Part shown: positions 1 to 64,000 of the stretch, one piece after another
Position numbering within the stretch: position 1 is the stretch's first letter
How the letters are laid out: the number at the start of each line of letters is the position of its first letter
IMG/VR virus record: IMGVR_UViG_3300021431_000075
Location: 288,001-352,000 of that record
Length of the DNA: 64,000 nucleotides
Origin: a virus
Taxonomy: Duplodnaviria > Caudoviricetes
Strand: one strand, 5' to 3'
Notes under the pieces: model-generated
What the model saw: the letters and a program-made list of their open reading frames with translations, nothing else
What the model was told of the DNA's origin: nothing
Databases searched by the model: none
Made by a program: the position numbers and the translations under genes

Positions 1-1654
1 CGACAAGCCTGCCCTGCGTGTCAATGTAGTTCGTCCTGATGACGGCCTGGTTGCCGTCGAAGCATAATGTCCTGACCTGCGCGAACCCGTCCGCGAACGG
101 CATCGCGTCCTCGAAGAATGTTTCCGAAAGCAGGCGTCCGGTCCTGTCTATGAAGTTCCAGCCGTTGAGCTGCCGTAATCTGTCGTCCGACGCCGTGATG
201 CAAACAGCGGCAAACCCCCCGCTGAACGGCTTCGCGTCCGTGATGGCGCACCCGATGTCCAGGGCTGTCATGCCGAAGTCCCTCGCGTAGTCGAGCATGA
301 CTTCGGTTCCGCTCCTGTCTGTCAGGCGGTCTATCAGCTTTCCGTCAGCGCCTATGAAAGTCTTCGCGCCGGAGCCTCCGGTCTCGACAATCCCGAATCC
401 GTCCCTGAATTCCGAGGCGTTCACGAACCACCGGTCCGAAAGGAGCCTTCCGTCCGTTCCGACATAGTTGAACAGTCCGTTGTTCTTGACGATTCCGAAT
501 CCGCCAGAGAACCCGTAGCACCTCTGGAAGCCGGGCTTCAGCAGGAAGTTCCCGTTTCCGTCGATGTAGTTCCACATGCCTGATGCGCGCCGCACGGCTC
601 CGAATCCCCCGCGGAACGCCTCCGCTCGGTCAAGCCTCTCCGGGGACAGCACGGTTCCGCCCTTGTCCACGTAGTTGTATCCGAAGGTCTCATGTCGGCT
701 GTTCTCGTACCGTATGACAGCGAAGCCTTCGCTGAACCGCTCCGGCACATACCCGTCCGGCTCAAGGACGGTGTTCCCGTTCTTGTCTATGAACACGTAT
801 TTCCCTGCTGTATAGTCGAAAACCCTTGCGACCCCGTCGCTGAAGTCGTCCGCCTTGTAGAACCCATTGCCGAACATGACGTTGCCGCTCTCGTCTATGA
901 AGTTGTACCGGCTCTCCTGCGGCGCGCCGGAAATGCAGACCTTCGCGCATCCGTTGCTGAAGCTTCCGCACTCGCTGAACTCGAATCCTGTTATGAGACC
1001 GTGTCCGCGCCTTGCGTATGCATAGTCGGAACCGTCTATCCTGGTCACGAGCGTGCCATTGTCCGACACGAGCCTTGCGAAAGAGCGGACTATCTCTTTC
1101 CGTGCGGCATCCCTGCCCGTGCCCGGGAACACGCATGATATGAAATCGTCCCAGCCTTCCATGGAAAGTATCCGGATCTTGCCGGTGCCGTCGTCCGTGT
1201 ACGAGAATATGACAGCCGGGGAGCTTTCGCCGTTGACAACGGACACGGACACCTTGTACCGGATTGATGACGAATCCTCGGGCATGGTCCTCGGGAACGC
1301 CATGCGGACGAGCAGGTCGCAGAACCTCCCGACGCTCCCGTCCACGGAAATTCCGTCTATGAGTATCACCTTCGCGTCAGCCGGCGAGTCGTCGAACCTG
1401 TATCCCTTCCTGACATCCGGCTTTCCGCCGCCGTTCCTCATGTACCATCCGGCGGCGCTCCTGACTTGACCGAGCACCGCTTCCGGAGTGGTTATCCGCG
1501 CAATCCACTGCCGCAGGAACTCGACAGAGAGCGGAACCACCCTCGCGCCATTCCCGGCAGAATCGTCCGCAGGGAGATCCGAGTCAGTGACCTCGTCCGC
1601 CTCGACCCTGTCAAGCAGGCTCTCCGACATGTATCTGAACCGTTTCGTTTCCAT
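1..1654 (-). CDS. WG-repeat protein with ESLLD acidic leader (3' end runs off window)
   Basis: Not in the ORF track. Read by hand at both ends: METKRFRYMSESLLDRVEADEVTD from ATG 1654, GRFCDLLVRMAFP internally, and NYIDTQGRLV in the same frame at the window edge; starts 18 nt after the upstream paralog stop. Confidence 0.85.
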   Translation of the reverse strand, partial: METKRFRYMSESLLDRVEADEVTDSDLPADDSAGNGARVVPLSVEFLRQWIARITTPEAVLGQVRSAAGWYMRNGGGKPDVRKGYRFDDSPADAKVILIDGISVDGSVGRFCDLLVRMAFPRTMPEDSSSIRYKVSVSVVNGESSPAVIFSYTDDGTGKIRILSMEGWDDFISCVFPGTGRDAARKEIVRSFARLVSDNGTLVTRIDGSDYAYARRGHGLITGFEFSECGSFSNGCAKVCISGAPQESRYNFIDESGNVMFGNGFYKADDFSDGVARVFDYTAGKYVFIDKNGNTVLEPDGYVPERFSEGFAVIRYENSRHETFGYNYVDKGGTVLSPERLDRAEAFRGGFGAVRRASGMWNYIDGNGNFLLKPGFQRCYGFSGGFGIVKNNGLFNYVGTDGRLLSDRWFVNASEFRDGFGIVETGGSGAKTFIGADGKLIDRLTDRSGTEVMLDYARDFGMTALDIGCAITDAKPFSGGFAAVCITASDDRLRQLNGWNFIDRTGRLLSETFFEDAMPFADGFAQVRTLCFDGNQAVIRTNYIDTQGRLV

Positions 1655-1671
1655 CCGCTTGTTTCCATTGT

Positions 1672-3405
1672 TTATATGAACGCGACGAACTCCCCGTCCG
1701 GGTCCATCGCGGAGCCGTATCCGTATTCCGAAAGCAGGCAGCCGTCCTCGGACATGCAGTACCTGGCCTTGACGCAGAACGAGTCGTCCTCCGGAATCAG
1801 AAGCTCTCCCCTCGTGTTTATGAAGTTGTAGAACTTGACCGGCGTGTTCTCCACCGCCATCTCCACCCTCGCGATTCCGTTCACGAACGGCTCGCAGTAC
1901 ATGAAGAACCGGTCGGACAGCATCTTTCCGTCCGGCTTCATGTAGTTCCACCTCTTTATGTATCCGAGGGACACGCACACCCTTGCCAGCCCGCCGCTGA
2001 ACGGATACGCGTCAGTTATCGTGACCCTCTTCCCGTTCACCGTCCTGTCGAAAATCTTCCTGCCGGACGTGTCGATGAAGTTGTACGACGGGTTCGGGAA
2101 CGTGTAGTCCGTGTCGGACACGACAGCCAGCCCCTCGCTGAACCTGCGTGCGACGGAGAACCTGTCCTTGCCCAGCATCTTTCCGTTCCTGTCGACGTAG
2201 TGGTACATCATGTCCCGGCGGACGACCCCGTATCCGCACGAGAACGGACCGCCGCACCAGTCGCATCCGTCGTCGAGCAGCATCGTCCCGTCCGTCCGCA
2301 TGTAGTTGAAGCGGTTCTCCGGCTTGTCCATGGACACCACAGCCATGCCCTCCGAGAAGTCGCCGCAGGAGTCGAACCAGCTGTCGGACAGGAGCCTTCC
2401 GTCCCTGCCGATGTAGTTGAACTTGTTCACGTTCTTTCCGTACCTCACGACGGCGAACCCCTCGTGGAATCCGCCTTCCGGCAGGTAGTTCGTATTCGAC
2501 ACGGTCTTTCCGTTCCGGTCTATCACGCGCATCGACGCCTTGCCGTTTGCCGCGGTCCCGACGACTGCAAGCCCGTCCCCGAAGTCAGACGCGTAGTCCT
2601 GCCACTCATCAAGCAGAACCTTTCCGTCCGCGCCGACATAGTTGTAGCCGTCCATGTACTTGTCTCCGTCCCAGTCCAGCCTCTTCACGAGGGCGAAGCC
2701 GTCGCAGAACTTCCTGCATGCGGTGAAGTCGAACCCCGTCAGGAGTCCGGAGCCGCTCAGGTAGGCCCACTTGTCCCCGTCCACGTTCGCTATGCACGTG
2801 CAGTCCTCCGTCTGGAACCTTGCGTACGCGCCGGCAATCGCGCCCTGCGCGCCCTTCCGGGTCAGTCCCAGCTTCGGAAACAGCTGCGACGCGAACTCGA
2901 ACCATCCGTGAACGGAGAACTTCTTGCATTCGCAGTCCTTCCTGTTGTCGAAGGTGTTGGTTATGAGTATCCTGCCGGAATCGGACGGAATGTACGCGTC
3001 CGGGTCTCCGAACGACACGACGACCTTGTAGTCCTTCATCGTGGTCTGGAAGCCGTCCCTCTGCATGACCATGCGCACGAGCAGGTCGCAGAACCTCTCG
3101 AACGGCGTGTCGCTGTACAGGCTGAACCTGACAAGTATGCGCTTCTTCGTCTTCTCGTCGAAGTCGTCGAACTTGCTGACATCCACGTCGCATGTGAACG
3201 GACTGCTCCTGAGGACCCCTGTGATCTGGAACAGCAATATGTTCGGCTGCACGTACTCGGTTATCCATCCGTAGTTGACAGTGACCGTGAACTCCATTGG
3301 GATGCTCGGTCTTGACTCTTCTTCTATGACATCTTCCGAGTCCTCGACCTCGTCGGCATCCACCGAATCGAGCAGGCTCTCTCTTATCTGATATGTTCGC
3401 GCCAT
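1672..3405 (-). CDS. WG-repeat protein with ESLLD acidic leader
   Basis: IRESLLDSVDADEVED leader; repeats FxEGxAVV...(Y/F)NY(I/V)DxxG; C-terminus DPDGEFVAFI. Confidence 0.9.
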   Translation of the reverse strand: MARTYQIRESLLDSVDADEVEDSEDVIEEESRPSIPMEFTVTVNYGWITEYVQPNILLFQITGVLRSSPFTCDVDVSKFDDFDEKTKKRILVRFSLYSDTPFERFCDLLVRMVMQRDGFQTTMKDYKVVVSFGDPDAYIPSDSGRILITNTFDNRKDCECKKFSVHGWFEFASQLFPKLGLTRKGAQGAIAGAYARFQTEDCTCIANVDGDKWAYLSGSGLLTGFDFTACRKFCDGFALVKRLDWDGDKYMDGYNYVGADGKVLLDEWQDYASDFGDGLAVVGTAANGKASMRVIDRNGKTVSNTNYLPEGGFHEGFAVVRYGKNVNKFNYIGRDGRLLSDSWFDSCGDFSEGMAVVSMDKPENRFNYMRTDGTMLLDDGCDWCGGPFSCGYGVVRRDMMYHYVDRNGKMLGKDRFSVARRFSEGLAVVSDTDYTFPNPSYNFIDTSGRKIFDRTVNGKRVTITDAYPFSGGLARVCVSLGYIKRWNYMKPDGKMLSDRFFMYCEPFVNGIARVEMAVENTPVKFYNFINTRGELLIPEDDSFCVKARYCMSEDGCLLSEYGYGSAMDPDGEFVAFI

Positions 3406-3433
3406 AAGAATCTGTGATTTATAGACTATAAAC

Positions 3434-3440
3434 TATTTAT
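3434..3440 (-). promoter_or_regulatory. ATAAATA late-type promoter box
   Basis: About 29 nt upstream of ATG 3405; same box precedes most paralogs. Confidence 0.6.
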
Positions 3441-3730
3441 TGCCGGTTGATTGTTCGGTGATGTTCCGCATATGGATAAGCAGAAAACCGCATATCTCTT
3501 GCGAAACGTGCGTTAAACTGAAATCAGGTTCTATCTTTTAGACAGGACCCGTGAATGGTTCCGATAAGAAAGCCGTCGTCAACAGACAGCCTTTCGCAAT
3601 ATGACAATGCGCGCGCAATGTCCTGCAGTTTCCACTAAGCATGCGTCTCGAATCATCCGCTTGCGGAATCAACTTAAGCATCTTACGGTCTTGTATGAAT
3701 GTTGTATGATTATTATATGAAATTAGAAAA

Positions 3731-3918
3731 CCTTAAATCTTGAAAACTTTAATACCTTGAATCTTTAATACCTTGAATACTTTAATACTTTAATACTTTA
3801 ATACTTTAATGCCTTGAATACCTTTAATCTGCTACACGCCACTTGAAAACTTTAATACCTTGAATACTTTAATACTTTAATACTTTAATACCTTGAAATC
3901 TTGAATCCTTAAAATACC
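3731..3918. repeat. AT-rich tandem array of CTTTAATA / CCTTGAATA units in two blocks
   Basis: Directly visible 8-9 nt units, e.g. CTTTAATACTTTAATACTTTAATA; blocks ~3740-3828 and ~3842-3916. Confidence 0.9.
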
Positions 3919-4055
3919 CTATGACATGCCGTCGCCTCCTGCACGGCTCCGTTGCCGCTCGAATCAGGCATGCCTTCATAATTATATATCATCGGTTTTT
4001 TCAAAAAGTTTAAATTTCCCTGAAATTTTTACTCAATGACGCATATTTGTATATG

Positions 4056-4088
4056 AAAAAGCCGGATTCCTCCGCAGAACCCGGCTTC
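4056..4088 (-). terminator. Intrinsic terminator
   Basis: AAGCCGG...CCGGCTT stem followed by T-run on - strand, downstream of 4111..5778. Confidence 0.7.
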
Positions 4089-4110
4089 TCTGTTCACTTT
4101 CGCAGCCGTG

Positions 4111-5778
4111 TCACACGCATGACACCTGCGAGCCGTCCGTGCCGAACCTTATGCAGCGCGCCCCGTCCGTGGTCTGGAAGAACCCGTCCCTGAGCACCGG
4201 GACCGAGAACTCCGCGCCGAACATCTCGTCGATGACGGTCTTTCCGTCATACGCGACGATGGACCAGCGCCCGCTCGGCCTGACGACGCAGATCATCCCG
4301 GCATCCTCGTAGTCCGCGACAATCTCCCCGTCGCAGACCGCGGTCCCCGTCGCCGCGCTCATCACGGTCATGTTCCTCCTGACGAGGTTCGCGGAACTGC
4401 ACACCTGCACGAACCTCCCGTTGAATACGCTGGCGTTCCTGAAGCCGTGCGCGGACAGGAACTTTCCGGAGGTGTCCGCGACGAAGAGCCTGTCCTTGCT
4501 GGTCCTCAGCAGCAGTATCCCGTGGCTCGGCAGGCTGACTCTCGCGAACCAGTCCCTGAAGAGAAGCCTCCCGTCCGGACCGACCGCGTTCTCCTTCCCG
4601 TCGTGCGCGCCCCAGACCTTCATGTCGGACACGACTCCGGCGCCGTCCGAGAACCCGGTTGCCATCCGGTACCACCTGCCGAGCAGCAGGGTCCCTTGCG
4701 GCACCCTGACGTAGTTCGCCGCCGTGACCCGCGTGCCGCCGTCGCGCTCCTCCCTGTACACGCGCGCCAGGCCGCTGCTCACGGGACCCAGGTACCAGCC
4801 CCAGTCCCGCAGCGCGGGCCTTCCCTCCGTGTCGACGAAGTTGCACTCCCTCTCCTTCCTCTTGACCCACGCGTACCCCTCGCTGAAGTATCCGGCAGCA
4901 GTCACGCCGGTCAGGTTCTTCTTAAGCAGGAGCGACCCGTCCCTGTTCACGAAGTTCCATTCACGGTTGTTCGACACCTCGCAAGGAATCGGCCAGTCGC
5001 CGGAGAGGCACACCTGCGACCCGTTATGGAACCACTGTCCGCACACCTCCGTGCCGTCGGGACGGATCAGGTTCCAGTCCAGACTGTCGTCCTTCACCAT
5101 CGCGACCCCGTCGCGGAACCTTGACACGGACTTGTACAGCCTGATCTCGGTCACGGTTCCGGAAGCGCTCACGGCGAACGCCCTCCGGCGCCCATTGCCG
5201 AGGGACCACCAGACGCAGAAGTCGTCGCCGAGCCTGTCCGCAAGCGCATTGTACTGCCGGGAGTTCCTCACGACAGCCTTCGAGACCGCGCTGAACACGT
5301 CCGCGGTGCCGGCGCCGCCACCGGAGAACCTTCCGAACAGGCTCCCGACCGCGGACGGAGTGGACTGTATCCATATTCCGCTCTGCACCGTCTCGACAGT
5401 GAACCCGAACCTCGGCGTCAGCCCGACCCTTGTCTTGCGCCCTCCCGCCGCGCAGAACGCAGCCGCGATGAAGCCGCACATCCTTTCCGCGCAGATGTCC
5501 CCGGCGTTCACGTGGACGCGCACGTGGCGCTCCCTCGTCTCCTTGTCTATGAGGAACCTGTCGGTCAGCGTGCGTATGACGCGCCCGATGTACCTCGACG
5601 CGTAGTTGTCCACCGAGTGTATCCACACCTCGGTGTCGAAGTCGTCCTCCGACTCCGGCGCGGAAAGCGCGTCGTCATCCTCGACCTCGTCGGTCCCCAT
5701 GCCGTCGAGCAGGCTCTCGCAAAGAGCCGTGCAGTGCGGTCCGTATGCCGTGCCGTATCTGTATCGTGATGTTTCCAT
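4111..5778 (-). CDS. WG-repeat protein with ESLLD acidic leader (divergent)
   Basis: LCESLLDGMGTDEVED; repeats WNFVNRDG, FSEGYAWV, CNFVDTEG; C-terminus GTDGSQVSCV; ATAAATA at 5798-5804. Confidence 0.85.
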   Translation of the reverse strand: METSRYRYGTAYGPHCTALCESLLDGMGTDEVEDDDALSAPESEDDFDTEVWIHSVDNYASRYIGRVIRTLTDRFLIDKETRERHVRVHVNAGDICAERMCGFIAAAFCAAGGRKTRVGLTPRFGFTVETVQSGIWIQSTPSAVGSLFGRFSGGGAGTADVFSAVSKAVVRNSRQYNALADRLGDDFCVWWSLGNGRRRAFAVSASGTVTEIRLYKSVSRFRDGVAMVKDDSLDWNLIRPDGTEVCGQWFHNGSQVCLSGDWPIPCEVSNNREWNFVNRDGSLLLKKNLTGVTAAGYFSEGYAWVKRKERECNFVDTEGRPALRDWGWYLGPVSSGLARVYREERDGGTRVTAANYVRVPQGTLLLGRWYRMATGFSDGAGVVSDMKVWGAHDGKENAVGPDGRLLFRDWFARVSLPSHGILLLRTSKDRLFVADTSGKFLSAHGFRNASVFNGRFVQVCSSANLVRRNMTVMSAATGTAVCDGEIVADYEDAGMICVVRPSGRWSIVAYDGKTVIDEMFGAEFSVPVLRDGFFQTTDGARCIRFGTDGSQVSCV

Positions 5779-5869
5779 AGCCTTATAATATATAAGATAT
5801 TTATGCGGAAAATGCGGAGACCGGACCGTTGCAAGTCCAGTCTCCGCACTATCGGGGACGGTGCCGAAA

Positions 5870-6346
5870 TCAGCACTCCTCCTCTATCCCGTCTATCGGC
5901 TCTATTCGCCTCCAGTAGAGGACCGTGAACATCGGGCTGTTGCCGTCGTTGAACACGGTGTCCCACTCGTCTCCGCCGACATACTCGCCGTTCACGTACT
6001 CTATCACCCCGCGGTACACGTATCCCGCAAGCCAGCAGTTCTCTCCCGGTCTCGGGCGCCTGCCGCTCCTTCTCACGCTCACCCACTCTTCCGGACGGCT
6101 TCCCGGCTTTCCGAAGTCGCTGTCCGAGAGTCCGTACACCGGGTCGTCGTCCCGCGCCGTCCATCCGTCTCCGCCTTCCCTGACAAGGTCCTCGACCTCC
6201 CCTATCACGTAGTTGAGCACGTTGATTCCCTCTCCGCTTCCGCACTCCCTGAGGATGCGCTCGAGCCTTCCGAGTCCGTCGTCAAGGCTGTCCGGCCTGG
6301 TGAACTCGCCCCTGTTGGCGAAAGGCCTGTTGCTTCTGTTGTCCAT
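5870..6346 (-). CDS. hypothetical protein
   Basis: 158 aa, co-oriented and tightly spaced after 6359..8251; phage-like composition. Confidence 0.65.
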   Translation of the reverse strand: MDNRSNRPFANRGEFTRPDSLDDGLGRLERILRECGSGEGINVLNYVIGEVEDLVREGGDGWTARDDDPVYGLSDSDFGKPGSRPEEWVSVRRSGRRPRPGENCWLAGYVYRGVIEYVNGEYVGGDEWDTVFNDGNSPMFTVLYWRRIEPIDGIEEEC

Positions 6347-6358
6347 ATTGCTGAATGA

Positions 6359-8251
6359 CTAATCTTTTTCTTCCTCCGTATCTCCGGCGCTGCTGTCCAC
6401 CACCGGGATTCCCATCTTCTCCACCGCGCTGGCGTACTCCGCGAGCACCCTGCTGACGTCCTTCGCGTCCGCGAACCTGAACCTCAGCCCGAAAGCGCTC
6501 GCCTTGATGCCGCGGCAGCACCTGCTTATCTCCGGTCCGGGGACCCCGCTGAACTCGGACGCCTCGCCGAGGGACCTGAACTGCCGCTCCGTCCCGTTCG
6601 GCAGCGTGACGATGACCGGCTTCCTTCCGCGCGAGCCGAGCGCCCTGCCCTTGCCTCCGCGCGACAGCATTTCCGCGTTCCTCTCCATCGACTCCATGCT
6701 CTCCGCCCTCTTCCGCGCGCGCATCTCCGGGTCCTTCATCGCGCGGCGCACCTGCCTCATCCCCGGAACGTCCATCAGCGGGTTCCCGTGGCTTCCGCTC
6801 CGCATCGCGCGCTCGACAGCGGCGTCAGGGTTGTCAATCCACTCCCTGACGGTCCCCGAGTCGAGCTGCACAGGCCTTTTCCTGTACGGTCCGCGCCCAG
6901 GCTCCGACTCCTTGTACAGATTCGTGATGTCCGTGTCAACGCCTGCAAGCGCGCTCTGATGGGTCCTCTTGACAGTCCTTATCGCCTCTCCGACCGTGCC
7001 GTACGCGTCATATGTCGCAAGCGGAACCTCCATCGCGGACTTCGGAAGCACTGTCCCCGCTTCCGCGGAGCCGTTTTCCGCATGCAATGAAGCGTCAAAA
7101 ATGGATGCATCGATAACGGATGAGTCGATGACAGAGGTGTCAATAGCGGATGAGTCGGCCGCCTCCGGCGCGTCCTCGAACTCGAACTTCCTCCAGTGCC
7201 GGTTCCAGAACTCCCTGCGCCTCTCGTCCATCTCCGCGTACTCCCCGACGGAGCCTTTCTCGCGGTCCGCCCTGATGTTCGCGAGCTCCTCGGCGAGCTG
7301 GCGCTTCTCTTCCCTGAGGAAGTTCCTGCGCTCAAGCACCGCCTCCTTGGATATGCGCTTCTCGAGGGTCGCTATGCGCTTCTCAAGGGTCTGCATCGCG
7401 GGTCCCTCCGACAGCACCACGCTCTTGATTTCGGAGTGGCGGACCTTCTCCGCGAACTTCCTCAGGAAGCTGTCGAACATCTCCGGCTTGTCTATGGTCA
7501 GCGCGCATATCGACGCGAGCCTGCTGAGCATCGCCCTCTCGAGGTCGGCGGGCCTGGATATGACGTTCATGTCCTTCGGCACGAACAGCATCACCTCGTT
7601 GTCCGCGAGCTCCCGGATGTTCTCCCTCGTGAGCCTTGTCTTGACCGTGGAGTATATCTCGTCTATCAGCTCGTCCCTTATCCGCCTCTCCATCTCCGCG
7701 CGCATAGACTCCATCTCCGCCTCCCTGGCATGCATGCGGACGGCATCATATACCTCGGGCGAAATGTCGCACCGCCACTGCGCGCCGGTCGAGGGGTCCG
7801 TCGCGACCACGGAGAACGGCTCCCCGTCCGCGGAAGGCTCCCTGACCTCGGTCCTGAGACCGGACGGAACCGCAGTGCCGGTATTCCGCGCCTCCGCGCT
7901 GAGCGGACGGAACGAGCCTGCGGACGGCTCCAGTCCCGCGACCGGAAAGGTCCCTGCGGTCCGTTCGTCCCATGCGAGGTTGTCTGCGGAGCAGTCGGAC
8001 AGGTCCCCGTTCAGGTGAACGACCCCGGAGCACCTGTCCGGGTTCGGCATGAACGCCTCGGCTACGAGCCTGTCGAGCGCGAAGTCCGTTCCTCGGAACC
8101 TCGCGTACGTCCTTCCGTCCGGTCCGGTCATCGTCCGCGGAGCCATCAGCAGCTTTCCGCTCCTGTGCGCCCTCACCGTGTACCACGGCTCCAGATATGA
8201 TATGTCGCGGAAGTCGTCCGCGGCTGTGTTTCTTCTTGTTTCCATCAGCAT
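6359..8251 (-). CDS. HNH_3-like / coiled-coil / NUMOD1 protein (degenerate homing-endonuclease scaffold)
   Basis: N-terminal RLVAEAFMPNP...VVHLNGD...DNLAW (HNH-like); C-terminal KPVIV...FRSLGEASEFSG...ISRCCRG...AFGLRFRF (NUMOD1-like). Confidence 0.75.
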   Translation of the reverse strand: MLMETRRNTAADDFRDISYLEPWYTVRAHRSGKLLMAPRTMTGPDGRTYARFRGTDFALDRLVAEAFMPNPDRCSGVVHLNGDLSDCSADNLAWDERTAGTFPVAGLEPSAGSFRPLSAEARNTGTAVPSGLRTEVREPSADGEPFSVVATDPSTGAQWRCDISPEVYDAVRMHAREAEMESMRAEMERRIRDELIDEIYSTVKTRLTRENIRELADNEVMLFVPKDMNVISRPADLERAMLSRLASICALTIDKPEMFDSFLRKFAEKVRHSEIKSVVLSEGPAMQTLEKRIATLEKRISKEAVLERRNFLREEKRQLAEELANIRADREKGSVGEYAEMDERRREFWNRHWRKFEFEDAPEAADSSAIDTSVIDSSVIDASIFDASLHAENGSAEAGTVLPKSAMEVPLATYDAYGTVGEAIRTVKRTHQSALAGVDTDITNLYKESEPGRGPYRKRPVQLDSGTVREWIDNPDAAVERAMRSGSHGNPLMDVPGMRQVRRAMKDPEMRARKRAESMESMERNAEMLSRGGKGRALGSRGRKPVIVTLPNGTERQFRSLGEASEFSGVPGPEISRCCRGIKASAFGLRFRFADAKDVSRVLAEYASAVEKMGIPVVDSSAGDTEEEKD

Positions 8252-8281
8252 CAGGCCTGCGCTTTTTTTTGCGCGGCTCCT

Positions 8282-8318
8282 TATTTATCTTGGCGGTTTC
8301 CGCACGCCCTGATAAATA
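8282..8318. promoter_or_regulatory. Back-to-back divergent GATAAATA late-type boxes
   Basis: TATTTAT 8282-8288 (-, for 8251) and ATAAATA 8312-8318 (+, for 8343) in an otherwise GC-rich arm. Confidence 0.6.
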
Positions 8319-8342
8319 TTGAAAGTTTCATTGCAGCAGGAT

Positions 8343-8549
8343 ATGAACGGAAAGAAAAGGATGAGTCCGCGCAGGGTTGACGAGAGCGTCAGCAGGCTCG
8401 TGGCGGACAGGCTCGACGACATCATGCGTGTCGCCGGCGCCGAGAGGCTCGGTCACGCGATTGTCGCGTACGCGAACTACGACAACGGGGAGGCCGCGGA
8501 CAGGGACCTCCTCAGGCAGATAGCGGACATGGTCCGCAGGGCAGGATAA
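8343..8549 (+). CDS. small hypothetical protein
   Basis: ATG 8343 just after ATAAATA; MNGKKRMSPRRVDESVSRLV. Confidence 0.6.
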   Translation: MNGKKRMSPRRVDESVSRLVADRLDDIMRVAGAERLGHAIVAYANYDNGEAADRDLLRQIADMVRRAG

Positions 8550-8563
8550 AACAGGACACACTC

Positions 8564-9295
8564 ATGCAGGATATGGCAAGGAAAAGAAGAAATAGCGAGG
8601 ACATGTTCGCAGGACAGAGCCTCAGGAGCATAGCCGGTCTTCCGGATGCGGGAACCGTGGTCAAGGTGTGCGGACCCGGAGGGGTTCCGCTCGACGTGCT
8701 CGGCAACCCGATTCCGCAGCAGGACGAGAACAGCTATGATATAGAGACCGGCGACGACTACGACTTCAGCGTCAGGGGACTCGAGGACAAGTCCCTCGAC
8801 TACAGGACCGGAGCGAACCCGGAAGCGGACCCGGACAGCCCGTTCGTGAGAAGGCGCGGCGGAGCGGCGTCGGACATGGAGTTCGCGTACAGCGACGACG
8901 ACCTGCTTCCGGAGACGGACAGCGGCTACATCGAGAGCGGAGACGGGTACGAAGGCTCCGGTTATCCGGACGACCACGGTGACTACGGGGAATATGACGA
9001 CTACGGAGAATACGGCGAATATGACGAGTACGGAAGCGACACGTACGCCGGACTCGACGACGAGCAGATAGACGCGATATACGAGGCGCTCTCGGACCCT
9101 TCCGGGAGCAGGAACCCGGCAAGGGTGATTTCCGCTTTCGCGGACAGGAACGGGTACGCCGCTCTCGGTGACCTGTTCTACGACGGAGTGCTCGACGGGG
9201 AGATAGCGGTGGGACCCGAGCTGAGGAAGCACCTCAACTTCATCTACGCGCTAACCAAGACTAACGTGAAGCCGGCAAGCGACTACCTGATGTAG
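8564..9295 (+). CDS. acidic low-complexity protein with GEY/DEY repeats
   Basis: 243 aa, D/E/Y-rich, GDYGEYDDYGEYGEYDEYG tract. Confidence 0.75.
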   Translation: MQDMARKRRNSEDMFAGQSLRSIAGLPDAGTVVKVCGPGGVPLDVLGNPIPQQDENSYDIETGDDYDFSVRGLEDKSLDYRTGANPEADPDSPFVRRRGGAASDMEFAYSDDDLLPETDSGYIESGDGYEGSGYPDDHGDYGEYDDYGEYGEYDEYGSDTYAGLDDEQIDAIYEALSDPSGSRNPARVISAFADRNGYAALGDLFYDGVLDGEIAVGPELRKHLNFIYALTKTNVKPASDYLM

Positions 9296-9321
9296 CCGCA
9301 GGAAGATAGCCGGATGAAAGC

Positions 9322-9389
9322 AGCCGGGGGAGCTGTCCTGTCACTGGAAGGTGACCGCGGACGCTCTCCCGGCTTCCGTGTCTCCACGG
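9322..9389. other. Long GC-rich hairpin(s) between convergent units
   Basis: AGCCGGG..GTCAC-TGGAAG-GTGAC..CCCGGCT, then CCGTG-TCTC-CACGG. Confidence 0.5.
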
Positions 9390-9394
9390 GTCCA

Positions 9395-9646
9395 AAAGGT
9401 AAAAAGATTCATGCATCTCCGAAGAATTAAACATAGTCAAAAAGTAGTCATACTACCATTGATATATTCACTACCTTGTTTAGCAAGGCTTCTTCGAAAC
9501 GATAATAATACTTCCTTCGCCTTTTCACGTTTAAGTTTCTTAGGCTCAAAAGCACTATTATCAAGTTGTTTTAAGAGTGATTCTTGTAACACGGTTACAA
9601 GCACTCTGTTCATTATGTTCTTTGCAGCGTTAAAGTCTGCTGAAAC
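9395..9646 (-). pseudogene. 3' remnant of a tnpB gene (RuvC-III motif plus C-tail and right-end region)
   Basis: AT-rich island in GC-rich DNA; translates ADFNAAKNIMNR...KKLKREKAKEVLLSFRRSL; (N)ADxNAAxNI is the TnpB RuvC-III signature; boundaries approximate. Confidence 0.7.
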
Positions 9647-9651
9647 TCCCG

Positions 9652-10212
9652 CTAAACGTGCGGAAGTATGAGGAACTCGATGGCCGCCCACAGCGCGACT
9701 GCAACCGCGAGTATGACGCGACCGTTCGAGAACAGCCTCTCGTACAGGTCCGGATGGATCCATGAAGGCTCCTTGTCAGAATCATGCCGCGAGACGCCCG
9801 CACGGATTGCCGCGGGCTGCCCGACGTCTCCGCTGTCGTGCGGAACGAAGGCTCCGTCCTCGTCGTCGGAACTGTCGTCTGCTCCGTCTGCGGATTCGGA
9901 AGCCTGCCCGGATTCTCCGGATGCCTCTGTGATGATTATGCCCGGAACGTCTGTTACGGTTCCGCAGCCGGAATCGCTTTCCATATCAACGCGCGTACTG
10001 TCCGGAAGTCCGGGGTTGTCTTGATTGTCTTTATCAGCGCATGTGACGCAAGTCTCCTGTTCTGCAACCGGTTTCCGTGACATTGCAGCAGCATCGGTTT
10101 CCGTGACGCCTGTCTCCTGTTCCGCGCTGTCCGGGATTCCGCGGTCCGAAGCCGGAACCATCGCCGCAGCCGGTATGAGCACGCGCCTATGTCTTCTTTG
10201 TTCGTTTGCCAT
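9652..10212 (-). CDS. acidic protein with C-terminal transmembrane anchor
   Basis: D/E/S-rich body; VILAVAVALWAAIEFLIL at C-terminus; upstream host-type promoter at 10378-10409. Confidence 0.65.
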   Translation of the reverse strand: MANEQRRHRRVLIPAAAMVPASDRGIPDSAEQETGVTETDAAAMSRKPVAEQETCVTCADKDNQDNPGLPDSTRVDMESDSGCGTVTDVPGIIITEASGESGQASESADGADDSSDDEDGAFVPHDSGDVGQPAAIRAGVSRHDSDKEPSWIHPDLYERLFSNGRVILAVAVALWAAIEFLILPHV

Positions 10213-10377
10213 CAGTCATGTCATGTTTCATTTCTGCGCACAATCTCTGCCGTCTGTTCGGGGATGCGTCCGCGCCGCCTTTGCAAAAGCAATGAATATG
10301 GCGTACAAGAACAATCAGTCCGAAACTGTCCGGCGGCGCGGGTCCCCTGATGAAACAGACACAGATTCATGCTGGTG

Positions 10378-10409
10378 CAAAGGTATGCATTTTCTGTGAG
10401 CCGTGCAAG
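10378..10409 (-). promoter_or_regulatory. Bacteroidota primary-sigma promoter (-33/-7)
   Basis: CTTG-N20-TACCTTTG on - strand. Confidence 0.6.
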
Positions 10410-12516
10410 AATAATGACGGAAAAACTCGCGATTTGTATATTTTTAACATTTCAGGCGGATACAGGAGTTATACGGTTTTGTGTTACGCATTTCTGTATA
10501 ATGTGTTTCCGGATGCGGTTCTCCAATGATTTGCATAATTATTCAGCCAAATGAATATGCGACTTTTTGTATATACGGTATAATTATGCATATATTCATG
10601 CATCTTGCATATACGGTTTCATTGCATAATTATGCATTCATATCTACGGAGATGAAGTCTGCCGGATGAAGAATCCTAACAAAAGCTAAAGCATTTTCAC
10701 TATTGTTAGGACTTTCCATGCGCGCCAGCCGGTTTATGCGCAAGCCGCCTGTTCAAGACAAATGCAGTATTTTGCCATGGGAAAGCAATCAGGGAATGCT
10801 CTGTACGAGTCCGTTGTGGATGATGTGGCAAATGCTGCCGGAAAGAAACCGTAAGAAAGCACGGATGAGTCAAGGAGCGTGTGCAGTGTCTTTCTGCAGC
10901 CGCTCCGCTTCTTGTATATGCGATATAGTGCTGTGCTGCCTTTTCATCACGAAAAGTTCGTGACGAAAAATTCGCGATGACGCTGTCTTGCGAGTCCGGA
11001 CCCGTGACACTCGTGAATGCTGAGCAAGAATCCATTCTTTATATGTAATGCGCCTTTTATGGAAGAATGACCGTCCGTGTACCGGACAGTGTGTGTGAGT
11101 GACCGTGCATTTCCGGACTTGTATATGCAGTATGCGGATTCAGAACGCAAGGTTTATGCCTTGTTTCACGGAAAGCAAGGTGTATTCCTTGTTTAATGAC
11201 GGCGCCGGAACGCTGTGTCGGAAACCGGCGGACCGAATGCAATGATATTTCACGATGAACCGGTTTTTGAACGAAGATATGAATGAACAGATGAACAAGC
11301 GGTTGAACAAGCGGAAACCGTATGGAATCGCGAAACGGCTACGTTCTGTGCAACGGACGCGCGGTCGGCTGCATCCGCGTCTTGGCGGCATAACGCCGGC
11401 TTGAGACCGCTGCTATGATAGGGAATGCGGATGAAACCGCGGGTGCGGAGCATGATGATGCGCGAATGCGGATAGATGGACGCTGCCGGGACCGGGAATA
11501 TCGGAAAGATTGGCGGAAGAAGCCGGCAATGCGGAGAATGTTAGGGATAAATCCGTGAGTAAGGAAGAATATGATATAGATTTATGGAGATTTGCGGATG
11601 AATTTATCGGGCGGATGCCGGTTTGTAGGGATTCCGGGGGAATGGTCCGGACGACTTTCCTGATTTTGACAGGCGGAATGCACGGAACCGGGGAAGAACG
11701 GATGATTTGCGGACAGGATAATGGAAAGAACTTGAATGACGGCTGGAAATATTAGGCGTATTGATGCGATTTCGGCATTGAGTGTGTCGAATGCGAGCGA
11801 CTGTAGGCAAGAGACCTTGACTTGCTCGGGTTCTGCAAGCCGAATGAAGCCGCGGATGCACGTCTTGAGACCGAAAATGATTCGGTTTCGGCTGCGGAAT
11901 GAACAGAATGTTCGCCGAAAGGTTGTAGGCTTGAGACCTTTTTAAGATTGTGCGGAAGCCGAGCTTGAGACCGAGGGAAGATTTGACTTAGGCAAATACG
12001 GAAATATTAAGCCGATATTGTATTGATTTTTGGAGAGCCTGAAGTTCAAGAAGTTAAGTTTTTCCTCAGATGAGATAAATAAAGGTTCAGAAGGTGTCTA
12101 TTTGGCTCTATATGGCATTTTCATACACAAAGTGTATGAACGGTAGTCTAAAATTCAAACGGCTCTTATATGCGATTTTTTAATCTTGTATATAATGACT
12201 GGTTTCTTTTGACTACATATGTGTGTTTCTTAAATCTTAACATCTTTCTTTGATTCTTCGGATTATTATCTTCATATGTTGGACTTACAGATGGTGGTTG
12301 TTCAAACAAGAACAAGTCTGAATTCATATCATCAATAAAGATAATAATAAACTATGGACATAAATAAGACTTCTGGAACCATTCACTATACCATTTAGTA
12401 TATAGAGTTATTTTTAATCCGTCGTTGTTCTTATGTATGTTAAGGTTTCTTCCTTTCGACTCGGTTCTTTGTTTATAGTTTGATTATGCTGTTTTAATTC
12501 AAAAAATACCTGCATG

Positions 12517-12630
12517 GGTTTCTTGCTCACAATTTGCAATGGATTCAACCAATCAGTTAATGTTGGTCTCTTGCACACAACTTGCACAGGTCTCTTGCTC
12601 ACAACTCACGCAGGTTTCTTGCTTGCGCAA
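12517..12630 (+). repeat. Iteron-like repeats GGTYTCTTGC(WCACAA), 24-bp phased
   Basis: Copies start at 12517, 12565, 12589, 12613; inverted copy GCAAGAGACC at 11807-11816. Confidence 0.8.
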
Positions 12631-13689
12631 TAAGCATAATATTGATTTTAACTATATCCGGTTTATGAAAGAATGGTTCCATTGCATTTGCTTCAGTTCT
12701 CTTTGCATCAGTTCCTTTTCGCTTGGTTCTTTGCAATGATGTTCTTTTTCAACTTGGATTCTTACGCTTGGTTCTATTCTATTTGTATCTCACATTCTTT
12801 GTATCTAATATCCAGTTTCAATTGCGCTTGGTTTTGCACTTGCATATAAAGTACTGGTTCCTTGCCTGCAAGCAGTTCAACTAACCAATGACCGGTTTCA
12901 TGCCTGCGCATTCACTGCACCCTTTCAACTTCCAATTGCGAAGAAAAGAACCAAAAGCCGGTTGTGCTCTGAACATAATGAACATAACGCTTTGCTGTTT
13001 GACGACTGTTTGGTTCCTTTCCCTTTTCATTATAGTTCGCTTTGCGAGTTAGAGTCAGTTCTGCTCTCTTGTATTTTACTCATTTTCTTACAGCAATGAC
13101 TTTTGTCCAGTTATTGACCCGCTTAATATATCATCCCCCATCACATAATTTACTAAGCGGGTCGGAAATTGGACACTTTTCACACGGTTTCTTTTTGCTT
13201 GCATTGATTCGACTAACCAATGTCACTTTTAACAAAAAAGAAAGCATAACATAGTTTTTCGCAACCAGAACTAACAACACACCCTGCTGTACGATTGGTT
13301 CTCGAAGCGAAACAGTCTTGCGGACGGCAATATATGCGCTAATGCGATTCGACAGACAGGTGAATTCGTTTATAGCGCTTGCTTGGTTTGCACGGTTCCT
13401 TGCCATTGTGTCATGCAAGCAGTTTCATTATCAGATTATTGGTTCTCGGCATCCTTCTCACCTACCGATGCAATCGCTTGCAGAGACGGTCGTGTCGGTT
13501 GGTCTCGGTTCCGTTCTCTTGCGATTCGCAAGCGCGGTTCCGTGTTTCGTGTACCCTTCTTGTTGTTGCTTCATTTCCGGCAGGTGACTGCATTCAGCGG
13601 ATTCTTCCGCAGAACCGCTATGCGGGTCATCGTATCGTGATGTTTCAGGACTGCTGACTTAGAAACGAATGCACATCATCGGTTCCTGC

Positions 13690-13953
13690 TTGCAGGCATT
13701 GGAACGGATTGAGACGGGTGCGGTCGTTCGCGTCCATGGCAGACGGCTTCCCTATGCAGCATGATTAGTTCTCGATGCGGATTGGAGTGAATGGACTGTT
13801 TGTCTTGGACTTCTGTTCGTTATGTGTTCTGGATTCCTTTTTTTATTTTATGCAATAAATAAACAAAATGCATTTTTTGATTAAATGAGAAAACAAAATA
13901 AGAGAGCTCTTTACGAGAGCATCATGAGAGATGTTGCTAAGGTTGTCAAGAGA
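13690..13953 (+). repeat. Direct repeat copy 1 (upstream region, late box, MRKQNK leader)
   Basis: Near-identical to 14874-15144. Confidence 0.9.
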
Positions 13954-14472
13954 CGACTGAGCGAGGGTTTATATGACTTTGATTCAACAAATTCATACGA
14001 TGATGTTGATGACATTATTAATAGAAGAGATGAAGAAAGACGCAGAAATGAATTTGCTGAAAAATATGAAATTGTTGACAAAATGCCAATAGAAGGTTTT
14101 AGGAGAGTTGTGAATAAAAATACAGGCAAAGAAAATTATATAGACTCAAAAGGTCGTTTTATTTCAAGAAATTGGTATGATAGGTGTTATCCGTTCAATA
14201 AAGAAGGTTATGCAAAAGTTAGAACAACAAAAGTTAGAACAAATAATTTTGGAGAACGATACACATATAATCTTATGAATAAAGACGGACGTATTTTGTT
14301 TGGGTACTGGTGTGAAGAGTTGCATGATTTAAAGGACAGCGATTATGTATTAGTTAAGATAAACGGTTCTTATAATTTTATAGATCTGCATGAAAGATTT
14401 TTGTTTAATTCATGGTTTAAATCCAAAGCCGATGCTTTAGAAGCTTATTATAAACATTATGAAAAATTGTAA
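13885..14472 (+). CDS. short WG-repeat protein with MRKQNK...LYESI leader
   Basis: MRKQNKRALYESIMRDVAKVVKRRLSE then ENYIDSKG, YNLMNKDG, YNFID repeats; ATAAATA 13855-13861. Confidence 0.85.
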   Translation: MRKQNKRALYESIMRDVAKVVKRRLSEGLYDFDSTNSYDDVDDIINRRDEERRRNEFAEKYEIVDKMPIEGFRRVVNKNTGKENYIDSKGRFISRNWYDRCYPFNKEGYAKVRTTKVRTNNFGERYTYNLMNKDGRILFGYWCEELHDLKDSDYVLVKINGSYNFIDLHERFLFNSWFKSKADALEAYYKHYEKL

Positions 14473-14511
14473 GATGGATAACAGAATTATTGGAATATAA
14501 TTAAAAGAAGC

Positions 14512-14546
14512 AAAAGTCGTTCTGCCAAAATCAGAGCGACTTTTTT
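14512..14546 (+). terminator. Intrinsic terminator (AAAGTCG...CGACTTTT type)
   Basis: Stem plus T6 after 13885..14472. Confidence 0.75.
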
Positions 14547-14641
14547 GTAAGAGTTATGTCAATTTCAATGAACAGTTATGTTTGTTCTGTTTCTTTTGGA
14601 CATTCTCAATAAATATCAATATAAACCATGCTGTTGGAAAA

Positions 14642-14896
14642 ATGTCTGCATATAAATTCTTGAATGAAAGCTTGCTGGATGATGTTGAAACTGATGATGT
14701 TGATGATGTTGATATAGAAGCAGAAGATAGTTTTGCGGGAGAAGAGCCTTTTGTTTGGGTTTTTAAATACGAACACACTGTTCCGTCATGCACGAGGGAT
14801 TATCTCAATAAGATACTGGCAAGCAGCGAGTGTGTTGGAAAGTTTGACGAACTTATGTTTAATGATGACTATATTGCAGGCATTGGAACGGATTGA
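14642..14896 (+). pseudogene. Truncated chimeric ESLLD-family gene
   Basis: MSAYKFLNESLLDDVETDD...DDYIAGIGT nearly identical to the start of 18214..19887, then stops on entering the 14874 repeat. Confidence 0.85.
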
Positions 14897-15144
14897 GACG
14901 GGTGCGGTCGTTCGCGTCCGGAGCCGATGGCTTCCCTAATGCAGTCCCATGCAGCACGATTGGTTCATGATGCGGATTGGAGTGAATGGACTGTTTGTCT
15001 TGGACTTCTGTTCGTTATGTGTTCTGGATTCTTTTTTTTTGTGCAATAAATAAACAAAATGCATTTTTTGATTAAATGAGAAAACAAAACAAGAGAGCTC
15101 TTTACGAGAGCATCATGAGAGATGTTGCTAAGGTTGTCAAGAGA
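14874..15144 (+). repeat. Direct repeat copy 2
   Basis: Near-identical to 13690-13953. Confidence 0.9.
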
Positions 15145-16110
15145 AAGCTTAACGAAGAAGATGACCTTTATGATTCAGAAACCGGTAGTAAGAGATATCG
15201 TATATTCCAGAGACTAAGTGACGGCATGGCAATTATTACTAAATACCATAGATATAATTTTATAAACAGAGATGGATTTATCATATCACCTACTTGGTTT
15301 GATTGGGTTGGTAATGATTTTTATGAGGGTTTTGCAAGAGTCGAGAAAAATGACAAATGTAATTTTATAGATAAAAATGGCAATTTGCTTCTTGATGAAT
15401 GGATGTTTGATCGAGTTAGTGATTTTCATGAGGGTTTTGCAAGAGTCTGGAATGACGACAAATGTAATTTTATAGATAAAAATGGCAATTTGCTTCTTGA
15501 TGAATGGTTTGAAGGAGTTGGTAATTTTCATGAGGGTTTTGCACCAGTCTGGAACAAGGAAGACCGGAAAATGAATTTCATAGATAAAAACGGAGATCTT
15601 TTATGTCGTGAATGGTTTGATGAAGTTGATGATTTTCATGAGGGATTTGCAAGAGTCTTGAAAAATTACAAATGTAATTTTATAGATAGAAATGGCAATT
15701 TGCTTTTTGATAAATGGTTTGATCGAGTTGGTGATTTTCATGAAGGTTTTGCACCGGTCTGGAACAAGGAAAACTGGAAAATGAATTTCATAGATAGAAA
15801 CGGAGATCTTTTATGCAGTGAATGGTTTGATGAAGTTAGCAATTTCAAGGACGGTTACGCAATAGTCCGTTTGAGATATGAGGAGAATGTTATTAATACC
15901 GACGGGAAATATATGCTTCCTGAATGGTACGACTATTGTTATCCGAAGAGAAACGGCGAGATAATGGTTATGCGTCGTAGAGGAACTGGTTTCCAGATTG
16001 GTGAGTACGACTCGAGAGGCAGATTCAACGGCGAATGGCGCGATATTGATAAGAACAGTCGTGAATATAAGTTATTCATCGGAAGAAGAATAAACTTACA
16101 ATATAAATAG
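15076..16110 (+). CDS. WG-repeat protein with MRKQNK...LYESI leader
   Basis: Leader ends RKLNE; five near-identical F(H/Y)EGFAxV...NFIDxNG...WF units; ATAAATA 15046-15052. Confidence 0.92.
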   Translation: MRKQNKRALYESIMRDVAKVVKRKLNEEDDLYDSETGSKRYRIFQRLSDGMAIITKYHRYNFINRDGFIISPTWFDWVGNDFYEGFARVEKNDKCNFIDKNGNLLLDEWMFDRVSDFHEGFARVWNDDKCNFIDKNGNLLLDEWFEGVGNFHEGFAPVWNKEDRKMNFIDKNGDLLCREWFDEVDDFHEGFARVLKNYKCNFIDRNGNLLFDKWFDRVGDFHEGFAPVWNKENWKMNFIDRNGDLLCSEWFDEVSNFKDGYAIVRLRYEENVINTDGKYMLPEWYDYCYPKRNGEIMVMRRRGTGFQIGEYDSRGRFNGEWRDIDKNSREYKLFIGRRINLQYK

Positions 16111-16145
16111 ATAAAATCTTCATATGTGATAGTAAAAACAATATT

Positions 16146-16180
16146 AAAAAGTCGTATGCATAACACATGCGACTTTTTTT
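16146..16180 (+). terminator. Intrinsic terminator (AAAGTCG...CGACTTTT type)
   Basis: Stem plus T7. Confidence 0.75.
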
Positions 16181-16236
16181 GTGTTATGTTTGTCTGTGGC
16201 GTGTTCTGCAGAATATTTGTTTCCGTTATATTCGGA

Positions 16237-16316
16237 TTTGTATATACCGGGTTATATATGCTATATTTGCAAGGTAATCTGCTGCTGTGTATCGCCGGGG
16301 TGTTGGATGATAAATA
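16237..16316 (+). promoter_or_regulatory. Host-type promoter plus GATAAATA box upstream of 16338
   Basis: TTTG 16237-16240, N21, TATATTTG 16262-16269; GATAAATA 16309-16316. Confidence 0.55.
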
Positions 16317-16337
16317 CAAAAAACTATTCATTTTTGA

Positions 16338-18167
16338 ATGAAAGCGTCTGTGTATGGTAAATTTTCGAACAAGTGTCTGGATGAAAGCCTGATGAATAAT
16401 ATAGAGCCTGATGAAGTTGAAGATGTTGATATAGAAGTTGATGGTAGATATGATGTGCATTTTGATTTTGTCATAGACGGACTTGTTAGTCAAAAGGACC
16501 ATTATTTTACGGATTTGTCTTATCGCGATATTTTTGAACGGATGGTTTTTGTTTTTAAAAACATAGAGTCATCTGGCGTTGGTTTGTGGTGGAAATTCAA
16601 TTGGAATAATGATAAAGTGGCAGGATTTGTGCAGATAAAGATAGACGAGTATTTTGATTTTGATAGATTCTGCAATCTGTTCATGAAACTGTTTTTTGCA
16701 AAGAATCATATCAATACCATAATATATTCTAATACTAATGCCACATTTGAAGACGAGTACGAATATAAGTTGAAAACGAAGTTTTCCGAAGACATTGTCG
16801 TGGAATACGAGTTCTTTGCTGACCAGTTCGGAACGTTGTTGAGAATAGTCAATAAAAATCAGTTATTGGATTTTATTCGAATGGTATTTCGCGATAACAT
16901 ATCAGAAGACGTAGTCATCAAGACTTTCGCGGATGCGTTTATGAACTGGCAGAAACAAGACGGAAAAGAAACTGTAATTTGTTTCGATAAAGAAGGAAAC
17001 AATCCGTTTTATTTCGTGAATGCAAACGGAACCATGTTTACAAGCCAACAGTTTTACAAGATTTATCATTTTAAAAATGGTTTTGCAAAAGTTAAAAGAA
17101 AATGTAGCCAAAGTTCGTCAAATGAAGGATATGAATATAATTTCGTAGATAAGAACGGAAAGTGCATTTCTGACAAATGGTTTATAGAGGCATGGGATTT
17201 CAGCAGCGAAGGTTTTGCAAAAGTTAATCGGGGATATAAATATAACTACATAGACAAGAAAGGAAATTGCATTTCTGACGAAGGGTTTAACTGGGTTGAT
17301 GATTTGTTCGAAGGTGGATTCGGAATCGTCAGAACATGGGGCAGAAACGAGAACCTCATATATAATTATGTAGATAAGAACGGAAAATACATTTCATACA
17401 AATGGTATGGAGAAGCATGGCATTTTAGCGAAGGCTTTGCAGTGGTCAAATGCAACGGGAAATATAATTTCATAAACAAATACGGAAATTATATTTCGCG
17501 CGACTGGTTTGATTATGTCAATTCGTTCAATGAAGGAGTTGCATGGGTTGAGATTGGCAAAAAAACGAATTTCATAGATAAGAACGGAAAGTATATTTTT
17601 AAAGATTGGTTGCAAGAGTCAATATCAGTAAACAATTTCCGCAATGGTTTTGCATGTGTTTATGACAGTACAAAGCGTAAATATAATCTCATAGACAAGA
17701 CGGGAAAATATATTTCAGGCAAATGGTTCGATGCTATACATACTGGTTTTAATAAAGACGGAAGAGCAGTGGTAGAAATCAACGGAGAATATAATTTCAT
17801 AGACAAGAGAGGAAACATAATTCTTAAAAATGGGTTTAGATGTAGACAAATTAGTTCTTTTGTTGGAAGTTTTTATGATGAAGGTCTTTTGTTAGTCAAG
17901 GTGGGTAGAGAAGGATATAATTTCATAGATAAGAACGGAGAATACTTGTACAAGAATGGTATGTTTGAAAGATGTAGTGAGTTTCATAACGGAGTATCTA
18001 TGTGTACAAAATATGGAAGAAATGGATACTTGACGACTTCTGGAGAATTCATTTGTGACGGAGGAGATCTTTTTTCAATTGTGCGTCCTTTAAAAGATAT
18101 CTTCATATTGCGGTACGGAACCGGCGCGATGGTTGATTCAAACGGAGAACTTGTCTCGTTGATTTAA
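16338..18167 (+). CDS. WG-repeat protein with ESL acidic leader
   Basis: CLDESLMNNIEPDEVED; many YNFxDKNG repeats; C-terminus VDSNGELVSLI. Confidence 0.92.
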   Translation: MKASVYGKFSNKCLDESLMNNIEPDEVEDVDIEVDGRYDVHFDFVIDGLVSQKDHYFTDLSYRDIFERMVFVFKNIESSGVGLWWKFNWNNDKVAGFVQIKIDEYFDFDRFCNLFMKLFFAKNHINTIIYSNTNATFEDEYEYKLKTKFSEDIVVEYEFFADQFGTLLRIVNKNQLLDFIRMVFRDNISEDVVIKTFADAFMNWQKQDGKETVICFDKEGNNPFYFVNANGTMFTSQQFYKIYHFKNGFAKVKRKCSQSSSNEGYEYNFVDKNGKCISDKWFIEAWDFSSEGFAKVNRGYKYNYIDKKGNCISDEGFNWVDDLFEGGFGIVRTWGRNENLIYNYVDKNGKYISYKWYGEAWHFSEGFAVVKCNGKYNFINKYGNYISRDWFDYVNSFNEGVAWVEIGKKTNFIDKNGKYIFKDWLQESISVNNFRNGFACVYDSTKRKYNLIDKTGKYISGKWFDAIHTGFNKDGRAVVEINGEYNFIDKRGNIILKNGFRCRQISSFVGSFYDEGLLLVKVGREGYNFIDKNGEYLYKNGMFERCSEFHNGVSMCTKYGRNGYLTTSGEFICDGGDLFSIVRPLKDIFILRYGTGAMVDSNGELVSLI

Positions 18168-18213
18168 TTGTTTGATATTCAATAAATATGAATATAAACA
18201 ATGTTGTGAATAA

Positions 18214-19887
18214 ATGTTTGCATATAAGTTCTTGAACGAGAGCATTCTCGACAATGTTGAAACTGATGATGTTGAAGATGTTGATATAGAAACAGAAGAT
18301 AGTTTTGATGGTGAAGAACCTTTTGTTTGGGTTTTTAATTACAAGCAAACTGTTCCGTCATGCACAAGGGATTATATCAATAAGATACTGGCAAGCAGCG
18401 AGTGTGTTGGAAAGTTTGACGAACTTATGTTTAATGATGACTATATTGCAGGCATTGGAACGGTAAAGAATTCGATAATCAGCGTCGGGTTCTATTCTCA
18501 CTGCAACGATTTCCGCAAGTATTGCGATTTGTTCGTCTCGCTTCTGCTTCCGAATGAATGCGTTGTTGAAATATACACGGGACAACACTACCGTTCCGGT
18601 TCGGAAATCGTACTGAATTTCAGGAACGGCGAGCTGTCCGAAACGGAGCGTCAGATGAGAAGCGACATAGAAATCTCATCGTTTCAAAATTTCGTCAACT
18701 TCTTTAAGCCGGTTGTCGGCAAGCTCGGGGTTTCGGTCGAGCATAGAGACATTTGCTGTTATGTTGTCAACGCGTTATGCAAGCATGACCGGTTCAGCAT
18801 GAAAAACAAGCCGTTTTATGTAGTGGGAACTGACATCGACGGCGTTTACCTGATAGACCGGTCAGGAAAACTGGTTTTGAAGGGGTTCGGAAGCGGTTAC
18901 AGTTTTCATAACGGCTATGCCGGGTTCGGCGATGATTCCCGCGGCTATTTCTATATAGGTCCGGATGGAAAGATTGACATGAACAAGTTCTCCGCATCGG
19001 GATACAGGCGTTTTTCGGATGACGGTTTCGCCGTGACTGTGAACAAGGAGTCAAGGGAGAATTATATCGACCGTGATTGGAACTTGGTTTCCGGAGAATG
19101 GTTTCAGAAGTGCTACGAGTTCGTGAACGGTTTCGGAAAGGTCAAGAAAAACGGAAAGTTCAATTTCATAGACAGGACCGGAAAGCTTGTTTCCAAGACA
19201 TGGTTCGTCAATTGCGAGAACTTTGACGAGGACGGCATGGTTGTCGTGACCGTGAAAGACAAGTCGAACAACAAGGCTTATAATTACATGGACGGTTCTG
19301 GAAAATTGATTCTGGACAAGAACTATAGGCTGTGCTTGCCGTTCAGCGATGGCGTTGGATGCGTGTTTGACGGTGAATACGGTTCTGTATTATGCAACTA
19401 TGTTAACAAGAATGGTCGTTTCATATCGGAGCAATGGTTTCTTCATCCAACAGGTCCGATGGTTGCCGAGCATAGTTTCAGCGGCGGATACGCATGCGTC
19501 TTGAATCGGGATGGCGGGTGCAATATGATAGACACCCGTGGAAAACTATTGTTTGATGATTGGAACAGAAAAATCAGGTTCGGCAAGTTTTCGGAAGGAT
19601 TCTGCAGTTTTGTAGAATATGGAAAGGGTTATGGATTTATCGACAAGACGGGAAAGAGAATCACTGATGAATATTTTGACAGCGTGACAGACTTCGAAGA
19701 CGGATTCGCGTTTGTTGTCAATCTTGAAAACGACGAGTTGAATAACTATATCAACACGAAAGGGGAGCTGATGCTTCCGTGGATGGATTCTGACGATATA
19801 AGCGCTTATGTTCCGAAGGACGGGTTGCTGTTCAACATATATGGAAATTGCATTGATTCGAACAAAGATTTGGTTTCTGTGATTTGA
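18214..19887 (+). CDS. WG-repeat protein with ESILD acidic leader
   Basis: FLNESILDNVETDDVED; repeats; C-terminus IDSNKDLVSVI; ATAAATA 18182-18188. Confidence 0.92.
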   Translation: MFAYKFLNESILDNVETDDVEDVDIETEDSFDGEEPFVWVFNYKQTVPSCTRDYINKILASSECVGKFDELMFNDDYIAGIGTVKNSIISVGFYSHCNDFRKYCDLFVSLLLPNECVVEIYTGQHYRSGSEIVLNFRNGELSETERQMRSDIEISSFQNFVNFFKPVVGKLGVSVEHRDICCYVVNALCKHDRFSMKNKPFYVVGTDIDGVYLIDRSGKLVLKGFGSGYSFHNGYAGFGDDSRGYFYIGPDGKIDMNKFSASGYRRFSDDGFAVTVNKESRENYIDRDWNLVSGEWFQKCYEFVNGFGKVKKNGKFNFIDRTGKLVSKTWFVNCENFDEDGMVVVTVKDKSNNKAYNYMDGSGKLILDKNYRLCLPFSDGVGCVFDGEYGSVLCNYVNKNGRFISEQWFLHPTGPMVAEHSFSGGYACVLNRDGGCNMIDTRGKLLFDDWNRKIRFGKFSEGFCSFVEYGKGYGFIDKTGKRITDEYFDSVTDFEDGFAFVVNLENDELNNYINTKGELMLPWMDSDDISAYVPKDGLLFNIYGNCIDSNKDLVSVI

Positions 19888-19982
19888 TAGAGAGTTGTTA
19901 TTATAGTATGTAGATGATAACGGTTTTCTCAATAAATATGAATGTACTTAAATAGATAAATACTATAAAATCTATAAACATT

Positions 19983-20579
19983 ATGTGGTTGACAAGCAAA
20001 GAATTTAGAAAGAAATATAAGATAACACCCCAACATCTGTATGCATTGAAGAAATCCGGGAAGATAGAGACCAAGCCGTCAGTCGGTTCGTCATACTTAA
20101 TAAACGACTCTTTTGAATCAGAAAATAAGTCTGTGTGTGTTTATGGAAGAGTGTCTACACCGAAGCAGTCAAAAGACCTTGACAACCAGATAAGACTCAT
20201 CAAGGAATACTGCATATCAAGGGGTGAGAACCCTGAATATGTGTTCAGCGATATCGGTTCTGGAATGAACGAGTCAAGAAACAGTTTGAACAAAATGCTC
20301 GACCTTGTCATCAATAATAAGATTTCCAAGATAGTAATTTCACATAAGGACAGACTTACAAGATTCGGTTTCAAGTACATAGAGAACATCTGCAACAGGT
20401 TCGGGACGACAATCGAGATTGTGAATCTTGATGACGACAAGTCGTTTCAGGAAGAGTTGACTGATGATTTGATAGCAATAATTCATCACTTCAGCATGCG
20501 TTTCTACGGAAAAAGACGAGACAAGATGAAGGACTTTGAGAGAACTTGCAAAAACGAGTTATTGAATGAAGATAAATAA
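19983..20579 (+). CDS. tnpA: IS607 transposase TnpA (HTH + serine recombinase)
   Basis: N-terminal HTH, YGRVST catalytic Ser motif, SDIGSG, HKDRLTRFG, EELTDDLIAIIHHFSMRFYG. Confidence 0.93.
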   Translation: MWLTSKEFRKKYKITPQHLYALKKSGKIETKPSVGSSYLINDSFESENKSVCVYGRVSTPKQSKDLDNQIRLIKEYCISRGENPEYVFSDIGSGMNESRNSLNKMLDLVINNKISKIVISHKDRLTRFGFKYIENICNRFGTTIEIVNLDDDKSFQEELTDDLIAIIHHFSMRFYGKRRDKMKDFERTCKNELLNEDK

Positions 20580-20601
20580 TATATAAAAGATAAAATTTAT
20601 A

Positions 20602-21855
20602 ATGATAAGGTCTTGGAGTATAGTGACAGAAGCAAACGACATCATTCATGGAATGATGTCGGAAGCGTTGTCCATATATGACAAGGCGCTGTACTTCCAG
20701 CGACAAAGATACTTCGAGACAAAAAAGCAGGGAGACATAAAGACATATGATTATAATGACTTGTACGAGCTGGTGAAAGAAACCGACGTGTTCAAGAACT
20801 CGAAACTGGACTATGTTCTTCGTCAGAATCAGATAAGGGAAGTTATAGCGAACTGGAACAAGTATATCAAGGCTGTGATAAGGTACAAGGAGCATCCAGA
20901 ACTGTTCGACAAAAAGCCGAGGATACCGAACTACTTGTATAAGCGCAAGAATTATACGTCAGTATATGTAGACAGTTCGAGGTTCAGAAAGGGAAAGAAG
21001 AAGATAGAACACTCGATTACCTTGCCTTGTACAACGGAATGTATTGTGATTCCAAGACAGATAGACATCAAGAGCATACACCAATTGATACTGAAGCCGT
21101 ACTACGGCAAAGTGAAGATTTGCATCATATTCAATGAAAAAACAAAGAAAATAAAAATAGATTCAGACAAGCGTTCAGCAATCGGGATAGATATTGGATT
21201 GAACAACTTCTGTGCCATAACTTCAAACGACAAGAGCATTTCTTATGTCGTTAAGGGTGGTCCGCTGAAGAGCATCAACCAGTACTACAACAAGAAGAGA
21301 GCGGAACTGTACTCTGAACTTGCAAATTGCAACAAGAATCAAGATTCAAGCCATGCTTTGGACAGACTCTCCATGAAGCGCAAGCACAAGATGTACAACT
21401 TCATACATGCTGTTGCAAACAGAATCATAATGCTCTGCATAGAGAACAGGATTTCAACCATCTACATTGGTCACAACAAGGGATGGAAGCAGAATGCAAA
21501 TCTTGGTCGCAGAAACAACCAGAACTTCGTTTCTGTTCCGTTCAATGAACTGATTAATACGTTGCAGGACAAGGCGAAGCGTTACGAGAATCTTAAGGTG
21601 GTTGTAGTTGAAGAAAGCTACACAAGCAAGTGCGATCACTTGGCTTACGAGACTATGGAACACCATGACACGTATCTTGGAAAGCGAATCAAGAGAGGAC
21701 TGTTCAAGAGTTCGACTGGAAAGGAACTCAACGCTGACATAAACGGTGCCATAGGAATCTTGAGGAAAGGAAATGCAATCTCGGATGTTCAACTTAAGAA
21801 CTTACGGGATAGAGGCGATGTTGTATCGCCAGAGGTGTTGAGAATCAACCCTTAA
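20602..21855 (+). CDS. tnpB: TnpB RNA-guided endonuclease
   Basis: RuvC-I AIGIDIGLNN, IGHNKGWKQ, EESYTSK, RIKRGLF, RuvC-III NADINGAIGI. Confidence 0.93.
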   Translation: MIRSWSIVTEANDIIHGMMSEALSIYDKALYFQRQRYFETKKQGDIKTYDYNDLYELVKETDVFKNSKLDYVLRQNQIREVIANWNKYIKAVIRYKEHPELFDKKPRIPNYLYKRKNYTSVYVDSSRFRKGKKKIEHSITLPCTTECIVIPRQIDIKSIHQLILKPYYGKVKICIIFNEKTKKIKIDSDKRSAIGIDIGLNNFCAITSNDKSISYVVKGGPLKSINQYYNKKRAELYSELANCNKNQDSSHALDRLSMKRKHKMYNFIHAVANRIIMLCIENRISTIYIGHNKGWKQNANLGRRNNQNFVSVPFNELINTLQDKAKRYENLKVVVVEESYTSKCDHLAYETMEHHDTYLGKRIKRGLFKSSTGKELNADINGAIGILRKGNAISDVQLKNLRDRGDVVSPEVLRINP

Positions 21856-21928
21856 ATAAAAACATATAGTTTATATTCTTTATATAAATGTATGTTTTTA
21901 ATACAATATAAACCATGCTGTTGGAAAA
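21800..21928 (+). ncRNA. Predicted omegaRNA (scaffold overlapping tnpB 3' end, guide from right flank)
   Basis: Hairpins GGCGAT..ATCGCC (21814-21830) and AAAAACATA..TATGTTTTT (21858-21899) just before the right end; 5' boundary unknown. Confidence 0.55.
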
Positions 21929-23802
21929 TGTCTGCATATAAGTTACTGAATGAAAGCCTTCTTGATGATGTTGATGCTGATGAAGTAGAAGATGTCGAAA
22001 ATGATGTTTCCATTGGATTTTCATTAACGATAAAAGCTGCACGCAAAATCACAGATAAAGAATATGTCAAGTCTTTTCGTGAACATATGCGATTCGCCGC
22101 CGGACGGTTCAGCGATTCGGGATGTCAGGTTGGTTTGGATGTGAACGTGATGAAATCTGATTATCTGGAAGGGAAAATAAAGATACAGAGAAATCTTTAT
22201 GTTTATGATTTTTGCAATTTGTTTGTGCAGATGTTTTTCCCGAATGGTTGTAGCTGTTTCGGAAGCATCGGTTATGTTAACTTAGATTTGGAAGTGGCAA
22301 TAGCAGGCGATGAATATGTGAAGTGTATGTTTGTAGACAAAGAAGAAAAGAAGACATTGAATATAAGCAAAACGTCAACGTTTTTAAGTTTCTTTCATGT
22401 GTTGTTTCCTGAAGAAAAAGATGATTCGATCATCAAGTCTTTTGTAAGTGCATTTAAAAACTGGAAGAAAGAGAAAGGGGAAGCGATTGAAATATGCTTT
22501 GATTATGAAGGACGCGATAGAACTTATTTCATATATGCAAACGGAAATATGCTTTCTGATATGCATTTTTATGAAGTTGAAGATTTCAAAGAAGGTTTTG
22601 CACAAGTCAAGAAGAACGACAAATGGAATTTCATAGACACGGGCGGAAATTGTATTTCAAAAGACTGGTTTGATTATGTCGGTAATATTCAAGAAGGTTT
22701 TGCTCCAGTCGTGGAGAAAGGCAAATGGAATTTTATAGACATGGACGGAAATCGCATTTCAAAAGAATGGTTTGATTTTGTCGGTGTTTTCCAAGAAGGT
22801 TTTGCACTGGTCAAGAAGAACGGCAAAAGTAATCTCATAGATACAAGCGGAAAAATCATCTTGAATGACTGGTTTGATTATGTCGGCGCTTTTCAAGAAG
22901 GTTTTGTAAGAGTCATGAAAGGTAGTGAATGGAATTTCATAGACATGAATGGAAATTTTATTTCAAAAGAATGGTTTGATTTTGATGATGTTTTTGATTT
23001 TCAAAAAGGTTTTGCAAAAGTCTATAAAGATGGTAAATATAATTTCTTAGATACAAGCGGAAAATGCATTTCAAAAGACTGGTTTGATTGTGTCGGTGTT
23101 TTCCAAGAAGGTTTTGCACAAGTCAAGAAGGACGGCAAATGGAATTTTATAGGCACAAATGGAAAATGCATCTCGAATGAGTGGTTTGAACGTGTCGGTA
23201 ATTTTCAAGACGGTTTTGGATGTGTCAAGAAAGATGGTAAAAGTAATCTCATAGACACAAGCGGAAAAATCATCTTGAATGACTGGTTTGATTATGTCGG
23301 TGTTTTCCAAGAAGGTTTTGCGCCGGTCGAGAAGAACGGCAAATGGTATTTCATAGACAAAAGTGGAAATCGTATTTCAAAAGACGGGTTTGACGATGTC
23401 GGGGATTTTCAAGAAGGTTTTTCATATGTCAATAAGAAAAACAAGTATAATTTCATGGACACAAGCGGAAATTATATTTCAAAAAGATGGTTTGATAACG
23501 TTTTGGATTTTCAAGAAGGTTTTGCACAAGTCAAGAACAAAGGCGGATGGAATTTCATAGATACGAAAGGCAAGCTTCTGTATAAGAAAGGGATGTTTGA
23601 CAAATGCGAAGATTTCAAGCAAGGCGTCGCTCTGGTCGTGAAAGACGGCAAGTATTCTTACTTGAACACTTCTGGAGAACTCGTTTGTGACTATTTCGAC
23701 AACCGGTTTTCTGTTGTCCGCATTTCGGATGACATGTTTAGGTTGCAGTATGGTTTGGGTTCCCTCATAGATTTGAATGGGGAAATCGTCTCGCTGATTT
23801 AG
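21928..23802 (+). CDS. WG-repeat protein with ESLLD acidic leader
   Basis: MSAYKLLNESLLDDVDADEVED; about ten near-identical FQEGF...NFID...WFD units; C-terminus IDLNGEIVSLI. Confidence 0.92.
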   Translation: MSAYKLLNESLLDDVDADEVEDVENDVSIGFSLTIKAARKITDKEYVKSFREHMRFAAGRFSDSGCQVGLDVNVMKSDYLEGKIKIQRNLYVYDFCNLFVQMFFPNGCSCFGSIGYVNLDLEVAIAGDEYVKCMFVDKEEKKTLNISKTSTFLSFFHVLFPEEKDDSIIKSFVSAFKNWKKEKGEAIEICFDYEGRDRTYFIYANGNMLSDMHFYEVEDFKEGFAQVKKNDKWNFIDTGGNCISKDWFDYVGNIQEGFAPVVEKGKWNFIDMDGNRISKEWFDFVGVFQEGFALVKKNGKSNLIDTSGKIILNDWFDYVGAFQEGFVRVMKGSEWNFIDMNGNFISKEWFDFDDVFDFQKGFAKVYKDGKYNFLDTSGKCISKDWFDCVGVFQEGFAQVKKDGKWNFIGTNGKCISNEWFERVGNFQDGFGCVKKDGKSNLIDTSGKIILNDWFDYVGVFQEGFAPVEKNGKWYFIDKSGNRISKDGFDDVGDFQEGFSYVNKKNKYNFMDTSGNYISKRWFDNVLDFQEGFAQVKNKGGWNFIDTKGKLLYKKGMFDKCEDFKQGVALVVKDGKYSYLNTSGELVCDYFDNRFSVVRISDDMFRLQYGLGSLIDLNGEIVSLI

Positions 23803-23841
23803 AGAGCGGATTTCAATAAATATCTTATAAAACTTAAATCA

Positions 23842-25347
23842 ATGAGCGGAATGTCTGTATATAAATTCTTGAACGAGACTCTTCTTGATGATGTTGATGC
23901 TGATGAAGTTGTTGACGATGACGCTTCTGTCGGTTTTGATGGCGCAAGAGCGGTATATTTGAGGTTCAGCAAATACAGGCAGGTTGCTAAAGGCAACAGT
24001 GCTGCGCTTGAGAAGTTTCTCGGCAGGTGCGGGTTTGTTGAGCGGTTCACTGTGGATGACGACTGTGAGTCCATCGGGATGCTGACTTCCGGAATGAAAC
24101 TTGCTGATTTGTGCAGGGTGGTTTGCTATGCGTTGTTTGTTCTTGCGGCAAAGACAATAAGGTCGGATAACAAATTCATAAATCTTGTAGATCTTTTTAC
24201 CATATGGGATGAGAAAGAAAATTTCAACGTGTATATCAATCTCGGGCCTGATGACGATCCGAAATTGAAGGTTGGATACGAATTTGCGCGGTTTTTCATG
24301 AAGTGGTTCCCGGATGTTGGAGAGAAAGATGCGTTCCTGTGCTTTGTCAGGGAATTCATACGGATATGGGGAAAGTTCGTTGACTTTGGAGACATGTTCA
24401 GTGCCAGCTGGTTTCATAAGGATTCGCGTGAGCCGTCTTGTGTGCTGTTCGACAGAAGCGGGAATGTTGCCGCGGATTATGACTGTGTGTTCTGCGACAA
24501 TGAGTTCCATGACGGTTTTGTCCGTATCAAGAATGACGAAGGAAGATGGAACTATGTTGACAGGGACGGCAATCTCCTGTTTCCTGACAGGTGGTTCAAG
24601 CATTGCAACCCGTTCTCCTGCGGATATGGCTCTGTGTTGACTGATAATCGTCTATATAGACTCGTAAAAACGGACGGGACGCTCATCGAGAGAGGTTTTG
24701 CTGAGTGTGGAATTGTTGTCGGGAACTTTGTCTCGGTTCGGTTTTACAAGAACAAGGATATATGGACCATAATCGACTTAAGCGGCAGCAATTCTGACAT
24801 GGACGGTTTCAAGATATTGAGCGACAGGTTCCATGACGGCTTCATAGTGGTCAGGACGGGAAAATATCAACCCGCGTTTATGGACGAGTTTGGAAATGTT
24901 CGGTTCGGACCGCACAGGCAATGCCGTGACTTCCACTGCGGTTTCGCCATCGTCTCTGATGAACAGGACAAGTATAAATATTTGGCGAAGGACGGGAGGG
25001 AGAGCCGATGCTTTCACAAGTGCCATGATTTCGATGGCGGCTATGCCGTCGTGGAGAACGGCGACGGCGGATTCAACATAATAGACGAGAACTTCAGTCT
25101 GATGTTTGACAAGTGGATTGCCGGCGAGTGCGAGAATCTCGGCGGCGGAATGTTCAAGGTTGTTCGTGCAGCGAAGTCGGACGGGCAGCAGAAAGTCAAT
25201 TTCTTGAGTGTTGAGAACGGCTGGATGGACACGCAGTTGGATTTCGACAACGGAGTCAGGTTCAGGTTCGATGACGGGATTCTCATGGCAAGCGATGGAC
25301 TGTGTGTCGATTTCGGTTCGGAGCATGAATATGCGGCGTTGATTTGA
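23842..25347 (+). CDS. WG-repeat protein with ETLLD acidic leader
   Basis: FLNETLLDDVDADEV; WNYVDRDG; ATAAATA 23816-23822; alternative start 23851. Confidence 0.9.
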   Translation: MSGMSVYKFLNETLLDDVDADEVVDDDASVGFDGARAVYLRFSKYRQVAKGNSAALEKFLGRCGFVERFTVDDDCESIGMLTSGMKLADLCRVVCYALFVLAAKTIRSDNKFINLVDLFTIWDEKENFNVYINLGPDDDPKLKVGYEFARFFMKWFPDVGEKDAFLCFVREFIRIWGKFVDFGDMFSASWFHKDSREPSCVLFDRSGNVAADYDCVFCDNEFHDGFVRIKNDEGRWNYVDRDGNLLFPDRWFKHCNPFSCGYGSVLTDNRLYRLVKTDGTLIERGFAECGIVVGNFVSVRFYKNKDIWTIIDLSGSNSDMDGFKILSDRFHDGFIVVRTGKYQPAFMDEFGNVRFGPHRQCRDFHCGFAIVSDEQDKYKYLAKDGRESRCFHKCHDFDGGYAVVENGDGGFNIIDENFSLMFDKWIAGECENLGGGMFKVVRAAKSDGQQKVNFLSVENGWMDTQLDFDNGVRFRFDDGILMASDGLCVDFGSEHEYAALI

Positions 25348-25388
25348 TTTTCGCTTTTTAGTAACTGATTAATTTATTGGTTGATGCA

Positions 25389-27167
25389 ATGAGTAGGATA
25401 TTGAGCATAAACGAGAGCCTTCTTGACAAGGTTGAAGCCGGAGAGGTTGAGGATAACAATCATGTGGATGGCGTTGAAGTGTCCCTGTCTGTCAATGTTG
25501 AGGTCGCTGTTCAAGATGATGCTCAGGATCATGAGCGGACCGGCGAGTATGTTCCGGGAAAGGTTTCAAGGATTCTTGAAAGGGCTGTGTCGTCCGGCGT
25601 CGTCCTGTCGCATGACTTGTCATACGAGCCTGACTATAGTACTTATACTGACAAGTCTGGATGTCAGATGAGTGTCAGTTTCATGATGAGCAATGACGCA
25701 AGTCTTCGCGACTTCTGTGATCTTCTCGTAAGGATGTTCTTGCCGGCAAGGTTTATGGATACCGGAATCAGCAAGCATCTTGTTAAGATTGTCCCGAACG
25801 GAAAGCGGAGTGTTTCTTTCTGTAATTTGTCAGATTCTGAAAACAAGATGCGGAAAGAATTGAGCATATTTAGCAACGAAACATTCTTTGAGATGTTCAT
25901 GCTGTATTTTCCGGATGCATCGAAAGATGAGATTCTCAGAGAGTTTGTGCAATCCTATGCATTATGGCAGAACGACGGCGCGCCGACGAGCGTAATAAGC
26001 ATATTTACGATGGATGGACCGGATATAGAGAATGAGAATGTCATAGTTGACGGACAAGTCGTGATTGGAGAGTGGTTCAATGCGATTGATAGTTTTGATG
26101 GCAGAATCGCTATTGTCAAGAAGAGTGGCTTGATGAATTTTTATGATATTGAAAGACACACGCTTCTTTCGAATATATGGTTCAAGAAGGCGAAACCGTT
26201 CTCGGAGGGGTTTGCCGTCGTTAGCGTTGGAACTGGTTCGATTGAGGTGTACAAGTTCATAGACATGGATGGAAATTACGCTTTTGGCGGAAAGTGGTTC
26301 ATATTTGCTTCTAAGTTTAACGAGGGGTTGTCTATGGTGATTGACAGAGATAACACGTGGCGTTTCATCGACACTAAAGGGAATTTTATTACAAGAGACG
26401 GTTATGCGTCATGTCATAATTTTAGTGAGGGATTTGCTGTCGTTGGTAGAGATGAAAAGATGTGGAACTATATAGACAAGAATGGAAATCTTTTGTCTGA
26501 CGAATGGTTCTATGCATGCGGGGACTTCAAATGCGGCTTCGGTCTCGTTGCAAGAACGTCTTCGGAGTTCAACTATATAGACAAGAACGGAAATATAATA
26601 TCAGATGTGTGGTTTTACAGCGTCCGTGATTTTTGCGAGGGTATCGGCATTGTCGGAAGAATCGGACTTGGTTTCAACTATATTAAGCCGGACGGCAGTC
26701 TTTTGTTTCCTGACAAGTGGTTCATTATATGCAATGATTTCAAGAACGGATACTGTTCGGCTTTGCTTGACAGGTTTTCAAAGTACAAGTTTTACGACAA
26801 GAACGGAAAGGAAGTTTCCAATATGACGTTCGACAAGTGCCGTGATTTTTGCGGCGGGTTCGCGGCGGTTCGTGTTGACCTTTCGGAATCGCGGGGTTCT
26901 TCATCCGGTTGGAACTATATCGGTGAAAACGGAAAGATTCTGTATGAAGGCGGCTTGTTCGACATGTGCTATGATTTCAGGAACGGGTTCGGTCTGGTTA
27001 AGCTGGACGGAAGGTTCAACTACATAGATTCTGCAGGGAGACTGGTCAGCGACAAGTGGCTTGATAACTATATGGAGATGGAACCGTCAAGCGACGGCAT
27101 GATATTGACCGATTACGGAAGCGGATGCGCTGTTGATTCGAATGGATTTTTCATCGCGCTGGTTTAA
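25389..27167 (+). CDS. WG-repeat protein with ESLLD acidic leader
   Basis: MSRILSINESLLDKVEAGEVED; WNYIDKNG repeats; C-terminus VDSNGFFIALV. Confidence 0.92.
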   Translation: MSRILSINESLLDKVEAGEVEDNNHVDGVEVSLSVNVEVAVQDDAQDHERTGEYVPGKVSRILERAVSSGVVLSHDLSYEPDYSTYTDKSGCQMSVSFMMSNDASLRDFCDLLVRMFLPARFMDTGISKHLVKIVPNGKRSVSFCNLSDSENKMRKELSIFSNETFFEMFMLYFPDASKDEILREFVQSYALWQNDGAPTSVISIFTMDGPDIENENVIVDGQVVIGEWFNAIDSFDGRIAIVKKSGLMNFYDIERHTLLSNIWFKKAKPFSEGFAVVSVGTGSIEVYKFIDMDGNYAFGGKWFIFASKFNEGLSMVIDRDNTWRFIDTKGNFITRDGYASCHNFSEGFAVVGRDEKMWNYIDKNGNLLSDEWFYACGDFKCGFGLVARTSSEFNYIDKNGNIISDVWFYSVRDFCEGIGIVGRIGLGFNYIKPDGSLLFPDKWFIICNDFKNGYCSALLDRFSKYKFYDKNGKEVSNMTFDKCRDFCGGFAAVRVDLSESRGSSSGWNYIGENGKILYEGGLFDMCYDFRNGFGLVKLDGRFNYIDSAGRLVSDKWLDNYMEMEPSSDGMILTDYGSGCAVDSNGFFIALV

Positions 27168-27186
27168 AACGTTATTTTTTTAATTT

Positions 27187-28989
27187 ATGTCTGTTATTTT
27201 TTTAAACGAGACTTTGCTGGATAGTGTTGAAGGTGATTCTGTTGAAGATCTTCATGAAGATTTTGAAGTGGACTTTGATGTTTCTTTTTCTATCACGTTT
27301 CCGCATATTGATGAGAATGACAACCAAAAGAAATGCTATAAGAAGAATGATGATTATATTTTGAATAAAGCGAGAGCCATGCTTGAGCATTATTCAAACG
27401 CAGGGCTTGTCAGTGAGTTTTCGGTTAAACGTTCCGAGCGTACAAACATACATTTCAAGATGAGTGGAAATTCTGTTCTTTATGATTTCTGCATGCTGTT
27501 TGTCAAGATGTTTTTGCCGCGGCACTGTTTCAACTCTGAATCAGGTTATATGATACAAGTCTGGTATTCCGACAACAAGATAGTTTCTATTACGAACGGC
27601 ATGGATGAAAGTTTTGATAGGTACAAGACGCTGGTTGTTGGAAGAGCATCAGATATTTGTAATCTGATTAAGAGATATTTTCCGGATGAGACTGAATATG
27701 AGATAGAGCGGACTTTTATTCAGGCATATGCGGAATGGCAGAGGGACGAGGGCGTTGTCAGTGTCGTCAGGATGATCGATTCGTATGATCATTTGAATGA
27801 GAATATAAGAGAGAACATAATAGACAAGTCGGGTAATCTTGTTCTTGACGAGTGGGTTACAGATGTCTCGTCGGTAAGCGAAGGCATCGCAATCATAAAG
27901 AAAGGGGGTTATGAAAGTTATTATGACATCGCGAAAAGAAAAGCGTTCATGAGCGTTTATTCAGGCGAAGATAATGATTGTCTGAACATGTTTAGGGACG
28001 GGCTTGCTTGTGTTGTTGCTGGCTCGAAGTGCAAGTTTGTTGATAAGAACGGAAACTATGTGTTTGGCGGCAAGGAGTTTTCAAATGCCGGTTGTTTTGA
28101 TAACGGTTATGCGATAGTTTGGAATGAAGACGATGATACATATAACTTTATCGGCAAGGACGGCAATCTTGTGTCTGAACAGTGGTTCGGAATGTGTCAT
28201 AGTTTTAAAGACGGCTTGGCTGCTGTCGTGTTGAATAACAGCGAAGATGAAAATCCGGACTCTATGGAAGAAGATAAGAATGAGAAGAGGTATAACTATA
28301 TAGACACGAGAGGAAACCTGATTTCCGAAATTCCGTTTTCTTATGCTGGTGATTTCAGCGAGGGGTTCGGTCTCGTTTCTATAAACAATAAGGGGTTCAA
28401 CTATATAGACACGAGAGGAAAACTGATTTCAGGCAAGTGGTTTGATTCGGCGCGACCGTTCAGCGGCGGGTTCGGCATCGTTTCCAAGAATGGGAAAAGC
28501 GTCTACAATTACATAAAGCCGGACGGAACGCTTCTTTTGGACCATTGGTATGACAAGTGTTACGATTTCAAGAACGGGTTTGGCATTGTCAAGGATTATA
28601 AGAGGTTCTTTTATGTTGATTCTAACGGAAATCGAATTTCCGATTCCTATTATGACTTATGCTTCAATTTCTGCGAGGGTTTCGCCGTGGTCTATTCTTC
28701 GTACAAATCCGATACGATGAGAAGATGCTATAACTACATAGACACGAAAGGGGAGTTTCTGTACAAGGACGGGATGTTCATGTCTTGTTATGATTTTGAG
28801 AACGGTCTCGGACTTGTTATGGTTGACAAGGGAAAGTATAACTATCTGGACAAGAACGGAAAACTTGTCTTGAAAGAGTGTATTGATGACTATATGCAAC
28901 TGGAGCGCGTGTCCGATTCGATTTTCAAACTTAATTATGGTGATGGTTCCTGTGTTGATTTGGATGGAGAGATGGTTGTTTTGGTCTAA
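27187..28989 (+). CDS. WG-repeat protein with ETLLD acidic leader
   Basis: FLNETLLDSVEGDSVED; YNYIDTRG repeats; C-terminus VDLDGEMVVLV. Confidence 0.92.
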   Translation: MSVIFLNETLLDSVEGDSVEDLHEDFEVDFDVSFSITFPHIDENDNQKKCYKKNDDYILNKARAMLEHYSNAGLVSEFSVKRSERTNIHFKMSGNSVLYDFCMLFVKMFLPRHCFNSESGYMIQVWYSDNKIVSITNGMDESFDRYKTLVVGRASDICNLIKRYFPDETEYEIERTFIQAYAEWQRDEGVVSVVRMIDSYDHLNENIRENIIDKSGNLVLDEWVTDVSSVSEGIAIIKKGGYESYYDIAKRKAFMSVYSGEDNDCLNMFRDGLACVVAGSKCKFVDKNGNYVFGGKEFSNAGCFDNGYAIVWNEDDDTYNFIGKDGNLVSEQWFGMCHSFKDGLAAVVLNNSEDENPDSMEEDKNEKRYNYIDTRGNLISEIPFSYAGDFSEGFGLVSINNKGFNYIDTRGKLISGKWFDSARPFSGGFGIVSKNGKSVYNYIKPDGTLLLDHWYDKCYDFKNGFGIVKDYKRFFYVDSNGNRISDSYYDLCFNFCEGFAVVYSSYKSDTMRRCYNYIDTKGEFLYKDGMFMSCYDFENGLGLVMVDKGKYNYLDKNGKLVLKECIDDYMQLERVSDSIFKLNYGDGSCVDLDGEMVVLV

Positions 28990-29034
28990 ACGGAAAATTT
29001 CAATAAATATAGAAATGGAAACTGCTTGACTGTG

Positions 29035-30720
29035 ATGTCTGGATATAAGTTCTTGAACGAGACCTTGTTGGATAATGTCGAATCTGATGATGTTGAAGAT
29101 GTTGATGTTGAAACTACTGTTGAAGATTCCGAGTTCAATTATGATTTTAAGTTTGGTTATTCTAAGCCGATGCCTAATTTCTCTAAGCTTGAACTTGACA
29201 AGTTCTTGAATAAGTGTAGATTTATTCACGGCTCCAGAAGAGTTGAGTTTGGCATAAACAATGTAGACTTTTCTTTGAAGTTCTATTCATGTCATTTTGG
29301 TCTTTCCGACTTGTGTGAACTGATAGGATTTGTTGTCGGACTCGTAGGTTTGCATCGTGTGACAGTGTCCGGTTGTTATGAGATGCAAGGCGATGATATA
29401 ACACAGTCGTTCACAATAGACAACGCACAAGACGGTTTAGTTTATATAAGCAGCAAGAAGAAGTTTCTCGGGTTCTTCAAGATATATTTTCCAGATATTC
29501 CGGACAACAGGATTGTGGATGCTCTTGCTGGTAGTGTTGTCAAGCATGTTTATCATAGATTTATGAATACGAGTCCGGACGGTGAATATGTGGTTGTATG
29601 TCTTCAGAACGACTACAATATATTCATGGATGGAAAGCTGCTTTCGGAAGAGTGGTTTTCTTCATGCTCGTTGAATTTTTCTGACGGATTTGCCAAGGTT
29701 AGCAGAGATTATAGAGACAATTATATAGACAAGACCGGAAATCTTTTATCTCCTGAACGCTGGTTCAAACAGTGCTATGAATTTGAAAAGGGATATGGGA
29801 GGGTCGTGATTGACAAGTATGAGAATCTTGTTGATATAAACGGTAATGTTATATTCAAAGAGAATTTCGAATCATGCTTTGTTCCGGACGATGGTTTGTG
29901 CGTTGTTCAGAAAGACGGCAAGTGGAATATTGTCAAGCTGGATGGAAATTATGTTTTGGATGATTTTGCTGTTGATGTGAAATCGCTTGACTCCGGAATG
30001 TTCGGAATACAGTCGGATGACGAATTGTGGTCTATTGTCGATAAGGATGGGAATCCAATAACGACAGATAGGTTCGAAGAATGCCGTTCTTTTAGTTGCG
30101 GTTTCAGTCAGGTCAAGAGGGATGGAAAGTGGAACTATGTCGGACTTGATGGTAAGATTCTTGTGAAAGAACGGTGGTTTGATAGTTGCGCGGAGTTTTG
30201 TTATGGTTATGGAATCGTTACTGATAACGATAAAGAAGATTTTCGCACATATAATTTTATTGACATTCATGGAAATCTCGTTTCTAACGAATGGTATGAA
30301 CACGTATTTGTTGGAAATGGCGGATTTCTTGAGGTCCGTAACGGTATGGATTGCGCAAACTTGCTGAATACAGACGGAAGTCTGTTCTTTGATGAATGGG
30401 TTCATTATATCCATTTGCCTGATGATGACAACGGATGTGCAATAATCGCCAATAAAGACAAAAAAGAGAAGTTTTTGACTCGTGAATTTAGAATGATTCC
30501 TGATGGGGAGTGGCTTGATGAATGCTATCAATTTCGTGGAGAACTGGGTATGGTCAAGAAAGGAAAGAAGTTCAACTACATCAAGAAGGACGGAAGCTTT
30601 GTTTTTGGCAAGAATGACTGGTTTGTTGACAAGTACAAGTTCGAGTTGCGTGGAGACTTGCTTGTAGCAAGGGACGGAACGTGTTTTGATTTTGACGGAA
30701 ACTATGTTTCGACGATTTAG
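29035..30720 (+). CDS. WG-repeat protein with ETLLD acidic leader
   Basis: MSGYKFLNETLLDNVESDDVED; ATAAATA 29003-29009; C-terminus FDFDGNYVSTI. Confidence 0.92.
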   Translation: MSGYKFLNETLLDNVESDDVEDVDVETTVEDSEFNYDFKFGYSKPMPNFSKLELDKFLNKCRFIHGSRRVEFGINNVDFSLKFYSCHFGLSDLCELIGFVVGLVGLHRVTVSGCYEMQGDDITQSFTIDNAQDGLVYISSKKKFLGFFKIYFPDIPDNRIVDALAGSVVKHVYHRFMNTSPDGEYVVVCLQNDYNIFMDGKLLSEEWFSSCSLNFSDGFAKVSRDYRDNYIDKTGNLLSPERWFKQCYEFEKGYGRVVIDKYENLVDINGNVIFKENFESCFVPDDGLCVVQKDGKWNIVKLDGNYVLDDFAVDVKSLDSGMFGIQSDDELWSIVDKDGNPITTDRFEECRSFSCGFSQVKRDGKWNYVGLDGKILVKERWFDSCAEFCYGYGIVTDNDKEDFRTYNFIDIHGNLVSNEWYEHVFVGNGGFLEVRNGMDCANLLNTDGSLFFDEWVHYIHLPDDDNGCAIIANKDKKEKFLTREFRMIPDGEWLDECYQFRGELGMVKKGKKFNYIKKDGSFVFGKNDWFVDKYKFELRGDLLVARDGTCFDFDGNYVSTI

Positions 30721-30741
30721 AAAACTGCAATTTGAGAAAAG

Positions 30742-32340
30742 ATGAAAGATTTGTATATGAACGAGAGTTTGCTTGATGGAGTTGAAACGGATGAAATTGA
30801 AGATGATGTTGATGTAGATGAGAGCAGAGAAGTCATGTTGAAGATTACAACAGACCACATTCGCATTCGTCCGGATAATTTTTACAAGTCAGTTTTCGAT
30901 AGGTTTAGATATGTAAAGAATGTTGACTTTCATCATAATGCGCATATGTTCTTGTTCGAATTTGTGGAAACCGGGATGACGCTTGACGGAATGTTCGCTC
31001 TTTTGTGCAGGTTGATGTTTGTGACGACGAACGAGAAAGTCAATACTACAAGCAGGAATCCAATGAAACGCATATTTTACATATATGATAAACAAGAGAG
31101 ATGGTTCATTTGCAAGTTTTCGTTTAATGATCATAATCCGGATATTTGCTTAGGTGATTCGTTGTTTGATATTGTTGGAGACTATTTTCCGGATAAGAGT
31201 GTAGATGAGATAGTCGGTTCTTTTGTCAAGGAATGTGCCCGTGTTTATTTCTTTGACAACCATGAACAGAACAGTTTTAATGTTTCATATACAGTTAATG
31301 GAAACGAAGTCTCTCGGTTGTTTGATAGGAACGGAAATGTTTTATTTGATAGCGAAAGCGACTTTATATTGTGTGATTGTGATTTCAGAGACGGATTCTT
31401 GCCAGTCAAGAATCCAAACCCTGTACAATACGGTTGTGATTTCAATTATATCGACAAGGAAGGACATTTGTTGTCTGATGTGTGGTACTGGAAGTGCAGA
31501 CCGTTCAATAACGGGTTTGGGACGGTAATGAATGACAAATATCGATGGAACTATATAGACAAGAACGGTGATATATTGACTCCGGATGTGTGGTATGGTA
31601 GATGCGAGCCGTTTTCAGAAGGTTTTGCTCGTGTTTTGAAAGATAACGGTCGTGAGACTTTTGTTGACAAGAACGGTTCAATAATGGATAATGACTATGC
31701 GTATTGTTCTTCTTTTCATGACGGATATTCAATTGTTCAGAATGATAATGGTAAGTTCAATTTCATAGATAAGAAAGGAAATCTGTTAAGTAAGAATGTT
31801 TGGTTTGAATCGTGCCGAAATTTTTCAGAAGGTTTCGGACTGGTTTATGCAGATAATAAGAGAGGCTGGAACTATATAGATAAACATGGGGGATTCTTAT
31901 TAGATGTATGGTGTAGTAATTGCAAATCTTTTCATGGCGGTTTCGGTATAGTAAAATTTGCATCTAATGATGAAGAAACATTTGTGGATAGAAACGGAAA
32001 TTTGCTGGGCAATAAACACTTTAGCAAATGTTATGATTTCAAGGACGGTTTTGCAAAAGTAGAAAATTATAAAGGACAGTTTAATTATATAGACCGATAC
32101 GGCAAAGAGCTGTTCAACAAATGGATTAGCCTCAAATATAATGGTGAATATGTCGGTGGTTTTCTAAAGGTTGAGAATACAGGTGATAATACGGTTAATT
32201 TTATGAATTTGAAAGGAGACTATATCTTGAACAAGTGGATAAATGCAGATGTTTTAGGGTTCCGTGTAGATAACGGGGTGCTGTTCATAAGTGATGGAAC
32301 ATGCGTTGATAGTGATGGAAGTTTTGTTGCTATTGTTTGA
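30742..32340 (+). CDS. WG-repeat protein with ESLLD acidic leader
   Basis: YMNESLLDGVETDEIED; WNYIDKNG repeats; C-terminus VDSDGSFVAIV. Confidence 0.92.
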   Translation: MKDLYMNESLLDGVETDEIEDDVDVDESREVMLKITTDHIRIRPDNFYKSVFDRFRYVKNVDFHHNAHMFLFEFVETGMTLDGMFALLCRLMFVTTNEKVNTTSRNPMKRIFYIYDKQERWFICKFSFNDHNPDICLGDSLFDIVGDYFPDKSVDEIVGSFVKECARVYFFDNHEQNSFNVSYTVNGNEVSRLFDRNGNVLFDSESDFILCDCDFRDGFLPVKNPNPVQYGCDFNYIDKEGHLLSDVWYWKCRPFNNGFGTVMNDKYRWNYIDKNGDILTPDVWYGRCEPFSEGFARVLKDNGRETFVDKNGSIMDNDYAYCSSFHDGYSIVQNDNGKFNFIDKKGNLLSKNVWFESCRNFSEGFGLVYADNKRGWNYIDKHGGFLLDVWCSNCKSFHGGFGIVKFASNDEETFVDRNGNLLGNKHFSKCYDFKDGFAKVENYKGQFNYIDRYGKELFNKWISLKYNGEYVGGFLKVENTGDNTVNFMNLKGDYILNKWINADVLGFRVDNGVLFISDGTCVDSDGSFVAIV

Positions 32341-32375
32341 GATTGTCTTAATGTTCGTTTGTTGAAAAAATAAAC

Positions 32376-32414
32376 AAAGTCGCTGTTTTTCTATTTGGAG
32401 AAACAGCGACTTTT
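32376..32414. terminator. Bidirectional terminator (AAAGTCG...CGACTTTT type)
   Basis: AAAGTCGCTGTTT...AAACAGCGACTTTT between convergent genes. Confidence 0.75.
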
Positions 32415-32440
32415 CAGTTCTAACTGCAATAGTCAGATTT

Positions 32441-33625
32441 CTATTGTTTCGGAATCACTCTCATATTGAATTGTATACTCATCGTGAGCCAGTCAGGTGG
32501 AGCGATGTGCATCATCGTTTTTCCGAATTCATCATAGCCTGTGCTGTCGATGTACTTGTCGTCTTCTTCGTTTGTCAAGCGACCGTGCTCGTCGATGTCC
32601 ATCAAGCTCTTTGATTTCGCGTTGATGTAGTTTCCCTTGTATGGAACGAAAGCGCGGAAGTCCTTTCCGTCATGGTACAGATATGCGTATGCAGGGATTG
32701 TTGCGAGCTTTTTGAGTTCATAGTTGACCTTTGTCATCATAAGAACCATATACGGAACCATCTGATCCGTTAAGAACAGTTCCTTGATATAGAACTTCAC
32801 ATCATCATCGATGTTGATTTTTGACGTGATGTCCTTGAATGCTTTTGCAAACTTCTTGTTTGACTTGAACTGATCAATTCTTTTGTTCTTCATTTGTTCA
32901 AAAGATATGTTCTTTTCTTCACCGAATATCGCCAGCTCGAAGAGTTTCAAAAATTCTTCATCGCTCATTACTTTTCCGTATCTTCCGGGTTTTGCATCGG
33001 GAAGGTTGCCGTTGAAAATGAATCTTGCACTGTCGTCTTTGGTTTTGCTGGTGGTATTCTTCTCTTGTTTGAAATCAACAAGTTTGAAGAATTCCTTTGC
33101 TTGTCTTTTGTAGTCGGCAAGAGATTGATAGACTGTATTGTCTTCTATGTCTCCGTCTTCATCGAATTCCTTTGCGGTTGGAGAGTTGACAAATTCTTTG
33201 ATTTCTTCACACATGCCGAACAAAAGGTCTTGGTTCTCGCTCAATGCATAGTGACAGAAAATCTTGAAAAAGAAGTAACCGCAATCTTGTTCAGAATCAT
33301 ATTCGTCGGCATTTGTTATGTCATATATGTCGCCATAACCTTCCGGCTGCTCTTCTCTGTTGTCTTTGTGACTGAAGTAATCCTGAACGTCAAATCCGTA
33401 CTTATCGTTAATGACTTTATGGAATGTTTTGAAAGACCCGGGGAAGTTCTTCTTGGCATAGTCCATGAATAGCTTCTGGTTGGCTTTGCTGCTGAAGAAA
33501 TTTTCACCATAATATCTGAATTCTGCAACATCGCATAATCCTTCTTCATAAAGTTCTGCTGGAGTTCCGTACAGGTTAGCTAACATCATAACCTGATTTT
33601 CTGTAGGGTTTTTGATAGTTTTCAT
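32441..33625 (-). CDS. hypothetical protein
   Basis: Long ORF; ATG 33625 (MKTIKN) fits the upstream promoter. Confidence 0.8.
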   Translation of the reverse strand: MKTIKNPTENQVMMLANLYGTPAELYEEGLCDVAEFRYYGENFFSSKANQKLFMDYAKKNFPGSFKTFHKVINDKYGFDVQDYFSHKDNREEQPEGYGDIYDITNADEYDSEQDCGYFFFKIFCHYALSENQDLLFGMCEEIKEFVNSPTAKEFDEDGDIEDNTVYQSLADYKRQAKEFFKLVDFKQEKNTTSKTKDDSARFIFNGNLPDAKPGRYGKVMSDEEFLKLFELAIFGEEKNISFEQMKNKRIDQFKSNKKFAKAFKDITSKINIDDDVKFYIKELFLTDQMVPYMVLMMTKVNYELKKLATIPAYAYLYHDGKDFRAFVPYKGNYINAKSKSLMDIDEHGRLTNEEDDKYIDSTGYDEFGKTMMHIAPPDWLTMSIQFNMRVIPKQ

Positions 33626-33673
33626 TGCTTTTTTGTTTTTGATTGTTTGTAATTGGTTGAATTGTTTATGTTG

Positions 33674-33705
33674 CAAATTTAAGCGTTTGTGATGGTTGCT
33701 GCAAG
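33674..33705 (-). promoter_or_regulatory. Bacteroidota primary-sigma promoter
   Basis: CTTG-N20-TAAATTTG. Confidence 0.6.
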
Positions 33706-33766
33706 ATAAAATGCTTTAAATGTTTATATTTTAAGATAGTTTAACAAAACATGTTTGAAACGATAA

Positions 33767-34225
33767 TTAAGATTTATCTTTTCTTAAAAATTCAAGAACT
33801 TTTTTGAGTGTTGGCGGAATTTCTGTGAAGTCTGATTGGGTTGCGTCAAGCGCATAGTTCGGTTTGTTCTTGAAATCTGTGAAGAAACCTATTTGCTCTT
33901 TGCCGATTTCGACAGAGACGAGTCCGGTTTGTTCAGTCTCGAAATCAAGGACTACGGAGCCGTACAGTGTCGGATAGACATCTTCCGGGTCGAGTTGTGT
34001 GAAACCTTCTTTGAAAGCATTTTCGACAAAACTGAACGTGTTTCTGATTGTCTGTTCGGATGGAACAGCTGCATCATATCCGTCCCAGTTTTCATCAAGA
34101 CATGCAATCGTATGCAGTTTTGCTTTGATTTGCCGGAGTTGAGAATCACAGTCGTTTTCTTGAGAATCTGCCATATGTTGATGGACTTTCTCTTTGATAA
34201 TTTTAAATAGTTCTGAAGTTTCCAT
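33767..34225 (-). CDS. hypothetical protein (ENWDGYDA motif)
   Basis: 152 aa ORF with its own promoter. Confidence 0.75.
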   Translation of the reverse strand: METSELFKIIKEKVHQHMADSQENDCDSQLRQIKAKLHTIACLDENWDGYDAAVPSEQTIRNTFSFVENAFKEGFTQLDPEDVYPTLYGSVVLDFETEQTGLVSVEIGKEQIGFFTDFKNKPNYALDATQSDFTEIPPTLKKVLEFLRKDKS

Positions 34226-34276
34226 TTTGCTTTTTAATTAAGTTGATTGAAATTTAAGTTGAATGAAATTTTTCTG

Positions 34277-34307
34277 CAAAAATATTGATAAATTTTGAAA
34301 CTTCAAA
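34277..34307 (-). promoter_or_regulatory. Bacteroidota primary-sigma promoter
   Basis: TTTG-N19-TATTTTTG. Confidence 0.6.
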
Positions 34308-34343
34308 AAAATAGACATAAAAAATAAACATATGTAAATAAAG

Positions 34344-34377
34344 AAAACCGGAATCTGTTGTTGTAGAATCCGGTTTT
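34344..34377. terminator. Terminator hairpin, duplicated at 35088-35121
   Basis: AAAACCGG...CCGGTTTT. Confidence 0.65.
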
Positions 34378-34403
34378 GATAGTAATATTTTTTTGAATTT
34401 TTA

Positions 34404-35009
34404 TTAGATTATGCTGTTGAGTATTTCTGAATAGCCTTTGAAATATGGATATTGTCTTTCAATATAGAAGTTTGCATCTCTATCATCATTTACGTCATCA
34501 CGCTGATTTTTGTCAAGACTTATCCATCCGTTATCCAGTGCTTTGTTATATGCGCATTGATGGAGAATTACGAAAGCAAGTTCTGATTCGTTTAATTTTT
34601 CGATGAAATTATAGTTCAGAAACATATAATTTTTATATTCATCATAAGCAGCAGTGTCAATTTCATCTGTGATTATATATTTCTTTGGCGCAAATGGTAT
34701 GTATAACTCATTGTATGCATTAGGAACTTCTGTCTTGATAAAATTAATTGCAATCTTTATTAATCTATCTCCCAAAACACTAAATCGGTGGTTTTTTAAT
34801 CTTGTTGATGACATTTTTAATCGATCTTGACGCCAATCATCTTTTTTATGAGGAAAATGACTATAACCTTGTTTTTCATCTTTTATGATTCTTTCTGCAT
34901 CTTCTTTGGAAATCAAATTAACGGTAGATTCATTAAGTCTTCTCTTGACAACTTTTGCGACATCTCTCATGATGCTCTCATATAGTGTTTTCTTATTTTG
35001 CCTTTTCAT
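34404..35009 (-). CDS. LYESI-leader protein with DUF2201-N-like (probably inactive) metallopeptidase domain
   Basis: MKRQNKKTLYESIMRDVAKVVKRRLNE; DTAAYD...LNYNF...ELAFVILHQCAY, where HExxH is replaced by HQxxY; ATAAATA 35032-35038. Confidence 0.7.
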   Translation of the reverse strand: MKRQNKKTLYESIMRDVAKVVKRRLNESTVNLISKEDAERIIKDEKQGYSHFPHKKDDWRQDRLKMSSTRLKNHRFSVLGDRLIKIAINFIKTEVPNAYNELYIPFAPKKYIITDEIDTAAYDEYKNYMFLNYNFIEKLNESELAFVILHQCAYNKALDNGWISLDKNQRDDVNDDRDANFYIERQYPYFKGYSEILNSII

Positions 35010-35268
35010 TTAATAAAAAATGCATTTTGTTTATTTATTGCACAAAAAGGATTTTTGAGCACATTATCGTTTTGTTGTTGGATAAAGAAAACCGGAAACT
35101 ACTGTTGTAGAATCCGGTTTTAGGTAATAATTCTTTTGAAATTTGTTTTTAGATTATGCTGTTGAGTATTCTTTCACTTAGATTGAAATGCTCATACCAC
35201 CTACAATAAGTGGATTCTTGAAGAATACTATCTCGTTATTTGTTTGCTTATAATATCTTATTGTCATA

Positions 35269-35943
35269 TCAATTTTGATCGTATTTATTCATGTCTATTT
35301 GGTGGTTATGTATCATTTCATCTGTAGTTAATAATCTATTATATATACGGATTTGATATATTATTCCGTTCAGATAAAAATTTCCGTATGTACCAGTACT
35401 TCTGCTTCCTAAATATGCTACACTACCAGATTTAGACCAATACGTACCACTCGAAGCAAAACTTCCAATATTTCCATTAACTATATTTGCTGGACTACTC
35501 CCATAATGGACAGAGTTTGCAATAAAACCAGTTGATATAGGTATTTTATTATAGTTTTTATTTGTCGACATACTACATAGACAATTTGCTGTAGTATTAT
35601 GAAAACCGTACATTATTGTATTAGAACCCCCACTTTCCAATACAAATTGACTTTTACTTGCTCTCACATAAATAGCAACTTCAATAGTAGATGTATCAAC
35701 TGGATAATTCAAACTGACGCTTGCAACGCCTTTGCTATTTGTACCATTGAATACTACACCACCAAGAGAATCAACTGTTACATTTGACGTTGCAAAACTT
35801 ACACCGCCTTTCTTATCAACCCAAGTGTTAAGTGTAGGATTATAGTTAGCACAGTCCAAATGAAATACAAGTCCATATTGAATATAATCTTCATCTTGAT
35901 TGTTGGTATTGGCTGCTATCATTAATTTTCGTCTGAAACTCAT
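35269..35943 (-). CDS. LamG/concanavalin A-like domain protein
   Basis: GLVFHLD...W...VFNG...YLG...LNGIIYQIRIYNRLLTTDE. Confidence 0.8.
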   Translation of the reverse strand: MSFRRKLMIAANTNNQDEDYIQYGLVFHLDCANYNPTLNTWVDKKGGVSFATSNVTVDSLGGVVFNGTNSKGVASVSLNYPVDTSTIEVAIYVRASKSQFVLESGGSNTIMYGFHNTTANCLCSMSTNKNYNKIPISTGFIANSVHYGSSPANIVNGNIGSFASSGTYWSKSGSVAYLGSRSTGTYGNFYLNGIIYQIRIYNRLLTTDEMIHNHQIDMNKYDQN

Positions 35944-35958
35944 AACAATTTCCTTTTC

Positions 35959-36137
35959 ATGATTCTTTCTGCATCTTCTTTGTAAATCAAATTAACGTTA
36001 AATTCGTTAAGTTTTCTCTTGACGACTATTGCAACATCTCTCATCTCATAATGTTTTTCGTAGAGAGATTTCTTAATTTTTTATTTAATAAAAATACATT
36101 TTGTTTATTTATTGCACAAAAAAAAAAGGATTTTTGA
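35959..36137 (-). pseudogene. Decayed copy of the 5' end and promoter of 34404..35009
   Basis: Aligns by eye with 34885-35058 (RDVAIVVKRKLNEFNVNLIYKEDAERI); original start lost and frameshifted; ATAAATA 36106-36112 kept. Confidence 0.8.
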
Positions 36138-36217
36138 ACATACTTGATGCACTTTTTTGTAAAATTGCATCTAAAAAAATAAATATCTTATAATATCAAA
36201 CATAGAAAGACAAACCA

Positions 36218-38137
36218 ATGAACACTCTATACAGAAGAAGAAATTATTATATAAATGAAGACTTGCTGGACAAGGTCAGTGTGGATGAAGTCGAAGATGA
36301 AGATAATGATGAAGCCAAAAGCATCAAGAATGATGAGAATGCTGATTGTAATGTCAAGTTATGGTTTGGTTATGATTATGGAAACACTGCAATGTGTGTT
36401 GCTGATTGTATTTATGACTATTTGGATAATTGTTCTTTTGTCAAGAAGTTTAAGGCGCCGGTTCATGACCGGTGTCATCATAAAATCGGAATCAATTTCT
36501 ATTCTGATGACATGAAGGCAGAAGACTTGATGAGTCTGATAATCTTTATGTCTTTTAAGTCAGGCGAACGGATGCGTGTCATGGATGAAAATACGAACGC
36601 AAGTTGCTATGTCGAAATTGAAAGATATTACTTGAATGTGGATCTTAGAGAATTTGGAAATTTTTTCAATGGATTCTTTCCGGATGAGAACACCGAGAGA
36701 CTTTTTAAGTTATTTGTTCGAATGTGCATAACAAGGCGTCTTTTGAGAAGGTCGGAGTATTCTGATTTGCCGGGTTATCAAGTTCAGCTCGGATATGAGA
36801 AACACAACTTGGTTGATGAATATGGGAATTTTTTACTCGATAGATGCTACAGCGAAAGTCGAAAGTTGGATAATTGCGATTTGGTCCGTGTTAAATCAGG
36901 AGAAAAGTACAATATCATAGACAAGAGCGGAAAACTTTTGTTTGATGAGAAGAAGTGGTTTGACATGCAGGGATATATGATGTGTGACGGATATATAAAA
37001 ATAGGTTATGGAGCCGGTTATGGCACATATAAGTTCTGGTACAACTTCATTGACATTGACGGAAATTTTCTGAATGACGAGCATTATGATGATTGTGGAA
37101 ACTTCAATGAAGGACTTGCTGCTGTCAAGATAGACAGTCGATGCAATTACATAGATACAGACGGGAACATTGTTTTTGATGAGTGGTTTGATGAGTGCGG
37201 AACTTTTATAAACGGATACGCAAGCGTCAGAAAAGATTCTAAATGGAATTTCATTGACAAGAAAGGTAAGTACTTGAGTAAAGAGTGGTTTGACAAATGC
37301 TATAACTTTGAGTATGGTATGGTTGTTGTCAAGTCAAAGAAATGCAATATGATAGACAACAAAGGAAAACTCGTATTGGCTGAGTGGGTTGATAATATCG
37401 GCACTTTCGTTGATGGATTTTCTATTGTCACGCTTAAGAATAAATTCAATTATATAGACAAGAAAGGTAATCTGTTGTCAAATGAGTGGTTTATCCAGTG
37501 TATCAATTTTAGTGATGGTTTCGGTATAGTATCGAACAAAAAGTCAAAGAAGAACTTTATTGACAAGGATGGAAATTTTTTGTCAAAAGACTGGTATGAC
37601 GATGCATGCTCTTTTGAATGCGGATTTGGCAGAGTACATGATGTAAATAAAAAGGGATGGAACTATATAGACAGAAATGGAAATATTCTGTCACCAAACT
37701 TGTGGTTTAAATCTATTGATGATTTTTGTGACTTTGGTTTGGCACTGGTTAATGAGAATAACTATGATAAGTATAATTTTATAAGGAGAGACGGTAGTTT
37801 AGTTATTGACGGATGGTTTAAGTTCGCAGATCATTTTAGAGAAGGTTTTGCACAAGTTGAAATGATTATCAATGGTCGTGAATCATATAATTTCATAAAT
37901 AGCAAGGGAACCATTATTTCGCCGGATGTCTGGTTCAGGGAAGTCTCGAATTTCAGAAACGGTGTTGCAAAGGTGACAGATTTTTCCGGGAAAATCAATT
38001 ATATAAATGAGGATGGCAAACTTTTGTTCAAAGAATGGTTTGTGTACAAGAAGATGGTTAGCGTTGAGGATGGTATGCTTGTCACGATGAATGGACTGGC
38101 TGTTGATTTAAACGGAGAATATGTGTCATTGATTTGA
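36218..38137 (+). CDS. WG-repeat protein with EDLLD acidic leader
   Basis: YINEDLLDKVSVDEVED; many NFID/NYID repeats; C-terminus VDLNGEYVSLI; ATAAATA 36179-36185. Confidence 0.92.
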   Translation: MNTLYRRRNYYINEDLLDKVSVDEVEDEDNDEAKSIKNDENADCNVKLWFGYDYGNTAMCVADCIYDYLDNCSFVKKFKAPVHDRCHHKIGINFYSDDMKAEDLMSLIIFMSFKSGERMRVMDENTNASCYVEIERYYLNVDLREFGNFFNGFFPDENTERLFKLFVRMCITRRLLRRSEYSDLPGYQVQLGYEKHNLVDEYGNFLLDRCYSESRKLDNCDLVRVKSGEKYNIIDKSGKLLFDEKKWFDMQGYMMCDGYIKIGYGAGYGTYKFWYNFIDIDGNFLNDEHYDDCGNFNEGLAAVKIDSRCNYIDTDGNIVFDEWFDECGTFINGYASVRKDSKWNFIDKKGKYLSKEWFDKCYNFEYGMVVVKSKKCNMIDNKGKLVLAEWVDNIGTFVDGFSIVTLKNKFNYIDKKGNLLSNEWFIQCINFSDGFGIVSNKKSKKNFIDKDGNFLSKDWYDDACSFECGFGRVHDVNKKGWNYIDRNGNILSPNLWFKSIDDFCDFGLALVNENNYDKYNFIRRDGSLVIDGWFKFADHFREGFAQVEMIINGRESYNFINSKGTIISPDVWFREVSNFRNGVAKVTDFSGKINYINEDGKLLFKEWFVYKKMVSVEDGMLVTMNGLAVDLNGEYVSLI

Positions 38138-38252
38138 CGATGAACAATAAAATATAAAGTTGTGAGTGGTTCTTGGATGCGTTTTCAAAGAACCATATTT
38201 TTGATGCAATGATAAACTTTAAAAAACTTTAACATTTTTTAATTATCAATAA

Positions 38253-38284
38253 TTTGCAAACAAAGAATTAAATCATTATTTTTG
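38253..38284 (+). promoter_or_regulatory. Bacteroidota primary-sigma promoter
   Basis: TTTG-N20-TATTTTTG. Confidence 0.6.
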
Positions 38285-38312
38285 CGGTCTGAATCATTAA
38301 ATGGTTATAATT

Positions 38313-38528
38313 ATGTCTTTGTTTAATAAGAAAGATAAGTTGGAAGTTGCCGAATGGTTTGTTGATCTGACTGGAATCTTTTGTCATTATGAGTTCTTTA
38401 CAAAAGAACTATGGAGAAAGGTTGACGGATTCAAAATGGCAGATAATGCTGAAGTCCTTGTGGCATTCCAGCATTATTGGTTTCATGTAACTTTTATGTA
38501 TTATTTTGTGCCAAGATGTTCTTTTTGA
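38313..38528 (+). CDS. small hypothetical protein, possibly truncated by the TnpB-like gene
   Basis: Follows a promoter; 3' end overlaps the convergent TnpB-like ORF. Confidence 0.5.
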   Translation: MSLFNKKDKLEVAEWFVDLTGIFCHYEFFTKELWRKVDGFKMADNAEVLVAFQHYWFHVTFMYYFVPRCSF

Positions 38529-39972
38529 AAGACATTTTCTTAGCATAAATCCTGTTAGACAAAAGTTTGGAGACAACTGGCTGACATGCAGCCAGAGAGA
38601 CTCGATACATCATTTTCGGGTCTGCTTTTAGAGCATAATATATTTTCCTCAAGTCTATTTCAGAGTCCTTCAAGTTAAATACTTCCATCGTTCGCTCTAT
38701 TCGTTCTCTGAAGTCGTCAACATTCGGAAACAATATGTTCTTTGTTTTTGCAAAATCATTTGCAATATACTGGTGATAATATTCGTAAGTTCTTCTTCCA
38801 ATCTCGATTGATGCAAGGCACATGTCGGGCAGATTGCAATCTCTGAACACGAAGTTGCTAACAAAGCTGCTATATTCACAAAACACTTCCAAGCACTCTA
38901 TGTCATATTTAGCGCAGTTCTTTCTTATGTTGTCAACTAAAGGTCTGCGGAGCCACTGGTTGTTTATAAGCCTGTTGAAGTTCGTTCCTTTCTTGTTGTC
39001 CTTTGTTACGATTGCAAGTTGTTCATAACCGAACAAAGAGCAACCATAGTGAACTGCCGTTTCAACAAGCGTATTCGAGACAAGAAATATCTCGTTGTGA
39101 CGCTCGTTCGTTATCTTCTTTCTCTTTCTATGACTGCTTGGTAAGTGCTGTTTTTTCAACGCATATTCTGCGTCGTTCAAATCTTTGATTGTGATTGTGC
39201 CGGACTCTACTATATGGAAATCACTATGTGATTTCCAGTCAACAACGCTCCAACCAACATAGTTGGGATTCAAGTCTATTGCAAGAACCCTGTCCTGAAT
39301 CTGCTTCGGTCTGTTAACTATCTTGACATTCTTGTAAAGTTCCTTAACTTTGTATGATATGTATACATATTGTGCATCAATCTTGTAAGTGATAGGCATA
39401 TCACCCGCAACCTGATGTTCATATAGCAGTCTTATAATTTTGAGATAATTCTTAGACAGTCTTGCAGAGAACTTAACTTCCATCCATTTCTTGCCCGGCA
39501 TTAGTATCCTAATGCCGCTTAAGTCATCAAGCAGCCTGAACTTTCTGTTACCAAAACGTCTTGCTGAACCTGAGTCTGCTGATCCTATACTGACAAGCGG
39601 AGAGAGCCTGCCGGCTCTCAACTCATCTTTTGAAACCTTGCCGCTTCTATAGTCGTTCATCAGGGACTTGCCGCCGAAGCAAGTCCGTATCTTCTTCTCG
39701 CTTGTCTTCTGAAGTTCCTTCTCTGTTTCATAAATTGCATTGCCTTCATATACAGCAGACCGCTTCAACCAAGAGTCAAGAAGATTTATGTCATTATAAT
39801 CATCAAACGAATTGTCCTTTACCGGAATTCCTTTCTCGTATTTCTTGAACGCGGAGCGTATGATGTGAGTCTGCTGTCTCCGCAAATCGGAAATCAACAT
39901 ACGGTCTTCGGTTGAATTATATTCAACCGGAATCTTGATAGTGCTGTATGTATCTTTCTGATTCTTGGACAT
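38494..39972 (-). CDS. Solo TnpB-like (Cas12-superfamily) RuvC nuclease
   Basis: RuvC-I RVLAIDLNPNYVGWSV, RuvC-II FGYEQL, EYSS, RuvC-III PDMCLASIEIGRR; no adjacent tnpA or CRISPR array; ATAAATA at 39997-40003 (-). Confidence 0.8.
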   Translation of the reverse strand: MSKNQKDTYSTIKIPVEYNSTEDRMLISDLRRQQTHIIRSAFKKYEKGIPVKDNSFDDYNDINLLDSWLKRSAVYEGNAIYETEKELQKTSEKKIRTCFGGKSLMNDYRSGKVSKDELRAGRLSPLVSIGSADSGSARRFGNRKFRLLDDLSGIRILMPGKKWMEVKFSARLSKNYLKIIRLLYEHQVAGDMPITYKIDAQYVYISYKVKELYKNVKIVNRPKQIQDRVLAIDLNPNYVGWSVVDWKSHSDFHIVESGTITIKDLNDAEYALKKQHLPSSHRKRKKITNERHNEIFLVSNTLVETAVHYGCSLFGYEQLAIVTKDNKKGTNFNRLINNQWLRRPLVDNIRKNCAKYDIECLEVFCEYSSFVSNFVFRDCNLPDMCLASIEIGRRTYEYYHQYIANDFAKTKNILFPNVDDFRERIERTMEVFNLKDSEIDLRKIYYALKADPKMMYRVSLAACQPVVSKLLSNRIYAKKMSFKKNILAQNNT

Positions 39973-40096
39973 TTTATGATGCTTGTTATGACATATTATT
40001 TATCTTTAAAATATTTCAATATGAAGATTAGCAAATGATTTTTTATGTTAAAAACAATTAAAAATCAATCTGTATATATATTTTTTTCAAATTATT

Positions 40097-40128
40097 ATTG
40101 CATATTGTTTATTTAATCATTATCTTTG
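40097..40128 (+). promoter_or_regulatory. Bacteroidota primary-sigma promoter
   Basis: ATTG-N20-TATCTTTG heading the small-gene cluster. Confidence 0.6.
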
Positions 40129-40193
40129 CATTGTGATATGAATTCATTAAAGACTGATAATATGTTTATATTCTATAACATAAAAAATAATTT

Positions 40194-40325
40194 ATGAATT
40201 ATAATCACAAGTTCATCAAGTACACTTCTGCTTGCGGAATGTTATGGTTTGCTGAAACAAGCAAGGACGGCTATGAAACATACATCAAGCGGTTCCAGCC
40301 TGTGATAGATGTTTATGAATCATAG
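40194..40325 (+). CDS. small hypothetical protein (43 aa)
   Basis: Hand translation MNYNHKFIKYTSACG...DVYES; follows promoter. Confidence 0.45.
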   Translation: MNYNHKFIKYTSACGMLWFAETSKDGYETYIKRFQPVIDVYES

Positions 40326-40346
40326 ATACTAAAACAGAGATGATAT

Positions 40347-40742
40347 ATGGAAGAACTGAATAAGAAAAGACTTGCTGATTTGGCAAGCAGACTGTTTTCC
40401 AGAACGAAGATAACTTGGAATGGAAAAGATGCGGTCGATTTGACACCTGATGAATTTTCAAACATTGTTAAATGCAACGACTTTAGTTGGAAGCCGTTTC
40501 TCCGTTCATTGAAAACGATGACAGATGAAGAGAAACTTGAACTGAAAAGCGTTTATGATGCTGAATATGTGACAGATACATCTATATGTTTTTTAGAAGG
40601 CGGAACATTGGAAGAGTATCTTTCAGACATATCTTTTAGATTTTGTTCAGAACTTACTGACTGGCTTGTTGCACATCGTTTTGATTGTCATGGATTAATT
40701 CCAGACGGAAATGCGATCGAAGCGCCTGATGGTATGTATTGA
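40347..40742 (+). CDS. hypothetical phage protein (paralog of 47304..47747)
   Basis: KPFLRSLKTMTDEEK...WLVAHRFD. Confidence 0.8.
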   Translation: MEELNKKRLADLASRLFSRTKITWNGKDAVDLTPDEFSNIVKCNDFSWKPFLRSLKTMTDEEKLELKSVYDAEYVTDTSICFLEGGTLEEYLSDISFRFCSELTDWLVAHRFDCHGLIPDGNAIEAPDGMY

Positions 40743-40841
40743 AATTTGACTGATTGATTTGTAATCAATTAAATATCAACAATCTAATAAAAATAAGTTG
40801 TTTTATAAGTTACCGTTAATGGTAAGAAAAATCTTAATTAT

Positions 40842-41396
40842 ATGAAACATATACTAATAAGATGCGCTCATTGTCAAAAACTATATACATATTGCACATA
40901 TGGCAACGGTCCGGAGTATGGAACTGATGAAGGTTGTTCTCGAACATATTGCGCTGAATGTCAGAAAGCGATTGATGCTGCTCTTGATGCAATCCCTGTC
41001 AAGTACAGGCCTGTTCAAGTCGAGATTCACGACGACTCTGTTCTTGCAGAACTTGACAGGATTAAGAAGAAATGCTCTGAATCAGATGACGGAATGTTTC
41101 CTCAAGCAATGCAAATGGTTTGCGACGAGTACAGCAATATCGACAAGTTCACATTTGACGGTTCTGTCTATTATGTCAAGTACAACGACAAGAGTCCGGA
41201 TGACAGGCATTTGTTTGTCGAGATGGAGTACGATGTATTGAACGAGAAAGTGACAGATAGGTACTGGAATGCAGAGAGCATGGAAGAAACTTATCGGAAG
41301 ATGAGAGCGATGAACAGCGGTTTCGTTGATGCCGAGAAAGTGAAGCCGATCAATTTGTCAGAACCGAATCCGGAACTATTCTATTGCAGTTTTTAA
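40842..41396 (+). CDS. hypothetical protein with two CxxC motifs
   Basis: CAHC and CAEC. Confidence 0.75.
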   Translation: MKHILIRCAHCQKLYTYCTYGNGPEYGTDEGCSRTYCAECQKAIDAALDAIPVKYRPVQVEIHDDSVLAELDRIKKKCSESDDGMFPQAMQMVCDEYSNIDKFTFDGSVYYVKYNDKSPDDRHLFVEMEYDVLNEKVTDRYWNAESMEETYRKMRAMNSGFVDAEKVKPINLSEPNPELFYCSF

Positions 41397-41453
41397 CCAA
41401 GTCATGTTTGGAAGTTGCTTGAAACGTGTTTTTTTAATAAAAATAGAACAATA

Positions 41454-43952
41454 ATGAACAGAGAAATATATTTTTGCTTTGACTTTAGAAGCTGGCTTAG
41501 TGTGACAGAAAAAATGAAGAAGTTCGTCACGTCGAACAATTATTATGAGACAAGAGACTTGATAGACAAGGGAGAGACTGCAATCGTCACGTCGTCGGTT
41601 GCAAATCTGTCATTTGACTTGTTTGAAAAGTATAGGGTTTTCGTATGCGATGAGTGCGTGACTGTTGAGTTGAAACCCGGAATGGTTTTCAAGGACGGAA
41701 CTGTTATTCGTCGTAAGAATGGAAAAATGCTTGACTTGATTGAACACAGTCTGGCGGAACTTCAGGATTGCAAGATTATTGATGTTGATGACGATTCAAA
41801 TAGAAGAAAGGATTCTATGATCGATGTCGAGCGTTTTGTCGGCAATGTCATGGAACGGCTTTGTCAGAAAGACAATGACATGTACAAGATACTTCAGGAT
41901 TCTCTCTTTGAGCAGGGGCTTGTATATGAAGGTTCCAAGATAACGAAGGCTGGATGTGTTGAAAAAAGCCAGACTTCGACTTCTGGTGACGATTGTGAAA
42001 CATGTGAGCATGTAAGGAAGTTCAATGTCGGGGACTGGATTGTATCAAACGGCGGCATTAGAAACATCGTCAAGATAATGAAGGTTGTAGATAATGACGG
42101 TTTCGACGGTACTGGAAAGTGCAAGTATGTTCTCGGCGGTTCGGACGTTGAGTATGAAAAAGACCAAGACTATGTCGAGCAGAACTATCGTTTCTGGAGC
42201 ATTGATGACGCAGTTGCTGGCGATGTCATATCATTGGACAACTATCTTATGGTTTTCAAAGAGAAAATTGATGAAGGAACATGCACATCGTTCTTTACGT
42301 ATGATAGGGATTCAGATTTGTCGTATCCATTTGTCAAGTCTCTTTTCAATATAATCGGATGTCGTGTTTGTCCTGCGACTGAAGATGAGAAGAGTTTGCT
42401 TGAAGCGAAAATGAGGAACGGCGGATATGCAATGAGTGAAGACAAAACACAACTACTGAGAGTCAAGCCACATAAGTTCGAATACGGCGACTGGATTGTG
42501 TATGACACGAATAATGGAAATGTTTCGACGCCGCGGCAGATAACGGGAGTTGGAATGGCAAATGGTTGCTATTTGCTTGATGACAGCAAGAAGTATCCGT
42601 TTGACGAAGTCGATAAGATGTATAGAAAATGGAACTATGACGATATCAAGGATGGGGATTTCTTGTGCGCATATGAGTTCGGAAAACCGAAAGCGCTGTT
42701 TGTCAAGAGAGACGATTACAAGAATATCGGCGGCATGAGGTATCAATTTGCATATTCGTGCGATGATACTCATGGAAGCATAAGCGGCAAGGGATTCCCT
42801 GTTATTGTCTTTTCTGTCAGTGACGTGAGACCTGCTGATAAAGAGCAGAGGGAAACCATTTTAAGGGAAATTGAAAATGCAGGTTATCGGTGGGATGCTG
42901 CGAAGAAGCGTGTCATTCCAAAGGTAGAATCTGAAGAATCTACGTCAGACAAACAGGATGAAGAACAGCATAAGTTTTCTGTGGGAGACTGGGTTGTCGG
43001 ATTCGGAAAGACACTTCTTATTGTCGATATTTACAAAGATGATGACTTTGAAGGTTATGTATATAAGTTTGAGGGAGATTTTGTTTTGGCTGAATCGCTT
43101 CTTGATGATTTCCGGTTATGGAATCGAAATTTTGATGTCAAGAACGGAGACTTTCTTTGCAGCGATGAGAAAGGAATTCCTAAATATATTTTTATTGCAA
43201 GCAATTCGCATTTTAGCGGCTGTCGTTATTTGTATTATTGTCGATATTGCATTCAATCTGGTGCTTTTGAGACAGAAGACGGTTCTGTGTGTCTGTCTGA
43301 TGATATGTCGTTTGTTCATCCGGCTACGTCTGAACAGCGTAAACTGTTGCTTGACAATATTTTGTTAAACGGCTACAAATGGGATGATGATGTGAAGAAA
43401 TTGTCAAGCATTAAGATGAAAACGCCTGAAGAAAGCCTTGGTATTTCATCTCAAGAGTATGCAGACATTGTTGATGAATGCATTTTCGGAGATGACTGGA
43501 AATTCAAAGCAGGAGACTGGATCGTAGATGCCCTCAATTTTAAGAAGGAGAAGGTTGTTGCCTGCTCGAAAGAGACTGGATACTTTCTGTCAAGCGGTTC
43601 AGAAGAGTGGTGGGCAGACAAAGACGATGTTGAAGAATATTATCATTTGTGGACTATTGACGATTTGATGCCGTTTGATGCTGTTGTTTGTGTGGATGGA
43701 GACGAAAGGATATGTCTGTACAAGAAAGCGAACGATGATACTACGGTTAGATGTTATGGATTTGTTAATATAACACTAAGGAATTCTAAATTTGAATTGG
43801 CTGACAAACATGAGTTATTTCATACGAAAGGAATGCACCCGGCAACAGATGAACAGGAAAAACTGCTTAATAAGAAGATGAACGAAGCAGGTTATGTCAT
43901 TGTTACAAAGGATGGCAAGAAAAAGCTCATGAATCTTGTTGATGTAGATTGA
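41454..43952 (+). CDS. multi-repeat phage protein (four KFxxGDW...PATxE...GY domains)
   Basis: Four copies of KF(N/E/S/K)xGDW(I/V)V...W...PA...GY. Confidence 0.85.
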   Translation: MNREIYFCFDFRSWLSVTEKMKKFVTSNNYYETRDLIDKGETAIVTSSVANLSFDLFEKYRVFVCDECVTVELKPGMVFKDGTVIRRKNGKMLDLIEHSLAELQDCKIIDVDDDSNRRKDSMIDVERFVGNVMERLCQKDNDMYKILQDSLFEQGLVYEGSKITKAGCVEKSQTSTSGDDCETCEHVRKFNVGDWIVSNGGIRNIVKIMKVVDNDGFDGTGKCKYVLGGSDVEYEKDQDYVEQNYRFWSIDDAVAGDVISLDNYLMVFKEKIDEGTCTSFFTYDRDSDLSYPFVKSLFNIIGCRVCPATEDEKSLLEAKMRNGGYAMSEDKTQLLRVKPHKFEYGDWIVYDTNNGNVSTPRQITGVGMANGCYLLDDSKKYPFDEVDKMYRKWNYDDIKDGDFLCAYEFGKPKALFVKRDDYKNIGGMRYQFAYSCDDTHGSISGKGFPVIVFSVSDVRPADKEQRETILREIENAGYRWDAAKKRVIPKVESEESTSDKQDEEQHKFSVGDWVVGFGKTLLIVDIYKDDDFEGYVYKFEGDFVLAESLLDDFRLWNRNFDVKNGDFLCSDEKGIPKYIFIASNSHFSGCRYLYYCRYCIQSGAFETEDGSVCLSDDMSFVHPATSEQRKLLLDNILLNGYKWDDDVKKLSSIKMKTPEESLGISSQEYADIVDECIFGDDWKFKAGDWIVDALNFKKEKVVACSKETGYFLSSGSEEWWADKDDVEEYYHLWTIDDLMPFDAVVCVDGDERICLYKKANDDTTVRCYGFVNITLRNSKFELADKHELFHTKGMHPATDEQEKLLNKKMNEAGYVIVTKDGKKKLMNLVDVD

Positions 43953-43990
43953 GATGTGTTTAAAAAAAGAACATTTAGTGATAAAAGATT

Positions 43991-44341
43991 ATGAAACTCA
44001 AAGAGGAAGATTGTTCGATTGTAGATAATAATCATTTTGATTATCTTGGCAAGACATATGATTGTGAAAATGCAATCAAGGATGATGTTGAAATGATTAT
44101 TAATAATGCAAAGTTGCATAACAAATTCAATGAATACAATGAACATTCATTAAGACCGGACCGTGTTCGTTTGTATGTTGATGAAAACAGCAAAGAACCG
44201 GTCTATGGTATGATTATATATTCGATTGAAAACATCAAGTTCAACTATAGGCGCGTGGCGTGTGGAAATTATTATCCTATTGCCGATGTTGGATGTAGAT
44301 GTTTGGAACCGCATTTCTATCAAGCAAGCATTTGCTGGTGA
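43991..44341 (+). CDS. hypothetical protein
   Basis: ORF in dense co-oriented cluster. Confidence 0.7.
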   Translation: MKLKEEDCSIVDNNHFDYLGKTYDCENAIKDDVEMIINNAKLHNKFNEYNEHSLRPDRVRLYVDENSKEPVYGMIIYSIENIKFNYRRVACGNYYPIADVGCRCLEPHFYQASICW

Positions 44342-44350
44342 GATTAAACT

Positions 44351-44548
44351 ATGGAACCGATTGTTTTGAATTTTATATTGGAACTTGCCTCTTTTGTTGG
44401 TGGCGTTGCATTGATTTTTTTAATTCAGTCAATGATGTTGAGTAATACGGAAAAAGAACTATCAAAATGGATGATGGATGTTTATATATTTTTTTCTGCT
44501 GTTGCTATCACTTTGTTTCTTGTTTCTTATACAAGTACAGGCGGTTAA
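44351..44548 (+). CDS. small membrane protein
   Basis: Two hydrophobic segments. Confidence 0.65.
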   Translation: MEPIVLNFILELASFVGGVALIFLIQSMMLSNTEKELSKWMMDVYIFFSAVAITLFLVSYTSTGG

Positions 44549-44566
44549 TTTATAAAGAAGATTTAT

Positions 44567-45043
44567 ATGGCTTTCTGTTTAGATAATAGATTCGAGATGA
44601 TAGAGAGGGTTCGGACTTATCTTGAAGATAATACGAAGATAAATGATAATCCTGCGGAGATGGATGTCATTGACAACATTCTGTACAGGTTCTGGATGCT
44701 TGGATGGCTTCATGATATTGATAACAAAATCAATGATGAGAGAGATATGGATTATGCTCAACGGTTTCATTGTATTGATTATATTCAAGCAAATCGTGTC
44801 TTTAATGATGACGGCTCCATTAACATAAGACAAGCAATGATTGAGAACGAGCATTCCGCATTAAAGATTTTGTCTGATATCGTGAGTTGGGGCGGCAAGA
44901 TAGTTGATGTTTACATCGGAAACTCTATTGACGGAAAAGTTGCTGAATGGAAACCGGATGGCTTGGATAAGATTGTTTCTGATAATGACTGGTTTTCCGA
45001 AGAAATGATAACAAGTTCAAAAAACGTACATCATGGAAATTAA
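44567..45043 (+). CDS. hypothetical protein (paralog of 49656..50456 N-domain)
   Basis: RFEMIERV...IDNILYRFWMLGWL. Confidence 0.8.
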   Translation: MAFCLDNRFEMIERVRTYLEDNTKINDNPAEMDVIDNILYRFWMLGWLHDIDNKINDERDMDYAQRFHCIDYIQANRVFNDDGSINIRQAMIENEHSALKILSDIVSWGGKIVDVYIGNSIDGKVAEWKPDGLDKIVSDNDWFSEEMITSSKNVHHGN

Positions 45044-45302
45044 GAAGAAGTTTGAAAAATATATTAATTTGCGAGATGAACTCTGGTTGCTTCTTGATGA
45101 TTTTGTCAAAGAGAGAAAGATAAGGCTTGAGACAGACGAGTTTTCAGATTTTATTGTTGAAGGACATGGAAAAAATGTTTTGTTGTTGTTCACAGACAAG
45201 GAAACATTTGATAATAGCGACACATGCACATGCGTTGAAATGGATTTGATTGAAGAGTTTGCTAAAAACAGAAAACATCATGGCATCAAAGACGGTTTAT
45301 AA
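45033..45302 (+). CDS. hypothetical protein
   Basis: Overlapping neighbours in cluster. Confidence 0.65.
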   Translation: MEIKKKFEKYINLRDELWLLLDDFVKERKIRLETDEFSDFIVEGHGKNVLLLFTDKETFDNSDTCTCVEMDLIEEFAKNRKHHGIKDGL

Positions 45303-45591
45303 GAAGATAGAAGATTACGACAAGAGCGAGTTTGACGGTCTTGTCGGCAAGATGTGCAAGGTTCTGTGTCATTCGAGATGGTTCGGTGCAAAGACTACGG
45401 AGCCTGCTATCTGGCTCCGTGGACGCATTGTGAAAGTTTCTTGGGGCAGGGATGACGTGTTTAAGAAAGAATGTGATTACCCGGCATTCACTATTGATGT
45501 CTGGAAATGCAAGAAGTACGATACGGCAAGGCTTCCCTGCTTGACGCAGCTGCCGCATCAGGTTGAAGGATGTATAATGATTAAGATTTAG
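45280..45591 (+). CDS. hypothetical protein
   Basis: ATG 45280, MASKTVYK. Confidence 0.65.
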   Translation: MASKTVYKKIEDYDKSEFDGLVGKMCKVLCHSRWFGAKTTEPAIWLRGRIVKVSWGRDDVFKKECDYPAFTIDVWKCKKYDTARLPCLTQLPHQVEGCIMIKI

Positions 45592-45600
45592 AAATAATTT

Positions 45601-45924
45601 ATGGTGAATTGGAACACAGAAGTCGAAGGTCACTTTATTGAATTCAAGACCGGAAGCACCGGAAGTATTGATCCTTGGTCCCTTGCTTATGCGGTCGAGA
45701 ACAATATAAAGTTATGGATTTCAGACGACATGATGGACTATGTCAGGGTTGACAATTCCGTGATTTATAAATTTGAACGATGTTCGGCATATGTGCTTGT
45801 AGATATGATTAAGAATGGTGAACTGAACACGTTCAAGGAAGTTGATGACTGGCTTATGACTAATTGCAAGCAATGCCTGACTTATCTTGAAATGGTTGAA
45901 ATCTTAAACAAAAGAAAGCGATGA
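45601..45924 (+). CDS. hypothetical protein (tandem paralog A)
   Basis: SIDPWSLAYAVENNI. Confidence 0.8.
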   Translation: MVNWNTEVEGHFIEFKTGSTGSIDPWSLAYAVENNIKLWISDDMMDYVRVDNSVIYKFERCSAYVLVDMIKNGELNTFKEVDDWLMTNCKQCLTYLEMVEILNKRKR

Positions 45925-46286
45925 TGAACTTTAATGCGGAAATAGACGGTCATGTAGTCGAGTTCTTGTTTGGAACGACAGAAAGCATCGACCCTTGGTC
46001 TCTTGCTTATGCAGATGAAAACAACATAGATGTCTGGATAACTTGCGACCCTACATATTTCGTCAGGCTGGACGGAGAGTCGATTTATCGTTTCGACAAG
46101 AGTTCTGCTGATGATGTCAATAATGAGCAGAAGATTGTTGAAGAAATCAAGACATATAAGGACACCAAGTTCTCGGACTTAGTTATATGGCTTGCAAAGA
46201 ACTGCGTGAAGATGCCTGACTATTCTGAAATGATTGAACAGTTGGACAAACAGAAAGAACAAGATTTTGGTTTAGAAAGTAAATGA
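45921..46286 (+). CDS. hypothetical protein (tandem paralog B)
   Basis: SIDPWSLAYADENNI; ATGA overlap. Confidence 0.8.
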   Translation: MMNFNAEIDGHVVEFLFGTTESIDPWSLAYADENNIDVWITCDPTYFVRLDGESIYRFDKSSADDVNNEQKIVEEIKTYKDTKFSDLVIWLAKNCVKMPDYSEMIEQLDKQKEQDFGLESK

Positions 46287-47035
46287 AGATTATTTCAAAA
46301 GTCAAGGATTATTATGACTATTTGTCAGGAATCAACGGCATAGACCCACTGGTCGTCTATGACAGGAGAAACTATGTTATTCTTGCAAACAGAAACGAGA
46401 GCATTCCGTCTGACTTGGTCTATCGGCTTGATTTTGAAAAGAGAATTGGAGACAAGAAGAAAAGTCTTAAATATATGTGGCATTCTCACAGGATTCTATA
46501 TAACGAGAAATACAAGAATACGCAAAAGAGCAATAACAAGAAGGTTCTTGAAGGAGAACTCTATTATATGTGTCTGCTTGTTGGATTTGTGAGATATGTC
46601 ATCGAATGTGAGCGTTATCTTGATGATTCGGACAAAGTCTGTATTGACTATAAGATTATCAAGAAGACAGAGTTCGGTTCTATCGGTAGCCGGGAACAAG
46701 TTTGTCTTTATCCGTTCAAGGAGCCTGTTATTCTTTATCCATGTAGTTGCTATAACGATTACAAGATTGTCTATCACGGAAAGACTTTATATAAGGATTT
46801 GCGGAAGGTTTCAGAAGATGAAGTTAGAAAGATGATGATTGTGAACCCGATTCTGAAAGACACAGCGCTTGCATCGTTGATTCCGGCAGAAGAAGTCTGG
46901 AGTAACATATATGCTTATCTTTCCGCATTGAATGAGAAAGATATTGTTGATACCAGAACAGATGATAGTCATATCGTTTCTCATGGTTTCGATTTGAAGG
47001 ATTCTTTCAGAAATATTGAACATAGATTAGATTGA
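46283..47035 (+). CDS. hypothetical phage protein
   Basis: 250 aa, MKIISKVKDYYDYL...HGFDLKDSFR. Confidence 0.8.
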   Translation: MKIISKVKDYYDYLSGINGIDPLVVYDRRNYVILANRNESIPSDLVYRLDFEKRIGDKKKSLKYMWHSHRILYNEKYKNTQKSNNKKVLEGELYYMCLLVGFVRYVIECERYLDDSDKVCIDYKIIKKTEFGSIGSREQVCLYPFKEPVILYPCSCYNDYKIVYHGKTLYKDLRKVSEDEVRKMMIVNPILKDTALASLIPAEEVWSNIYAYLSALNEKDIVDTRTDDSHIVSHGFDLKDSFRNIEHRLD

Positions 47036-47041
47036 GAAAAC

Positions 47042-47293
47042 ATGAGTGAAAATAAGTTAATGATAAGAGAGCAAGTTGCTGAGAAATTGAAACAGATGAA
47101 GTCTGGCGGAGAAATCCCAGATTCAACAAGAGGCGTCAGCATTATAACTTTGCATCAAGGTTATCCGGTTTTTCATCCGGTTGCGGTGGTTGTAGTTAGA
47201 GAACCCGGAAAACTCGACTATTATTCAGAAGATAATGTTGAGAAGATAATGGATTTTGGTGAGAAGAACGGCGGTTTAATAGACTTTATTTAA
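47042..47293 (+). CDS. hypothetical protein
   Basis: ORF in cluster. Confidence 0.6.
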   Translation: MSENKLMIREQVAEKLKQMKSGGEIPDSTRGVSIITLHQGYPVFHPVAVVVVREPGKLDYYSEDNVEKIMDFGEKNGGLIDFI

Positions 47294-47303
47294 TTTGAAC
47301 AAA

Positions 47304-47747
47304 ATGAACAAGAAACAAAAAGATTTTTCATTAAGAGTTTTGGCAATGCTTTTGCCATATGATGTTTCTGTCGAGATAACTCTGGTTGACGGAACGAAGT
47401 TCATCGACAAGTTGACAGCAGATAGATGGAACGACTGGAACAGTGATAACGGAGAAACATATGAAGGCATAAGACCGTTCTTGAGACCGACTGCGTCTAT
47501 GACGCTGGAAGAGAAGAACGATTTGCTATTGACAGTTGTTGGAAAAGACGGCGCAGAGCATTTCCATGTAACAAGTACAGGCATATATGACAATGACAAG
47601 AAAGATCAGTCTATTGAGAACTTCTCTTTTCATTGGATAATCTTCGAGAATGATTCGATTGTGAAATATGTTCAATGGATGCTTGAACATAAGTTTGATA
47701 TGTTCAAGATGTTAAAGAAGAAACTTGCAATTTCTGATCGTAAATAA
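47304..47747 (+). CDS. hypothetical phage protein (paralog of 40347..40742)
   Basis: RPFLRPTASMTLEEK...WMLEHKFD. Confidence 0.8.
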   Translation: MNKKQKDFSLRVLAMLLPYDVSVEITLVDGTKFIDKLTADRWNDWNSDNGETYEGIRPFLRPTASMTLEEKNDLLLTVVGKDGAEHFHVTSTGIYDNDKKDQSIENFSFHWIIFENDSIVKYVQWMLEHKFDMFKMLKKKLAISDRK

Positions 47748-47749
47748 AG

Positions 47750-48286
47750 ATGAAGAAGATTATTCCGTTCTATAAAGGCGAGAACATTTCAAACAATCCG
47801 CTTGGTTATTCATCTGTTTCAAATGCGAAGAAACGGATGAAGCAGGATGACGTCGTCAAGGATTTTGATAAAACTCTTCCAGAAGATTACTGGCTTGGAC
47901 ACATGTACATTTATGAATTGGCGAATCCCTGGAATGAAGATATAAAGCCGAACGACAGGAACGATTTTATGTTCAAAAACAAGCAAGTCAATACACATGG
48001 AGGCATGTTTTGCATAACCTATTATACAAACGGCTACATAAAGGACGGTTCTTTGACTAACTTGAAAGACTTGCCTGATGATGTCTATGAACTGTTTGTT
48101 TCTCTATATAAGGCAGAAGAAACAAACAATAAAGAGTTGTACGAACCGACGCTTTATGCAATTTTGCGAAAAGGATTTCTTCCAGTCTTGTTTAAAGATA
48201 AGAAAGACTATAAGAAAAGATTCAACAAGTTCGTTTCCGATAATGTTGAGTTCAGGGAAATTGAAGTGAATGTCGTCTATTCGTAG
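47750..48286 (+). CDS. hypothetical protein
   Basis: ORF in cluster. Confidence 0.75.
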   Translation: MKKIIPFYKGENISNNPLGYSSVSNAKKRMKQDDVVKDFDKTLPEDYWLGHMYIYELANPWNEDIKPNDRNDFMFKNKQVNTHGGMFCITYYTNGYIKDGSLTNLKDLPDDVYELFVSLYKAEETNNKELYEPTLYAILRKGFLPVLFKDKKDYKKRFNKFVSDNVEFREIEVNVVYS

Positions 48287-48323
48287 ACGATGTTCATTTT
48301 TTTGTTAAACTATGTTAAACGAT

Positions 48324-48354
48324 TTTGTAGTTTGAGATTTTATCTTTATATTTG
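48324..48354 (+). promoter_or_regulatory. Bacteroidota primary-sigma promoter
   Basis: TTTG-N19-TATATTTG. Confidence 0.6.
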
Positions 48355-48375
48355 CCATCTAAAAACTACAAGACG

Positions 48376-48855
48376 ATGGATTTGAATATCAGGCATACGT
48401 TAGACAAGAGAAGAATCAAGAAGCCTGTCGGCTTTCTTGGTCCGGATGGTCGCTGGTTCTTGATAGATGCAAGTGAGAATGGGCTTGCTCATATTGAACT
48501 GGCAGAACATGTCTATGACGAGTATGCTGATTATATTCAGCGAAACAGGATTTTCATTTTCAATTATGATGTGGATTTAGAACATGCTGGCATCATCAAG
48601 GTACATGGTTCGATGGTTCGTTATTTTGCACAATCGCCGTTCGGCGGTTATTATGACCAGAGTGCTTGCAAAACTCCGGAAGTGACAGATGTCCAGATGG
48701 AACAGCTCTGCGAATATGCAAAGAAGTTCGGAGAAAGCGGAAAGTTGAGTTTCAACTACAATTATCCGCAGTTTTCATTTTCTGCATTGAGACAGATGGA
48801 CCGGATTCAAATCAATCGTTTGTTTGCAAAAGATAGAAATCAAATATCCAATTAA
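48376..48855 (+). CDS. hypothetical protein
   Basis: ATG 48376 after promoter; GFLGPDG...HIELA. Confidence 0.75.
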   Translation: MDLNIRHTLDKRRIKKPVGFLGPDGRWFLIDASENGLAHIELAEHVYDEYADYIQRNRIFIFNYDVDLEHAGIIKVHGSMVRYFAQSPFGGYYDQSACKTPEVTDVQMEQLCEYAKKFGESGKLSFNYNYPQFSFSALRQMDRIQINRLFAKDRNQISN

Positions 48856-48883
48856 CTAATGAACTATAAAAGAGAGAATAACA

Positions 48884-49375
48884 ATGACGTTACTGTATTA
48901 TTATAGAGCTCACAATCACAATTTTGACAAGACTTGTGCTGTTGCATATGTTATCGGAAAGCCTGCTTATAATGATGTTAGCGGGGTTATGGAATTCGTG
49001 CGAAACTGCAAGATCGAGTTTGAGATTCCGCCAAAAGAAGAACGACTCGGTTTGTTGCAGAAAGTCAACAAGCAGATAAAGGATCCTGATTGTCCTAAGA
49101 ATATTATGTACAAGTTCTATATGTATAAGCATAAGTTTATAAAGTTGATGCTTAAAAACGGACTGGTTGATAAGGTTCTTGAATCAGCCAATCATTACCA
49201 TTTCTTTATTGGTGACTATGACTTTCATCAGCCGAAGACTTATTTTCCGAAGGGAATTGACAAAATAGAAGGAACCGAAGTATATGAACCGCGTGATGCA
49301 ACAGAGAAGTTCAATCACGATGACTATGTCAGATGCATGCTTGGACTCATAGAAGAGTTGCCGATGAAATCTTGA
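48884..49375 (+). CDS. hypothetical protein
   Basis: ORF in cluster. Confidence 0.75.
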   Translation: MTLLYYYRAHNHNFDKTCAVAYVIGKPAYNDVSGVMEFVRNCKIEFEIPPKEERLGLLQKVNKQIKDPDCPKNIMYKFYMYKHKFIKLMLKNGLVDKVLESANHYHFFIGDYDFHQPKTYFPKGIDKIEGTEVYEPRDATEKFNHDDYVRCMLGLIEELPMKS

Positions 49376-49377
49376 TT

Positions 49378-49659
49378 ATGAGTATGAGTAGCAATTTAGA
49401 CAGCGAACAATTGAAACAACAAGTCAGGTTCAGTTCGCTTTATACAGACATAAGACGATGTGTTGAAATCGCGGTTCGTGACAATATTAGTTATGACAAG
49501 ACTGTTGAAGAAATCATGAAGATTGTCGAGCCGTTGATTAAAGAGAACATAAATCATCAGAAATATGTTGATGAATTGGTTTGCAAGTTGTCAAGTCCTA
49601 CTTTCATTACGTTAAAAGATAATAATAATTTTTCAGTTTTTAATCCACATAATTTATGA
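49378..49659 (+). CDS. hypothetical protein
   Basis: ATG 49378; ATGA overlap with next gene. Confidence 0.65.
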   Translation: MSMSSNLDSEQLKQQVRFSSLYTDIRRCVEIAVRDNISYDKTVEEIMKIVEPLIKENINHQKYVDELVCKLSSPTFITLKDNNNFSVFNPHNL

Positions 49660-50456
49660 GCGGAGACAAATGCACAGACGGTCGCTTTGAAATGATAGAC
49701 CGTGTCAAGAAAGTTCTTATTGATAGCACGAACATAGAAACAAGCAAGGAAGATATGGCTGCTATCGACTCGATTCTGTTCAGGTTCTGGCAGATGGGAT
49801 GGCTGAAAGTCATTGATGATAGACTTCCCGGAGCAGACAAGAGAAGATATTGCATCGACTTTGTGAGACCGACTTGTCCGCTTTGTGAAAACGGAACGCT
49901 TAATGTAAGACATTGCAGGGTTATTGGCGAAGATACCGCGATAACCGTCTTGACTGAATTGCTCGGTTGCAATTGCAAGATAGTCGATATGTACATCGGG
50001 AATGTCATAGACGGAAAACTGGATGACTGGAAACTGGATGCACATATGGACATTGTCGGACCTGATGACTGGTTCACGGAAGAATGGTTGAAGATGATAA
50101 CTTCTGATGTTGGTTCTTTGAACGATGACAAGAGAATCAAGATTTCAAACAATCCGAATCCTCAAGTTTGGATAGAGCTGCACATCAAGGGTAATGAATC
50201 CTCAGATTATTTTGATGTTGATAATATTCTGAGTCTTGATTTGTCTGCAGACGGCGAGCCGTTTATTACTTATCAAGCAGACAAGCAAAGCAGTGTTGTT
50301 AATTATTTCATACAGGAAAGTTGTGATGAAATTCAAGAACTTTATGACGAAGCTTGTAAGAAGAAATTGTTGTTGAAAGACAACTCTGTTGTCTTGACAA
50401 ACATCCAGTTCAGAAAGTTGATTGATGCCTCAGGAATTTTAACGAAAGAAAATTAA
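49656..50456 (+). CDS. two-domain hypothetical protein
   Basis: N-half like 44567..45043; C-half weakly like 53814..54266. Confidence 0.8.
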   Translation: MSGDKCTDGRFEMIDRVKKVLIDSTNIETSKEDMAAIDSILFRFWQMGWLKVIDDRLPGADKRRYCIDFVRPTCPLCENGTLNVRHCRVIGEDTAITVLTELLGCNCKIVDMYIGNVIDGKLDDWKLDAHMDIVGPDDWFTEEWLKMITSDVGSLNDDKRIKISNNPNPQVWIELHIKGNESSDYFDVDNILSLDLSADGEPFITYQADKQSSVVNYFIQESCDEIQELYDEACKKKLLLKDNSVVLTNIQFRKLIDASGILTKEN

Positions 50457-50462
50457 AAAATT

Positions 50463-51260
50463 ATGGTTTTATTTGAAGACATTAAAGTTGGAACTTTTCT
50501 TCATTGGGTTAATGAAAACAAAGAGTTCTATGGGATTTTTTCAAACTACAGCCCAGCATGTAGGAAATGCAGTTTCTTTATCACTTATGAAGTGAATACG
50601 GAACAACTGGATCGTTCCGTGTTGATCTACATACCGGAAAATATGATGAGTGATGTTTCGATAGTTGATAAAGAACATCGATTCAAATTCATCAATATGC
50701 TTAAGAAGAGTGGTTTGTATGAAGGTTTTATTGAACGACTTCAGATAAGTAGTTATATATACAAGAATGATGAGTTGATACATGTCAATGCAAAAGATGA
50801 GTATGGTTTCGGAGACTGGATAATAAACGATTTAGGAACTGTCTGTTATAGGCTTGACGAATTTAAACATAATATCCAGGGACGTTTAGAGACATCATAT
50901 CGCGTTGTTTATGACATTGATGGACAACAGCATCGGTTGTATACTGCAATGATTAATAAGTTCTTTCATTTGTGGTCCCTGATTGATGCGAAACCGGGCG
51001 ATGTTCTTGTCCACGGAGATTATATATTCGTTTACAAGGATTTCGACAGCAATACCAAGACTATAAAGGCAAAATGCTGTTGCAATCTCTACATAGGTTA
51101 TCCTGTTGTATGTAAGGAAACAGAAATACCATACACAAATCAAGTGTGTTTTCCTGCGGATGCAAGTCAAAGAGAGTTGTTGTTTGATAGTCTTTTGATT
51201 CGCGGTTATGAGTACAACAAGACTACGGGTTCTATCCGTAAAATAAGAAGAAACAAATGA
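50463..51260 (+). CDS. hypothetical protein with one GDW...PA...GY domain
   Basis: FGDWII...WSLIDAKPGDVL...PADASQRELL...GY, as in 41454..43952. Confidence 0.8.
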   Translation: MVLFEDIKVGTFLHWVNENKEFYGIFSNYSPACRKCSFFITYEVNTEQLDRSVLIYIPENMMSDVSIVDKEHRFKFINMLKKSGLYEGFIERLQISSYIYKNDELIHVNAKDEYGFGDWIINDLGTVCYRLDEFKHNIQGRLETSYRVVYDIDGQQHRLYTAMINKFFHLWSLIDAKPGDVLVHGDYIFVYKDFDSNTKTIKAKCCCNLYIGYPVVCKETEIPYTNQVCFPADASQRELLFDSLLIRGYEYNKTTGSIRKIRRNK

Positions 51261-51646
51261 GAAGGTTGTCACAAGAAGAAGCAATCAACGGTTATGCATG
51301 GGCGAATGATAGCATAAGAATAAACAAGGAAACATTTGAGCGTGAGACCAGTGATATTAGCAAGATGGTTTCCATTCCAATCTATGATGAAGTCAAGAAT
51401 GCCGTTGAGTACGGAATCGCGTTTCAGAGAAATGCTATCTGGCATAAGAATGCGGAAGATAAACCGACATCGAGCGGAAGTACGTACATTACTCTGTGCA
51501 GAAACAAGAACAAGCCTGACGGAATCTGGCTGGCTGATATATGCCAGTGGGAAGATGGATGGACAGGAAGAACCAACTGGGAAGATGTGGTTCTCTGGAC
51601 TGAAATCGAAAATATACTGCCTGTGTGTGAACCAAGTGAAATTTAG
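51257..51646 (+). CDS. hypothetical protein (DUF551-like C-terminus)
   Basis: WHKNAEDKP...W...VVLW. Confidence 0.65.
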   Translation: MRRLSQEEAINGYAWANDSIRINKETFERETSDISKMVSIPIYDEVKNAVEYGIAFQRNAIWHKNAEDKPTSSGSTYITLCRNKNKPDGIWLADICQWEDGWTGRTNWEDVVLWTEIENILPVCEPSEI

Positions 51647-51795
51647 AAGAGAAGCGGACAGGTTCAAGTTCGAAAATCCGATGACAATAACTTTGTTATT
51701 GCCGTTATCGGCAAGTCATCGAGCTCAGATAAGATAGTCGGAAAGATAAGAGAGAAATAAAGATTTTTAATTTCATACAATAGTTTTTAATTCAT

Positions 51796-52455
51796 ATGAA
51801 CAAACTTAAGGAAAAGATGACGCAGTTCATCAAAGAACAAGGTGCTGTTGAAGATATTCGGAAGTTTATTGTGGATAGTATAGAAGAATACAAGAAGAAG
51901 CCTGCTTATGAGTACATTCCGCCAGAGAATAAAATCCAGAATTTCACGCTTGACCCGTCGAAAGACAAAGCTGGAGAAATCAGAGAGATTAAAGGAAAGA
52001 CTATCGGCGATATTGCTCGTAATGAAGAAGATATATTCAGATCGTATACTGGCGATGGCTGGACATCATGGTCTATGCATCGCGGATATAAATTTCCGAA
52101 AGTTAATGATGTTATCCTGAAAGAAATCAATCTTTTCTTATATGACTTGAAGTTTGATTTTATTTCAGAGAACGGTCAGGACGTTGTTGATTATTTCAAG
52201 AAAGACATCAATAAATTTTTAAATAATGATGCTTTTAGTGAAGATGAGAAAGTGGATTTCTCATTGCCGCTTGATGACGATGCAATAGAAACGTTGATGA
52301 TTTTCATGGATAGTGATAGAGAGTTTTCATATTTTGATATTGATTTTATTGAAAATGAACTACTTGAATACTATGAATATTTTCTGGATATCGATGAATA
52401 TGATTTAGATGATGACGATTATGGTTATGTTGAAGGACACTACTATGAAGATTAG
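51796..52455 (+). CDS. acidic hypothetical protein
   Basis: 219 aa, D/E/Y-rich tail. Confidence 0.75.
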   Translation: MNKLKEKMTQFIKEQGAVEDIRKFIVDSIEEYKKKPAYEYIPPENKIQNFTLDPSKDKAGEIREIKGKTIGDIARNEEDIFRSYTGDGWTSWSMHRGYKFPKVNDVILKEINLFLYDLKFDFISENGQDVVDYFKKDINKFLNNDAFSEDEKVDFSLPLDDDAIETLMIFMDSDREFSYFDIDFIENELLEYYEYFLDIDEYDLDDDDYGYVEGHYYED

Positions 52456-52909
52456 GTTCAAGGGAAGGCGCATGGACAGAAAGTCATGGGTATTCGGCTT
52501 TTTCTATAAGGACAAGTCCGGAAACTGCAAGATAATAACAGATGACGGCAGCCGTTATAAGGTAGAAGAAGATACTGTGTGCCAGCTTGCAATAAAGACG
52601 CCTGTTGATTTGAACAAGTTCGGAAAGTCTGGAAACTATGAAGAGTTCTTGGAGATTTATACCGGCGATGTTGTCGAAGTTAGATATAAGTTCAATTACA
52701 TTGACGGCTATAAGGGTTACAAGGCTGAAATCGGAGACCGGTTTGTTGTCGAGAAACTTGACAGCGGGTTCACGCTGGTTCCTGTTGACATTTATGAGAA
52801 CTGGTCCAAGAGTCGGATTCCGAATACTTGCGGTTTGATTGACAACTACCAGTTGTGGAACTACCATCGGTTTTTGAAACCGGTCGGAAACATTTATGAC
52901 AATGATTAA
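52445..52909 (+). CDS. YopX-family protein
   Basis: IRFKG...WVFG...TVCQ...IYTGDVV...VGNIYDN. Confidence 0.85.
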   Translation: MKIRFKGRRMDRKSWVFGFFYKDKSGNCKIITDDGSRYKVEEDTVCQLAIKTPVDLNKFGKSGNYEEFLEIYTGDVVEVRYKFNYIDGYKGYKAEIGDRFVVEKLDSGFTLVPVDIYENWSKSRIPNTCGLIDNYQLWNYHRFLKPVGNIYDND

Positions 52910-53345
52910 TTCGGCGATTCCTGTCTATTGCTTGACAGACGAGCATTTGCTTGCAGAGCATAGAGAGATAAAGCGGTTGTCTTATTGCTTTGAGAGAGCG
53001 GTCGAGAGCGGAAGCATTGGAAAGATTCCGGATAAGTTTGTGCTTGGTAGCGGACATGTTTTGTTCTTTCTTGACAAGTTCGGTTTCGTTAGAAATCGCT
53101 ATGTAGAAATTCATGAAGAATGCAAGCGCAGGAAATTCAATGTTGAAGATTATTCAGAAAATTTTGAACGTCTGTTTGTTGATGCTAATAAGCAGTTTCT
53201 GAAAGACTATGAACCGACTGAACAAGAGAAGTTGATGCTCATTGAACGGATAACCGAGCGCATATTGAAAAGTTCAAAGAAAAGTTTCCATTATTGCGGA
53301 AAAGCAATATCAAAGACAGAAGCAGTGCAATTATTAATACGCTAA
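52896..53345 (+). CDS. denV: Pyrimidine-dimer DNA glycosylase (T4 endonuclease V family)
   Basis: MTxIN...LTDEHLLAEHREIKR...FVLGSGHVLFFLDK. Confidence 0.88.
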   Translation: MTMINSAIPVYCLTDEHLLAEHREIKRLSYCFERAVESGSIGKIPDKFVLGSGHVLFFLDKFGFVRNRYVEIHEECKRRKFNVEDYSENFERLFVDANKQFLKDYEPTEQEKLMLIERITERILKSSKKSFHYCGKAISKTEAVQLLIR

Positions 53346-53357
53346 AATAAAGAAGTT

Positions 53358-53786
53358 ATGTTCTCATCAAATCAGATTTTTCAAATATCCGGCACATATA
53401 GTCAGATTGAGACTGCATTGAGATTTGCAATGGATTATTCAGACTATTCCAAGCATTTGTCTGGAAACAAGAAATTGAACGGTTTCAAGTTCGTCTGGCA
53501 GATTGCTGAAGACGGTCGATATTGCATCGGATGGAATTTCGAAGATGTTGTTCCGGGCTGGAACGAGTTTCAGTTCGACTTTGACATTTCTATCGTTTCC
53601 AAAGTCATAGAGCAGCAGTTGAGAAAGTCGGAGATGTACGGCTATGCGAACGGCGATGGAGATACGGTTCCCGGATTCTTGATGAAGTGCGGAACCGGAA
53701 GTTTTTCTGATGAAGAGTTCGGAATCAAGAACCCGTTTTATTGCATTGTTAGTTTTGAATCTTATATGGTTTATTTTGCAAAATGA
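53358..53786 (+). CDS. hypothetical protein
   Basis: ORF in cluster. Confidence 0.75.
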   Translation: MFSSNQIFQISGTYSQIETALRFAMDYSDYSKHLSGNKKLNGFKFVWQIAEDGRYCIGWNFEDVVPGWNEFQFDFDISIVSKVIEQQLRKSEMYGYANGDGDTVPGFLMKCGTGSFSDEEFGIKNPFYCIVSFESYMVYFAK

Positions 53787-53813
53787 AATTTAAGTAATTA
53801 AAGATAGACAATT

Positions 53814-54266
53814 ATGAAAGATGATGCGATTAGAGTTGAAACTTTTGCTGTTGTTGATGTTCTGATTACATTGCATGACGAAGATGATAATGGAGAAGAA
53901 GTTGAAATATGCATTGATAATGTCATTGGATTTGAAACAACAGAAGACAACAAGGCAAGAGTTTTCTATTATTGGATGGATGAAGGCACAAGCATGGTTG
54001 TGACTGAGACCCCGGAAGAAGTTCGTGAAATCATTTCAGCGGCAAGAACGAAAAAGAAGGCAATAAAAGACAATTATGTAGTTGTAGAGAAGTTGTCAGA
54101 AGATGTCAAGTTCCAGACAGTAAGATTAGACATATTGGATAGATTATACGAGCGAGAGCAATGCTTTATGACTCTTATCGAGAGAATGTTTCCCGGAGAA
54201 GAGTTTGCAAAAGTCAAAGAAGATTTTCTGGAAACATTGAAGAAAGATTGCAAATCAAAAACATAA
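53814..54266 (+). CDS. hypothetical protein (FlbD-like small beta domain)
   Basis: ICIDNVIGFE...VVTETPEEVREII. Confidence 0.6.
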   Translation: MKDDAIRVETFAVVDVLITLHDEDDNGEEVEICIDNVIGFETTEDNKARVFYYWMDEGTSMVVTETPEEVREIISAARTKKKAIKDNYVVVEKLSEDVKFQTVRLDILDRLYEREQCFMTLIERMFPGEEFAKVKEDFLETLKKDCKSKT

Positions 54267-54275
54267 GAAAGCAAG

Positions 54276-54304
54276 AGAAGTCTTTTTGGAAAGGCTTCTT
54301 TTTT
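54276..54304 (+). terminator. Intrinsic terminator
   Basis: AGAAGTCTTT..AAAGGCTTCT followed by T-run. Confidence 0.65.
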
Positions 54305-54372
54305 GTTTTTAAACTAAAATCGTTTTCCAGACTATAATTTCTATGAAGTTTTTCAAAAAATGATGCAGATAA

Positions 54373-55641
54373 ATGGGCAAGTCATCTATAAGAGAAATTT
54401 GTAAGATGGTTGGATGCGGTTTCGGTTTTCCGGGCTGGCCTGACAAGTTCGGAGAAGCATTGTCTTGCTTTGTTGATAGAAATAATGTTTCAAAGATAAA
54501 GACATTGAGTTTGTTTTCAGGTGGCGGGGGTCTTGACATAGGTTTCCATGATGCAGGCTTTGAAATCATAGAGTCTGTTGAACTTGAAAGCAAATTCTAT
54601 AAGACGTTGGTTTCGAATTCCGGTCAGGGAAAGAAGTTTGCAAGTTCGAATCCGAAGAACTTGGATATAAGAGACTATTCTGCAGATGGACTTGAAGATA
54701 TAGAGTTCATCATTGGCGGACCGCCATGCCAGACATTCAGCGCAGCCGGAAGACGAACCGGTGGAGTCAAGGGACTTGACGATTCGCGCGGAATGCTGTT
54801 CAAGGAATATGTCAGAATCATCAAGAAATTGAATCCTGTCGGATTTTTGTTTGAAAATGTCTATGGATTGGTCGGCGCTCAGCATGGAATTGCTTGGAAT
54901 GTTATTCGGCGGGCTTTTTCTGAAATCGGATATAATTTGTTCTATCGCGTTCTGGATGCGGCAGACTATGGAGTTCCCCAACACAGAGAACGATTGATTG
55001 TGGTCGGATTGAGAAATTTATGTGAGTTCAAGTTTCCGAGACCGCTGTTCGGACCGGACTCTGTTGATAAAGAGCCGTTCTATAATGCAGGTTGTGCAGT
55101 TTCCGGTTTTGAATTGAGTGATGAAGAGAAGAAGGAAGGATTGACGGGAATGTACGGTCATTTGCTGGATGAGATACCGCCCGGTTTGAATTATAGTTTC
55201 TACACAGAGAAGATGGGTTATCCGGAACCCGTCTTTGAATGGCGCAGTCGATTTTCGGATTTTCTATATAAAGCAGATCCTGAACAGCCGGTCAGGACAA
55301 TTAAGGCACAAGGCGGCAAATACACAGGACCGTTTCATTGGAACAACCGCAATTTTTCTGTTTCTGAATTCAAGAGACTGCAGACGTTTCCGGATGACTA
55401 TGAGATATGCGGTTCAAGAAATGTTGCCGTTCATCAGATTGGGAATTCTGTGCCGCCCCAGTTTGCAAGGATAATAGCCATTGCTATCAGGATGCAAGTT
55501 TTTGATTGTGGATTTCCGTTTATAATGGATTTGCTTGATGAAGACGAAGAGTTGTCTTTTAAGAAGAACAAGAGAGAGATGACAGAAATTTATAGAGAGA
55601 AAGCAAGGGATGCAATAGAGAAACTCAAGTTTAAAAAGTAG
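54373..55641 (+). CDS. DNA (cytosine-5) methyltransferase, orphan
   Basis: Motifs LFSGGGG, GGPPCQ, ENV, PQHRER, RLQTFPD, IGNSVPP. Confidence 0.95.
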   Translation: MGKSSIREICKMVGCGFGFPGWPDKFGEALSCFVDRNNVSKIKTLSLFSGGGGLDIGFHDAGFEIIESVELESKFYKTLVSNSGQGKKFASSNPKNLDIRDYSADGLEDIEFIIGGPPCQTFSAAGRRTGGVKGLDDSRGMLFKEYVRIIKKLNPVGFLFENVYGLVGAQHGIAWNVIRRAFSEIGYNLFYRVLDAADYGVPQHRERLIVVGLRNLCEFKFPRPLFGPDSVDKEPFYNAGCAVSGFELSDEEKKEGLTGMYGHLLDEIPPGLNYSFYTEKMGYPEPVFEWRSRFSDFLYKADPEQPVRTIKAQGGKYTGPFHWNNRNFSVSEFKRLQTFPDDYEICGSRNVAVHQIGNSVPPQFARIIAIAIRMQVFDCGFPFIMDLLDEDEELSFKKNKREMTEIYREKARDAIEKLKFKK

Positions 55642-55725
55642 AGATTTTAGCTGAAAATCGTTCATTGGATAAATACAAGGAATTATTTTTCACTTTTATT
55701 GTGAAATTTCTACACAAGCTACATT

Positions 55726-57174
55726 ATGAGTTTTTTTAGAAGACATTTGCTGACTACTGCTGCTGATGGTACTGAACAGGAACATATATTGTCCATATAT
55801 GCTGCTGATGAGTATTCTGGAAAGTTGTTTTATTGTGTTGCCAAATATGATAATATGACAGTTGTTCCTGTATGGTCTATTACGAGCGGAAGCCAGTATG
55901 CAACGATAAACTCAAACGGTAGGGTTGACATAGTTTCCGGAACTGTTAGTCAGACTATTGTAGTGCAGTGTTCATATAGCAACGTAATCCAGACGAAGCA
56001 GATAGTCGTGTCTTATGACAACCAGTTGACAATCGAGTGTGATAATGTGATGCGCGGAACAAGCGGCAATGTGATTACAAGATACAACTCTGAAGTTGTG
56101 ACGCCTGTATATCAGATTACAGCCGGGGGATTGAATGCTACTATTGATGCGACAGGTGTGATTACGATAACAGCAAGCGGTCTGATAACTGTTCAGGCTA
56201 CATATAGCGGTTATACAGTTACGAAGGAAATAAGTTTGATTTATGAGCAGAATGTAGAAAGCGAGACTATAGTGAACGATGACGGTTCTGTGACTACGAC
56301 TGTGACAGAGACAGTAGAGAATCAAGATGGTTCTACGACTGCGACAAGTGTTTCGAACACGACGAACAGCGACGGTTCGACTGCATATACAGAAACTACT
56401 ACGGAGACGCAGCAAGATGGTTCTTCTACGACTATATCTAATACGACGAACAGCGACGGAACGACAAGCGATACTGAGATTTCTGTTGCAGCGGATGGTT
56501 CAAGCACGAGCCAGACGACTAACTATGATGTGAATGGAGATCCTACTACTGGTTCTAACAATACGACAGATGTTCTCGGAAACTCGAATACTCAAGAAAT
56601 CGAGTATGATTCGGAAGGAAATACGACAGTGACGAATTATACGATTGACACGACGAATAATACGAGTGGTAATGGAGAGTCGTTTTCGCAAGATGTTTTG
56701 GATACTGAATATTATGCATTCGATCCGACTTCTGGGTTTGAATGTTTAATTCATTTCTATTTTGAAACTACTAATCAAGTATCACAAGCAACAGTTCTTA
56801 ATGCTAAACGAGCAGATCCGAAACCTTGGTATGGTTTTGATATTAGATTGAATACAAATGGAAAAATTAGACTTGGTGTACAATTTGCTGAAGGTGCTAA
56901 TAATGAACCAACAATAGAACATAATAATGATAATATTTATAAAGTTAAGATTGTGTATGATCCGACTGTACCATCAGGAAGTACTACATTTATGGGATAT
57001 GATTTGATAAGAAATACAACTATATGTTCTTATGCTGGACGGTTTGAAGATTCTGATGCAATGAAATATATTAAGGTTACTCTTGGTTGTAATATTGGTA
57101 CAAACGGTCAACCTCAGAGATATGCCAGAGTAAATATTTATGAGTTTTATATTAGAAAAACTATATCATCATAA
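55726..57174 (+). CDS. Putative virion surface/adhesin protein: Ig-like domains, Thr-rich DGS repeats, C-terminal beta-sandwich
   Basis: WSITSGSQYATINSNG and ATIDATGVIT Ig-like segments; NxDGSTT repeats; GATAAATA box at 55668-55675. Confidence 0.6.
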   Translation: MSFFRRHLLTTAADGTEQEHILSIYAADEYSGKLFYCVAKYDNMTVVPVWSITSGSQYATINSNGRVDIVSGTVSQTIVVQCSYSNVIQTKQIVVSYDNQLTIECDNVMRGTSGNVITRYNSEVVTPVYQITAGGLNATIDATGVITITASGLITVQATYSGYTVTKEISLIYEQNVESETIVNDDGSVTTTVTETVENQDGSTTATSVSNTTNSDGSTAYTETTTETQQDGSSTTISNTTNSDGTTSDTEISVAADGSSTSQTTNYDVNGDPTTGSNNTTDVLGNSNTQEIEYDSEGNTTVTNYTIDTTNNTSGNGESFSQDVLDTEYYAFDPTSGFECLIHFYFETTNQVSQATVLNAKRADPKPWYGFDIRLNTNGKIRLGVQFAEGANNEPTIEHNNDNIYKVKIVYDPTVPSGSTTFMGYDLIRNTTICSYAGRFEDSDAMKYIKVTLGCNIGTNGQPQRYARVNIYEFYIRKTISS

Positions 57175-57217
57175 TTGTTAATTTTTCATAATTTCTTTCA
57201 TTTGTTTGTACTTTGAC

Positions 57218-57248
57218 TTTGAATTTATAAAATAAATTTATAATTTTG
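57218..57248 (+). promoter_or_regulatory. Bacteroidota primary-sigma promoter
   Basis: TTTG-N19-TAATTTTG. Confidence 0.6.
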
Positions 57249-57273
57249 CACAATGAACTAAAAATACAAACAA

Positions 57274-58065
57274 ATGGAAGAAAAACAAATTAAGAAGTCT
57301 TATCCACTGTTGCTGGAATGGCTCAGAATGACTCCGGATATTGATAACACGATGATTTACAAGAAAGCCGCCGAAACTCAATGGCTTTTTGTGCGTGATG
57401 AGTTATGTCGTAATTTGCTAAAAGTACCCTGCTTTGTAGTCGGAACACACATGTCAAAGAGCATTACGTTGCCGGTTTATCGTTTTGAACTTGACAATGG
57501 AATTGAAATTACAATGAGAGAGAATTTCTACGGCTGGGTTGTTTCTCTGAAATCTCCGTTTGTCATTCGGGAACTCCCGCTTGATATTGTATCCGGTGAT
57601 GGTGACAATAGAAGTGATGATGTCAAGATTTGCGAAGGTTTCAATAAAGATTGGATTTATCCGTTTTATAAGTACTCTGTCAGGTTGAGTACGTTCCGTG
57701 TTTCTTCTGATTATAAGCTTTATACTTTGATGTACATGCTGAACAAACTTGTGAATGAAGACAAGGAAAAAGATTCAGAATATTACTTGACGGAAGATTT
57801 CATTAATATTTGTGTAGAAATTGTTATGGCTGCGCATTCTGCAGAACATATAAAACTTGATGAAGTATTTCTGCATAGTTTTTATGCAGTGAGTAATCAT
57901 GACTATTGCCAGCAAAACAACATCAAGATGTTTTTCAGTGATGATGAAAATGCAGTTGATGAGTTTGCAAAGAGAATTGCATCATCGAAAGAAATGCATA
58001 GGATTTTTCATAATGAATATCAGCATTTATATGCTGGTTTTGTTGAAGAGAACAAGATTCTGTGA
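57274..58065 (+). CDS. hypothetical protein
   Basis: 263 aa after promoter. Confidence 0.8.
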   Translation: MEEKQIKKSYPLLLEWLRMTPDIDNTMIYKKAAETQWLFVRDELCRNLLKVPCFVVGTHMSKSITLPVYRFELDNGIEITMRENFYGWVVSLKSPFVIRELPLDIVSGDGDNRSDDVKICEGFNKDWIYPFYKYSVRLSTFRVSSDYKLYTLMYMLNKLVNEDKEKDSEYYLTEDFINICVEIVMAAHSAEHIKLDEVFLHSFYAVSNHDYCQQNNIKMFFSDDENAVDEFAKRIASSKEMHRIFHNEYQHLYAGFVEENKIL

Positions 58066-58068
58066 GTT

Positions 58069-58275
58069 ATGGTTAGGAAGTTTGAATTGAACGATAATGA
58101 GTTTAAGAAGGCTTGTGAGTTCGAGAAGAAGCATCAGCATAAAGAAGTCAATACAGGTGCTATTGGTGGTCATTTGAGCGTCAAGTTCATCATAACAAGC
58201 ATTGGTGCATTGGCAAGCATTCGTTGTGGAATTTGCGGTGAAGAAGAAGTAATAACAGATTATGATTCACTATAA
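58069..58275 (+). CDS. small hypothetical protein with CxxC
   Basis: GAIGG...CGICG. Confidence 0.7.
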   Translation: MVRKFELNDNEFKKACEFEKKHQHKEVNTGAIGGHLSVKFIITSIGALASIRCGICGEEEVITDYDSL

Positions 58276-58285
58276 AATATAGATT

Positions 58286-58663
58286 ATGGTTTTTGTAGTT
58301 GAATGGATTTCAAAAGACTTTGACAATTACGGACATTGCTTATGCATAGATAGGCAAGAAATGGATGTTAATGATGCTTTGAAAGCTTGTTGGAACTTTA
58401 TCAATGAACAGCATCTTGATTTTCCATTGTTTAAATATCTTTGTTGCTGGATTAGTTTGAAACTGGAAACAGATGTTTCGTTGGACGGCAAGACTTTTTC
58501 CAGAACGACAAGCATCTTGAAAGTAACTCCGAAAGAGACATATGAAGCTGAATGTGCGAAGCGGCAAGCGGTGAGAGAAGAACATGAAACTTTCTTTCGG
58601 AACAATTGGAGAAGATTGGTTGATGGTTTAGGACCGAATGAAATTGAAGAAATGTTTATATGA
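58286..58663 (+). CDS. hypothetical protein
   Basis: ATGA overlap with the MTase. Confidence 0.7.
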   Translation: MVFVVEWISKDFDNYGHCLCIDRQEMDVNDALKACWNFINEQHLDFPLFKYLCCWISLKLETDVSLDGKTFSRTTSILKVTPKETYEAECAKRQAVREEHETFFRNNWRRLVDGLGPNEIEEMFI

Positions 58664-59820
58664 AAACAATAGATTTGTTTTCCGGCTGCGGCGGCATGAC
58701 TCTCGGTTTCAAGTATGCGGGCTTTCAATCCGTATTCGCATCAGATGTTGATGTGAATGCGGGAAAGACTTTTATGAGAAACTTTCCGGATGTTCCGTTC
58801 AAGGTTGCGGATATTTCAAACATAACAAAAGAAGAAGTTGATGAATTGACTGGCGGTCTTGTTCCGGATGTCATCATCGGCGGTCCGCCTTGTCAGGGTT
58901 TCTCTCTTGCAAACAAGCGCAGGAATGCATTGAAAGATGATCCGAGAAACAAGCTGTTCTATCAGTTTGTCAAGTTCATTGACTGGTACTCACCAAAGGC
59001 ATTTGTGATGGAGAATGTCAAGGGATTGCTGTCGATGCATAACGGAGAAGTCATCAAGACTATTGTTGAAGAGTTCTCTAATGCCGGTTCTGGATACAGA
59101 GTTGCATATAAGGTGATGTGTGCTGCTGATTATGGAGTTCCGCAGATGAGAGAGCGAGTTATCATTATCGGTTTCAGAAAGGATTTGAATATTACGCCGA
59201 GTCATCCGGAAGCGTTAAAGTCAAAGCATTTGACAGTTGATGACGCTATTGGTGACTTGCCTAAAATCAATGCTGGAGAAGGTTCTGACTGTCAAGACTA
59301 TGATGTTGAAGCGCAAAATGATTTTCAGCGATTGATGCGGAAAGACTCGGCAAAAGTCTATAACCATGTAGCAATGAGACATACTCCGAGATTGGTCGAG
59401 AGATTCAAGGCTATAAAGCCCGGACAGAGTCTTGTTGATGTTTGGGATTCCCATGGGGCGGTCAAGCGCGGAAATCCGAACGAGAAGTCAACAGTCAAGT
59501 TCCATCAGAACAACCAGAGAGTTTTCGGAGACAAGCCGGCTCCTACGATAGCGGCATCGTTTCAGAGCAATTTCGTTCATCCGCATCTTGACAGGAACTT
59601 CACTGCAAGAGAAGGTGCAAGACTTCAGTCGTTTCCAGATGACTTTGTTTTTGAAGGAATGAGAACGAAGATGAGTTGGGAAACAGGTTTAAGTCAATAC
59701 CAACAAATCGGAAATGCAGTGCCACCGTTGCTTGCATATCATATTGCAATGCACATCAAAGACAAGTTGTTGAACGGTCCGTTTGATGCAACTGATGACG
59801 AAGAAATGAAATTGTTTTAA
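58660..59820 (+). CDS. DNA (cytosine-5) methyltransferase, orphan
   Basis: Motifs LFSGCGG, GGPPCQGFS, ENV, PQMRER, RLQSFPD, IGNAVPP. Confidence 0.95.
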   Translation: MKTIDLFSGCGGMTLGFKYAGFQSVFASDVDVNAGKTFMRNFPDVPFKVADISNITKEEVDELTGGLVPDVIIGGPPCQGFSLANKRRNALKDDPRNKLFYQFVKFIDWYSPKAFVMENVKGLLSMHNGEVIKTIVEEFSNAGSGYRVAYKVMCAADYGVPQMRERVIIIGFRKDLNITPSHPEALKSKHLTVDDAIGDLPKINAGEGSDCQDYDVEAQNDFQRLMRKDSAKVYNHVAMRHTPRLVERFKAIKPGQSLVDVWDSHGAVKRGNPNEKSTVKFHQNNQRVFGDKPAPTIAASFQSNFVHPHLDRNFTAREGARLQSFPDDFVFEGMRTKMSWETGLSQYQQIGNAVPPLLAYHIAMHIKDKLLNGPFDATDDEEMKLF

Positions 59821-59831
59821 TTCAAGATAAG

Positions 59832-60047
59832 ATGGAAGCAAAAAACAGCGAAATTGTTATTGTTGATAAGAATCGCAATAAGTACAGGATAAATGCGAAT
59901 GACATAGGTTACATATATCCGACAGTTAACAACAAGTTCCGAATAGTCATGTCCGGAGATTGTGAAGTTTCAGAGTACACTGACATTGTTTTGATTCATT
60001 GGTTAGATGAAGAAAACAAGTTGCTTTTCCAAAGGATAGATAAATGA
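59832..60047 (+). CDS. small hypothetical protein
   Basis: ORF in cluster. Confidence 0.6.
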   Translation: MEAKNSEIVIVDKNRNKYRINANDIGYIYPTVNNKFRIVMSGDCEVSEYTDIVLIHWLDEENKLLFQRIDK

Positions 60048-60601
60048 TTTATAAGGGAATGGATGACCTGTTGAATCAGAGTTTTAATCGTTCATTGCAG
60101 GAGATGTCTGATAAAAAGAAAGATGAAAATTTTTATGATTCAACCGAAATGCAAATTATTATTTCGGTTGGACATATTTTTCGTACTGCCGAACGATATG
60201 TCTGGATGTTCACGAGTCCTGATAGTCCGGAAATGAAATTTGGAAGATATCAATCATTTATTGAAGGTTTTCTTTCTGGAGACTGCAATAGAAGGTTTGA
60301 TGTAATCTTTGAAAACTGTACTAATAGTGAGTCTATTCCGGATGCATTGAAGAAATTGATTGTGAAATATAAGAATCAAGTTTCAGTCAAGCTTTTTCTT
60401 GGAAGTCTTTTTTTCAAAGAAAATGATGTGCATTTTTTAGTGTCAGATGATAGGATGACTATGCTTGTTACTGATGTTGATAAGAATTTGGCATTCGGTA
60501 ATTTTAATTCTGAAAAACTCTCAAGCACAATGAAAACATGTTTCGGAAATTTAAAGAATCATGAAATGACATATTGTTATTATGAAAATAACGGAACTTG
60601 A
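60044..60601 (+). CDS. hypothetical protein
   Basis: 185 aa; ATGA overlap. Confidence 0.75.
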   Translation: MIYKGMDDLLNQSFNRSLQEMSDKKKDENFYDSTEMQIIISVGHIFRTAERYVWMFTSPDSPEMKFGRYQSFIEGFLSGDCNRRFDVIFENCTNSESIPDALKKLIVKYKNQVSVKLFLGSLFFKENDVHFLVSDDRMTMLVTDVDKNLAFGNFNSEKLSSTMKTCFGNLKNHEMTYCYYENNGT

Positions 60602-60620
60602 AGAAGTTCCGTTATTTTTT
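60585..60620. terminator. Bidirectional terminator
   Basis: AAAATAACGGAACTT-GAAG-AAGTTCCGTTATTTT perfect stem between convergent genes. Confidence 0.8.
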
Positions 60621-61065
60621 AGTTCGTGATGACATCTATCGGAATCGGTAACTTTTCAAAGCCGAGAAGAATGCCGTCATAACCCAAGTCGGACAAGATG
60701 ACGCAATTCTCCATGTCTATATCATAAACATAGATGTCTTGCTCGTTTCCTTCATAGCATTCTCGGACCGCTTCCTCTGTTGCAAGCCATAATGCATATT
60801 TCGGTTTGAAACCGACAATATCTTCCAAGCAAGAGACTATTTCTTCAAGCATGTACTTTATGTCATTTTCTTCGAAATCATAGTCTTCTATGTTTTTTAT
60901 TGCTTCTTGGATGTTTCTTTTTAGTAGTTGTGGCAATTCATAGTTTTCAGAAATATAATCAAGGATATCTGTATTTGAAAGTTCGCAAATCTCAAACAGC
61001 ATAACTTCTACTGCATTTCTGTTCGGTTTCATCGACATCTCTGTTCTATAAAGTATTCTATGCAT
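60619..61065 (-). CDS. hypothetical protein
   Basis: 148 aa acidic ORF. Confidence 0.7.
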   Translation of the reverse strand: MHRILYRTEMSMKPNRNAVEVMLFEICELSNTDILDYISENYELPQLLKRNIQEAIKNIEDYDFEENDIKYMLEEIVSCLEDIVGFKPKYALWLATEEAVRECYEGNEQDIYVYDIDMENCVILSDLGYDGILLGFEKLPIPIDVITN

Positions 61066-61163
61066 ATAAAATAAAATACAATTTATTGATAATCAAATAA
61101 TTATGAATAGTTATTATACTTAATCATTACAATATTTATCGATAGTGAAAATAAATATAGAAA

Positions 61164-61700
61164 ATGATTTTGTTGAAAATGATAACAATGTTATTTGAGG
61201 AATGGAAAAGATATTTTGACAAGTTCTTGAAAGAGATGGTAGATGAGATGACAGACAGTTATCTTGATGTTTTCGGTTTGAAAGTTGTCTTTGACGATAA
61301 TTATAATTTCGGAAGAAAAAGATGGCTTGCCGCTTATCAGAAAAGCAAATCACCATTGGATAATAATGAAATACTTATCTCTATTAATTATCCATATATG
61401 TATAAGTTGATGATGCAGAAGATGAAAAATATGAGTCGAAGCAATTTCATCTTTAATATAGAAGCACAGGCAAAGATAACGGTTGGTCATGAGATTGGTC
61501 ATGGCCTTGTTGAGTTTCTGGTTGACTATTGTGATGTTGAGTCAGAAGATTTGGATGAGTTTGTTCATTATTATTTAGATGGTGATTTAGATGAGGAAGA
61601 ACTTGTTGAAGAGTTTGGTCGTTATCAGTTTCCAGAAGCAACCGGAGTCTGGTCGAGTGAACTCGATGACTACTTGAGCAAGATTGTTGATGTGATGTAG
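61164..61700 (+). CDS. HExxH metalloprotease-like protein
   Basis: TVGHEIGHGL...EELVEEFG; ATAAATA 61151-61157; start uncertain. Confidence 0.6.
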   Translation: MILLKMITMLFEEWKRYFDKFLKEMVDEMTDSYLDVFGLKVVFDDNYNFGRKRWLAAYQKSKSPLDNNEILISINYPYMYKLMMQKMKNMSRSNFIFNIEAQAKITVGHEIGHGLVEFLVDYCDVESEDLDEFVHYYLDGDLDEEELVEEFGRYQFPEATGVWSSELDDYLSKIVDVM

Positions 61701-61774
61701 AAACAACTGTTTTCGGTTGTATTTTGCAATTACAACTATTTTTGGTTGTTTTCTAAAATAATTTGTTGATTTTG

Positions 61775-61805
61775 TTTGTTGGTTTAATGTTTTTTCTTAA
61801 CTTTG
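61775..61805 (+). promoter_or_regulatory. Bacteroidota primary-sigma promoter
   Basis: TTTG-N19-TAACTTTG. Confidence 0.6.
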
Positions 61806-61836
61806 CAAAATTGAAAATATAAAGCGATTTTTAATT

Positions 61837-62907
61837 ATGTCTTCTTGGAAACATGTCGAGATTACAACAGACAGTGGAAAGACTGTTGATGCAGTCAGTC
61901 CGTACATATTGTCTGTAAGTAGAAGCACGGATATTCCGACTTCCTATATGGAATGGTTCATTGCCAGATTGAAAGCCGGTTATTGCTCTTGGAGAAATCC
62001 GTTTAACAATCAGGTTTCTTATGTCAGTTTCAATGATTGCAGATTTGTCGTGTTCTGGTCCAAGAACCCTGCGACTTTGCTTACGACGAATGTAATAGAC
62101 TTGCTTAAGGAACGCGGAATCGACTTTTATTTGCAATATACGCTTAACGATTATTTCGATGAAGGTCTTGAGCCTAAGTTGCAGCTTCCTGATGACAGGA
62201 TGGACTTGTTCCGTAGTTTGTCGCAGAAGTACGGGAAGGAGAGAATCATATGGAGATTCGATCCGCTTGTCTTGACAGACGAGGTTGGAATCAACGAGCT
62301 GTTGAACAAGATTCAGTACGTCGGCGACTATATTCATAATTACACAGAGAAACTGGTGTTCTCGTTTGTTGATGTGAAGCGTTATCCGAAAGTCGTAAAT
62401 AACTTGAAATATGGTGGAGTGAAATACAAGGAGTGGACAAACGAGCAGATGCTTGAGTTCGGAGAGCGGCTTGCAGAACTGAAGAAAAAGAGCGGATGGA
62501 ATATCGAGCTTGCCACTTGCTGCGAGCCTGTTGATTTGGCACAGTTCGGAATCTGTCATAACAAGTGTGTTGATGATGAACTGATAGCAAGGCTTGCTTA
62601 TAACGACAAGGTTCTAATGGACTTTCTTGGAATGGAACTCCATGACGTGTCAGAGAATCTTCTTGATTGCAATGTCCCTGTTGGTGCTATCGACTTGGGC
62701 AATGGAATGTATATAAAGAGAACGCGCGGAAACAAGGATAGTGGTCAGCGAGAGTTTTGCGGTTGCATCATGAGCAAGGACATTGGTCAGTACAACACTT
62801 GCATAAACGGTTGCAAGTACTGCTATGCAAATTCAGATCATGGCGACGCGCTTTGCAACTACAAGAGATGGAGAGTTTATAGAACAAGAGACAGGATTGT
62901 TGAATGA
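61837..62907 (+). CDS. DUF1848-family protein (radical-SAM-like, C-terminal CxxxCxxC)
   Basis: SVSRSTDIP...VFWSKNP...IWRFDP...CGCIMSKDIGQYNTCINGCKYCYAN. Confidence 0.88.
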   Translation: MSSWKHVEITTDSGKTVDAVSPYILSVSRSTDIPTSYMEWFIARLKAGYCSWRNPFNNQVSYVSFNDCRFVVFWSKNPATLLTTNVIDLLKERGIDFYLQYTLNDYFDEGLEPKLQLPDDRMDLFRSLSQKYGKERIIWRFDPLVLTDEVGINELLNKIQYVGDYIHNYTEKLVFSFVDVKRYPKVVNNLKYGGVKYKEWTNEQMLEFGERLAELKKKSGWNIELATCCEPVDLAQFGICHNKCVDDELIARLAYNDKVLMDFLGMELHDVSENLLDCNVPVGAIDLGNGMYIKRTRGNKDSGQREFCGCIMSKDIGQYNTCINGCKYCYANSDHGDALCNYKRWRVYRTRDRIVE

Positions 62908-62919
62908 AAATCAAAAGTT

Positions 62920-63264
62920 ATGTTATATCATGTTTATGAGATTTCGCTTTATAATAGAAGCGATGCGAAACTGGTTCTTGATGTTGTCAAACGTCATAAG
63001 TCTGTTCATCTGTCATACAAGAGAGTTGATTTGAAATATGATGAAGACATTCTTCTTTCACGGAGGTTTTCGGTTATAGTTCTGGTTCCGGCGAAAGACA
63101 AAAGACTTGAAAAAGTTCGTGAACTTCTATATAGAGAATGTGTCGATTCGGATTGCTATGAAGTCGAGCAGCCGGATAGGTATGACGAAATGCTGAAACT
63201 CTACATTGGAAAGCTTCTTCATATTTCAGGTTTTCTGGAAGATATCCAGAAACATTTATCATAA
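62920..63264 (+). CDS. hypothetical protein
   Basis: 114 aa ORF. Confidence 0.65.
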   Translation: MLYHVYEISLYNRSDAKLVLDVVKRHKSVHLSYKRVDLKYDEDILLSRRFSVIVLVPAKDKRLEKVRELLYRECVDSDCYEVEQPDRYDEMLKLYIGKLLHISGFLEDIQKHLS

Positions 63265-63285
63265 TGAACCAAAACATTTTAAACT

Positions 63286-63334
63286 AAATTCCGATTAGTC
63301 TGTATACTTTTCAGATTTAATCGGAATTTTTTTT
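63286..63334 (+). terminator. Intrinsic terminator
   Basis: AAATTCCGATTA...TAATCGGAATTT followed by T-run. Confidence 0.65.
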
Positions 63335-63344
63335 AATTTTATAT

Positions 63345-64000
63345 ATGAAATCAGATATTGAAATTGCAAATTCGACCAAGTTGAAGCCGATTGGAGAAAT
63401 TGGCGATATGCTTGGCATCAAGAGAGACGACCTTGTTCCGTACGGAAAGTACATAGCCAAGATTCCGCTTGACTATATTGACGAGTCGAAGATTAACAAG
63501 TCGAAGTTGATTCTTGTTACGTCTATCAGTCCGACAAAGGCTGGCATAGGAAAGACGACTGTGAGTGTCGGCTTGACTCTTGGTTTGAATAAGATTGGAA
63601 AGAAGTCTATTGTCGTGTTGAGAGAGCCTTCGCTTGGTCCATGCTTTGGAATGAAAGGTGGTGCATGTGGTGGCGGTTATGCGCAGGTTCTTCCTATGGA
63701 TAAAATCAACCTTCATTTTACAGGCGATTTCCATGCGGTTACATCAGCGCACAATATGATTGCCGCTTTGAAAGATAACTACTTGTATCATAACAAGATA
63801 ATTCTGAAGCAGGATTTATGGAAACGTGTCATTGACGTGAACGACCGCGGACTTCGTGAAATCATTACGGGTCTGGGCGCTTCAAGCAACGGCGGATTGA
63901 GGAATTCTGGGTTTGATATTACTCCGGCTTCTGAAATCATGGCTATTCTTTGCTTGTCGAAGAATCTTGATGACTTGCGTGCAAGGATTGACAATATTCT
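63345..64000 (+). CDS. fhs: Formate--tetrahydrofolate ligase (3' end runs off window)
   Basis: Hand translation MKSDIEIA...[10 protein letters not shown]...[24 protein letters not shown]...[11 protein letters not shown]. Confidence 0.95.

What the first reader, a model, noticed from the sequence alone, without database searches (positions are those of the whole stretch)
1..38137. Expanded WG-repeat family with a shared protease-site-like leader: candidate virion-packaged effector arsenal
Seen: 12 genes (starts 1654, 3405, 5778, 16338, 18214, 21928, 23842, 25389, 27187, 29035, 30742, 36218) and a truncated copy share one plan. It is a short leader [LIM]-x-E-(S/T/D)-(L/I)-L-D followed by an acidic DEVED-like run, a diverged middle domain, many WG-type repeats and a conserved C-cap. 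None has an obvious signal peptide or lipobox, and unit heads carry an ATAAATA box. Known: T4 prohead protease gp21 cleaves after (I/L)-x-E, and T4 internal proteins such as IPI use a conserved N-terminal capsid-targeting sequence on variable anti-defence cargo. Inference: these are late-made, head-packaged, co-injected binding scaffolds, each tuned to a different host target. That would be a bacterial-virus analogue of the ankyrin/kelch arrays of large eukaryotic viruses. I know of no description of this, but could not search.
Basis: partly seen in the sequence, partly recalled or inferred. Interest (0 to 1): 0.9.

Follow-up and report, generated by a model that had tools for sequence, protein, structure and literature searches.

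The report
Leader-tagged WG-repeat protein family in megaphage
A 673-kb relative of the Lak gut megaphages spends about an eighth of its genome on some 45-50 very different repeat proteins that all begin with one short tag, which matches the cutting motif of the phage's own head protease and so probably marks them for loading into the virus head, though no virion has been examined.

Summary
All 12 genes and the truncated copy sit at the stated starts. They share a leader, a diverged middle domain, Pfam WG_beta_rep repeats and a C-terminal cap.

The window lies in a complete 673,114-bp phage with direct terminal repeats. Its capsid protein is 71-73% identical to that of the Prevotella Lak phages.

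Genome-wide, 44 genes (12% of the DNA) carry the leader by a strict pattern and about 50 by a profile search. At least six of them have no other detectable similarity to the family. The leader pattern has no match in 185,579 cellular genomes.

New support for a protease-site reading:
- The phage encodes a T4 gp21-type protease.
- That protease's own tail holds four h-N-E-[ST] motifs. Two sites keep P3 and Glu across 120 homologues while P2 varies.
- The capsid protein has an invariant L-N-E-D at residues 55-58.
- The distance from Met to Glu is mostly 10-12 residues, as in T4 targeting peptides.
- A RATAAATA box is shared with the portal and protease genes.
- Paralogs behind host-type promoters lack the site.

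Cleavage, packaging and injection remain inferred.

This scan reached the same reading earlier in other windows of this genome.

Verdict: probable head-targeted cargo family, a new variant of a known kind.

The parts
2..1654 (-). WG-repeat family gene, leader METKRFRYMSE|SLLD; 3' end cut by the window edge (whole gene ends at G000 287882)
1672..3405 (-). WG-repeat family gene (577 aa), leader MARTYQIRE|SLLD; GC-rich copy
4111..5778 (-). WG-repeat family gene (555 aa), 20-residue pre-Glu segment; GC 0.65, GC3 0.89
16338..18167 (+). WG-repeat family gene (609 aa), variant leader CLDE|SLMNNIEPDEVED; absent from a sheep-gut population
18214..19887 (+). WG-repeat family gene (557 aa), the member that was folded
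21928..23802 (+). WG-repeat family gene (624 aa), eight clear Pfam repeats
23842..25347 (+). WG-repeat family gene (501 aa), Pfam score below cut-off but aligned with the family
25389..27167 (+). WG-repeat family gene (592 aa), leader MSRILSINE|SLLD
27187..28989 (+). WG-repeat family gene (600 aa)
29035..30720 (+). WG-repeat family gene (561 aa)
30742..32340 (+). WG-repeat family gene (532 aa)
36218..38137 (+). WG-repeat family gene (639 aa), separated from the array
14642..14896 (+). Truncated copy: leader plus start of the middle domain only
13885..14472 (+). WG-repeat protein (195 aa) behind the second leader (27 residues ending RRLSE)
15076..16110 (+). WG-repeat protein (344 aa, PF14903 91.5 bits) behind the second leader ending RKLNE
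34404..35009 (-). Protein without WG repeats (201 aa) behind the second leader ending RRLNE
3434..3440 (-). ATAAATA box 28 nt upstream of the ATG at 3405
5798..5804 (-). ATAAATA box 19 nt upstream of the ATG at 5778
16310..16316 (+). ATAAATA box 21 nt upstream of the ATG at 16338
18182..18188 (+). ATAAATA box 25 nt upstream of the ATG at 18214
23816..23822 (+). ATAAATA box 19 nt upstream of the ATG at 23842
29003..29009 (+). ATAAATA box 25 nt upstream of the ATG at 29035
36179..36185 (+). ATAAATA box 32 nt upstream of the ATG at 36218
14609..14615 (+). ATAAATA box upstream of the truncated copy
13855..13861 (+). ATAAATA box 23 nt upstream of the second-leader gene at 13885. The same box is at 15046-15052 for the gene at 15076, and at 35032-35038 on the minus strand for the gene at 35009

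Best explanation
These genes are part of a lineage-specific family of 45-50 beta-repeat proteins in a 673-kb Lak-type megaphage.

Each protein starts with a composite tag:
- A short pre-segment, mostly 10-12 residues from Met to Glu, often with Tyr at P5 or P4. It ends in hydrophobic-Asn-Glu.
- Then Ser-Leu-Leu-Asp-x-Val-Glu-x-Asp-Glu-Val-x-Asp and an acidic run.

Most likely course of events:
1. The proteins are made late, from the same RATAAATA-type promoters as the portal and the head protease.
2. They enter the assembling prohead by means of the tag.
3. The phage's T4 gp21-type protease trims them after the Glu.
4. They stay in the filled head as internal cargo. Part or all of it may enter the host with the DNA.

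The repeat bodies would act as binding surfaces.

Shown here:
- The family, the tag and its selection as a peptide.
- The protease gene and the motif in the protease's own tail and in the capsid propeptide.
- The promoter motif.
- Portability of the tag.

Inferred: cleavage, packaging, injection, and what the repeats bind.
For: 1. T4-like head module:
- Capsid protein matches PF07068 and is 71-73% identical to Lak phage capsid proteins.
- Portal matches PF07230 at 224 bits.
- A 612-aa protease matches PF03420 at 31.6 bits against a cut-off of 27. Its ELDHP His lines up by eye with T4 gp21 ELNHP, and H81 and S137/S138 are invariant in 22 homologues.

2. The motif looks like that protease's site:
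- The protease holds 4 h-N-E-[ST] motifs. That is the most of any of 635 proteins without a leader, against a shuffle mean of 0.11; 0 of 20,000 shuffles reach 4.
- In 120 homologues, V174-x-E176-S177 and L190-x-E192-S193 keep P3, P1 and P1' while P2 varies freely.
- Capsid residues L55-N56-E57-D58 are invariant in 120 homologues. T4 gp23 is cut after Glu65.

3. Leader logo from 45 copies: P3 is L/I/M/V in 45/45, P2 is N in 35/45, P1 is E in 45/45. The Met-to-Glu distance peaks at 10-12. T4 targeting peptides are 10-19 residues, with residues 8 and 10 needed for processing (PMC9026906). The SPN3US protease prefers Ser at P1' (PMC10052503).

4. Late expression:
- 126 of 261 ATAAATA boxes lie 0-60 nt upstream of a co-oriented start, with a peak at 20-40 nt and flanks R at -1 and A at +11.
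- The box precedes the portal and protease genes.
- It is found at 19/44 leader genes against 94/633 other genes, Fisher p = 1.5e-5.

5. Four paralogs in the array at G000 17-27 kb lack the h-N-E site. Three of them sit behind TAnnTTTG boxes instead, while their two site-bearing neighbours have ATAAATA. A tree shows the site-less state is not one clade.

6. Portability:
- Six leader proteins have no Pfam family and no jackhmmer link to the family.
- WG bodies also sit behind a second leader ending L-N-E.
- Four second-leader genes flank the portal gene.
- A matrix built from leader 1 scores 11 of 14 second leaders above the 99th percentile of 600 other N-termini, always aligning LYE|S with LNE|S.

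7. The leader is modelled as disordered (pLDDT under 50 for residues 1-33) in front of folded domains.

8. An RNA library from the same sample holds exact contigs over the genes but none over a 2.7-kb ORF-poor stretch that the DNA run covers.
Against: - No virion protein data exist for this uncultivated clade, so cleavage and packaging are untested.
- The most conserved part of the tag lies after the presumed cut. It also persists in paralogs without the site, so it has a role that the T4 model does not explain.
- The family is large (500-780 aa) and acidic, with a median net charge of -23. T4 internal proteins are small and basic.
- Packing about 50 different 60-85 kDa proteins has no precedent, and folded beta-repeat proteins would have to unfold to leave through the tail.
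- Only 43% of leader genes have their own box. The rest are assumed to be co-transcribed.
- Hydrophobic-x-Glu is a short motif, and the conserved capsid site sits in a region that is conserved throughout.
- The site-versus-promoter link rests on six genes.
Confidence: 0.5

Rival explanations
1. Surface display. The leader is an uncleaved anchor that fastens the proteins to the outside of the capsid, neck or tail. There the WG repeats would bind glycans, mucus or cell surfaces, as decoration proteins or auxiliary fibres do.
For: - Late promoter motif.
- The plan of a conserved N-terminus with a variable body and a conserved C-terminal cap resembles families of receptor-binding proteins.
- PF14903 also rings in the Bacteroides thetaiotaomicron control genome.
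- Whole genes come and go between populations, as with host-range genes.
Against: - The leader is a disordered acidic peptide, not a folded anchor domain.
- It carries the same motif as the protease's own sites and the capsid propeptide.
- The related second leader heads small unrelated proteins next to the portal gene.
- Earlier notes of this scan place a separate set of fibre genes elsewhere in the genome (not tested here).
Confidence: 0.15
2. Cytoplasmic proteins. They stay in the infected cell, as host-takeover or anti-defence binders or as assembly helpers. The leader would be a docking or regulatory motif for some other partner, such as a chaperone, a compartment import route or controlled turnover. 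The L-N-E resemblance to protease sites would then be coincidental.
For: - The conserved SLLD.VE.DEV.D part does not depend on the cut site and survives in paralogs behind host-type promoters.
- The proteins are acidic and large.
- They have no signal peptide.
- The genes appear in an RNA library.
Against: - It does not explain why P3 and P1 are invariant in 45/45 copies at a fixed 10-12 residues from Met.
- It does not explain why the motif matches the protease's own conserved sites.
- It does not explain why the site co-occurs with the late box.
Confidence: 0.2
3. No separate function. The leader is only the inherited N-terminus of a fast-diverging gene family, kept alike by recent duplication or gene conversion.
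For: - Tandem arrays.
- Recent duplicates with identical upstream regions.
- Gain and loss of whole genes between populations.
Against: - Bodies are 23-29% identical while the leader is nearly invariant.
- Conserved residues use many synonymous codons, with third-position identity only 39%.
- The leader heads six proteins with no other similarity.
- It is conserved in distant relatives from other samples.
Confidence: 0.05

Closest known systems
Phage T4 capsid targeting sequences on IPI, IPII, IPIII and Alt, removed by the gp21 prohead protease (review PMC9026906)
   Same: - Short N-terminal peptide of about 10 residues ending in hydrophobic-x-Glu.
- Placed on unrelated cargo.
- A gp21-family protease is encoded.
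- Gp23-type capsid protein with a conserved h-x-Glu near residue 57.
- A late promoter of the TATAAATA type.
   Different: - No sequence similarity to the T4 peptide beyond the pattern.
- Here the best-conserved block lies after the Glu and would stay on the protein.
- The cargo is large, acidic and repeat-rich, against small and basic in T4.
- About 50 tagged paralogs plus 14-16 genes with a second leader, against five or six tagged proteins in T4.
- Nothing has been shown experimentally.
Paralogous internal head and ejection proteins of phiKZ-like giant phages (SPN3US gp53/gp54 and family B, cut by gp245; PMC10052503, PMC5694885)
   Same: - Giant phages with a diverged gp21-type protease that cuts after Glu, with Ser favoured at P1'.
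- Families of paralogous head-internal proteins.
- More than 40 MDa of internal protein.
- The protease has a self-cleaved C-terminal part.
   Different: - The SPN3US motif is A-x-E and most propeptides are 111-254 residues long.
- The families have a few members, not about 50.
- No WG repeats.
- Those proteins were found in virions by mass spectrometry, which is missing here.
Cellular WG_beta_rep (PF14903) proteins, found for example in Bacteroides thetaiotaomicron
   Same: The same 35-residue beta repeat, above Pfam's cut-off in 9 of the 10 window genes scanned.
   Different: - The leader pattern has no match in 185,579 cellular genomes.
- The phage proteins have no signal peptide or lipobox.
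- They carry a phage-specific middle domain, found in only 50 cluster representatives among 1.84 billion.

Membership tests
Pfam WG_beta_rep (PF14903) repeat proteins | Whole-protein score above the 25.6-bit gathering cut-off | tested here: met
   9 of the 10 window genes scanned score 26.1-173.5 bits. The gene at 23842 scores 20.8 bits but aligns with the family over its whole length.
T4-type capsid-targeted, protease-processed internal proteins | The phage encodes a gp21-family (Peptidase_S77) prohead protease | tested here: met
   G000 624491-626329 (minus strand) matches PF03420 at 31.6 bits against a cut-off of 27. H81 and S137/S138 are invariant in 22 homologues.
T4-type capsid-targeted, protease-processed internal proteins | N-terminal propeptide of 10-19 residues ending in (L/I)-x-Glu | tested here: met
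   P3 is L/I/M/V and P1 is E in 45/45 copies. The Met-to-Glu distance peaks at 10-12 and ranges from 4 to 20.
T4-type capsid-targeted, protease-processed internal proteins | The peptide is removed by the prohead protease | not testable with these tools
   Only indirect support: the same motif in the protease's tail and in the capsid propeptide.
T4-type capsid-targeted, protease-processed internal proteins | The protein is present inside the mature head and is ejected with the DNA | not testable with these tools
   The clade is uncultivated. No virion proteome turned up in the papers searched.
T4-type capsid-targeted, protease-processed internal proteins | The tag is portable: the same peptide sits on unrelated cargo | tested here: met
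   Six leader proteins have no Pfam family and no jackhmmer link to the family. One of them has an orthologue with the leader on another phage contig.
T4-type capsid-targeted, protease-processed internal proteins | The targeting determinant lies within the removed peptide | tested here: inconclusive
   The strongest conservation lies after the Glu and persists without the site. Tyr at P5 or P4 occurs in 24/45 copies.
T4-type capsid-targeted, protease-processed internal proteins | Small basic proteins, as T4 IPI-III are | tested here: not met
   500-780 aa with a median net charge of -23. T4 Alt is also large, so this feature is typical rather than strictly defining.
T4-like late genes | A TATAAATA-type box at a fixed short distance upstream, shared with head genes | tested here: met
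   RATAAATA-N4-A peaks 20-40 nt before starts and precedes the portal and protease genes. The late sigma factor was not looked for.
Secreted proteins or lipoproteins | N-terminal hydrophobic signal or lipobox | tested here: not met
   highest 12-residue hydropathy mean is 1.4 or less, the N-termini are strongly acidic, and there is no lipobox.

The most novel reading that the evidence does not exclude
A megaphage loads its head with dozens of different repeat-scaffold binding proteins, all addressed by one clip-off tag, and delivers them with its DNA. This would be a ready-made, fast-evolving repertoire against host factors. Whole genes come and go between populations, and sister copies are made early from host-type promoters. 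That would be by far the largest set of injected proteins known for any phage.
Probability: 0.3. Interest if true: 0.85.

Novelty: new variant of a known kind. Interest (0 to 1): 0.65.

Why it matters
If the tag does load proteins into the head, Lak-type megaphages would use part of their huge coding capacity for a packaged protein arsenal. That would bear on why such genomes are so large.

It would also give a short portable address peptide for putting foreign proteins into large capsids.

The deduced protease motif (hydrophobic-x-Glu|Ser), the shared core of the two leaders and the RATAAATA box are concrete and testable. They offer handles on the assembly and gene timing of a widespread gut and rumen phage clade that has no cultured member.

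Tried and rejected
- Complex prediction, protease (alignment A3) with leader residues 1-45: no verdict, score 0.00. This counts neither for nor against binding.
- The genome search with PF03420 found nothing in the genome. The protease was found through phmmer with T4 gp21 and a Pfam scan of the open frame.
- The protease had no sequence match among solved structures.
- The search for related loci in viral contigs with A1, the protease and P0020: nothing confirmed.
So start codons and gene neighbourhoods of the database relatives could not be read directly.
- The genome search could not reach the two long metagenome contigs.
- Fold searches:
  - The whole model gave only loose beta-propeller-like matches, TM 0.2-0.35.
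  - The middle domain gave only generic ferredoxin-like matches, Z 5.7 or less.
  - Nothing significant came up among viral models.
  - No function can be read from any of these.
- Published Lak-A1 and Lak-B1 genomes:
  - No match to the leader plus middle-domain profile.
  - No match to the leader-1 DNA pattern with up to 2 mismatches.
  - tblastn of one family member hit no Lak record.
  - This was one profile and one member, so weak copies could be missed.
- ORF-poor stretch at 10.3-13.9 kb: no tRNA, no Rfam family, and no long frame when TAG is read as Gln.
- Papers: no hit for WG containing repeat together with phage. Nothing on paralogs, repeats or protease in the Lak papers read.
Full report
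**What the window is.** The window is G000:C1:288001-352000 of a single 673,114-bp virus record with direct terminal repeats, rated complete. Its capsid protein matches Pfam Gp23. It is 71-73% identical to the capsid proteins of Prevotella phages Lak-A1, Lak-B1 to B9 and Lak-C1, and of Hatfieldvirus porci. So this is a Lak-type megaphage. Runs that hold the DNA come from sheep, goat, bovine and unspecified gut samples.

**The observation.**
- All 12 stated starts are ATG codons.
- Ten of the 12 genes were scanned with Pfam and all ten match WG_beta_rep. Nine are above the cut-off.
- The 12-way alignment shows bodies only 23-29% identical. The leader has an invariant Glu and nearly invariant L-L-D, D, V and D.
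- The alignment also shows a middle domain, repeats, and a cap ending in VSLI or similar.
- The truncated copy lies at 14642-14896.
- An ATAAATA box lies 19-32 nt upstream of 8 of the 12 genes.
- There is no hydrophobic signal or lipobox, and the first 45 residues carry a net charge of -6 to -14.

**Size and spread of the family.**
- A profile of the leader finds about 50 copies in the genome. All credible ones lie near the start of a long open frame.
- A strict pattern finds 44 genes, 81.8 kb or 12% of the genome.
- The copies lie in arrays at 11-27, 52-111, 208-226, 288-326 and 362-366 kb, with singletons elsewhere.
- A profile of leader plus middle domain finds only 50 cluster representatives among 1.84 billion proteins. 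All carry the leader, and many are only 25-60% identical to this genome's copies.
- The back-translated leader pattern has 0 matches in 185,579 cellular genomes. It has one match on another IMG/VR contig and 15 on metagenome contigs, often two to five per contig about 2.1 kb apart.
- On those contigs an in-frame ATG lies 7-12 codons before the Asn in 23 of 25 cases.
- Published Lak-A1 and Lak-B1 gave no match to the family. So the expansion seems specific to this lineage.

**The peptide is under selection, not the DNA.** Conserved residues use many synonymous codons: five Leu codons, both Ser codon boxes and all four Val codons. Third-position identity is 39% against 62% overall.

**Is there a T4-like head protease, and what does it cut?**
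- phmmer with T4 gp21 pointed to a 612-aa open frame at G000 624491-626329. It matches Peptidase_S77 above Pfam's cut-off.
- Its ELDHP motif lines up by eye with T4 ELNHP, which holds residue His85.
- His81 and Ser137/138 are invariant in 22 homologues.
- Its long C-terminal part holds four h-N-E-[ST] motifs and one M-N-E-N. No other protein without a leader has more than two. Shuffles give 0.11 on average, and 0 of 20,000 reach four.
- In 120 homologues at 45-99% identity, the first two sites keep P3 (V or L), P1 (Glu in 121/121 rows) and P1' (Ser). P2 runs through E, M, N, D, Q, V, S and T.
- That pattern is what a cleavage site of the T4 kind looks like, rather than a structural motif.
- The capsid protein has L55-N56-E57-D58 invariant in 120 homologues. 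T4 gp23 is cut after Glu65, as its sequence and the review PMC9026906 describe.
- The SPN3US protease, a diverged gp21 relative, also favours Ser at P1' (PMC10052503).

**Anatomy of the leader (45 copies).**

| Position | Residue | Count |
|---|---|---|
| P3 | L/I/M/V | 45/45 |
| P2 | Asn | 35/45 |
| P1 | Glu | 45/45 |
| P1' | S/N/T/D | 44/45 |
| P2'-P3' | mostly L-L | 39 and 38 of 45 |
| P6' | V/I | 41/45 |
| P9' | D/E | 45/45 |
| P11' | Val | 43/45 |
| P13' | Asp | 44/45 |

- The Met-to-Glu distance peaks at 10-12, and Tyr sits at P5 or P4 in 24 copies.
- T4 targeting peptides are 10-19 residues. Residues 4 and 7 serve targeting, and residues 8 and 10 (that is, P3 and P1) serve processing.
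- Unlike in T4, the best-kept block follows the Glu.
- AlphaFold models the first 33 residues as disordered, followed by an alpha/beta middle domain and confident beta repeats.

**A second leader with the same head.**
- Three window genes (13885, 15076 and 35009 on the minus strand) begin with a 27-residue basic peptide that ends R-L-N-E or R-L-S-E.
- Two of them are WG-repeat proteins.
- Four more such genes flank the portal gene, much as T4 genes 67 and 68 follow gene 20.
- A scoring matrix built only from leader 1 (P5 to P7') scores 11 of 14 second leaders above the 99th percentile of 600 other N-termini. It always aligns L-Y-E-S-I-M-x-D-V with L-N-E-S-L-L-x-D-V, again 11 residues from Met.
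- So the two leaders share a head and differ in the tail, acidic in one and basic in the other.
- Lak-A1 from human gut has a second-leader gene with an ATAAATA box upstream. The second leader therefore looks older than the first.

**Portability.**
- Six leader-1 proteins have no Pfam family and no jackhmmer link to the family or to each other once the first 40 residues are removed. They start at G000 53951, 56573, 57820, 406916, 439105 and 507899.
- The one at 406916 has an orthologue with the leader on another phage contig, next to a SAM synthetase-like gene (by its translation; not scanned).

**Timing.**
- 126 of 261 ATAAATA boxes lie 0-60 nt upstream of a co-oriented start, with a peak at 20-40 nt. 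A purine sits at -1 in 117/126 and A at +11 in 111/126.
- The box precedes the portal and protease genes.
- It is enriched at leader-1 genes (19/44) and second-leader genes (10/14) against other genes (94/633), p = 1.5e-5 and 4e-6.
- In the array at G000 17-27 kb, the two genes with a site have this box.
- Three of the four paralogs there that lack the h-x-E site, while keeping LLD.VE.DEV, sit behind TAnnTTTG boxes of the Bacteroidetes type.
- A maximum-likelihood tree shows the site-less genes are not one clade. So the site and the late box changed together more than once. This rests on six genes.

**Expression and population data.**
- A Logan contig of the best DNA holder bridges 3862-13719 without a difference. 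So the GC jump inside the window is not an assembly join.
- An RNA library from the same sample gives exact contigs over the family genes but none over 10673-13340, which the DNA run covers at depth 42. That argues for transcription rather than carried-over DNA.
- A sheep-gut run holds the region at 90-99% identity with whole-gene differences. One joint, for example, skips 16309-18213 and removes the gene at 16338.

**Reading.** The most economical account is a late-made family that is addressed to the prohead and trimmed by the protease, as T4 internal proteins and the paralogous internal proteins of phiKZ-like phages are.

Against it:
- There are no protein data.
- The retained acidic block has a role independent of the cut site.
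- The proteins are large and acidic.

I put about 0.5 on head targeting and trimming. I put 0.15 on surface display, 0.2 on a cytoplasmic role with another use for the tag, and 0.05 on no separate function. What the repeats bind is unknown. The fold searches gave only loose propeller-like and generic ferredoxin-like matches.

**Earlier notes of this scan.** Reports on other windows of this genome reached the same reading. I re-derived the census, the protease and the promoter contrast independently.

New here, as far as the notes shown to me tell:
- Conservation of the sites across 120 protease and 120 capsid homologues, with P2 free.
- The shuffle test.
- The codon evidence.
- The absence from cellular genomes.
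- The shared head of the two leaders.
- The tree for loss of the site.
- The read-level evidence.

Noticed in passing
window 1-10300 (G000 about 196-298 kb): A block of about 100 kb, mostly minus-strand genes, has GC3 of 0.6-0.89 against a genome median of 0.48 and 0.24-0.36 for the first three plus-strand genes just after the boundary. It ends inside the window. Family members of one subfamily lie on both sides, with GC from 0.35 to 0.65. A single Logan contig bridges the boundary, and a sheep-gut run holds the GC-rich part too. The origin of the block is unexplained; it could be acquisition from a GC-richer relative or a local mutation bias.
   Followed up: partly
window 10300-13880: A stretch of about 3.5 kb has no open frame over 110 aa. 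It lies at the switch from minus- to plus-strand genes, close to where the GC-skew sign flips (cumulative minimum at about 8 kb). It has no tRNA, no Rfam match and no long frame with TAG read as Gln. The RNA library does not cover 10673-13340 although the DNA run does. It may be a replication origin or a regulatory region.
   Followed up: partly
window 19983-21855: An IS607-like pair, a serine resolvase (PF00239) plus a TnpB-like OrfB_IS605/Cas12f1-like protein, is inserted in the array between two family genes. A 417-aa ORF with a near-identical start, matching the TnpB-like protein, lies at G000 173895-175148.
   Followed up: partly
window 38494-39972 (-): A 492-aa open frame with no Pfam match lies behind an ATAAATA box. 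A 492-aa ORF with a near-identical start lies at G000 163076-164554. It is possibly another mobile-element protein.
   Followed up: no
window 13698-18253: In a sheep-gut run the array differs by whole genes. Joints skip 13698-14887 and 16309-18213, and the latter puts in a new spacer that holds CAATAAATA. The breakpoints lie at promoter and leader boundaries.
   Followed up: partly
window 13735-13884 and 14926-15075: The regions upstream of the two second-leader WG genes are nearly identical over at least 120 nt, including the box and the first 23 codons. This points to a recent duplication.
   Followed up: no
window 54373-55641, 58660-59820, 61837-62907, 63345-63998: Two C5 cytosine DNA methylases (PF00145), a DUF1848 protein, and the start of a formate-tetrahydrofolate ligase (PF01268, cut by the window end), which looks like an auxiliary metabolic gene.
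   Followed up: no
G000 658475-659134, next to the portal gene: A 219-aa protein with a papain-like cysteine protease match (PF00112, 30.9 bits) lies directly after the portal gene and just before the four second-leader genes. One of those, at 660035, has a weak zinc-metallopeptidase motif.
   Followed up: no
G000 29977-32100 (capsid gene): Besides L-N-E-D at residues 55-58, the capsid propeptide has a second nearly invariant I-T/Y-E-A/S-W at residues 22-26 in 120 homologues. It may be a second processing site.
   Followed up: no

What the first reader, a model, noticed from the sequence alone, without database searches (positions are those of the whole stretch)
11200..13850. Mirror-oriented motif field around an AT-rich core: candidate bidirectional origin
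Left of ~12.0 kb the + strand is purine-rich with repeated GAAACC/GAACC/GAGACC (CTTGAGACC near 11400, 11864, 11930, 11964). Right of ~12.2 kb it is T-rich with many GGTTC/GGTTT/GGTCTC, the reverse complement. Most genes point away from this region. Known: T4 primase uses 5'-GTT-3' template sites. The polarity seen (GTT on + to the right, on - to the left) is what lagging-strand templates of diverging forks would show. Origin function is inference; a packaging or genome-end region is an alternative.
Basis: partly seen in the sequence, partly recalled or inferred. Interest (0 to 1): 0.7.

Follow-up and report, generated by a model that had tools for sequence, protein, structure and literature searches.

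The report
Mirror-motif origin candidate in a megaphage
The largest gene-free stretch of a 673-kb rumen/gut megaphage holds an AT-rich centre flanked by oppositely oriented arrays of one 10-base box, at the point where the genome's strand bias flips; it is most likely the phage's replication origin, but that is inferred, not shown.

Summary
The gap 10,213-13,884 is the largest ORF-free stretch of this 673,114-bp Lak-related megaphage. GGTYYC occurs 16 times on + (1 on -) right of ~12.1 kb and 10 times on - (1 on +) left of it, against about 1.3 expected per side. An unbiased scan of 31,744 degenerate hexamers picks this motif (0 of 300 shuffles reach it), and a genome-wide scan ranks this locus first. 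The 10-mer GGTYYCWWGC occurs 33 times in the genome, 11 of them here, all correctly oriented.

The origin reading is partly supported. A regression of skew on gene strand plus replichore puts the switch at 295-300 kb. The primase rationale is weak, because GTT is not polar on the left. The mirror is only partial: the left also carries 10.5-bp-phased TGCGGA boxes with no partner, and the outer parts are a dead gene and a duplicated promoter cassette. No initiator, promoter or DnaA box was found, and Lak phages lack the motif. Rival readings are another unique protein-binding site, a non-coding RNA, or debris.

The parts
10213..13884 (.). Whole non-coding gap between divergent genes 9652..10212 (-) and 13885..14472 (+); it is the largest ORF-free gap of the 673-kb genome
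   Evidence: ORF lists. No period-3 signal, z -1.2 to -0.3 against 8-62 in genes. No Pfam match in any fragment. No Rfam family or tRNA. No open frame under recoded stops that looks like protein.
10777..10854 (+). Dead start of a leader-tagged WG-family gene (MGKQSGNALYESVVDDVA..., stop after 25 codons), with a GC-enriched copy of the family 5'UTR
   Evidence: blastx matches to residues 1-37 of five family members; sequence read.
11147..11193 (+). Strong hairpin followed by T-rich sequence; terminator-like, probably the end of the dead gene
   Evidence: Fold -24.8 kcal/mol, z -5.6; terminator-like site.
11268..11314 (+). 12-bp tandem repeat (TGAACAAGCGGT type), 48 bp longer in the related contig L007
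   Evidence: TRF; alignment with L007.
11300..11900 (+). Helically phased purine-rich tract: 10.5-bp periodicity, TGCGGA boxes on the + strand only
   Evidence: Spectral power 5.2 against a shuffle maximum of 3.98. Six of eight TGCGGA boxes are in phase, with spacings of 63, 63 and 115 bp. Nine copies against 1.0 expected.
11563..13109 (.). Low-divergence core: 3 substitutions in 1547 bp against contig L007
   Evidence: 3/1547 inside against 124/3310 outside, binomial p 5e-17.
10845..11972 (-). Left array: GGTYYC boxes on the - strand. The inner, best-matching copies (cGGTCTC-WW-GC) are at 11399-11408, 11807-11816, 11864-11872, 11929-11938 and 11963-11972
12000..12440 (.). AT-rich centre (GC 0.29-0.33) where box orientation switches. 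It holds a 7-bp-stem hairpin at 12123-12139 and two ATAAATA heptamers that lack the late-promoter flanks
12201..13686 (+). Right array: GGTTYCTTGC boxes on the + strand, 16 GGTYYC copies, densest at 12444-13012
12517..12636 (+). Iteron-like 24-bp tandem units (GGTYTCTTGCWCACAAYT...), four boxes spaced 48, 24 and 24 bp apart
13104..13175 (.). Long imperfect inverted repeat (about 30-bp stem) at the right edge of the low-divergence core
   Evidence: I1. Fold -30.6 kcal/mol, z -5.15. The L007 change at 13110 restores a pair.
13690..13884 (+). Duplicated promoter and 5'UTR cassette of the leader-tagged gene family, with a consensus late box at 13855; not part of the unique element
   Evidence: 87% identical to window 14874-15075; flank score 9.2.

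Best explanation
The central roughly 1.5-2 kb (about 11.4-13.1 kb) is a single-copy, DNA-level cis-element, and most likely the primary bidirectional replication origin of the megaphage.

Shown:
- An AT-rich 450-bp centre is flanked by two arrays of one 10-bp box (GGTYYC-WW-GC). Their 5'-to-3' direction points away from the centre on both sides.
- The element lies in the interval where the replication-type strand bias of the whole genome changes sign.

Inferred:
- An unidentified phage protein binds the boxes with opposite polarity on the two sides.
- This melts the AT-rich centre and orients loading of the DnaB-family (gp41-like) helicase and gp61-like primase in both directions.
- The helically phased TGCGGA tract on the left may be a bent or wrapped auxiliary platform.

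The outermost parts are not part of the element. Window 10.2-11.2 kb is a decayed gene plus its terminator, and 13.69-13.88 kb is a duplicated promoter cassette.
For: - The motif field is real, locus-specific and mirror-oriented, and it ranks first of 1,339 centres genome-wide.
- It is the largest non-coding gap of the genome.
- The global cumulative GC-skew minimum is at window 8309, with a plateau to 14 kb.
- Adding a replichore term to gene strand raises R2 from 0.52 to 0.77 (alpha 0.11, beta 0.09). The best origin is 295-300 kb and the terminus about 590 kb. The fit worsens sharply to the right of 300 kb.
- The same class of middle (replication-class) genes has skew of about +0.2 on the + strand at 350-440 kb and about 0 on the - strand at 495-556 kb, as the replichore term predicts.
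- Contig L007, from another metagenome, is colinear across the region, and the core is 20-fold less diverged than its flanks.
- No recognisable promoter of the host, middle or late class lies inside 10,400-13,850. The arrays show no RNA structure (z 0.09). This favours a DNA-level role.
- The phage has a T4-type replisome: polB, a DnaB-family helicase and a gp61-like primase.
- In T4 the active origins lie at points of transcriptional divergence and compositional shift, and oriE carries iterons (PMC3016281).
- An AT-rich unwinding element flanked by initiator boxes is the standard archaeal origin plan (PMC5333045).
Against: - There is no functional datum: no coverage, read-end or transcript data.
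- No initiator gene lies nearby. The neighbours are acidic low-complexity proteins, and the 53-aa ORF in the centre has no homologue.
- There are no DnaA boxes.
- The skew fit cannot separate this gap from the other large gaps at 268-287 kb. Its optimum, 296 kb, is about 4 kb left of the centre.
- The local skew inside the gap is inverted: G-rich on the left and C/T-rich on the right.
- The field is far larger than known phage origins.
- The motif is absent from Lak-A1 and Lak-C1 and occurs only 3 times, scattered, in Lak-B1. Lak-C1 has only a 515-bp AT-rich gap at its own skew minimum, with no such arrays.
- Divergence of 0.2% over 1.5 kb is tighter than box-level constraint would give. It may instead reflect recent recombination or unusually variable flanks.
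- Many box copies arose by local duplication.
Confidence: 0.42

Rival explanations
1. It is a unique protein-binding DNA platform for a process other than initiation. Candidates are a packaging-initiation (pac) site or physical genome end with protective polar sequences, a centromere-like or DNA-organising site, or an opposed pair of polar fork barriers (a terminus trap).
For: - The element is single-copy, locus-specific and mirror-oriented, with a helically phased flank. From my own knowledge, these features also occur at pac sites (P1: hexamer sets on both sides of the cut; SPP1: phased boxes and bent DNA), at plasmid centromeres and at Tus/Ter or R6K fork traps.
- Mirror symmetry alone does not tell which strand is the active one.
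Against: - TerL lies about 260 kb away at 559.5-562 kb.
- The contig's terminal repeat is a 127-bp assembly overlap, so no physical end is indicated.
- The sign of the skew (a minimum, with G>C on the strand leading away) is that of an origin, not a terminus.
- I did not search for partition genes.
Confidence: 0.2
2. The arrays act as RNA. The right half (about 12.1-13.2 kb) would be a roughly 1.1-kb pyrimidine-rich non-coding transcript carrying about 13 GGUUYCUUGC motifs and ending at the 13104-13175 hairpin and its U-rich tail. It could serve, for example, as a sponge for an RNA-binding protein. A leftward partner transcript would carry the same motif in sense.
For: - Divergent transcripts would both carry the motif in sense orientation, which also explains the mirror layout.
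- ATAAATA heptamers lie at 12075 and 12360.
- A strong hairpin with a T-rich tail lies at 13104-13200, and an L007 change there restores a pair.
- This phage has other orphan non-coding RNAs nearby (earlier notes, unchecked).
- Near-total sequence identity over 1.5 kb is more typical of an RNA than of spaced protein boxes.
Against: - The two heptamers lack the flanking consensus of 125 gene-proximal late promoters: scores -8.7 and -11.3 against 7.2 +/- 4.9.
- No host-type or middle promoter lies on either strand within 10,400-13,850.
- The arrays are unstructured: z 0.09 on the right and -1.3 on the left.
- There is no Rfam match.
- No leftward promoter was found.
Confidence: 0.15
3. It has no dedicated function. 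It would be debris at a recombination-prone junction of two compositional domains: decayed members of the flanking gene arrays plus local tandem and inverted duplications that happened to multiply one short word.
For: - A dead family gene start lies at 10777, and a duplicated promoter cassette at 13690-13884.
- There is a 12-bp repeat of variable copy number, and L007 carries an insertion of a small element.
- Box copies lie in duplicated 13-48-bp units, and the left and right units are related by a 16-nt inverted match.
- GC content steps from about 0.6 to about 0.35 across the gap.
- The purine-rich left half has the composition of a + strand gene.
Against: - There is no residual coding signal in the core.
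- The core is the least diverged part of the 4.9 kb compared, not the most diverged.
- Orientation is perfectly segregated for 26 of 28 hexamer copies and 11 of 11 decamer copies.
- It is the strongest mirror field in 673 kb, and it coincides with the skew switch.
Confidence: 0.15
4. The origin lies in one of the other large non-coding gaps 15-30 kb to the left (genome 268.5-270.7, 279.5-281.0 or 284.8-286.7 kb), and this field serves some other purpose.
For: - The bootstrap interval for the switch is 263-297 kb.
- The fit at 264-268 kb is only slightly worse than at 300 kb: 2dLL 7.3-7.8 against 5.3.
- Earlier first-reader notes describe repeats and a palindrome platform in those gaps (unchecked).
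Against: - The best fit is at 296 kb, and the sharp edge of the profile is at 300 kb.
- Minus-strand genes at window 1-8251 still show left-arm-type skew of -0.11 to -0.25.
- None of those gaps has a comparable mirror field.
Confidence: 0.08

Closest known systems
Archaeal oriC: AT-rich unwinding element flanked by origin recognition boxes (ORB and mini-ORB) bound by Orc1/Cdc6
   Same: An AT-rich centre flanked on both sides by several copies of one short box (PMC5333045). From my own knowledge, the boxes are inverted across the unwinding element, so that polar initiator binding orients helicase loading.
   Different: No Orc1/Cdc6 or other initiator gene lies next to the element. The box sequence is unrelated. 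The field is 5-10 times longer. The replisome here is T4-like and the helicase is of the DnaB family. Binding was not tested.
Phage T4 origins: oriF/oriG (promoter plus downstream unwinding element, R-loop primed) and oriE (12-nt iterons)
   Same: Both have a T4-type replisome. T4 origins lie where transcription switches strand and compositional bias shifts, and oriE has a cluster of short direct repeats (PMC3016281). Here too there is an AT-rich segment, a strand switch and short repeats, including a 12-bp tandem repeat.
   Different: No promoter of a recognised class abuts the AT-rich centre. T4 has several small origins (about 100 bp) with no shared motif and no mirror arrays. This genome shows a single two-replichore skew pattern, which T4 does not.
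RSF1010/R1162 oriV with ssiA and ssiB (own knowledge)
   Same: Priming signals sit on opposite strands in mirror orientation beside an AT-rich segment, and the element's own primase uses them. The boxes here contain GTY on the strand that would be the lagging-strand template of each outgoing fork.
   Different: The ssi signals are single 40-nt hairpins, not arrays of 10-bp boxes. RSF1010 also has iterons and a RepC initiator. Primase specificity here is unknown, and GTT is not polar on the left.
Skew-predicted origins of huge phages (Al-Shayeb et al. 2020, PMC7162821; Borges et al. 2021 preprint, 10.1101/2021.08.26.457843)
   Same: The origin is placed at the cumulative GC-skew minimum of a circularised huge-phage genome.
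   Different: Those papers give no sequence anatomy of any origin, and for Lak phages no clear replichores could be defined. Here the skew is split into gene-strand and replichore parts, and a specific cis-element is described.

Membership tests
Bidirectional replication origin (generic, cis-acting) | Lies at the sign change of replication-associated strand bias | tested here: met
   The cumulative skew minimum is at window 8309, with a plateau to 14 kb. The replichore term switches at 295-300 kb. Resolution is about +/-4 kb, and the bootstrap interval reaches 263 kb.
Bidirectional replication origin (generic, cis-acting) | AT-rich unwinding element next to clustered repeats for an initiator | tested here: met
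   GC is 0.29-0.33 at 12000-12440, between arrays of GGTYYCWWGC. Actual melting and binding were not tested.
Bidirectional replication origin (generic, cis-acting) | Replication actually starts here (copy-number peak, bubble arcs, autonomous replication) | not testable with these tools
Bidirectional replication origin (generic, cis-acting) | A cognate initiator protein is identified | tested here: not met
   The neighbours are acidic low-complexity proteins with no Pfam or PHROG match. The ORF in the centre has no homologue. A genome-wide search for initiators was not done.
DnaA-dependent oriC-type origin | Cluster of DnaA boxes (TTATCCACA) | tested here: not met
   Only one one-mismatch match (10815) lies in the gap, and there is no cluster.
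T4 oriF/oriG-type R-loop origin | A promoter directly upstream of the AT-rich unwinding element | tested here: not met
   There is no middle or host-type promoter. The ATAAATA at 12075 lacks the late-promoter flanks. An unknown promoter class cannot be excluded.
T4 oriE / plasmid iteron-type origin | Evenly spaced direct repeats in one orientation | tested here: inconclusive
   Four boxes are spaced 48, 24 and 24 bp apart (12517-12636), and there is a 12-bp tandem repeat at 11268-11314. Overall the boxes are irregularly spaced and occur in two opposed sets.
pac / cos packaging site | Lies in or beside the terminase genes, with defined DNA ends | tested here: not met
   TerL is at 559.5-562 kb. 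The contig ends are a 127-bp assembly overlap. DNA ends could not be tested.
Structured non-coding RNA | Own promoter, significant fold, covariation | tested here: not met
   There is no promoter. Array folds have z 0.09 and -1.3. There is no Rfam hit. Covariation cannot be tested with one near-identical homologue.

The most novel reading that the evidence does not exclude
The arrays are not initiator sites but dense landing or start sites for the phage's own gp41/gp61-type primosome. They sit on the strand that is the lagging-strand template of each outgoing fork, on both sides of an easily melted centre. On this reading a giant T4-like phage sets up both leading strands from one fixed, initiator-independent origin, as a functional analogue of ssiA/ssiB of RSF1010. 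This would be the first sequence-defined origin of a megaphage.
Probability: 0.1. Interest if true: 0.75.

Novelty: new variant of a known kind. Interest (0 to 1): 0.48.

Why it matters
Origins of huge phages have so far been placed only by GC skew, and for the Lak group no replichores could be defined at all. Here the skew can be split into a gene-strand part and a replichore part. The switch coincides with a concrete, testable cis-element: opposed arrays of a 10-bp box around an AT-rich centre. That layout is known from archaeal and eukaryotic-virus origins but, to my knowledge, not from tailed phages. If confirmed, it would give a handle for three things: finding the initiator or primosome-loading step of a 673-kb T4-like replisome, measuring replication activity of these uncultured phages from metagenome coverage, and building replicons for them.

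Tried and rejected
- Coding under the standard code or with TAG, TGA or TAA read through. The only long frame (417 codons with TGA=W) translates to non-protein-like sequence. There is no period-3 signal and no Pfam hit.
- tRNA or Rfam families: none.
- Sigma-70-like promoters and terminators: at chance level.
- DnaA boxes: none clustered.
- Late promoter at 12075: rejected on its flanking consensus.
- Helical phasing of the GGTYYC boxes: not significant.
- Genome-wide polarity of GGTYYC: only a weak bias, as expected from composition.
- Homologous loci:
  - No match in GenBank phages.
  - Exact patterns found nothing in IMG/VR.
  - The flanking proteins have no relatives in IMG/VR.
  - A degenerate array pattern gave only chance hits.
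  - The genome collection gave only chance hits.
  - No look-alike in the scan's own index.
  - Only one related contig, L007, was found, in metagenomes.
- The motif in Lak-A1, Lak-B1 and Lak-C1: essentially absent. Lak-C1 was fetched whole: its skew is multi-modal, and its main strand switch is a 515-bp AT-rich gap without such arrays.
- The small ORF at 12166-12327 (-): no homologue.
- Primase Pfam models (Zn_ribbon_DnaG, Toprim_2, Toprim_4, Prim-Pol) all missed. The primase was found through PHROGs and the PDB instead.
Full report
CONTEXT. The window is bases 288,001-352,000 of a single 673,114-bp IMG/VR virus record that CheckV rates as complete. Its 'direct terminal repeat' is an exact 127-bp overlap, which is the signature of a circular assembly rather than a physical end. 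A fragment of its DNA polymerase B is 53-55% identical to that of the Prevotella Lak megaphages, the best hits in GenBank. The genome encodes a T4-type replisome: a split polB, a DnaB-family helicase, and a primase whose zinc-binding region matches T4 gp61 in the solved primosome structures 8dvf and 8gao at E 2.5e-10. Earlier notes of this scan had already called it a Lak-related rumen megaphage. I re-checked only the points cited here.

THE REGION IS NON-CODING AND EXCEPTIONAL IN SIZE.
- Between the - strand gene 9652..10212 and the + strand gene 13885..14472 there is no credible gene.
- With crude ORF calling it is the largest ORF-free gap of the genome.
- There is no period-3 signal: z is -1.2, -0.8 and -0.3 in the left, centre and right parts, against 8 to 62 in neighbouring genes.
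- No fragment matches Pfam even at E = 10.
- Reading TAG, TGA or TAA through gives nothing protein-like.
- There are no tRNAs or Rfam families.

The outer parts have mundane explanations. At 10777 there is a dead start of the leader-tagged WG-repeat family that fills both flanks (MGKQSGNALYESVVDDVA..., stop after 25 codons), with a GC-enriched copy of the family 5'UTR. It is followed by a strong terminator-like hairpin at 11147-11193. At the other end, 13690-13884 is an 87% copy of the promoter and 5'UTR cassette of the next gene. The element of interest is therefore about 11.2-13.7 kb.

THE OBSERVATION. The left half is purine-rich and G-rich, the right half has T at 0.364, and the centre at 12000-12500 has GC 0.285-0.325.

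The shared word is GGTYYC, extended to GGTTYCTTGC on the right and cGGTCTCAAGC on the left, which gives GGTYYC-WW-GC overall.
- Right of 12.15 kb it occurs 16 times on + and once on -. Left of 12.05 kb it occurs 10 times on - and once on +. Dinucleotide shuffles give 1.2 and 1.3.
- Because I chose this motif after looking at the sequence, I ran an unbiased test. Over all 31,744 hexamers with up to two R/Y positions, each normalised by a first-order Markov expectation, I took the best motif enriched on + at the right and on - at the left. GGTYYC/GGTYTC wins with a weaker-side -log10 p of 5.9. In 300 shuffles the mean was 1.87 and the maximum 2.96.
- The same statistic slid along the whole genome (1,339 centres) ranks this locus first, at 7.48. 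The runner-up, at 5.60, is a near-palindromic AT word.
- The decamer GGTYYCWWGC occurs 33 times in 673 kb. Eleven copies lie in this 3.7 kb: four on -, all at or left of 11963, and seven on +, all at or right of 12517. Of the other 22 copies, 21 lie inside genes.
- The orientation switch falls between 11972 and 12201, at the left edge of the AT-rich centre.

LIMITS OF THE MIRROR PICTURE.
- Copies are not independent. Four right-hand boxes form a 24-bp tandem array (12517-12636). Others share 13-31-nt units. Two left-hand units are 23-nt copies of each other. Left and right units are linked by a 16-nt, 88% inverted match.
- The commonest left-hand word is TGCGGA: 9 copies, all on +, against 1.0 expected. 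It has no partner on the right. It belongs to a tract at 11300-11900 with a 10.5-bp periodicity (power 5.2 against a shuffle maximum of 3.98), with boxes spaced 63, 63 and 115 bp apart. This suggests one-face binding or bending.
- GGTYYC boxes themselves are not phased.
On the left it is 14:17, so it is not polar there.

SKEW. The genome-wide cumulative GC skew has its minimum at genome 296,309 (window 8309), which is the start of the last long - strand gene. It then stays flat to window 14,000.

Gene orientation flips at the same place, so I regressed per-gene skew on gene strand and on a replichore indicator, with the origin and terminus free.
- Strand alone gives R2 0.52. Adding the replichore term gives 0.77, with alpha 0.11 and beta 0.09.
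- The best origin is 295-300 kb and the best terminus about 590 kb. The fit falls steeply to the right of 300 kb but only slowly to the left.
- At 1-kb resolution the optimum is 296 kb, and 300 kb costs 2dLL 5.3. That difference depends on two small genes and one spurious ORF.
- The bootstrap interval is 263-297 kb.
- The replichore term is not just a gene-class effect. Genes on the + strand at 350-440 kb (earlier notes place replication and DNA-modification genes there) have skew of about +0.2, while genes on the - strand at 495-556 kb (polB, helicase and primase lie there) have about 0. That is what alpha +/- beta predicts.

So a replication-type polarity switch exists, and it lies within a few kb of this field. 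Skew alone cannot exclude the other large gaps at 268.5-270.7, 279.5-281.0 and 284.8-286.7 kb. Inside the gap the local skew is inverted, G-rich on the left and C/T-rich on the right. That reflects the motif content and perhaps the dead + strand gene, not replication bias.

NOT AN ASSEMBLY ARTEFACT, AND PARTLY CONSERVED. One metagenome contig (L007, Ga0310697_10028186, 5,145 bp) is colinear with window 8611-13467 at 95.5-96.7% identity, across the GC step and the centre.
- Differences are very unevenly spread: 3 substitutions in 11563-13109 (0.19%) against 124 in the remaining 3,310 bp (3.75%), which includes two protein genes. The binomial p is 5e-17.
- This core holds the four inner left boxes, the AT-rich centre and the dense right array.
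- I read this as supportive but ambiguous. A twenty-fold lower divergence over 1.5 kb is more than box-level constraint would produce, so recent recombination or unusually fast-evolving flanks are equally possible. With one comparator this cannot be settled.
- L007 also has 48 extra bases in the 12-bp repeat at 11291, and a 233-bp insertion at about 10265.

TRANSCRIPTION.
- The host-type Bacteroidota -7 box TAnnTTTG occurs 579 times in the genome, so about 3.4 are expected in 4 kb. Only one occurs here, at 10385 on the - strand, upstream of gene 9652..10212.
- The phage middle promoter (TAAAC-N17-GTATAC type) is absent.
- The late box ATAAATA is a real promoter element: 129 of 262 copies lie within 100 nt upstream of a same-strand gene. 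The two copies in the AT-rich centre (12075, 12360) lack the flanking consensus, scoring -8.7 and -11.3 against 7.2 +/- 4.9 for 125 gene-proximal sites. The copy at 13855 scores 9.2.
- The arrays do not fold better than shuffles: z 0.09 and -1.3.
- Strong hairpins lie at 11147-11193 and 13104-13175, roughly equidistant (+/-985 bp) from 12155. I attach no weight to this symmetry.

Together these points favour a DNA-level element, but they do not exclude an RNA made from an unknown promoter.

COMPARISON WITH RELATIVES. No homologue of the gap exists in GenBank phages or IMG/VR, and the flanking proteins have no relatives there. The decamer is absent from Lak-A1 and Lak-C1 and occurs three times, scattered, in Lak-B1. 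I fetched Lak-C1 whole. Its skew is multi-modal, in line with the published remark that Lak replichores are unclear. Its global minimum (266,083) coincides with its main strand switch (266,072/266,588), but that gap is only 515 bp, is extremely AT-rich, and holds just two roughly 25-bp direct repeats. The large mirror field is therefore a feature of this lineage, not of the Lak group.

INTERPRETATION. A single-copy, mirror-oriented array of a 10-bp box around an AT-rich centre, sited at the genome's replication-type polarity switch in a phage with a complete replisome, is best explained as an origin of bidirectional replication. The plan resembles archaeal origins, which have an unwinding element flanked by ORBs (PMC5333045). 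It also fits the placement rule seen in T4, where active origins lie at points of transcriptional divergence and compositional shift, and where oriE carries iterons of unproven role (PMC3016281). It does not meet the oriF/oriG definition, since no promoter abuts the AT-rich segment. It is not DnaA-type. It lacks an adjacent initiator gene.

I put the origin reading at about 0.42. The rivals are: another unique DNA-protein site (pac or end, centromere-like, fork trap) at 0.20; an RNA-level function at 0.15; debris at 0.15; and an origin in a neighbouring gap at 0.08.

The boxes contain GTY on the strand that would be the lagging-strand template of each outgoing fork, and the phage has a gp61-type primase. 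They could therefore be primosome start sites, analogous to ssiA/ssiB of RSF1010. I give that about 0.1.

VERDICT. It is a new variant of a known kind of element and of moderate interest. The literature held here places huge-phage origins by skew alone, so a sequence-level candidate that can be tested by coverage mapping and binding assays is useful.

Noticed in passing
L007:1665-1897 (insertion point about window 10265-10270): The related contig carries a 233-bp insertion that the window lacks. It is 93% identical to genome 84,345-84,576 and about 69% identical to window 9416-9640, the 'orphan tnpB 3' end' noted earlier. This small element therefore seems to be mobile within the phage population.
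   Followed up: partly
window 11268-11314: The 12-bp tandem repeat (TGAACAAGCGGT type) varies in copy number between strains; L007 has 48 extra bases.
   Followed up: partly
window 1-14000 (genome 210-302 kb): There is a sharp GC step. Genes to the left of the gap have GC 0.50-0.65, and those to the right 0.31-0.45, although both sides encode the same WG-repeat family. The roughly 90-kb high-GC domain ends inside the gap at about 12.0 kb. The cause is unknown.
   Followed up: no
window 11147-11193 and 13104-13175: Two strong hairpins (z -5.6 and -5.2) lie about 985 bp on either side of 12155. The L007 substitution at 13110 restores a base pair in the right one.
   Followed up: partly
window 11300-11900: A 10.5-bp helical periodicity is carried mainly by T and by TGCGGA boxes spaced at multiples of 10.5 bp (63, 63, 115). 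It suggests bent or wrapped DNA.
   Followed up: partly
genome about 585-615 kb: The fitted terminus (about 590 kb) falls inside the tail-fibre inversion region described in earlier notes. Inversions there may blur the skew maximum, which appears as a plateau at 460-560 kb in the raw curve.
   Followed up: no
Lak-C1 (MK250029.1) 266,073-266,587: In Lak-C1 the main strand switch and the global cumulative-skew minimum coincide at a 515-bp, extremely AT-rich gap. It holds two direct repeats of about 25 bp (AAAATGTAGACTTTTT.C.CAAAAG), making it a candidate origin for that phage.
   Followed up: partly
window 12166-12327 (-): A 53-codon ORF for a basic peptide lies inside the AT-rich centre. It has no homologue and no recognisable promoter, so it is probably not a gene.
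   Followed up: yes

What the first reader, a model, noticed from the sequence alone, without database searches (positions are those of the whole stretch)
14600..21930. IS607 sits in a family 5' UTR, so its TnpB guide matches a WG paralog whose site appears TAM-escaped
Seen: the reconstructed empty site is ...AATAAATATGAAT|ATAAACCATGCTGTTGGAAAATG. Known: TnpB guides derive from the right flank and the TAM equals the left-junction sequence. The predicted guide ATAAACCATGCTGTTGGAAAA (21908-21928) has a perfect 21-nt second match at 14621-14641. That copy is preceded by TCAAT rather than TGAAT, mimicking the element's own right end (ACAAT). The paralog UTR before 18214 has TGAAT but mismatches after six guide bases. 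So both sister sites look immune, and the perfect match heads the recombinant pseudogene. Inference: an RNA-guided nuclease aimed at a conserved multigene UTR could home between co-infecting phages, select escape variants and trigger array recombination. The shared core is AAT/AT rather than the GG usual for IS607.
Basis: partly seen in the sequence, partly recalled or inferred. Interest (0 to 1): 0.85.

Follow-up and report, generated by a model that had tools for sequence, protein, structure and literature searches.

The report
Megaphage IS607 whose guide matches a paralogue
A complete jumping gene with an RNA-guided nuclease sits just upstream of one copy of a repeated gene in a giant rumen phage; its predicted guide also matches a sister copy that lacks the adjacent recognition motif, but nothing shows that this sister copy mutated in order to escape.

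Summary
Window 19944-21907 is a 1964-bp IS607-family element (tnpA serine recombinase, tnpB, omegaRNA-like 3' end). It lies between a promoter-like box and the start codon of a WG-repeat paralogue, in a 673-kb direct-terminal-repeat phage from ruminant gut.

A contig from another sheep-gut study skips exactly these 1964 bp, with AAT shared at the joint, so the ends and the non-GG core are real. The 21-nt right flank recurs only once in the genome, at 14621-14641.

Nine independent insertions have left flanks TGAAT x4, AGAAT x3, TGCAT and AAAAT. The right end is ACAAT in 18 of 19 copies. Only position -4 (G versus C) therefore separates a target from the element's own end. The sister site has TCAAT and is predicted to be immune.

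'Escape' is not supported.

One new point: presence or absence of the IS travels with a flank haplotype of at least 0.5 kb. That fits exchange by homologous recombination, and homing is one possible cause. Cleavage, the TAM and homing are all untested.

This is a new variant of a known kind, of moderate interest. Another first-stage note in this scan (e1-5708159) covers the same stretch.

The parts
19944..21907 (+). IS607-family element, 1964 bp. The boundaries are ambiguous by the shared AAT.
   Evidence: A contig of run X3 skips 19940->21905 (1964 nt, 3 shared letters). L229 has the empty site. Related copies diverge exactly at these ends.
19939..19943 (+). Left flank TGAAT, the inferred target-adjacent motif. 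Its last 2-3 nt (AT/AAT) form the crossover core.
   Evidence: Left flanks of 9 independent insertions are TGAAT x4, AGAAT x3, TGCAT and AAAAT.
19944..19982 (+). Left end (GTACTTAAATAGATAAATAC...), with repeated ATAAA-type motifs.
   Evidence: Conserved in related copies. The first 24 nt are kept in the tnpA-less derivatives.
19983..20579 (+). tnpA, a serine recombinase of 198 aa.
   Evidence: PF00239. NF033518 IS607 family transposase, 172.8 bits against a cut-off of 110.
20602..21855 (+). tnpB, 417 aa: D197, alternative Glu E338, D379; no CxxC zinc finger.
   Evidence: PF01385 and PF07282. NF040570. The three residues are invariant in 28 homologues. dN/dS 0.11-0.20. Fold matches TnpB, Cas12f and Fanzor2.
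21770..21907 (+). Predicted omegaRNA scaffold (5' end not determined): four hairpins, then a single-stranded AAUACAAU.
   Evidence: MFE -41.6 kcal/mol, z -5.87. Helices at 21779-21809 and 21814-21830 have compensatory changes in 19 relatives. No Rfam family matches.
21903..21907 (+). Right-end terminus ACAAT. It resembles the TAM except for C at -4.
   Evidence: TACAAT ends 18 of 19 related copies (46-92% TnpB identity), and the sequence after it is variable.
21908..21928 (+). Predicted guide template, which is also the 5' UTR of WG paralogue C. The A of its ATG is 21928.
   Evidence: Related copies diverge from 21908 on (loose ends).
21928..23802 (+). WG-repeat paralogue C (624 aa), separated from its promoter-like box by the IS.
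   Evidence: PF14903. In IS-free relatives it follows paralogue B after 84 nt.
14606..14620 (+). Promoter-like box TCAATAAATAT followed by CAAT. TCAAT at 14616-14620 occupies the TAM position of the sister site.
   Evidence: Identical in L229 and L228.
14621..14641 (+). Second perfect 21-nt match to the predicted guide.
14642..14896 (+). 84-codon N-terminal fragment (paralogue A). It is a mosaic: C-like at the 5' end, B-like from about 14700 to 14891.
   Evidence: Region 14874-15144 resembles 13690-13953.
18189..18214 (+). Paralogue B site: TGAAT, then a diverged protospacer (first mismatch at position 7; 6 of 21 mismatched).
19431..19901 (+). Flank haplotype linked to the IS: 12 substitutions and an 8-bp indel against the IS-free relative L229.
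   Evidence: At these codons L229 agrees with the other IS-free relatives. There is no donor within the genome.

Best explanation
**What it is.** An autonomous IS607-family insertion sequence of an AT-core, (T/A)GAAT-targeting subfamily. It is inserted between the promoter-like box and the start codon of WG paralogue C, in a 673-kb megaphage from ruminant gut.

**How it works (inferred from the family).**
- TnpA, a serine recombinase, excises and integrates the element by crossover in the shared AT/AAT.
- TnpB binds an RNA made from its own 3' end. That RNA runs through ...AAUACAAU into the flank, so the guide is the UTR of paralogue C.
- The complex should cut empty alleles (TGAAT plus that UTR). 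Such alleles exist in related phages.
- It should spare its own donor junction (ACAAT plus guide).

**The sister site.** The site at 14621 shares the protospacer because a short tract of about 55 nt was recently exchanged between paralogues A and C. It has C at -4, as the element's own end does, so it is predicted not to be cut.

**How I read this.** It is compatibility: the genome is viable because the only other guide match lacks the motif. A selected escape is not shown.

**Shown:** the anatomy, the ends, the empty alleles, the flank motif, the guide match, and intact, constrained genes.
**Inferred:** the TAM identity, cleavage, and the immunity of TCAAT.
For: - **Ends and empty site:**
- **Family assignment:**
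- **TnpB looks functional:** catalytic residues invariant in 28 homologues; dN/dS 0.11-0.20; TnpB/Cas12f/Fanzor2 fold.
- **omegaRNA-like structure:** compensatory pairs and z -5.9.
- **Flank motif:** G at -4 in 8 of 9 independent left flanks, against ACAAT at 18 of 19 right ends. AGAAT flanks show that A at -5 is tolerated, which leaves -4 as the only consistent difference between target and donor.
- **Guide match:** it is unique in the genome.
- **A/C tract:** it differs by one substitution and one indel and includes a uniquely shared upstream C (TTCTCAAT).
- **Sister site without the IS:** the identical TCAAT site is physically linked to an empty IS site in L229.
- **Published IS607 TnpBs:** their TAM equals the left-flank motif including the core: TGGG for CboIStron (bioRxiv 10.1101/2023.11.20.567912) and GGG for ISXfa1 (PMC10711439).
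Against: - No cleavage, TAM or small-RNA data exist for this subfamily.
- The left-flank motif may reflect TnpA's target choice rather than TnpB's TAM.
- The zinc finger usual in TnpB is absent, and the model is of low confidence for residues 339-409.
- The single substitution in the ~55-nt A/C tract falls exactly on -4. That is improbable by chance (about 1 in 58 per substitution, judged post hoc). Paralogue B suggests G is the ancestral state there, so selection is not excluded.
- The IS-free state of L229 could be secondary.
Confidence: 0.6

Rival explanations
1. The sister site once had TGAAT and was cut by the element's own TnpB. A G>C change at -4 was then selected as a TAM escape. Nuclease-induced breaks also drove the recombination that produced the chimeric fragment at 14606-14891.
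For: - The only substitution in the ~55-nt A/C tract is at -4, and it changes G to the base found in the element's own end.
- The nearest outgroup (paralogue B) and paralogue C both have G.
- The C-like to B-like switch in fragment A lies within about 20-60 nt of where a TnpB would cut. This is inference from the distal cleavage known for ISDra2 TnpB.
Against: - L229, with an empty IS site and an IS-free-type flank haplotype, carries the identical TCAAT site on the same contig.
- C after AATAT also occurs in other UTRs of the family: 23814, and the B UTR of X3/X4.
- The argument rests on one site and is post hoc.
- The fragment's 3' junction is explained by a tandem duplication between 13690-13953 and 14874-15144, without any nuclease.
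Confidence: 0.22
2. The element is inert in the phage: TnpB and its RNA are not made, or do not cut phage DNA. The guide match and the TCAAT are then neutral by-products of paralogy with no consequence.
For: - There is no direct evidence of expression. RNA-library contigs over 20372-21749 are thin and could be DNA.
- The zinc finger is missing.
- Most related copies have lost tnpA.
Against: - Purifying selection acts on tnpB across copies at different sites.
- The catalytic residues are invariant.
- Base pairs of the RNA are maintained inside the coding sequence.
- Many independent insertions and both occupied and empty alleles point to recent mobility.
Confidence: 0.13

Closest known systems
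IS607-family IStron of Clostridium botulinum (CboIStron; bioRxiv 10.1101/2023.11.20.567912)
   Same: - Serine-recombinase TnpA followed by TnpB.
- No terminal inverted repeats or target duplication.
- Crossover in a short core shared by both junctions.
- The guide is the right flank, and the TAM is the left-flank motif including the core.
- tnpA-less derivatives occur alongside.
   Different: - The core and TAM are GG and TGGG there, against AT/AAT and (T/A)GAAT here.
- No group I intron was detected here by Rfam.
- The host here is a megaphage, not a plasmid.
ISXfa1 and the 'alternative glutamate' lineage of IS607 TnpBs (PMC10711439)
   Same: - The catalytic Glu sits six residues before the position of the first zinc-finger Cys (E338...C344).
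- RuvC-I reads D-hydrophobic-G (GIDIG).
- The right-end RNA of about 150 nt has several stem-loops and extends past the boundary.
   Different: - ISXfa1 uses a GG core and a GGG TAM and keeps the CxxC zinc finger.
- This TnpB has no CxxC pair.
- Identity to the IS607-type TnpBs of Helicobacter is only about 36%.
IS605-family TnpB homing (ISDra2 and Geobacillus elements; PMC10055086) and the TnpB gene drive of IS in multicopy plasmids (PMC11870625)
   Same: - The proposed role is the same: cut the empty site, then restore or spread the element by recombination with an occupied copy in a multicopy replicon.
- The end of the element differs from the TAM, so the donor is spared.
   Different: - Those elements use a Y1 transposase and single-stranded DNA.
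- Here the 'population' would be co-infecting phage genomes.
- Nothing was tested here.
Free-standing homing endonucleases of T4-like phages (marker exclusion and co-conversion; reviewed in PMC13565253)
   Same: An occupied/empty polymorphism between near-identical phages is linked to a divergent flank tract.
   Different: Recognition there is by protein, not by a guide RNA. Only the left flank could be examined here, and the direction of transfer is unknown.

Membership tests
IS607 family insertion sequence | Serine-recombinase transposase of the IS607 type | tested here: met
   NF033518 equivalog, 172.8 bits against a cut-off of 110; PF00239.
IS607 family insertion sequence | tnpB downstream of tnpA on the same strand, with no terminal inverted repeats | tested here: met
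   Gene order. The ends GTACTT... and ...ATACAAT are not inverted repeats.
IS607 family insertion sequence | Precise insertion without target duplication, with a short core shared by both junctions and the empty site | tested here: met
   The empty-site contig skips 1964 nt with 3 shared letters. L229 reads TGAAT|ATAA.
IS607 family insertion sequence | GG core dinucleotide (stated as strict in PMC13565253; GG in CboIStron and ISXfa1) | tested here: not met
   There is no GG at either junction or in the empty site. The shared letters are AAT, or AT in L008.
TnpB RNA-guided nuclease (OMEGA) | RuvC D-E-D triad | tested here: met
   D197, E338 (alternative position) and D379 are invariant in 28 homologues. 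Placement in the fold is only by alignment, because residues 339-409 are modelled poorly.
TnpB RNA-guided nuclease (OMEGA) | TnpB/Cas12f fold | tested here: met
   Foldseek: AsCas12f 8j3r at 1e-13; TnpB 8iaz and 8h1j at 1e-13 to 2e-13; Fanzor2 9b0l at 1e-8. NF040570, 145 bits against a cut-off of 100.
TnpB RNA-guided nuclease (OMEGA) | CxxC...CxxC zinc finger in the TNB domain | tested here: not met
   There is only one Cys (C344), replaced by V or I in some homologues, and no second pair.
TnpB RNA-guided nuclease (OMEGA) | Structured RNA overlapping the tnpB 3' end and running to the right end | tested here: met
   13 consensus pairs, 6 of them with compensatory changes. z -5.87. No small-RNA data.
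TnpB RNA-guided nuclease (OMEGA) | Guide- and TAM-dependent DNA cleavage | not testable with these tools
   Needs TAM-library and interference assays.
   L229 has an empty IS site and the same TCAAT site on one contig.
   The C at -4 equals the element's own end, and G is found there in 8 of 9 left flanks. There is no assay.

The most novel reading that the evidence does not exclude
An RNA-guided homing drive acts between co-infecting megaphages. The IS607 TnpB cuts the empty TGAAT allele of a multigene-family UTR and copies itself in by recombination, dragging a flank tract along. Because the guide lies in a sequence shared by paralogues, the phage survives only where the sister site carries the same -4 base as the element's own end. 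Nuclease breaks also contribute to turnover of the WG array.
Probability: 0.2. Interest if true: 0.8.

Novelty: new variant of a known kind. Interest (0 to 1): 0.5.

Why it matters
If assays confirm it, this subfamily would show three things.

1. IS607 elements are not tied to GG. The TnpA core (AT) and the TnpB motif ((T/A)GAAT) would have shifted together, and a single base would separate target from donor.
2. It is a natural case in which a guide falls in a sequence repeated within the same genome. That makes the cost of self-targeting, and how it is avoided, testable.
3. Occupied and empty alleles with a linked flank haplotype occur in near-identical megaphages from different animals. This gives material to ask whether TnpB elements spread in phage populations as homing endonucleases do.

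The AT-rich motif and the small, zinc-finger-less TnpB may also interest people who mine TnpBs as genome editors.

Tried and rejected
- **Rfam:** no family matched in the window, or at E<=1 in 21500-22000. So there is no known omegaRNA family and no group I intron.
- **PDB by sequence:** no hit. A fold search was needed.
- **Empty-site pattern in IMG/VR:** no match.
- **Close TnpB relatives in IMG/VR by single protein:** none.
- **Phage GenBank records:** only distant tnpB hits.
- **DNA not retrievable:** three informative contigs could not be fetched: SRR9006805 (3.9 kb), ERZ27257205 (19.5 kb) and ERZ27257202 (3.5 kb). The sister-site allele and the right flank could therefore not be read in the more distant IS-free relatives.
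- **X3 joint 14623->21923 with CATGATAAC between:** this hints at a UTR variant, but the letter at -4 could not be read.
- **RNA-library contigs over the IS (run X6):** too thin, and not separable from DNA, to count as expression.
- **Joints such as 23800->21927 and 19193->21958:** these are cross-matches between paralogues, not rearrangements.
- **Gene conversion within the genome as the source of the 19431-19710 SNP cluster:** rejected, because no donor exists in the genome.
- **Orphan right ends of this element:** none found.
Full report
**Context.** The window is positions 288001-352000 of a 673,114-bp virus record with direct terminal repeats and 40.7% G+C. Sequencing runs that hold this stretch are gut metagenomes, mostly of sheep, cattle and goats. 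The region 13.9-31 kb is a tandem array of WG-repeat genes (PF14903). These share an acidic N-terminal domain, and at least five of them share the upstream box TCAATAAATAT.

**Check of the observation.** Every sequence statement is correct.
- ATAAACCATGCTGTTGGAAAA occurs at 14621-14641 and 21908-21928 and nowhere else with 3 or fewer mismatches in the window. Nothing in the whole genome comes closer than 4 mismatches.
- The 14621 copy follows TCAAT.
- The element ends in ACAAT, and its left flank is TGAAT.
- The UTR of the 18214 gene has TGAAT, then ATAAAC, then its first mismatch at guide position 7.

**The element.** tnpA (19983-20579) matches the IS607 transposase equivalog NF033518. tnpB (20602-21855) matches NF040570, PF01385 and PF07282.

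The ends are fixed by three independent lines of evidence.
1. A second, tnpA-less copy in the same genome (C1:173843-175201, 91% identity) and copies in other metagenomes stop resembling the window exactly at TGAAT|GTA... and ...ATACAAT|.
2. A contig of run X3, from another sheep-gut study, joins 19940 to 21905. It skips 1964 nt with three letters (AAT) that fit either side.
3. L229, a 10.7-kb stretch 99.73% identical to window 9212-19943, reads ...AATAAATATGAAT|ATAA at the site.

Two further relatives place the 624-aa gene 84 nt after the 557-aa gene, so they are also empty. No GG lies at either junction or in the empty site. The crossover must fall in AAT, most likely AT, because one related insertion (L008) shares only AT. 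Reviews and the two studied IS607 systems describe a GG core (PMC13565253; bioRxiv 10.1101/2023.11.20.567912; PMC10711439).

**Is the nuclease likely to work?** Four observations say yes, with two reservations.
- In an alignment of 28 homologues (49-92% identity), D197 (GIDIG), E338 (VEESYTSKC) and D379 (NADINGA) are invariant. The canonical Glu position reads GHN. This is the 'alternative glutamate' arrangement described for a lineage of IS607 TnpBs (PMC10711439).
- Reservation: there is no CxxC zinc finger.
- dN/dS between copies at different sites is 0.11-0.20.
- An AlphaFold model (pLDDT 73) matches Cas12f, ISFba1 and ISDra2 TnpB and mimivirus Fanzor2.
- Reservation: the model is poor for residues 339-409.
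- The last ~130 nt fold into four hairpins (z -5.87). Across 19 relatives, three helices inside the coding region keep pairing through compensatory changes. After the last hairpin comes (A/T)TACAAT, and then the sequence becomes variable. This is the layout of an omegaRNA scaffold followed by a guide.

**The motif next to the target.** Nine independent insertions of this subfamily have left flanks as follows:

| Left flank | Insertions |
|---|---|
| TGAAT | window, L005, L006/7, Treponema MAG L014 |
| AGAAT | L012, L149, L230 |
| TGCAT | L008-10 |
| AAAAT | L011, whose left end is degenerate |

These pentamers each occur about 4 times per kb on both strands of the genome, so the agreement is not chance. 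The right end is ACAAT in 18 of 19 copies. Because AGAAT flanks occur, the only consistent difference between a target flank and the element's own end is G versus C at -4.

In the studied IS607 systems the TAM equals this flank motif. By necessity, the donor junction must not be a good target. From both points I infer that C at -4 is not permissive, so TCAAT plus the guide match at 14621 is as immune as the donor junction. This is inference, because no assay exists.

**Why the sister site matches.** Fragment A (14603-14891) is a mosaic.
- Its first ~55 nt equal the reconstructed C site, apart from the G/C at -4 and one extra A in the A-run. They include an upstream C (TTCTCAAT) that only A and C share.
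- From about 14700 to 14891 it is 91-100% like paralogue B.
- At 14874-14891 it joins a copy of 13690-13953.

The guide match is therefore the product of a recent exchange between paralogues.

**Escape or not?**
- For escape: the single substitution in the tract hits -4, and B and C both have G there.
- Against escape: L229 carries the identical A site on the same contig as an empty IS site.
- L229's flank next to that site is of the type seen in the other IS-free relatives. It shares D406, H442, D453 and the 8-bp insertion with them, so it is not a fresh excision from the window's haplotype.
- C after AATAT is also found in other UTRs of the family.

With one relative lineage available, that condition is met as far as it can be tested. 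I therefore read the site as a compatible variant, and selection as unproven (about 0.2).

**A new observation.** The window and L229 differ at 32 alignment columns in 10.7 kb.
- Twelve substitutions lie in 19431-19710, and an 8-bp indel lies at 19901. Both are within 0.5 kb of the insertion point.
- There are no differences in the 4.4 kb before that.
- No paralogue in the genome could have donated this tract.

Presence or absence of the IS thus travels with a flank haplotype. This is what recombination between related phages would give. Homing with co-conversion is one such process, but ordinary recombination fits equally well. The right flank and the direction of transfer could not be examined.

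**Verdict.** This is a real, well-delimited IS607-family element of an unusual AT-core subfamily in a megaphage. Its predicted guide has one other match in the genome, and that match lacks the inferred motif. The mechanistic story of self-avoidance is coherent and testable. The claims of selected escape and of nuclease-driven array recombination are not supported by the comparative data available.

Noticed in passing
G000:C1:173843-175201 (-), locus L002/L005: A second, tnpA-less copy of the same element (91% nt identity) lies upstream of an OMP beta-barrel gene. Its flanks are TGAAT|...ACAAT|ATAAGTTTAATT. Its predicted guide has no other close match in the genome.
   Followed up: yes
window 19944-19967 joined to 20602 (run X4; also L005-L012): The tnpA-less derivatives all keep about 24 nt of the left end plus a short linker before tnpB. 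The same deletion form is widespread, and most related copies lack tnpA.
   Followed up: partly
window 16309-18213: The WG array differs between relatives. Contigs of X3 and X4 lack the 609-aa gene (16338-18167) and have a different 39-nt UTR before the 18214 gene. Another relative has an extra 263-aa WG gene.
   Followed up: partly
window 14606, 18179, 19929, 23814, 29001: The box (T)CAATAAATAT lies about 30-40 nt upstream of the start codons of five WG paralogues. Only nine exact copies of CAATAAATAT occur in 673 kb. It may be a family-specific promoter. The IS separates paralogue C from its copy of the box.
   Followed up: partly
G000:C1:76595-77191, 86046-86435, 119345-119779, 198768-199202: Four further serine-recombinase genes are 36-40% identical to this tnpA. 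The megaphage seems to carry several other IS607-like elements, and earlier notes describe some with GG junctions.
   Followed up: no
window 14773-14804 and 13837-13879: Small clusters of differences separate the window from the 99.7% relative L229. In fragment A, the L229 letters at 14773 and 14776 are those of paralogue B, which suggests ongoing gene conversion in the array.
   Followed up: partly
window 20372-21749: Contigs from a metatranscriptome library of the same sample as the source cover parts of tnpA and tnpB. They are too thin, and not separable from DNA, to call expression.
   Followed up: partly
P0109 (Lak megaphage Sonny, 659,950 bp): A TnpB 53% identical to this one is annotated in a Lak megaphage. 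Close relatives (55-92%) sit on contigs of 100-670 kb, so this TnpB subfamily seems to live mainly in very large gut phages.
   Followed up: no
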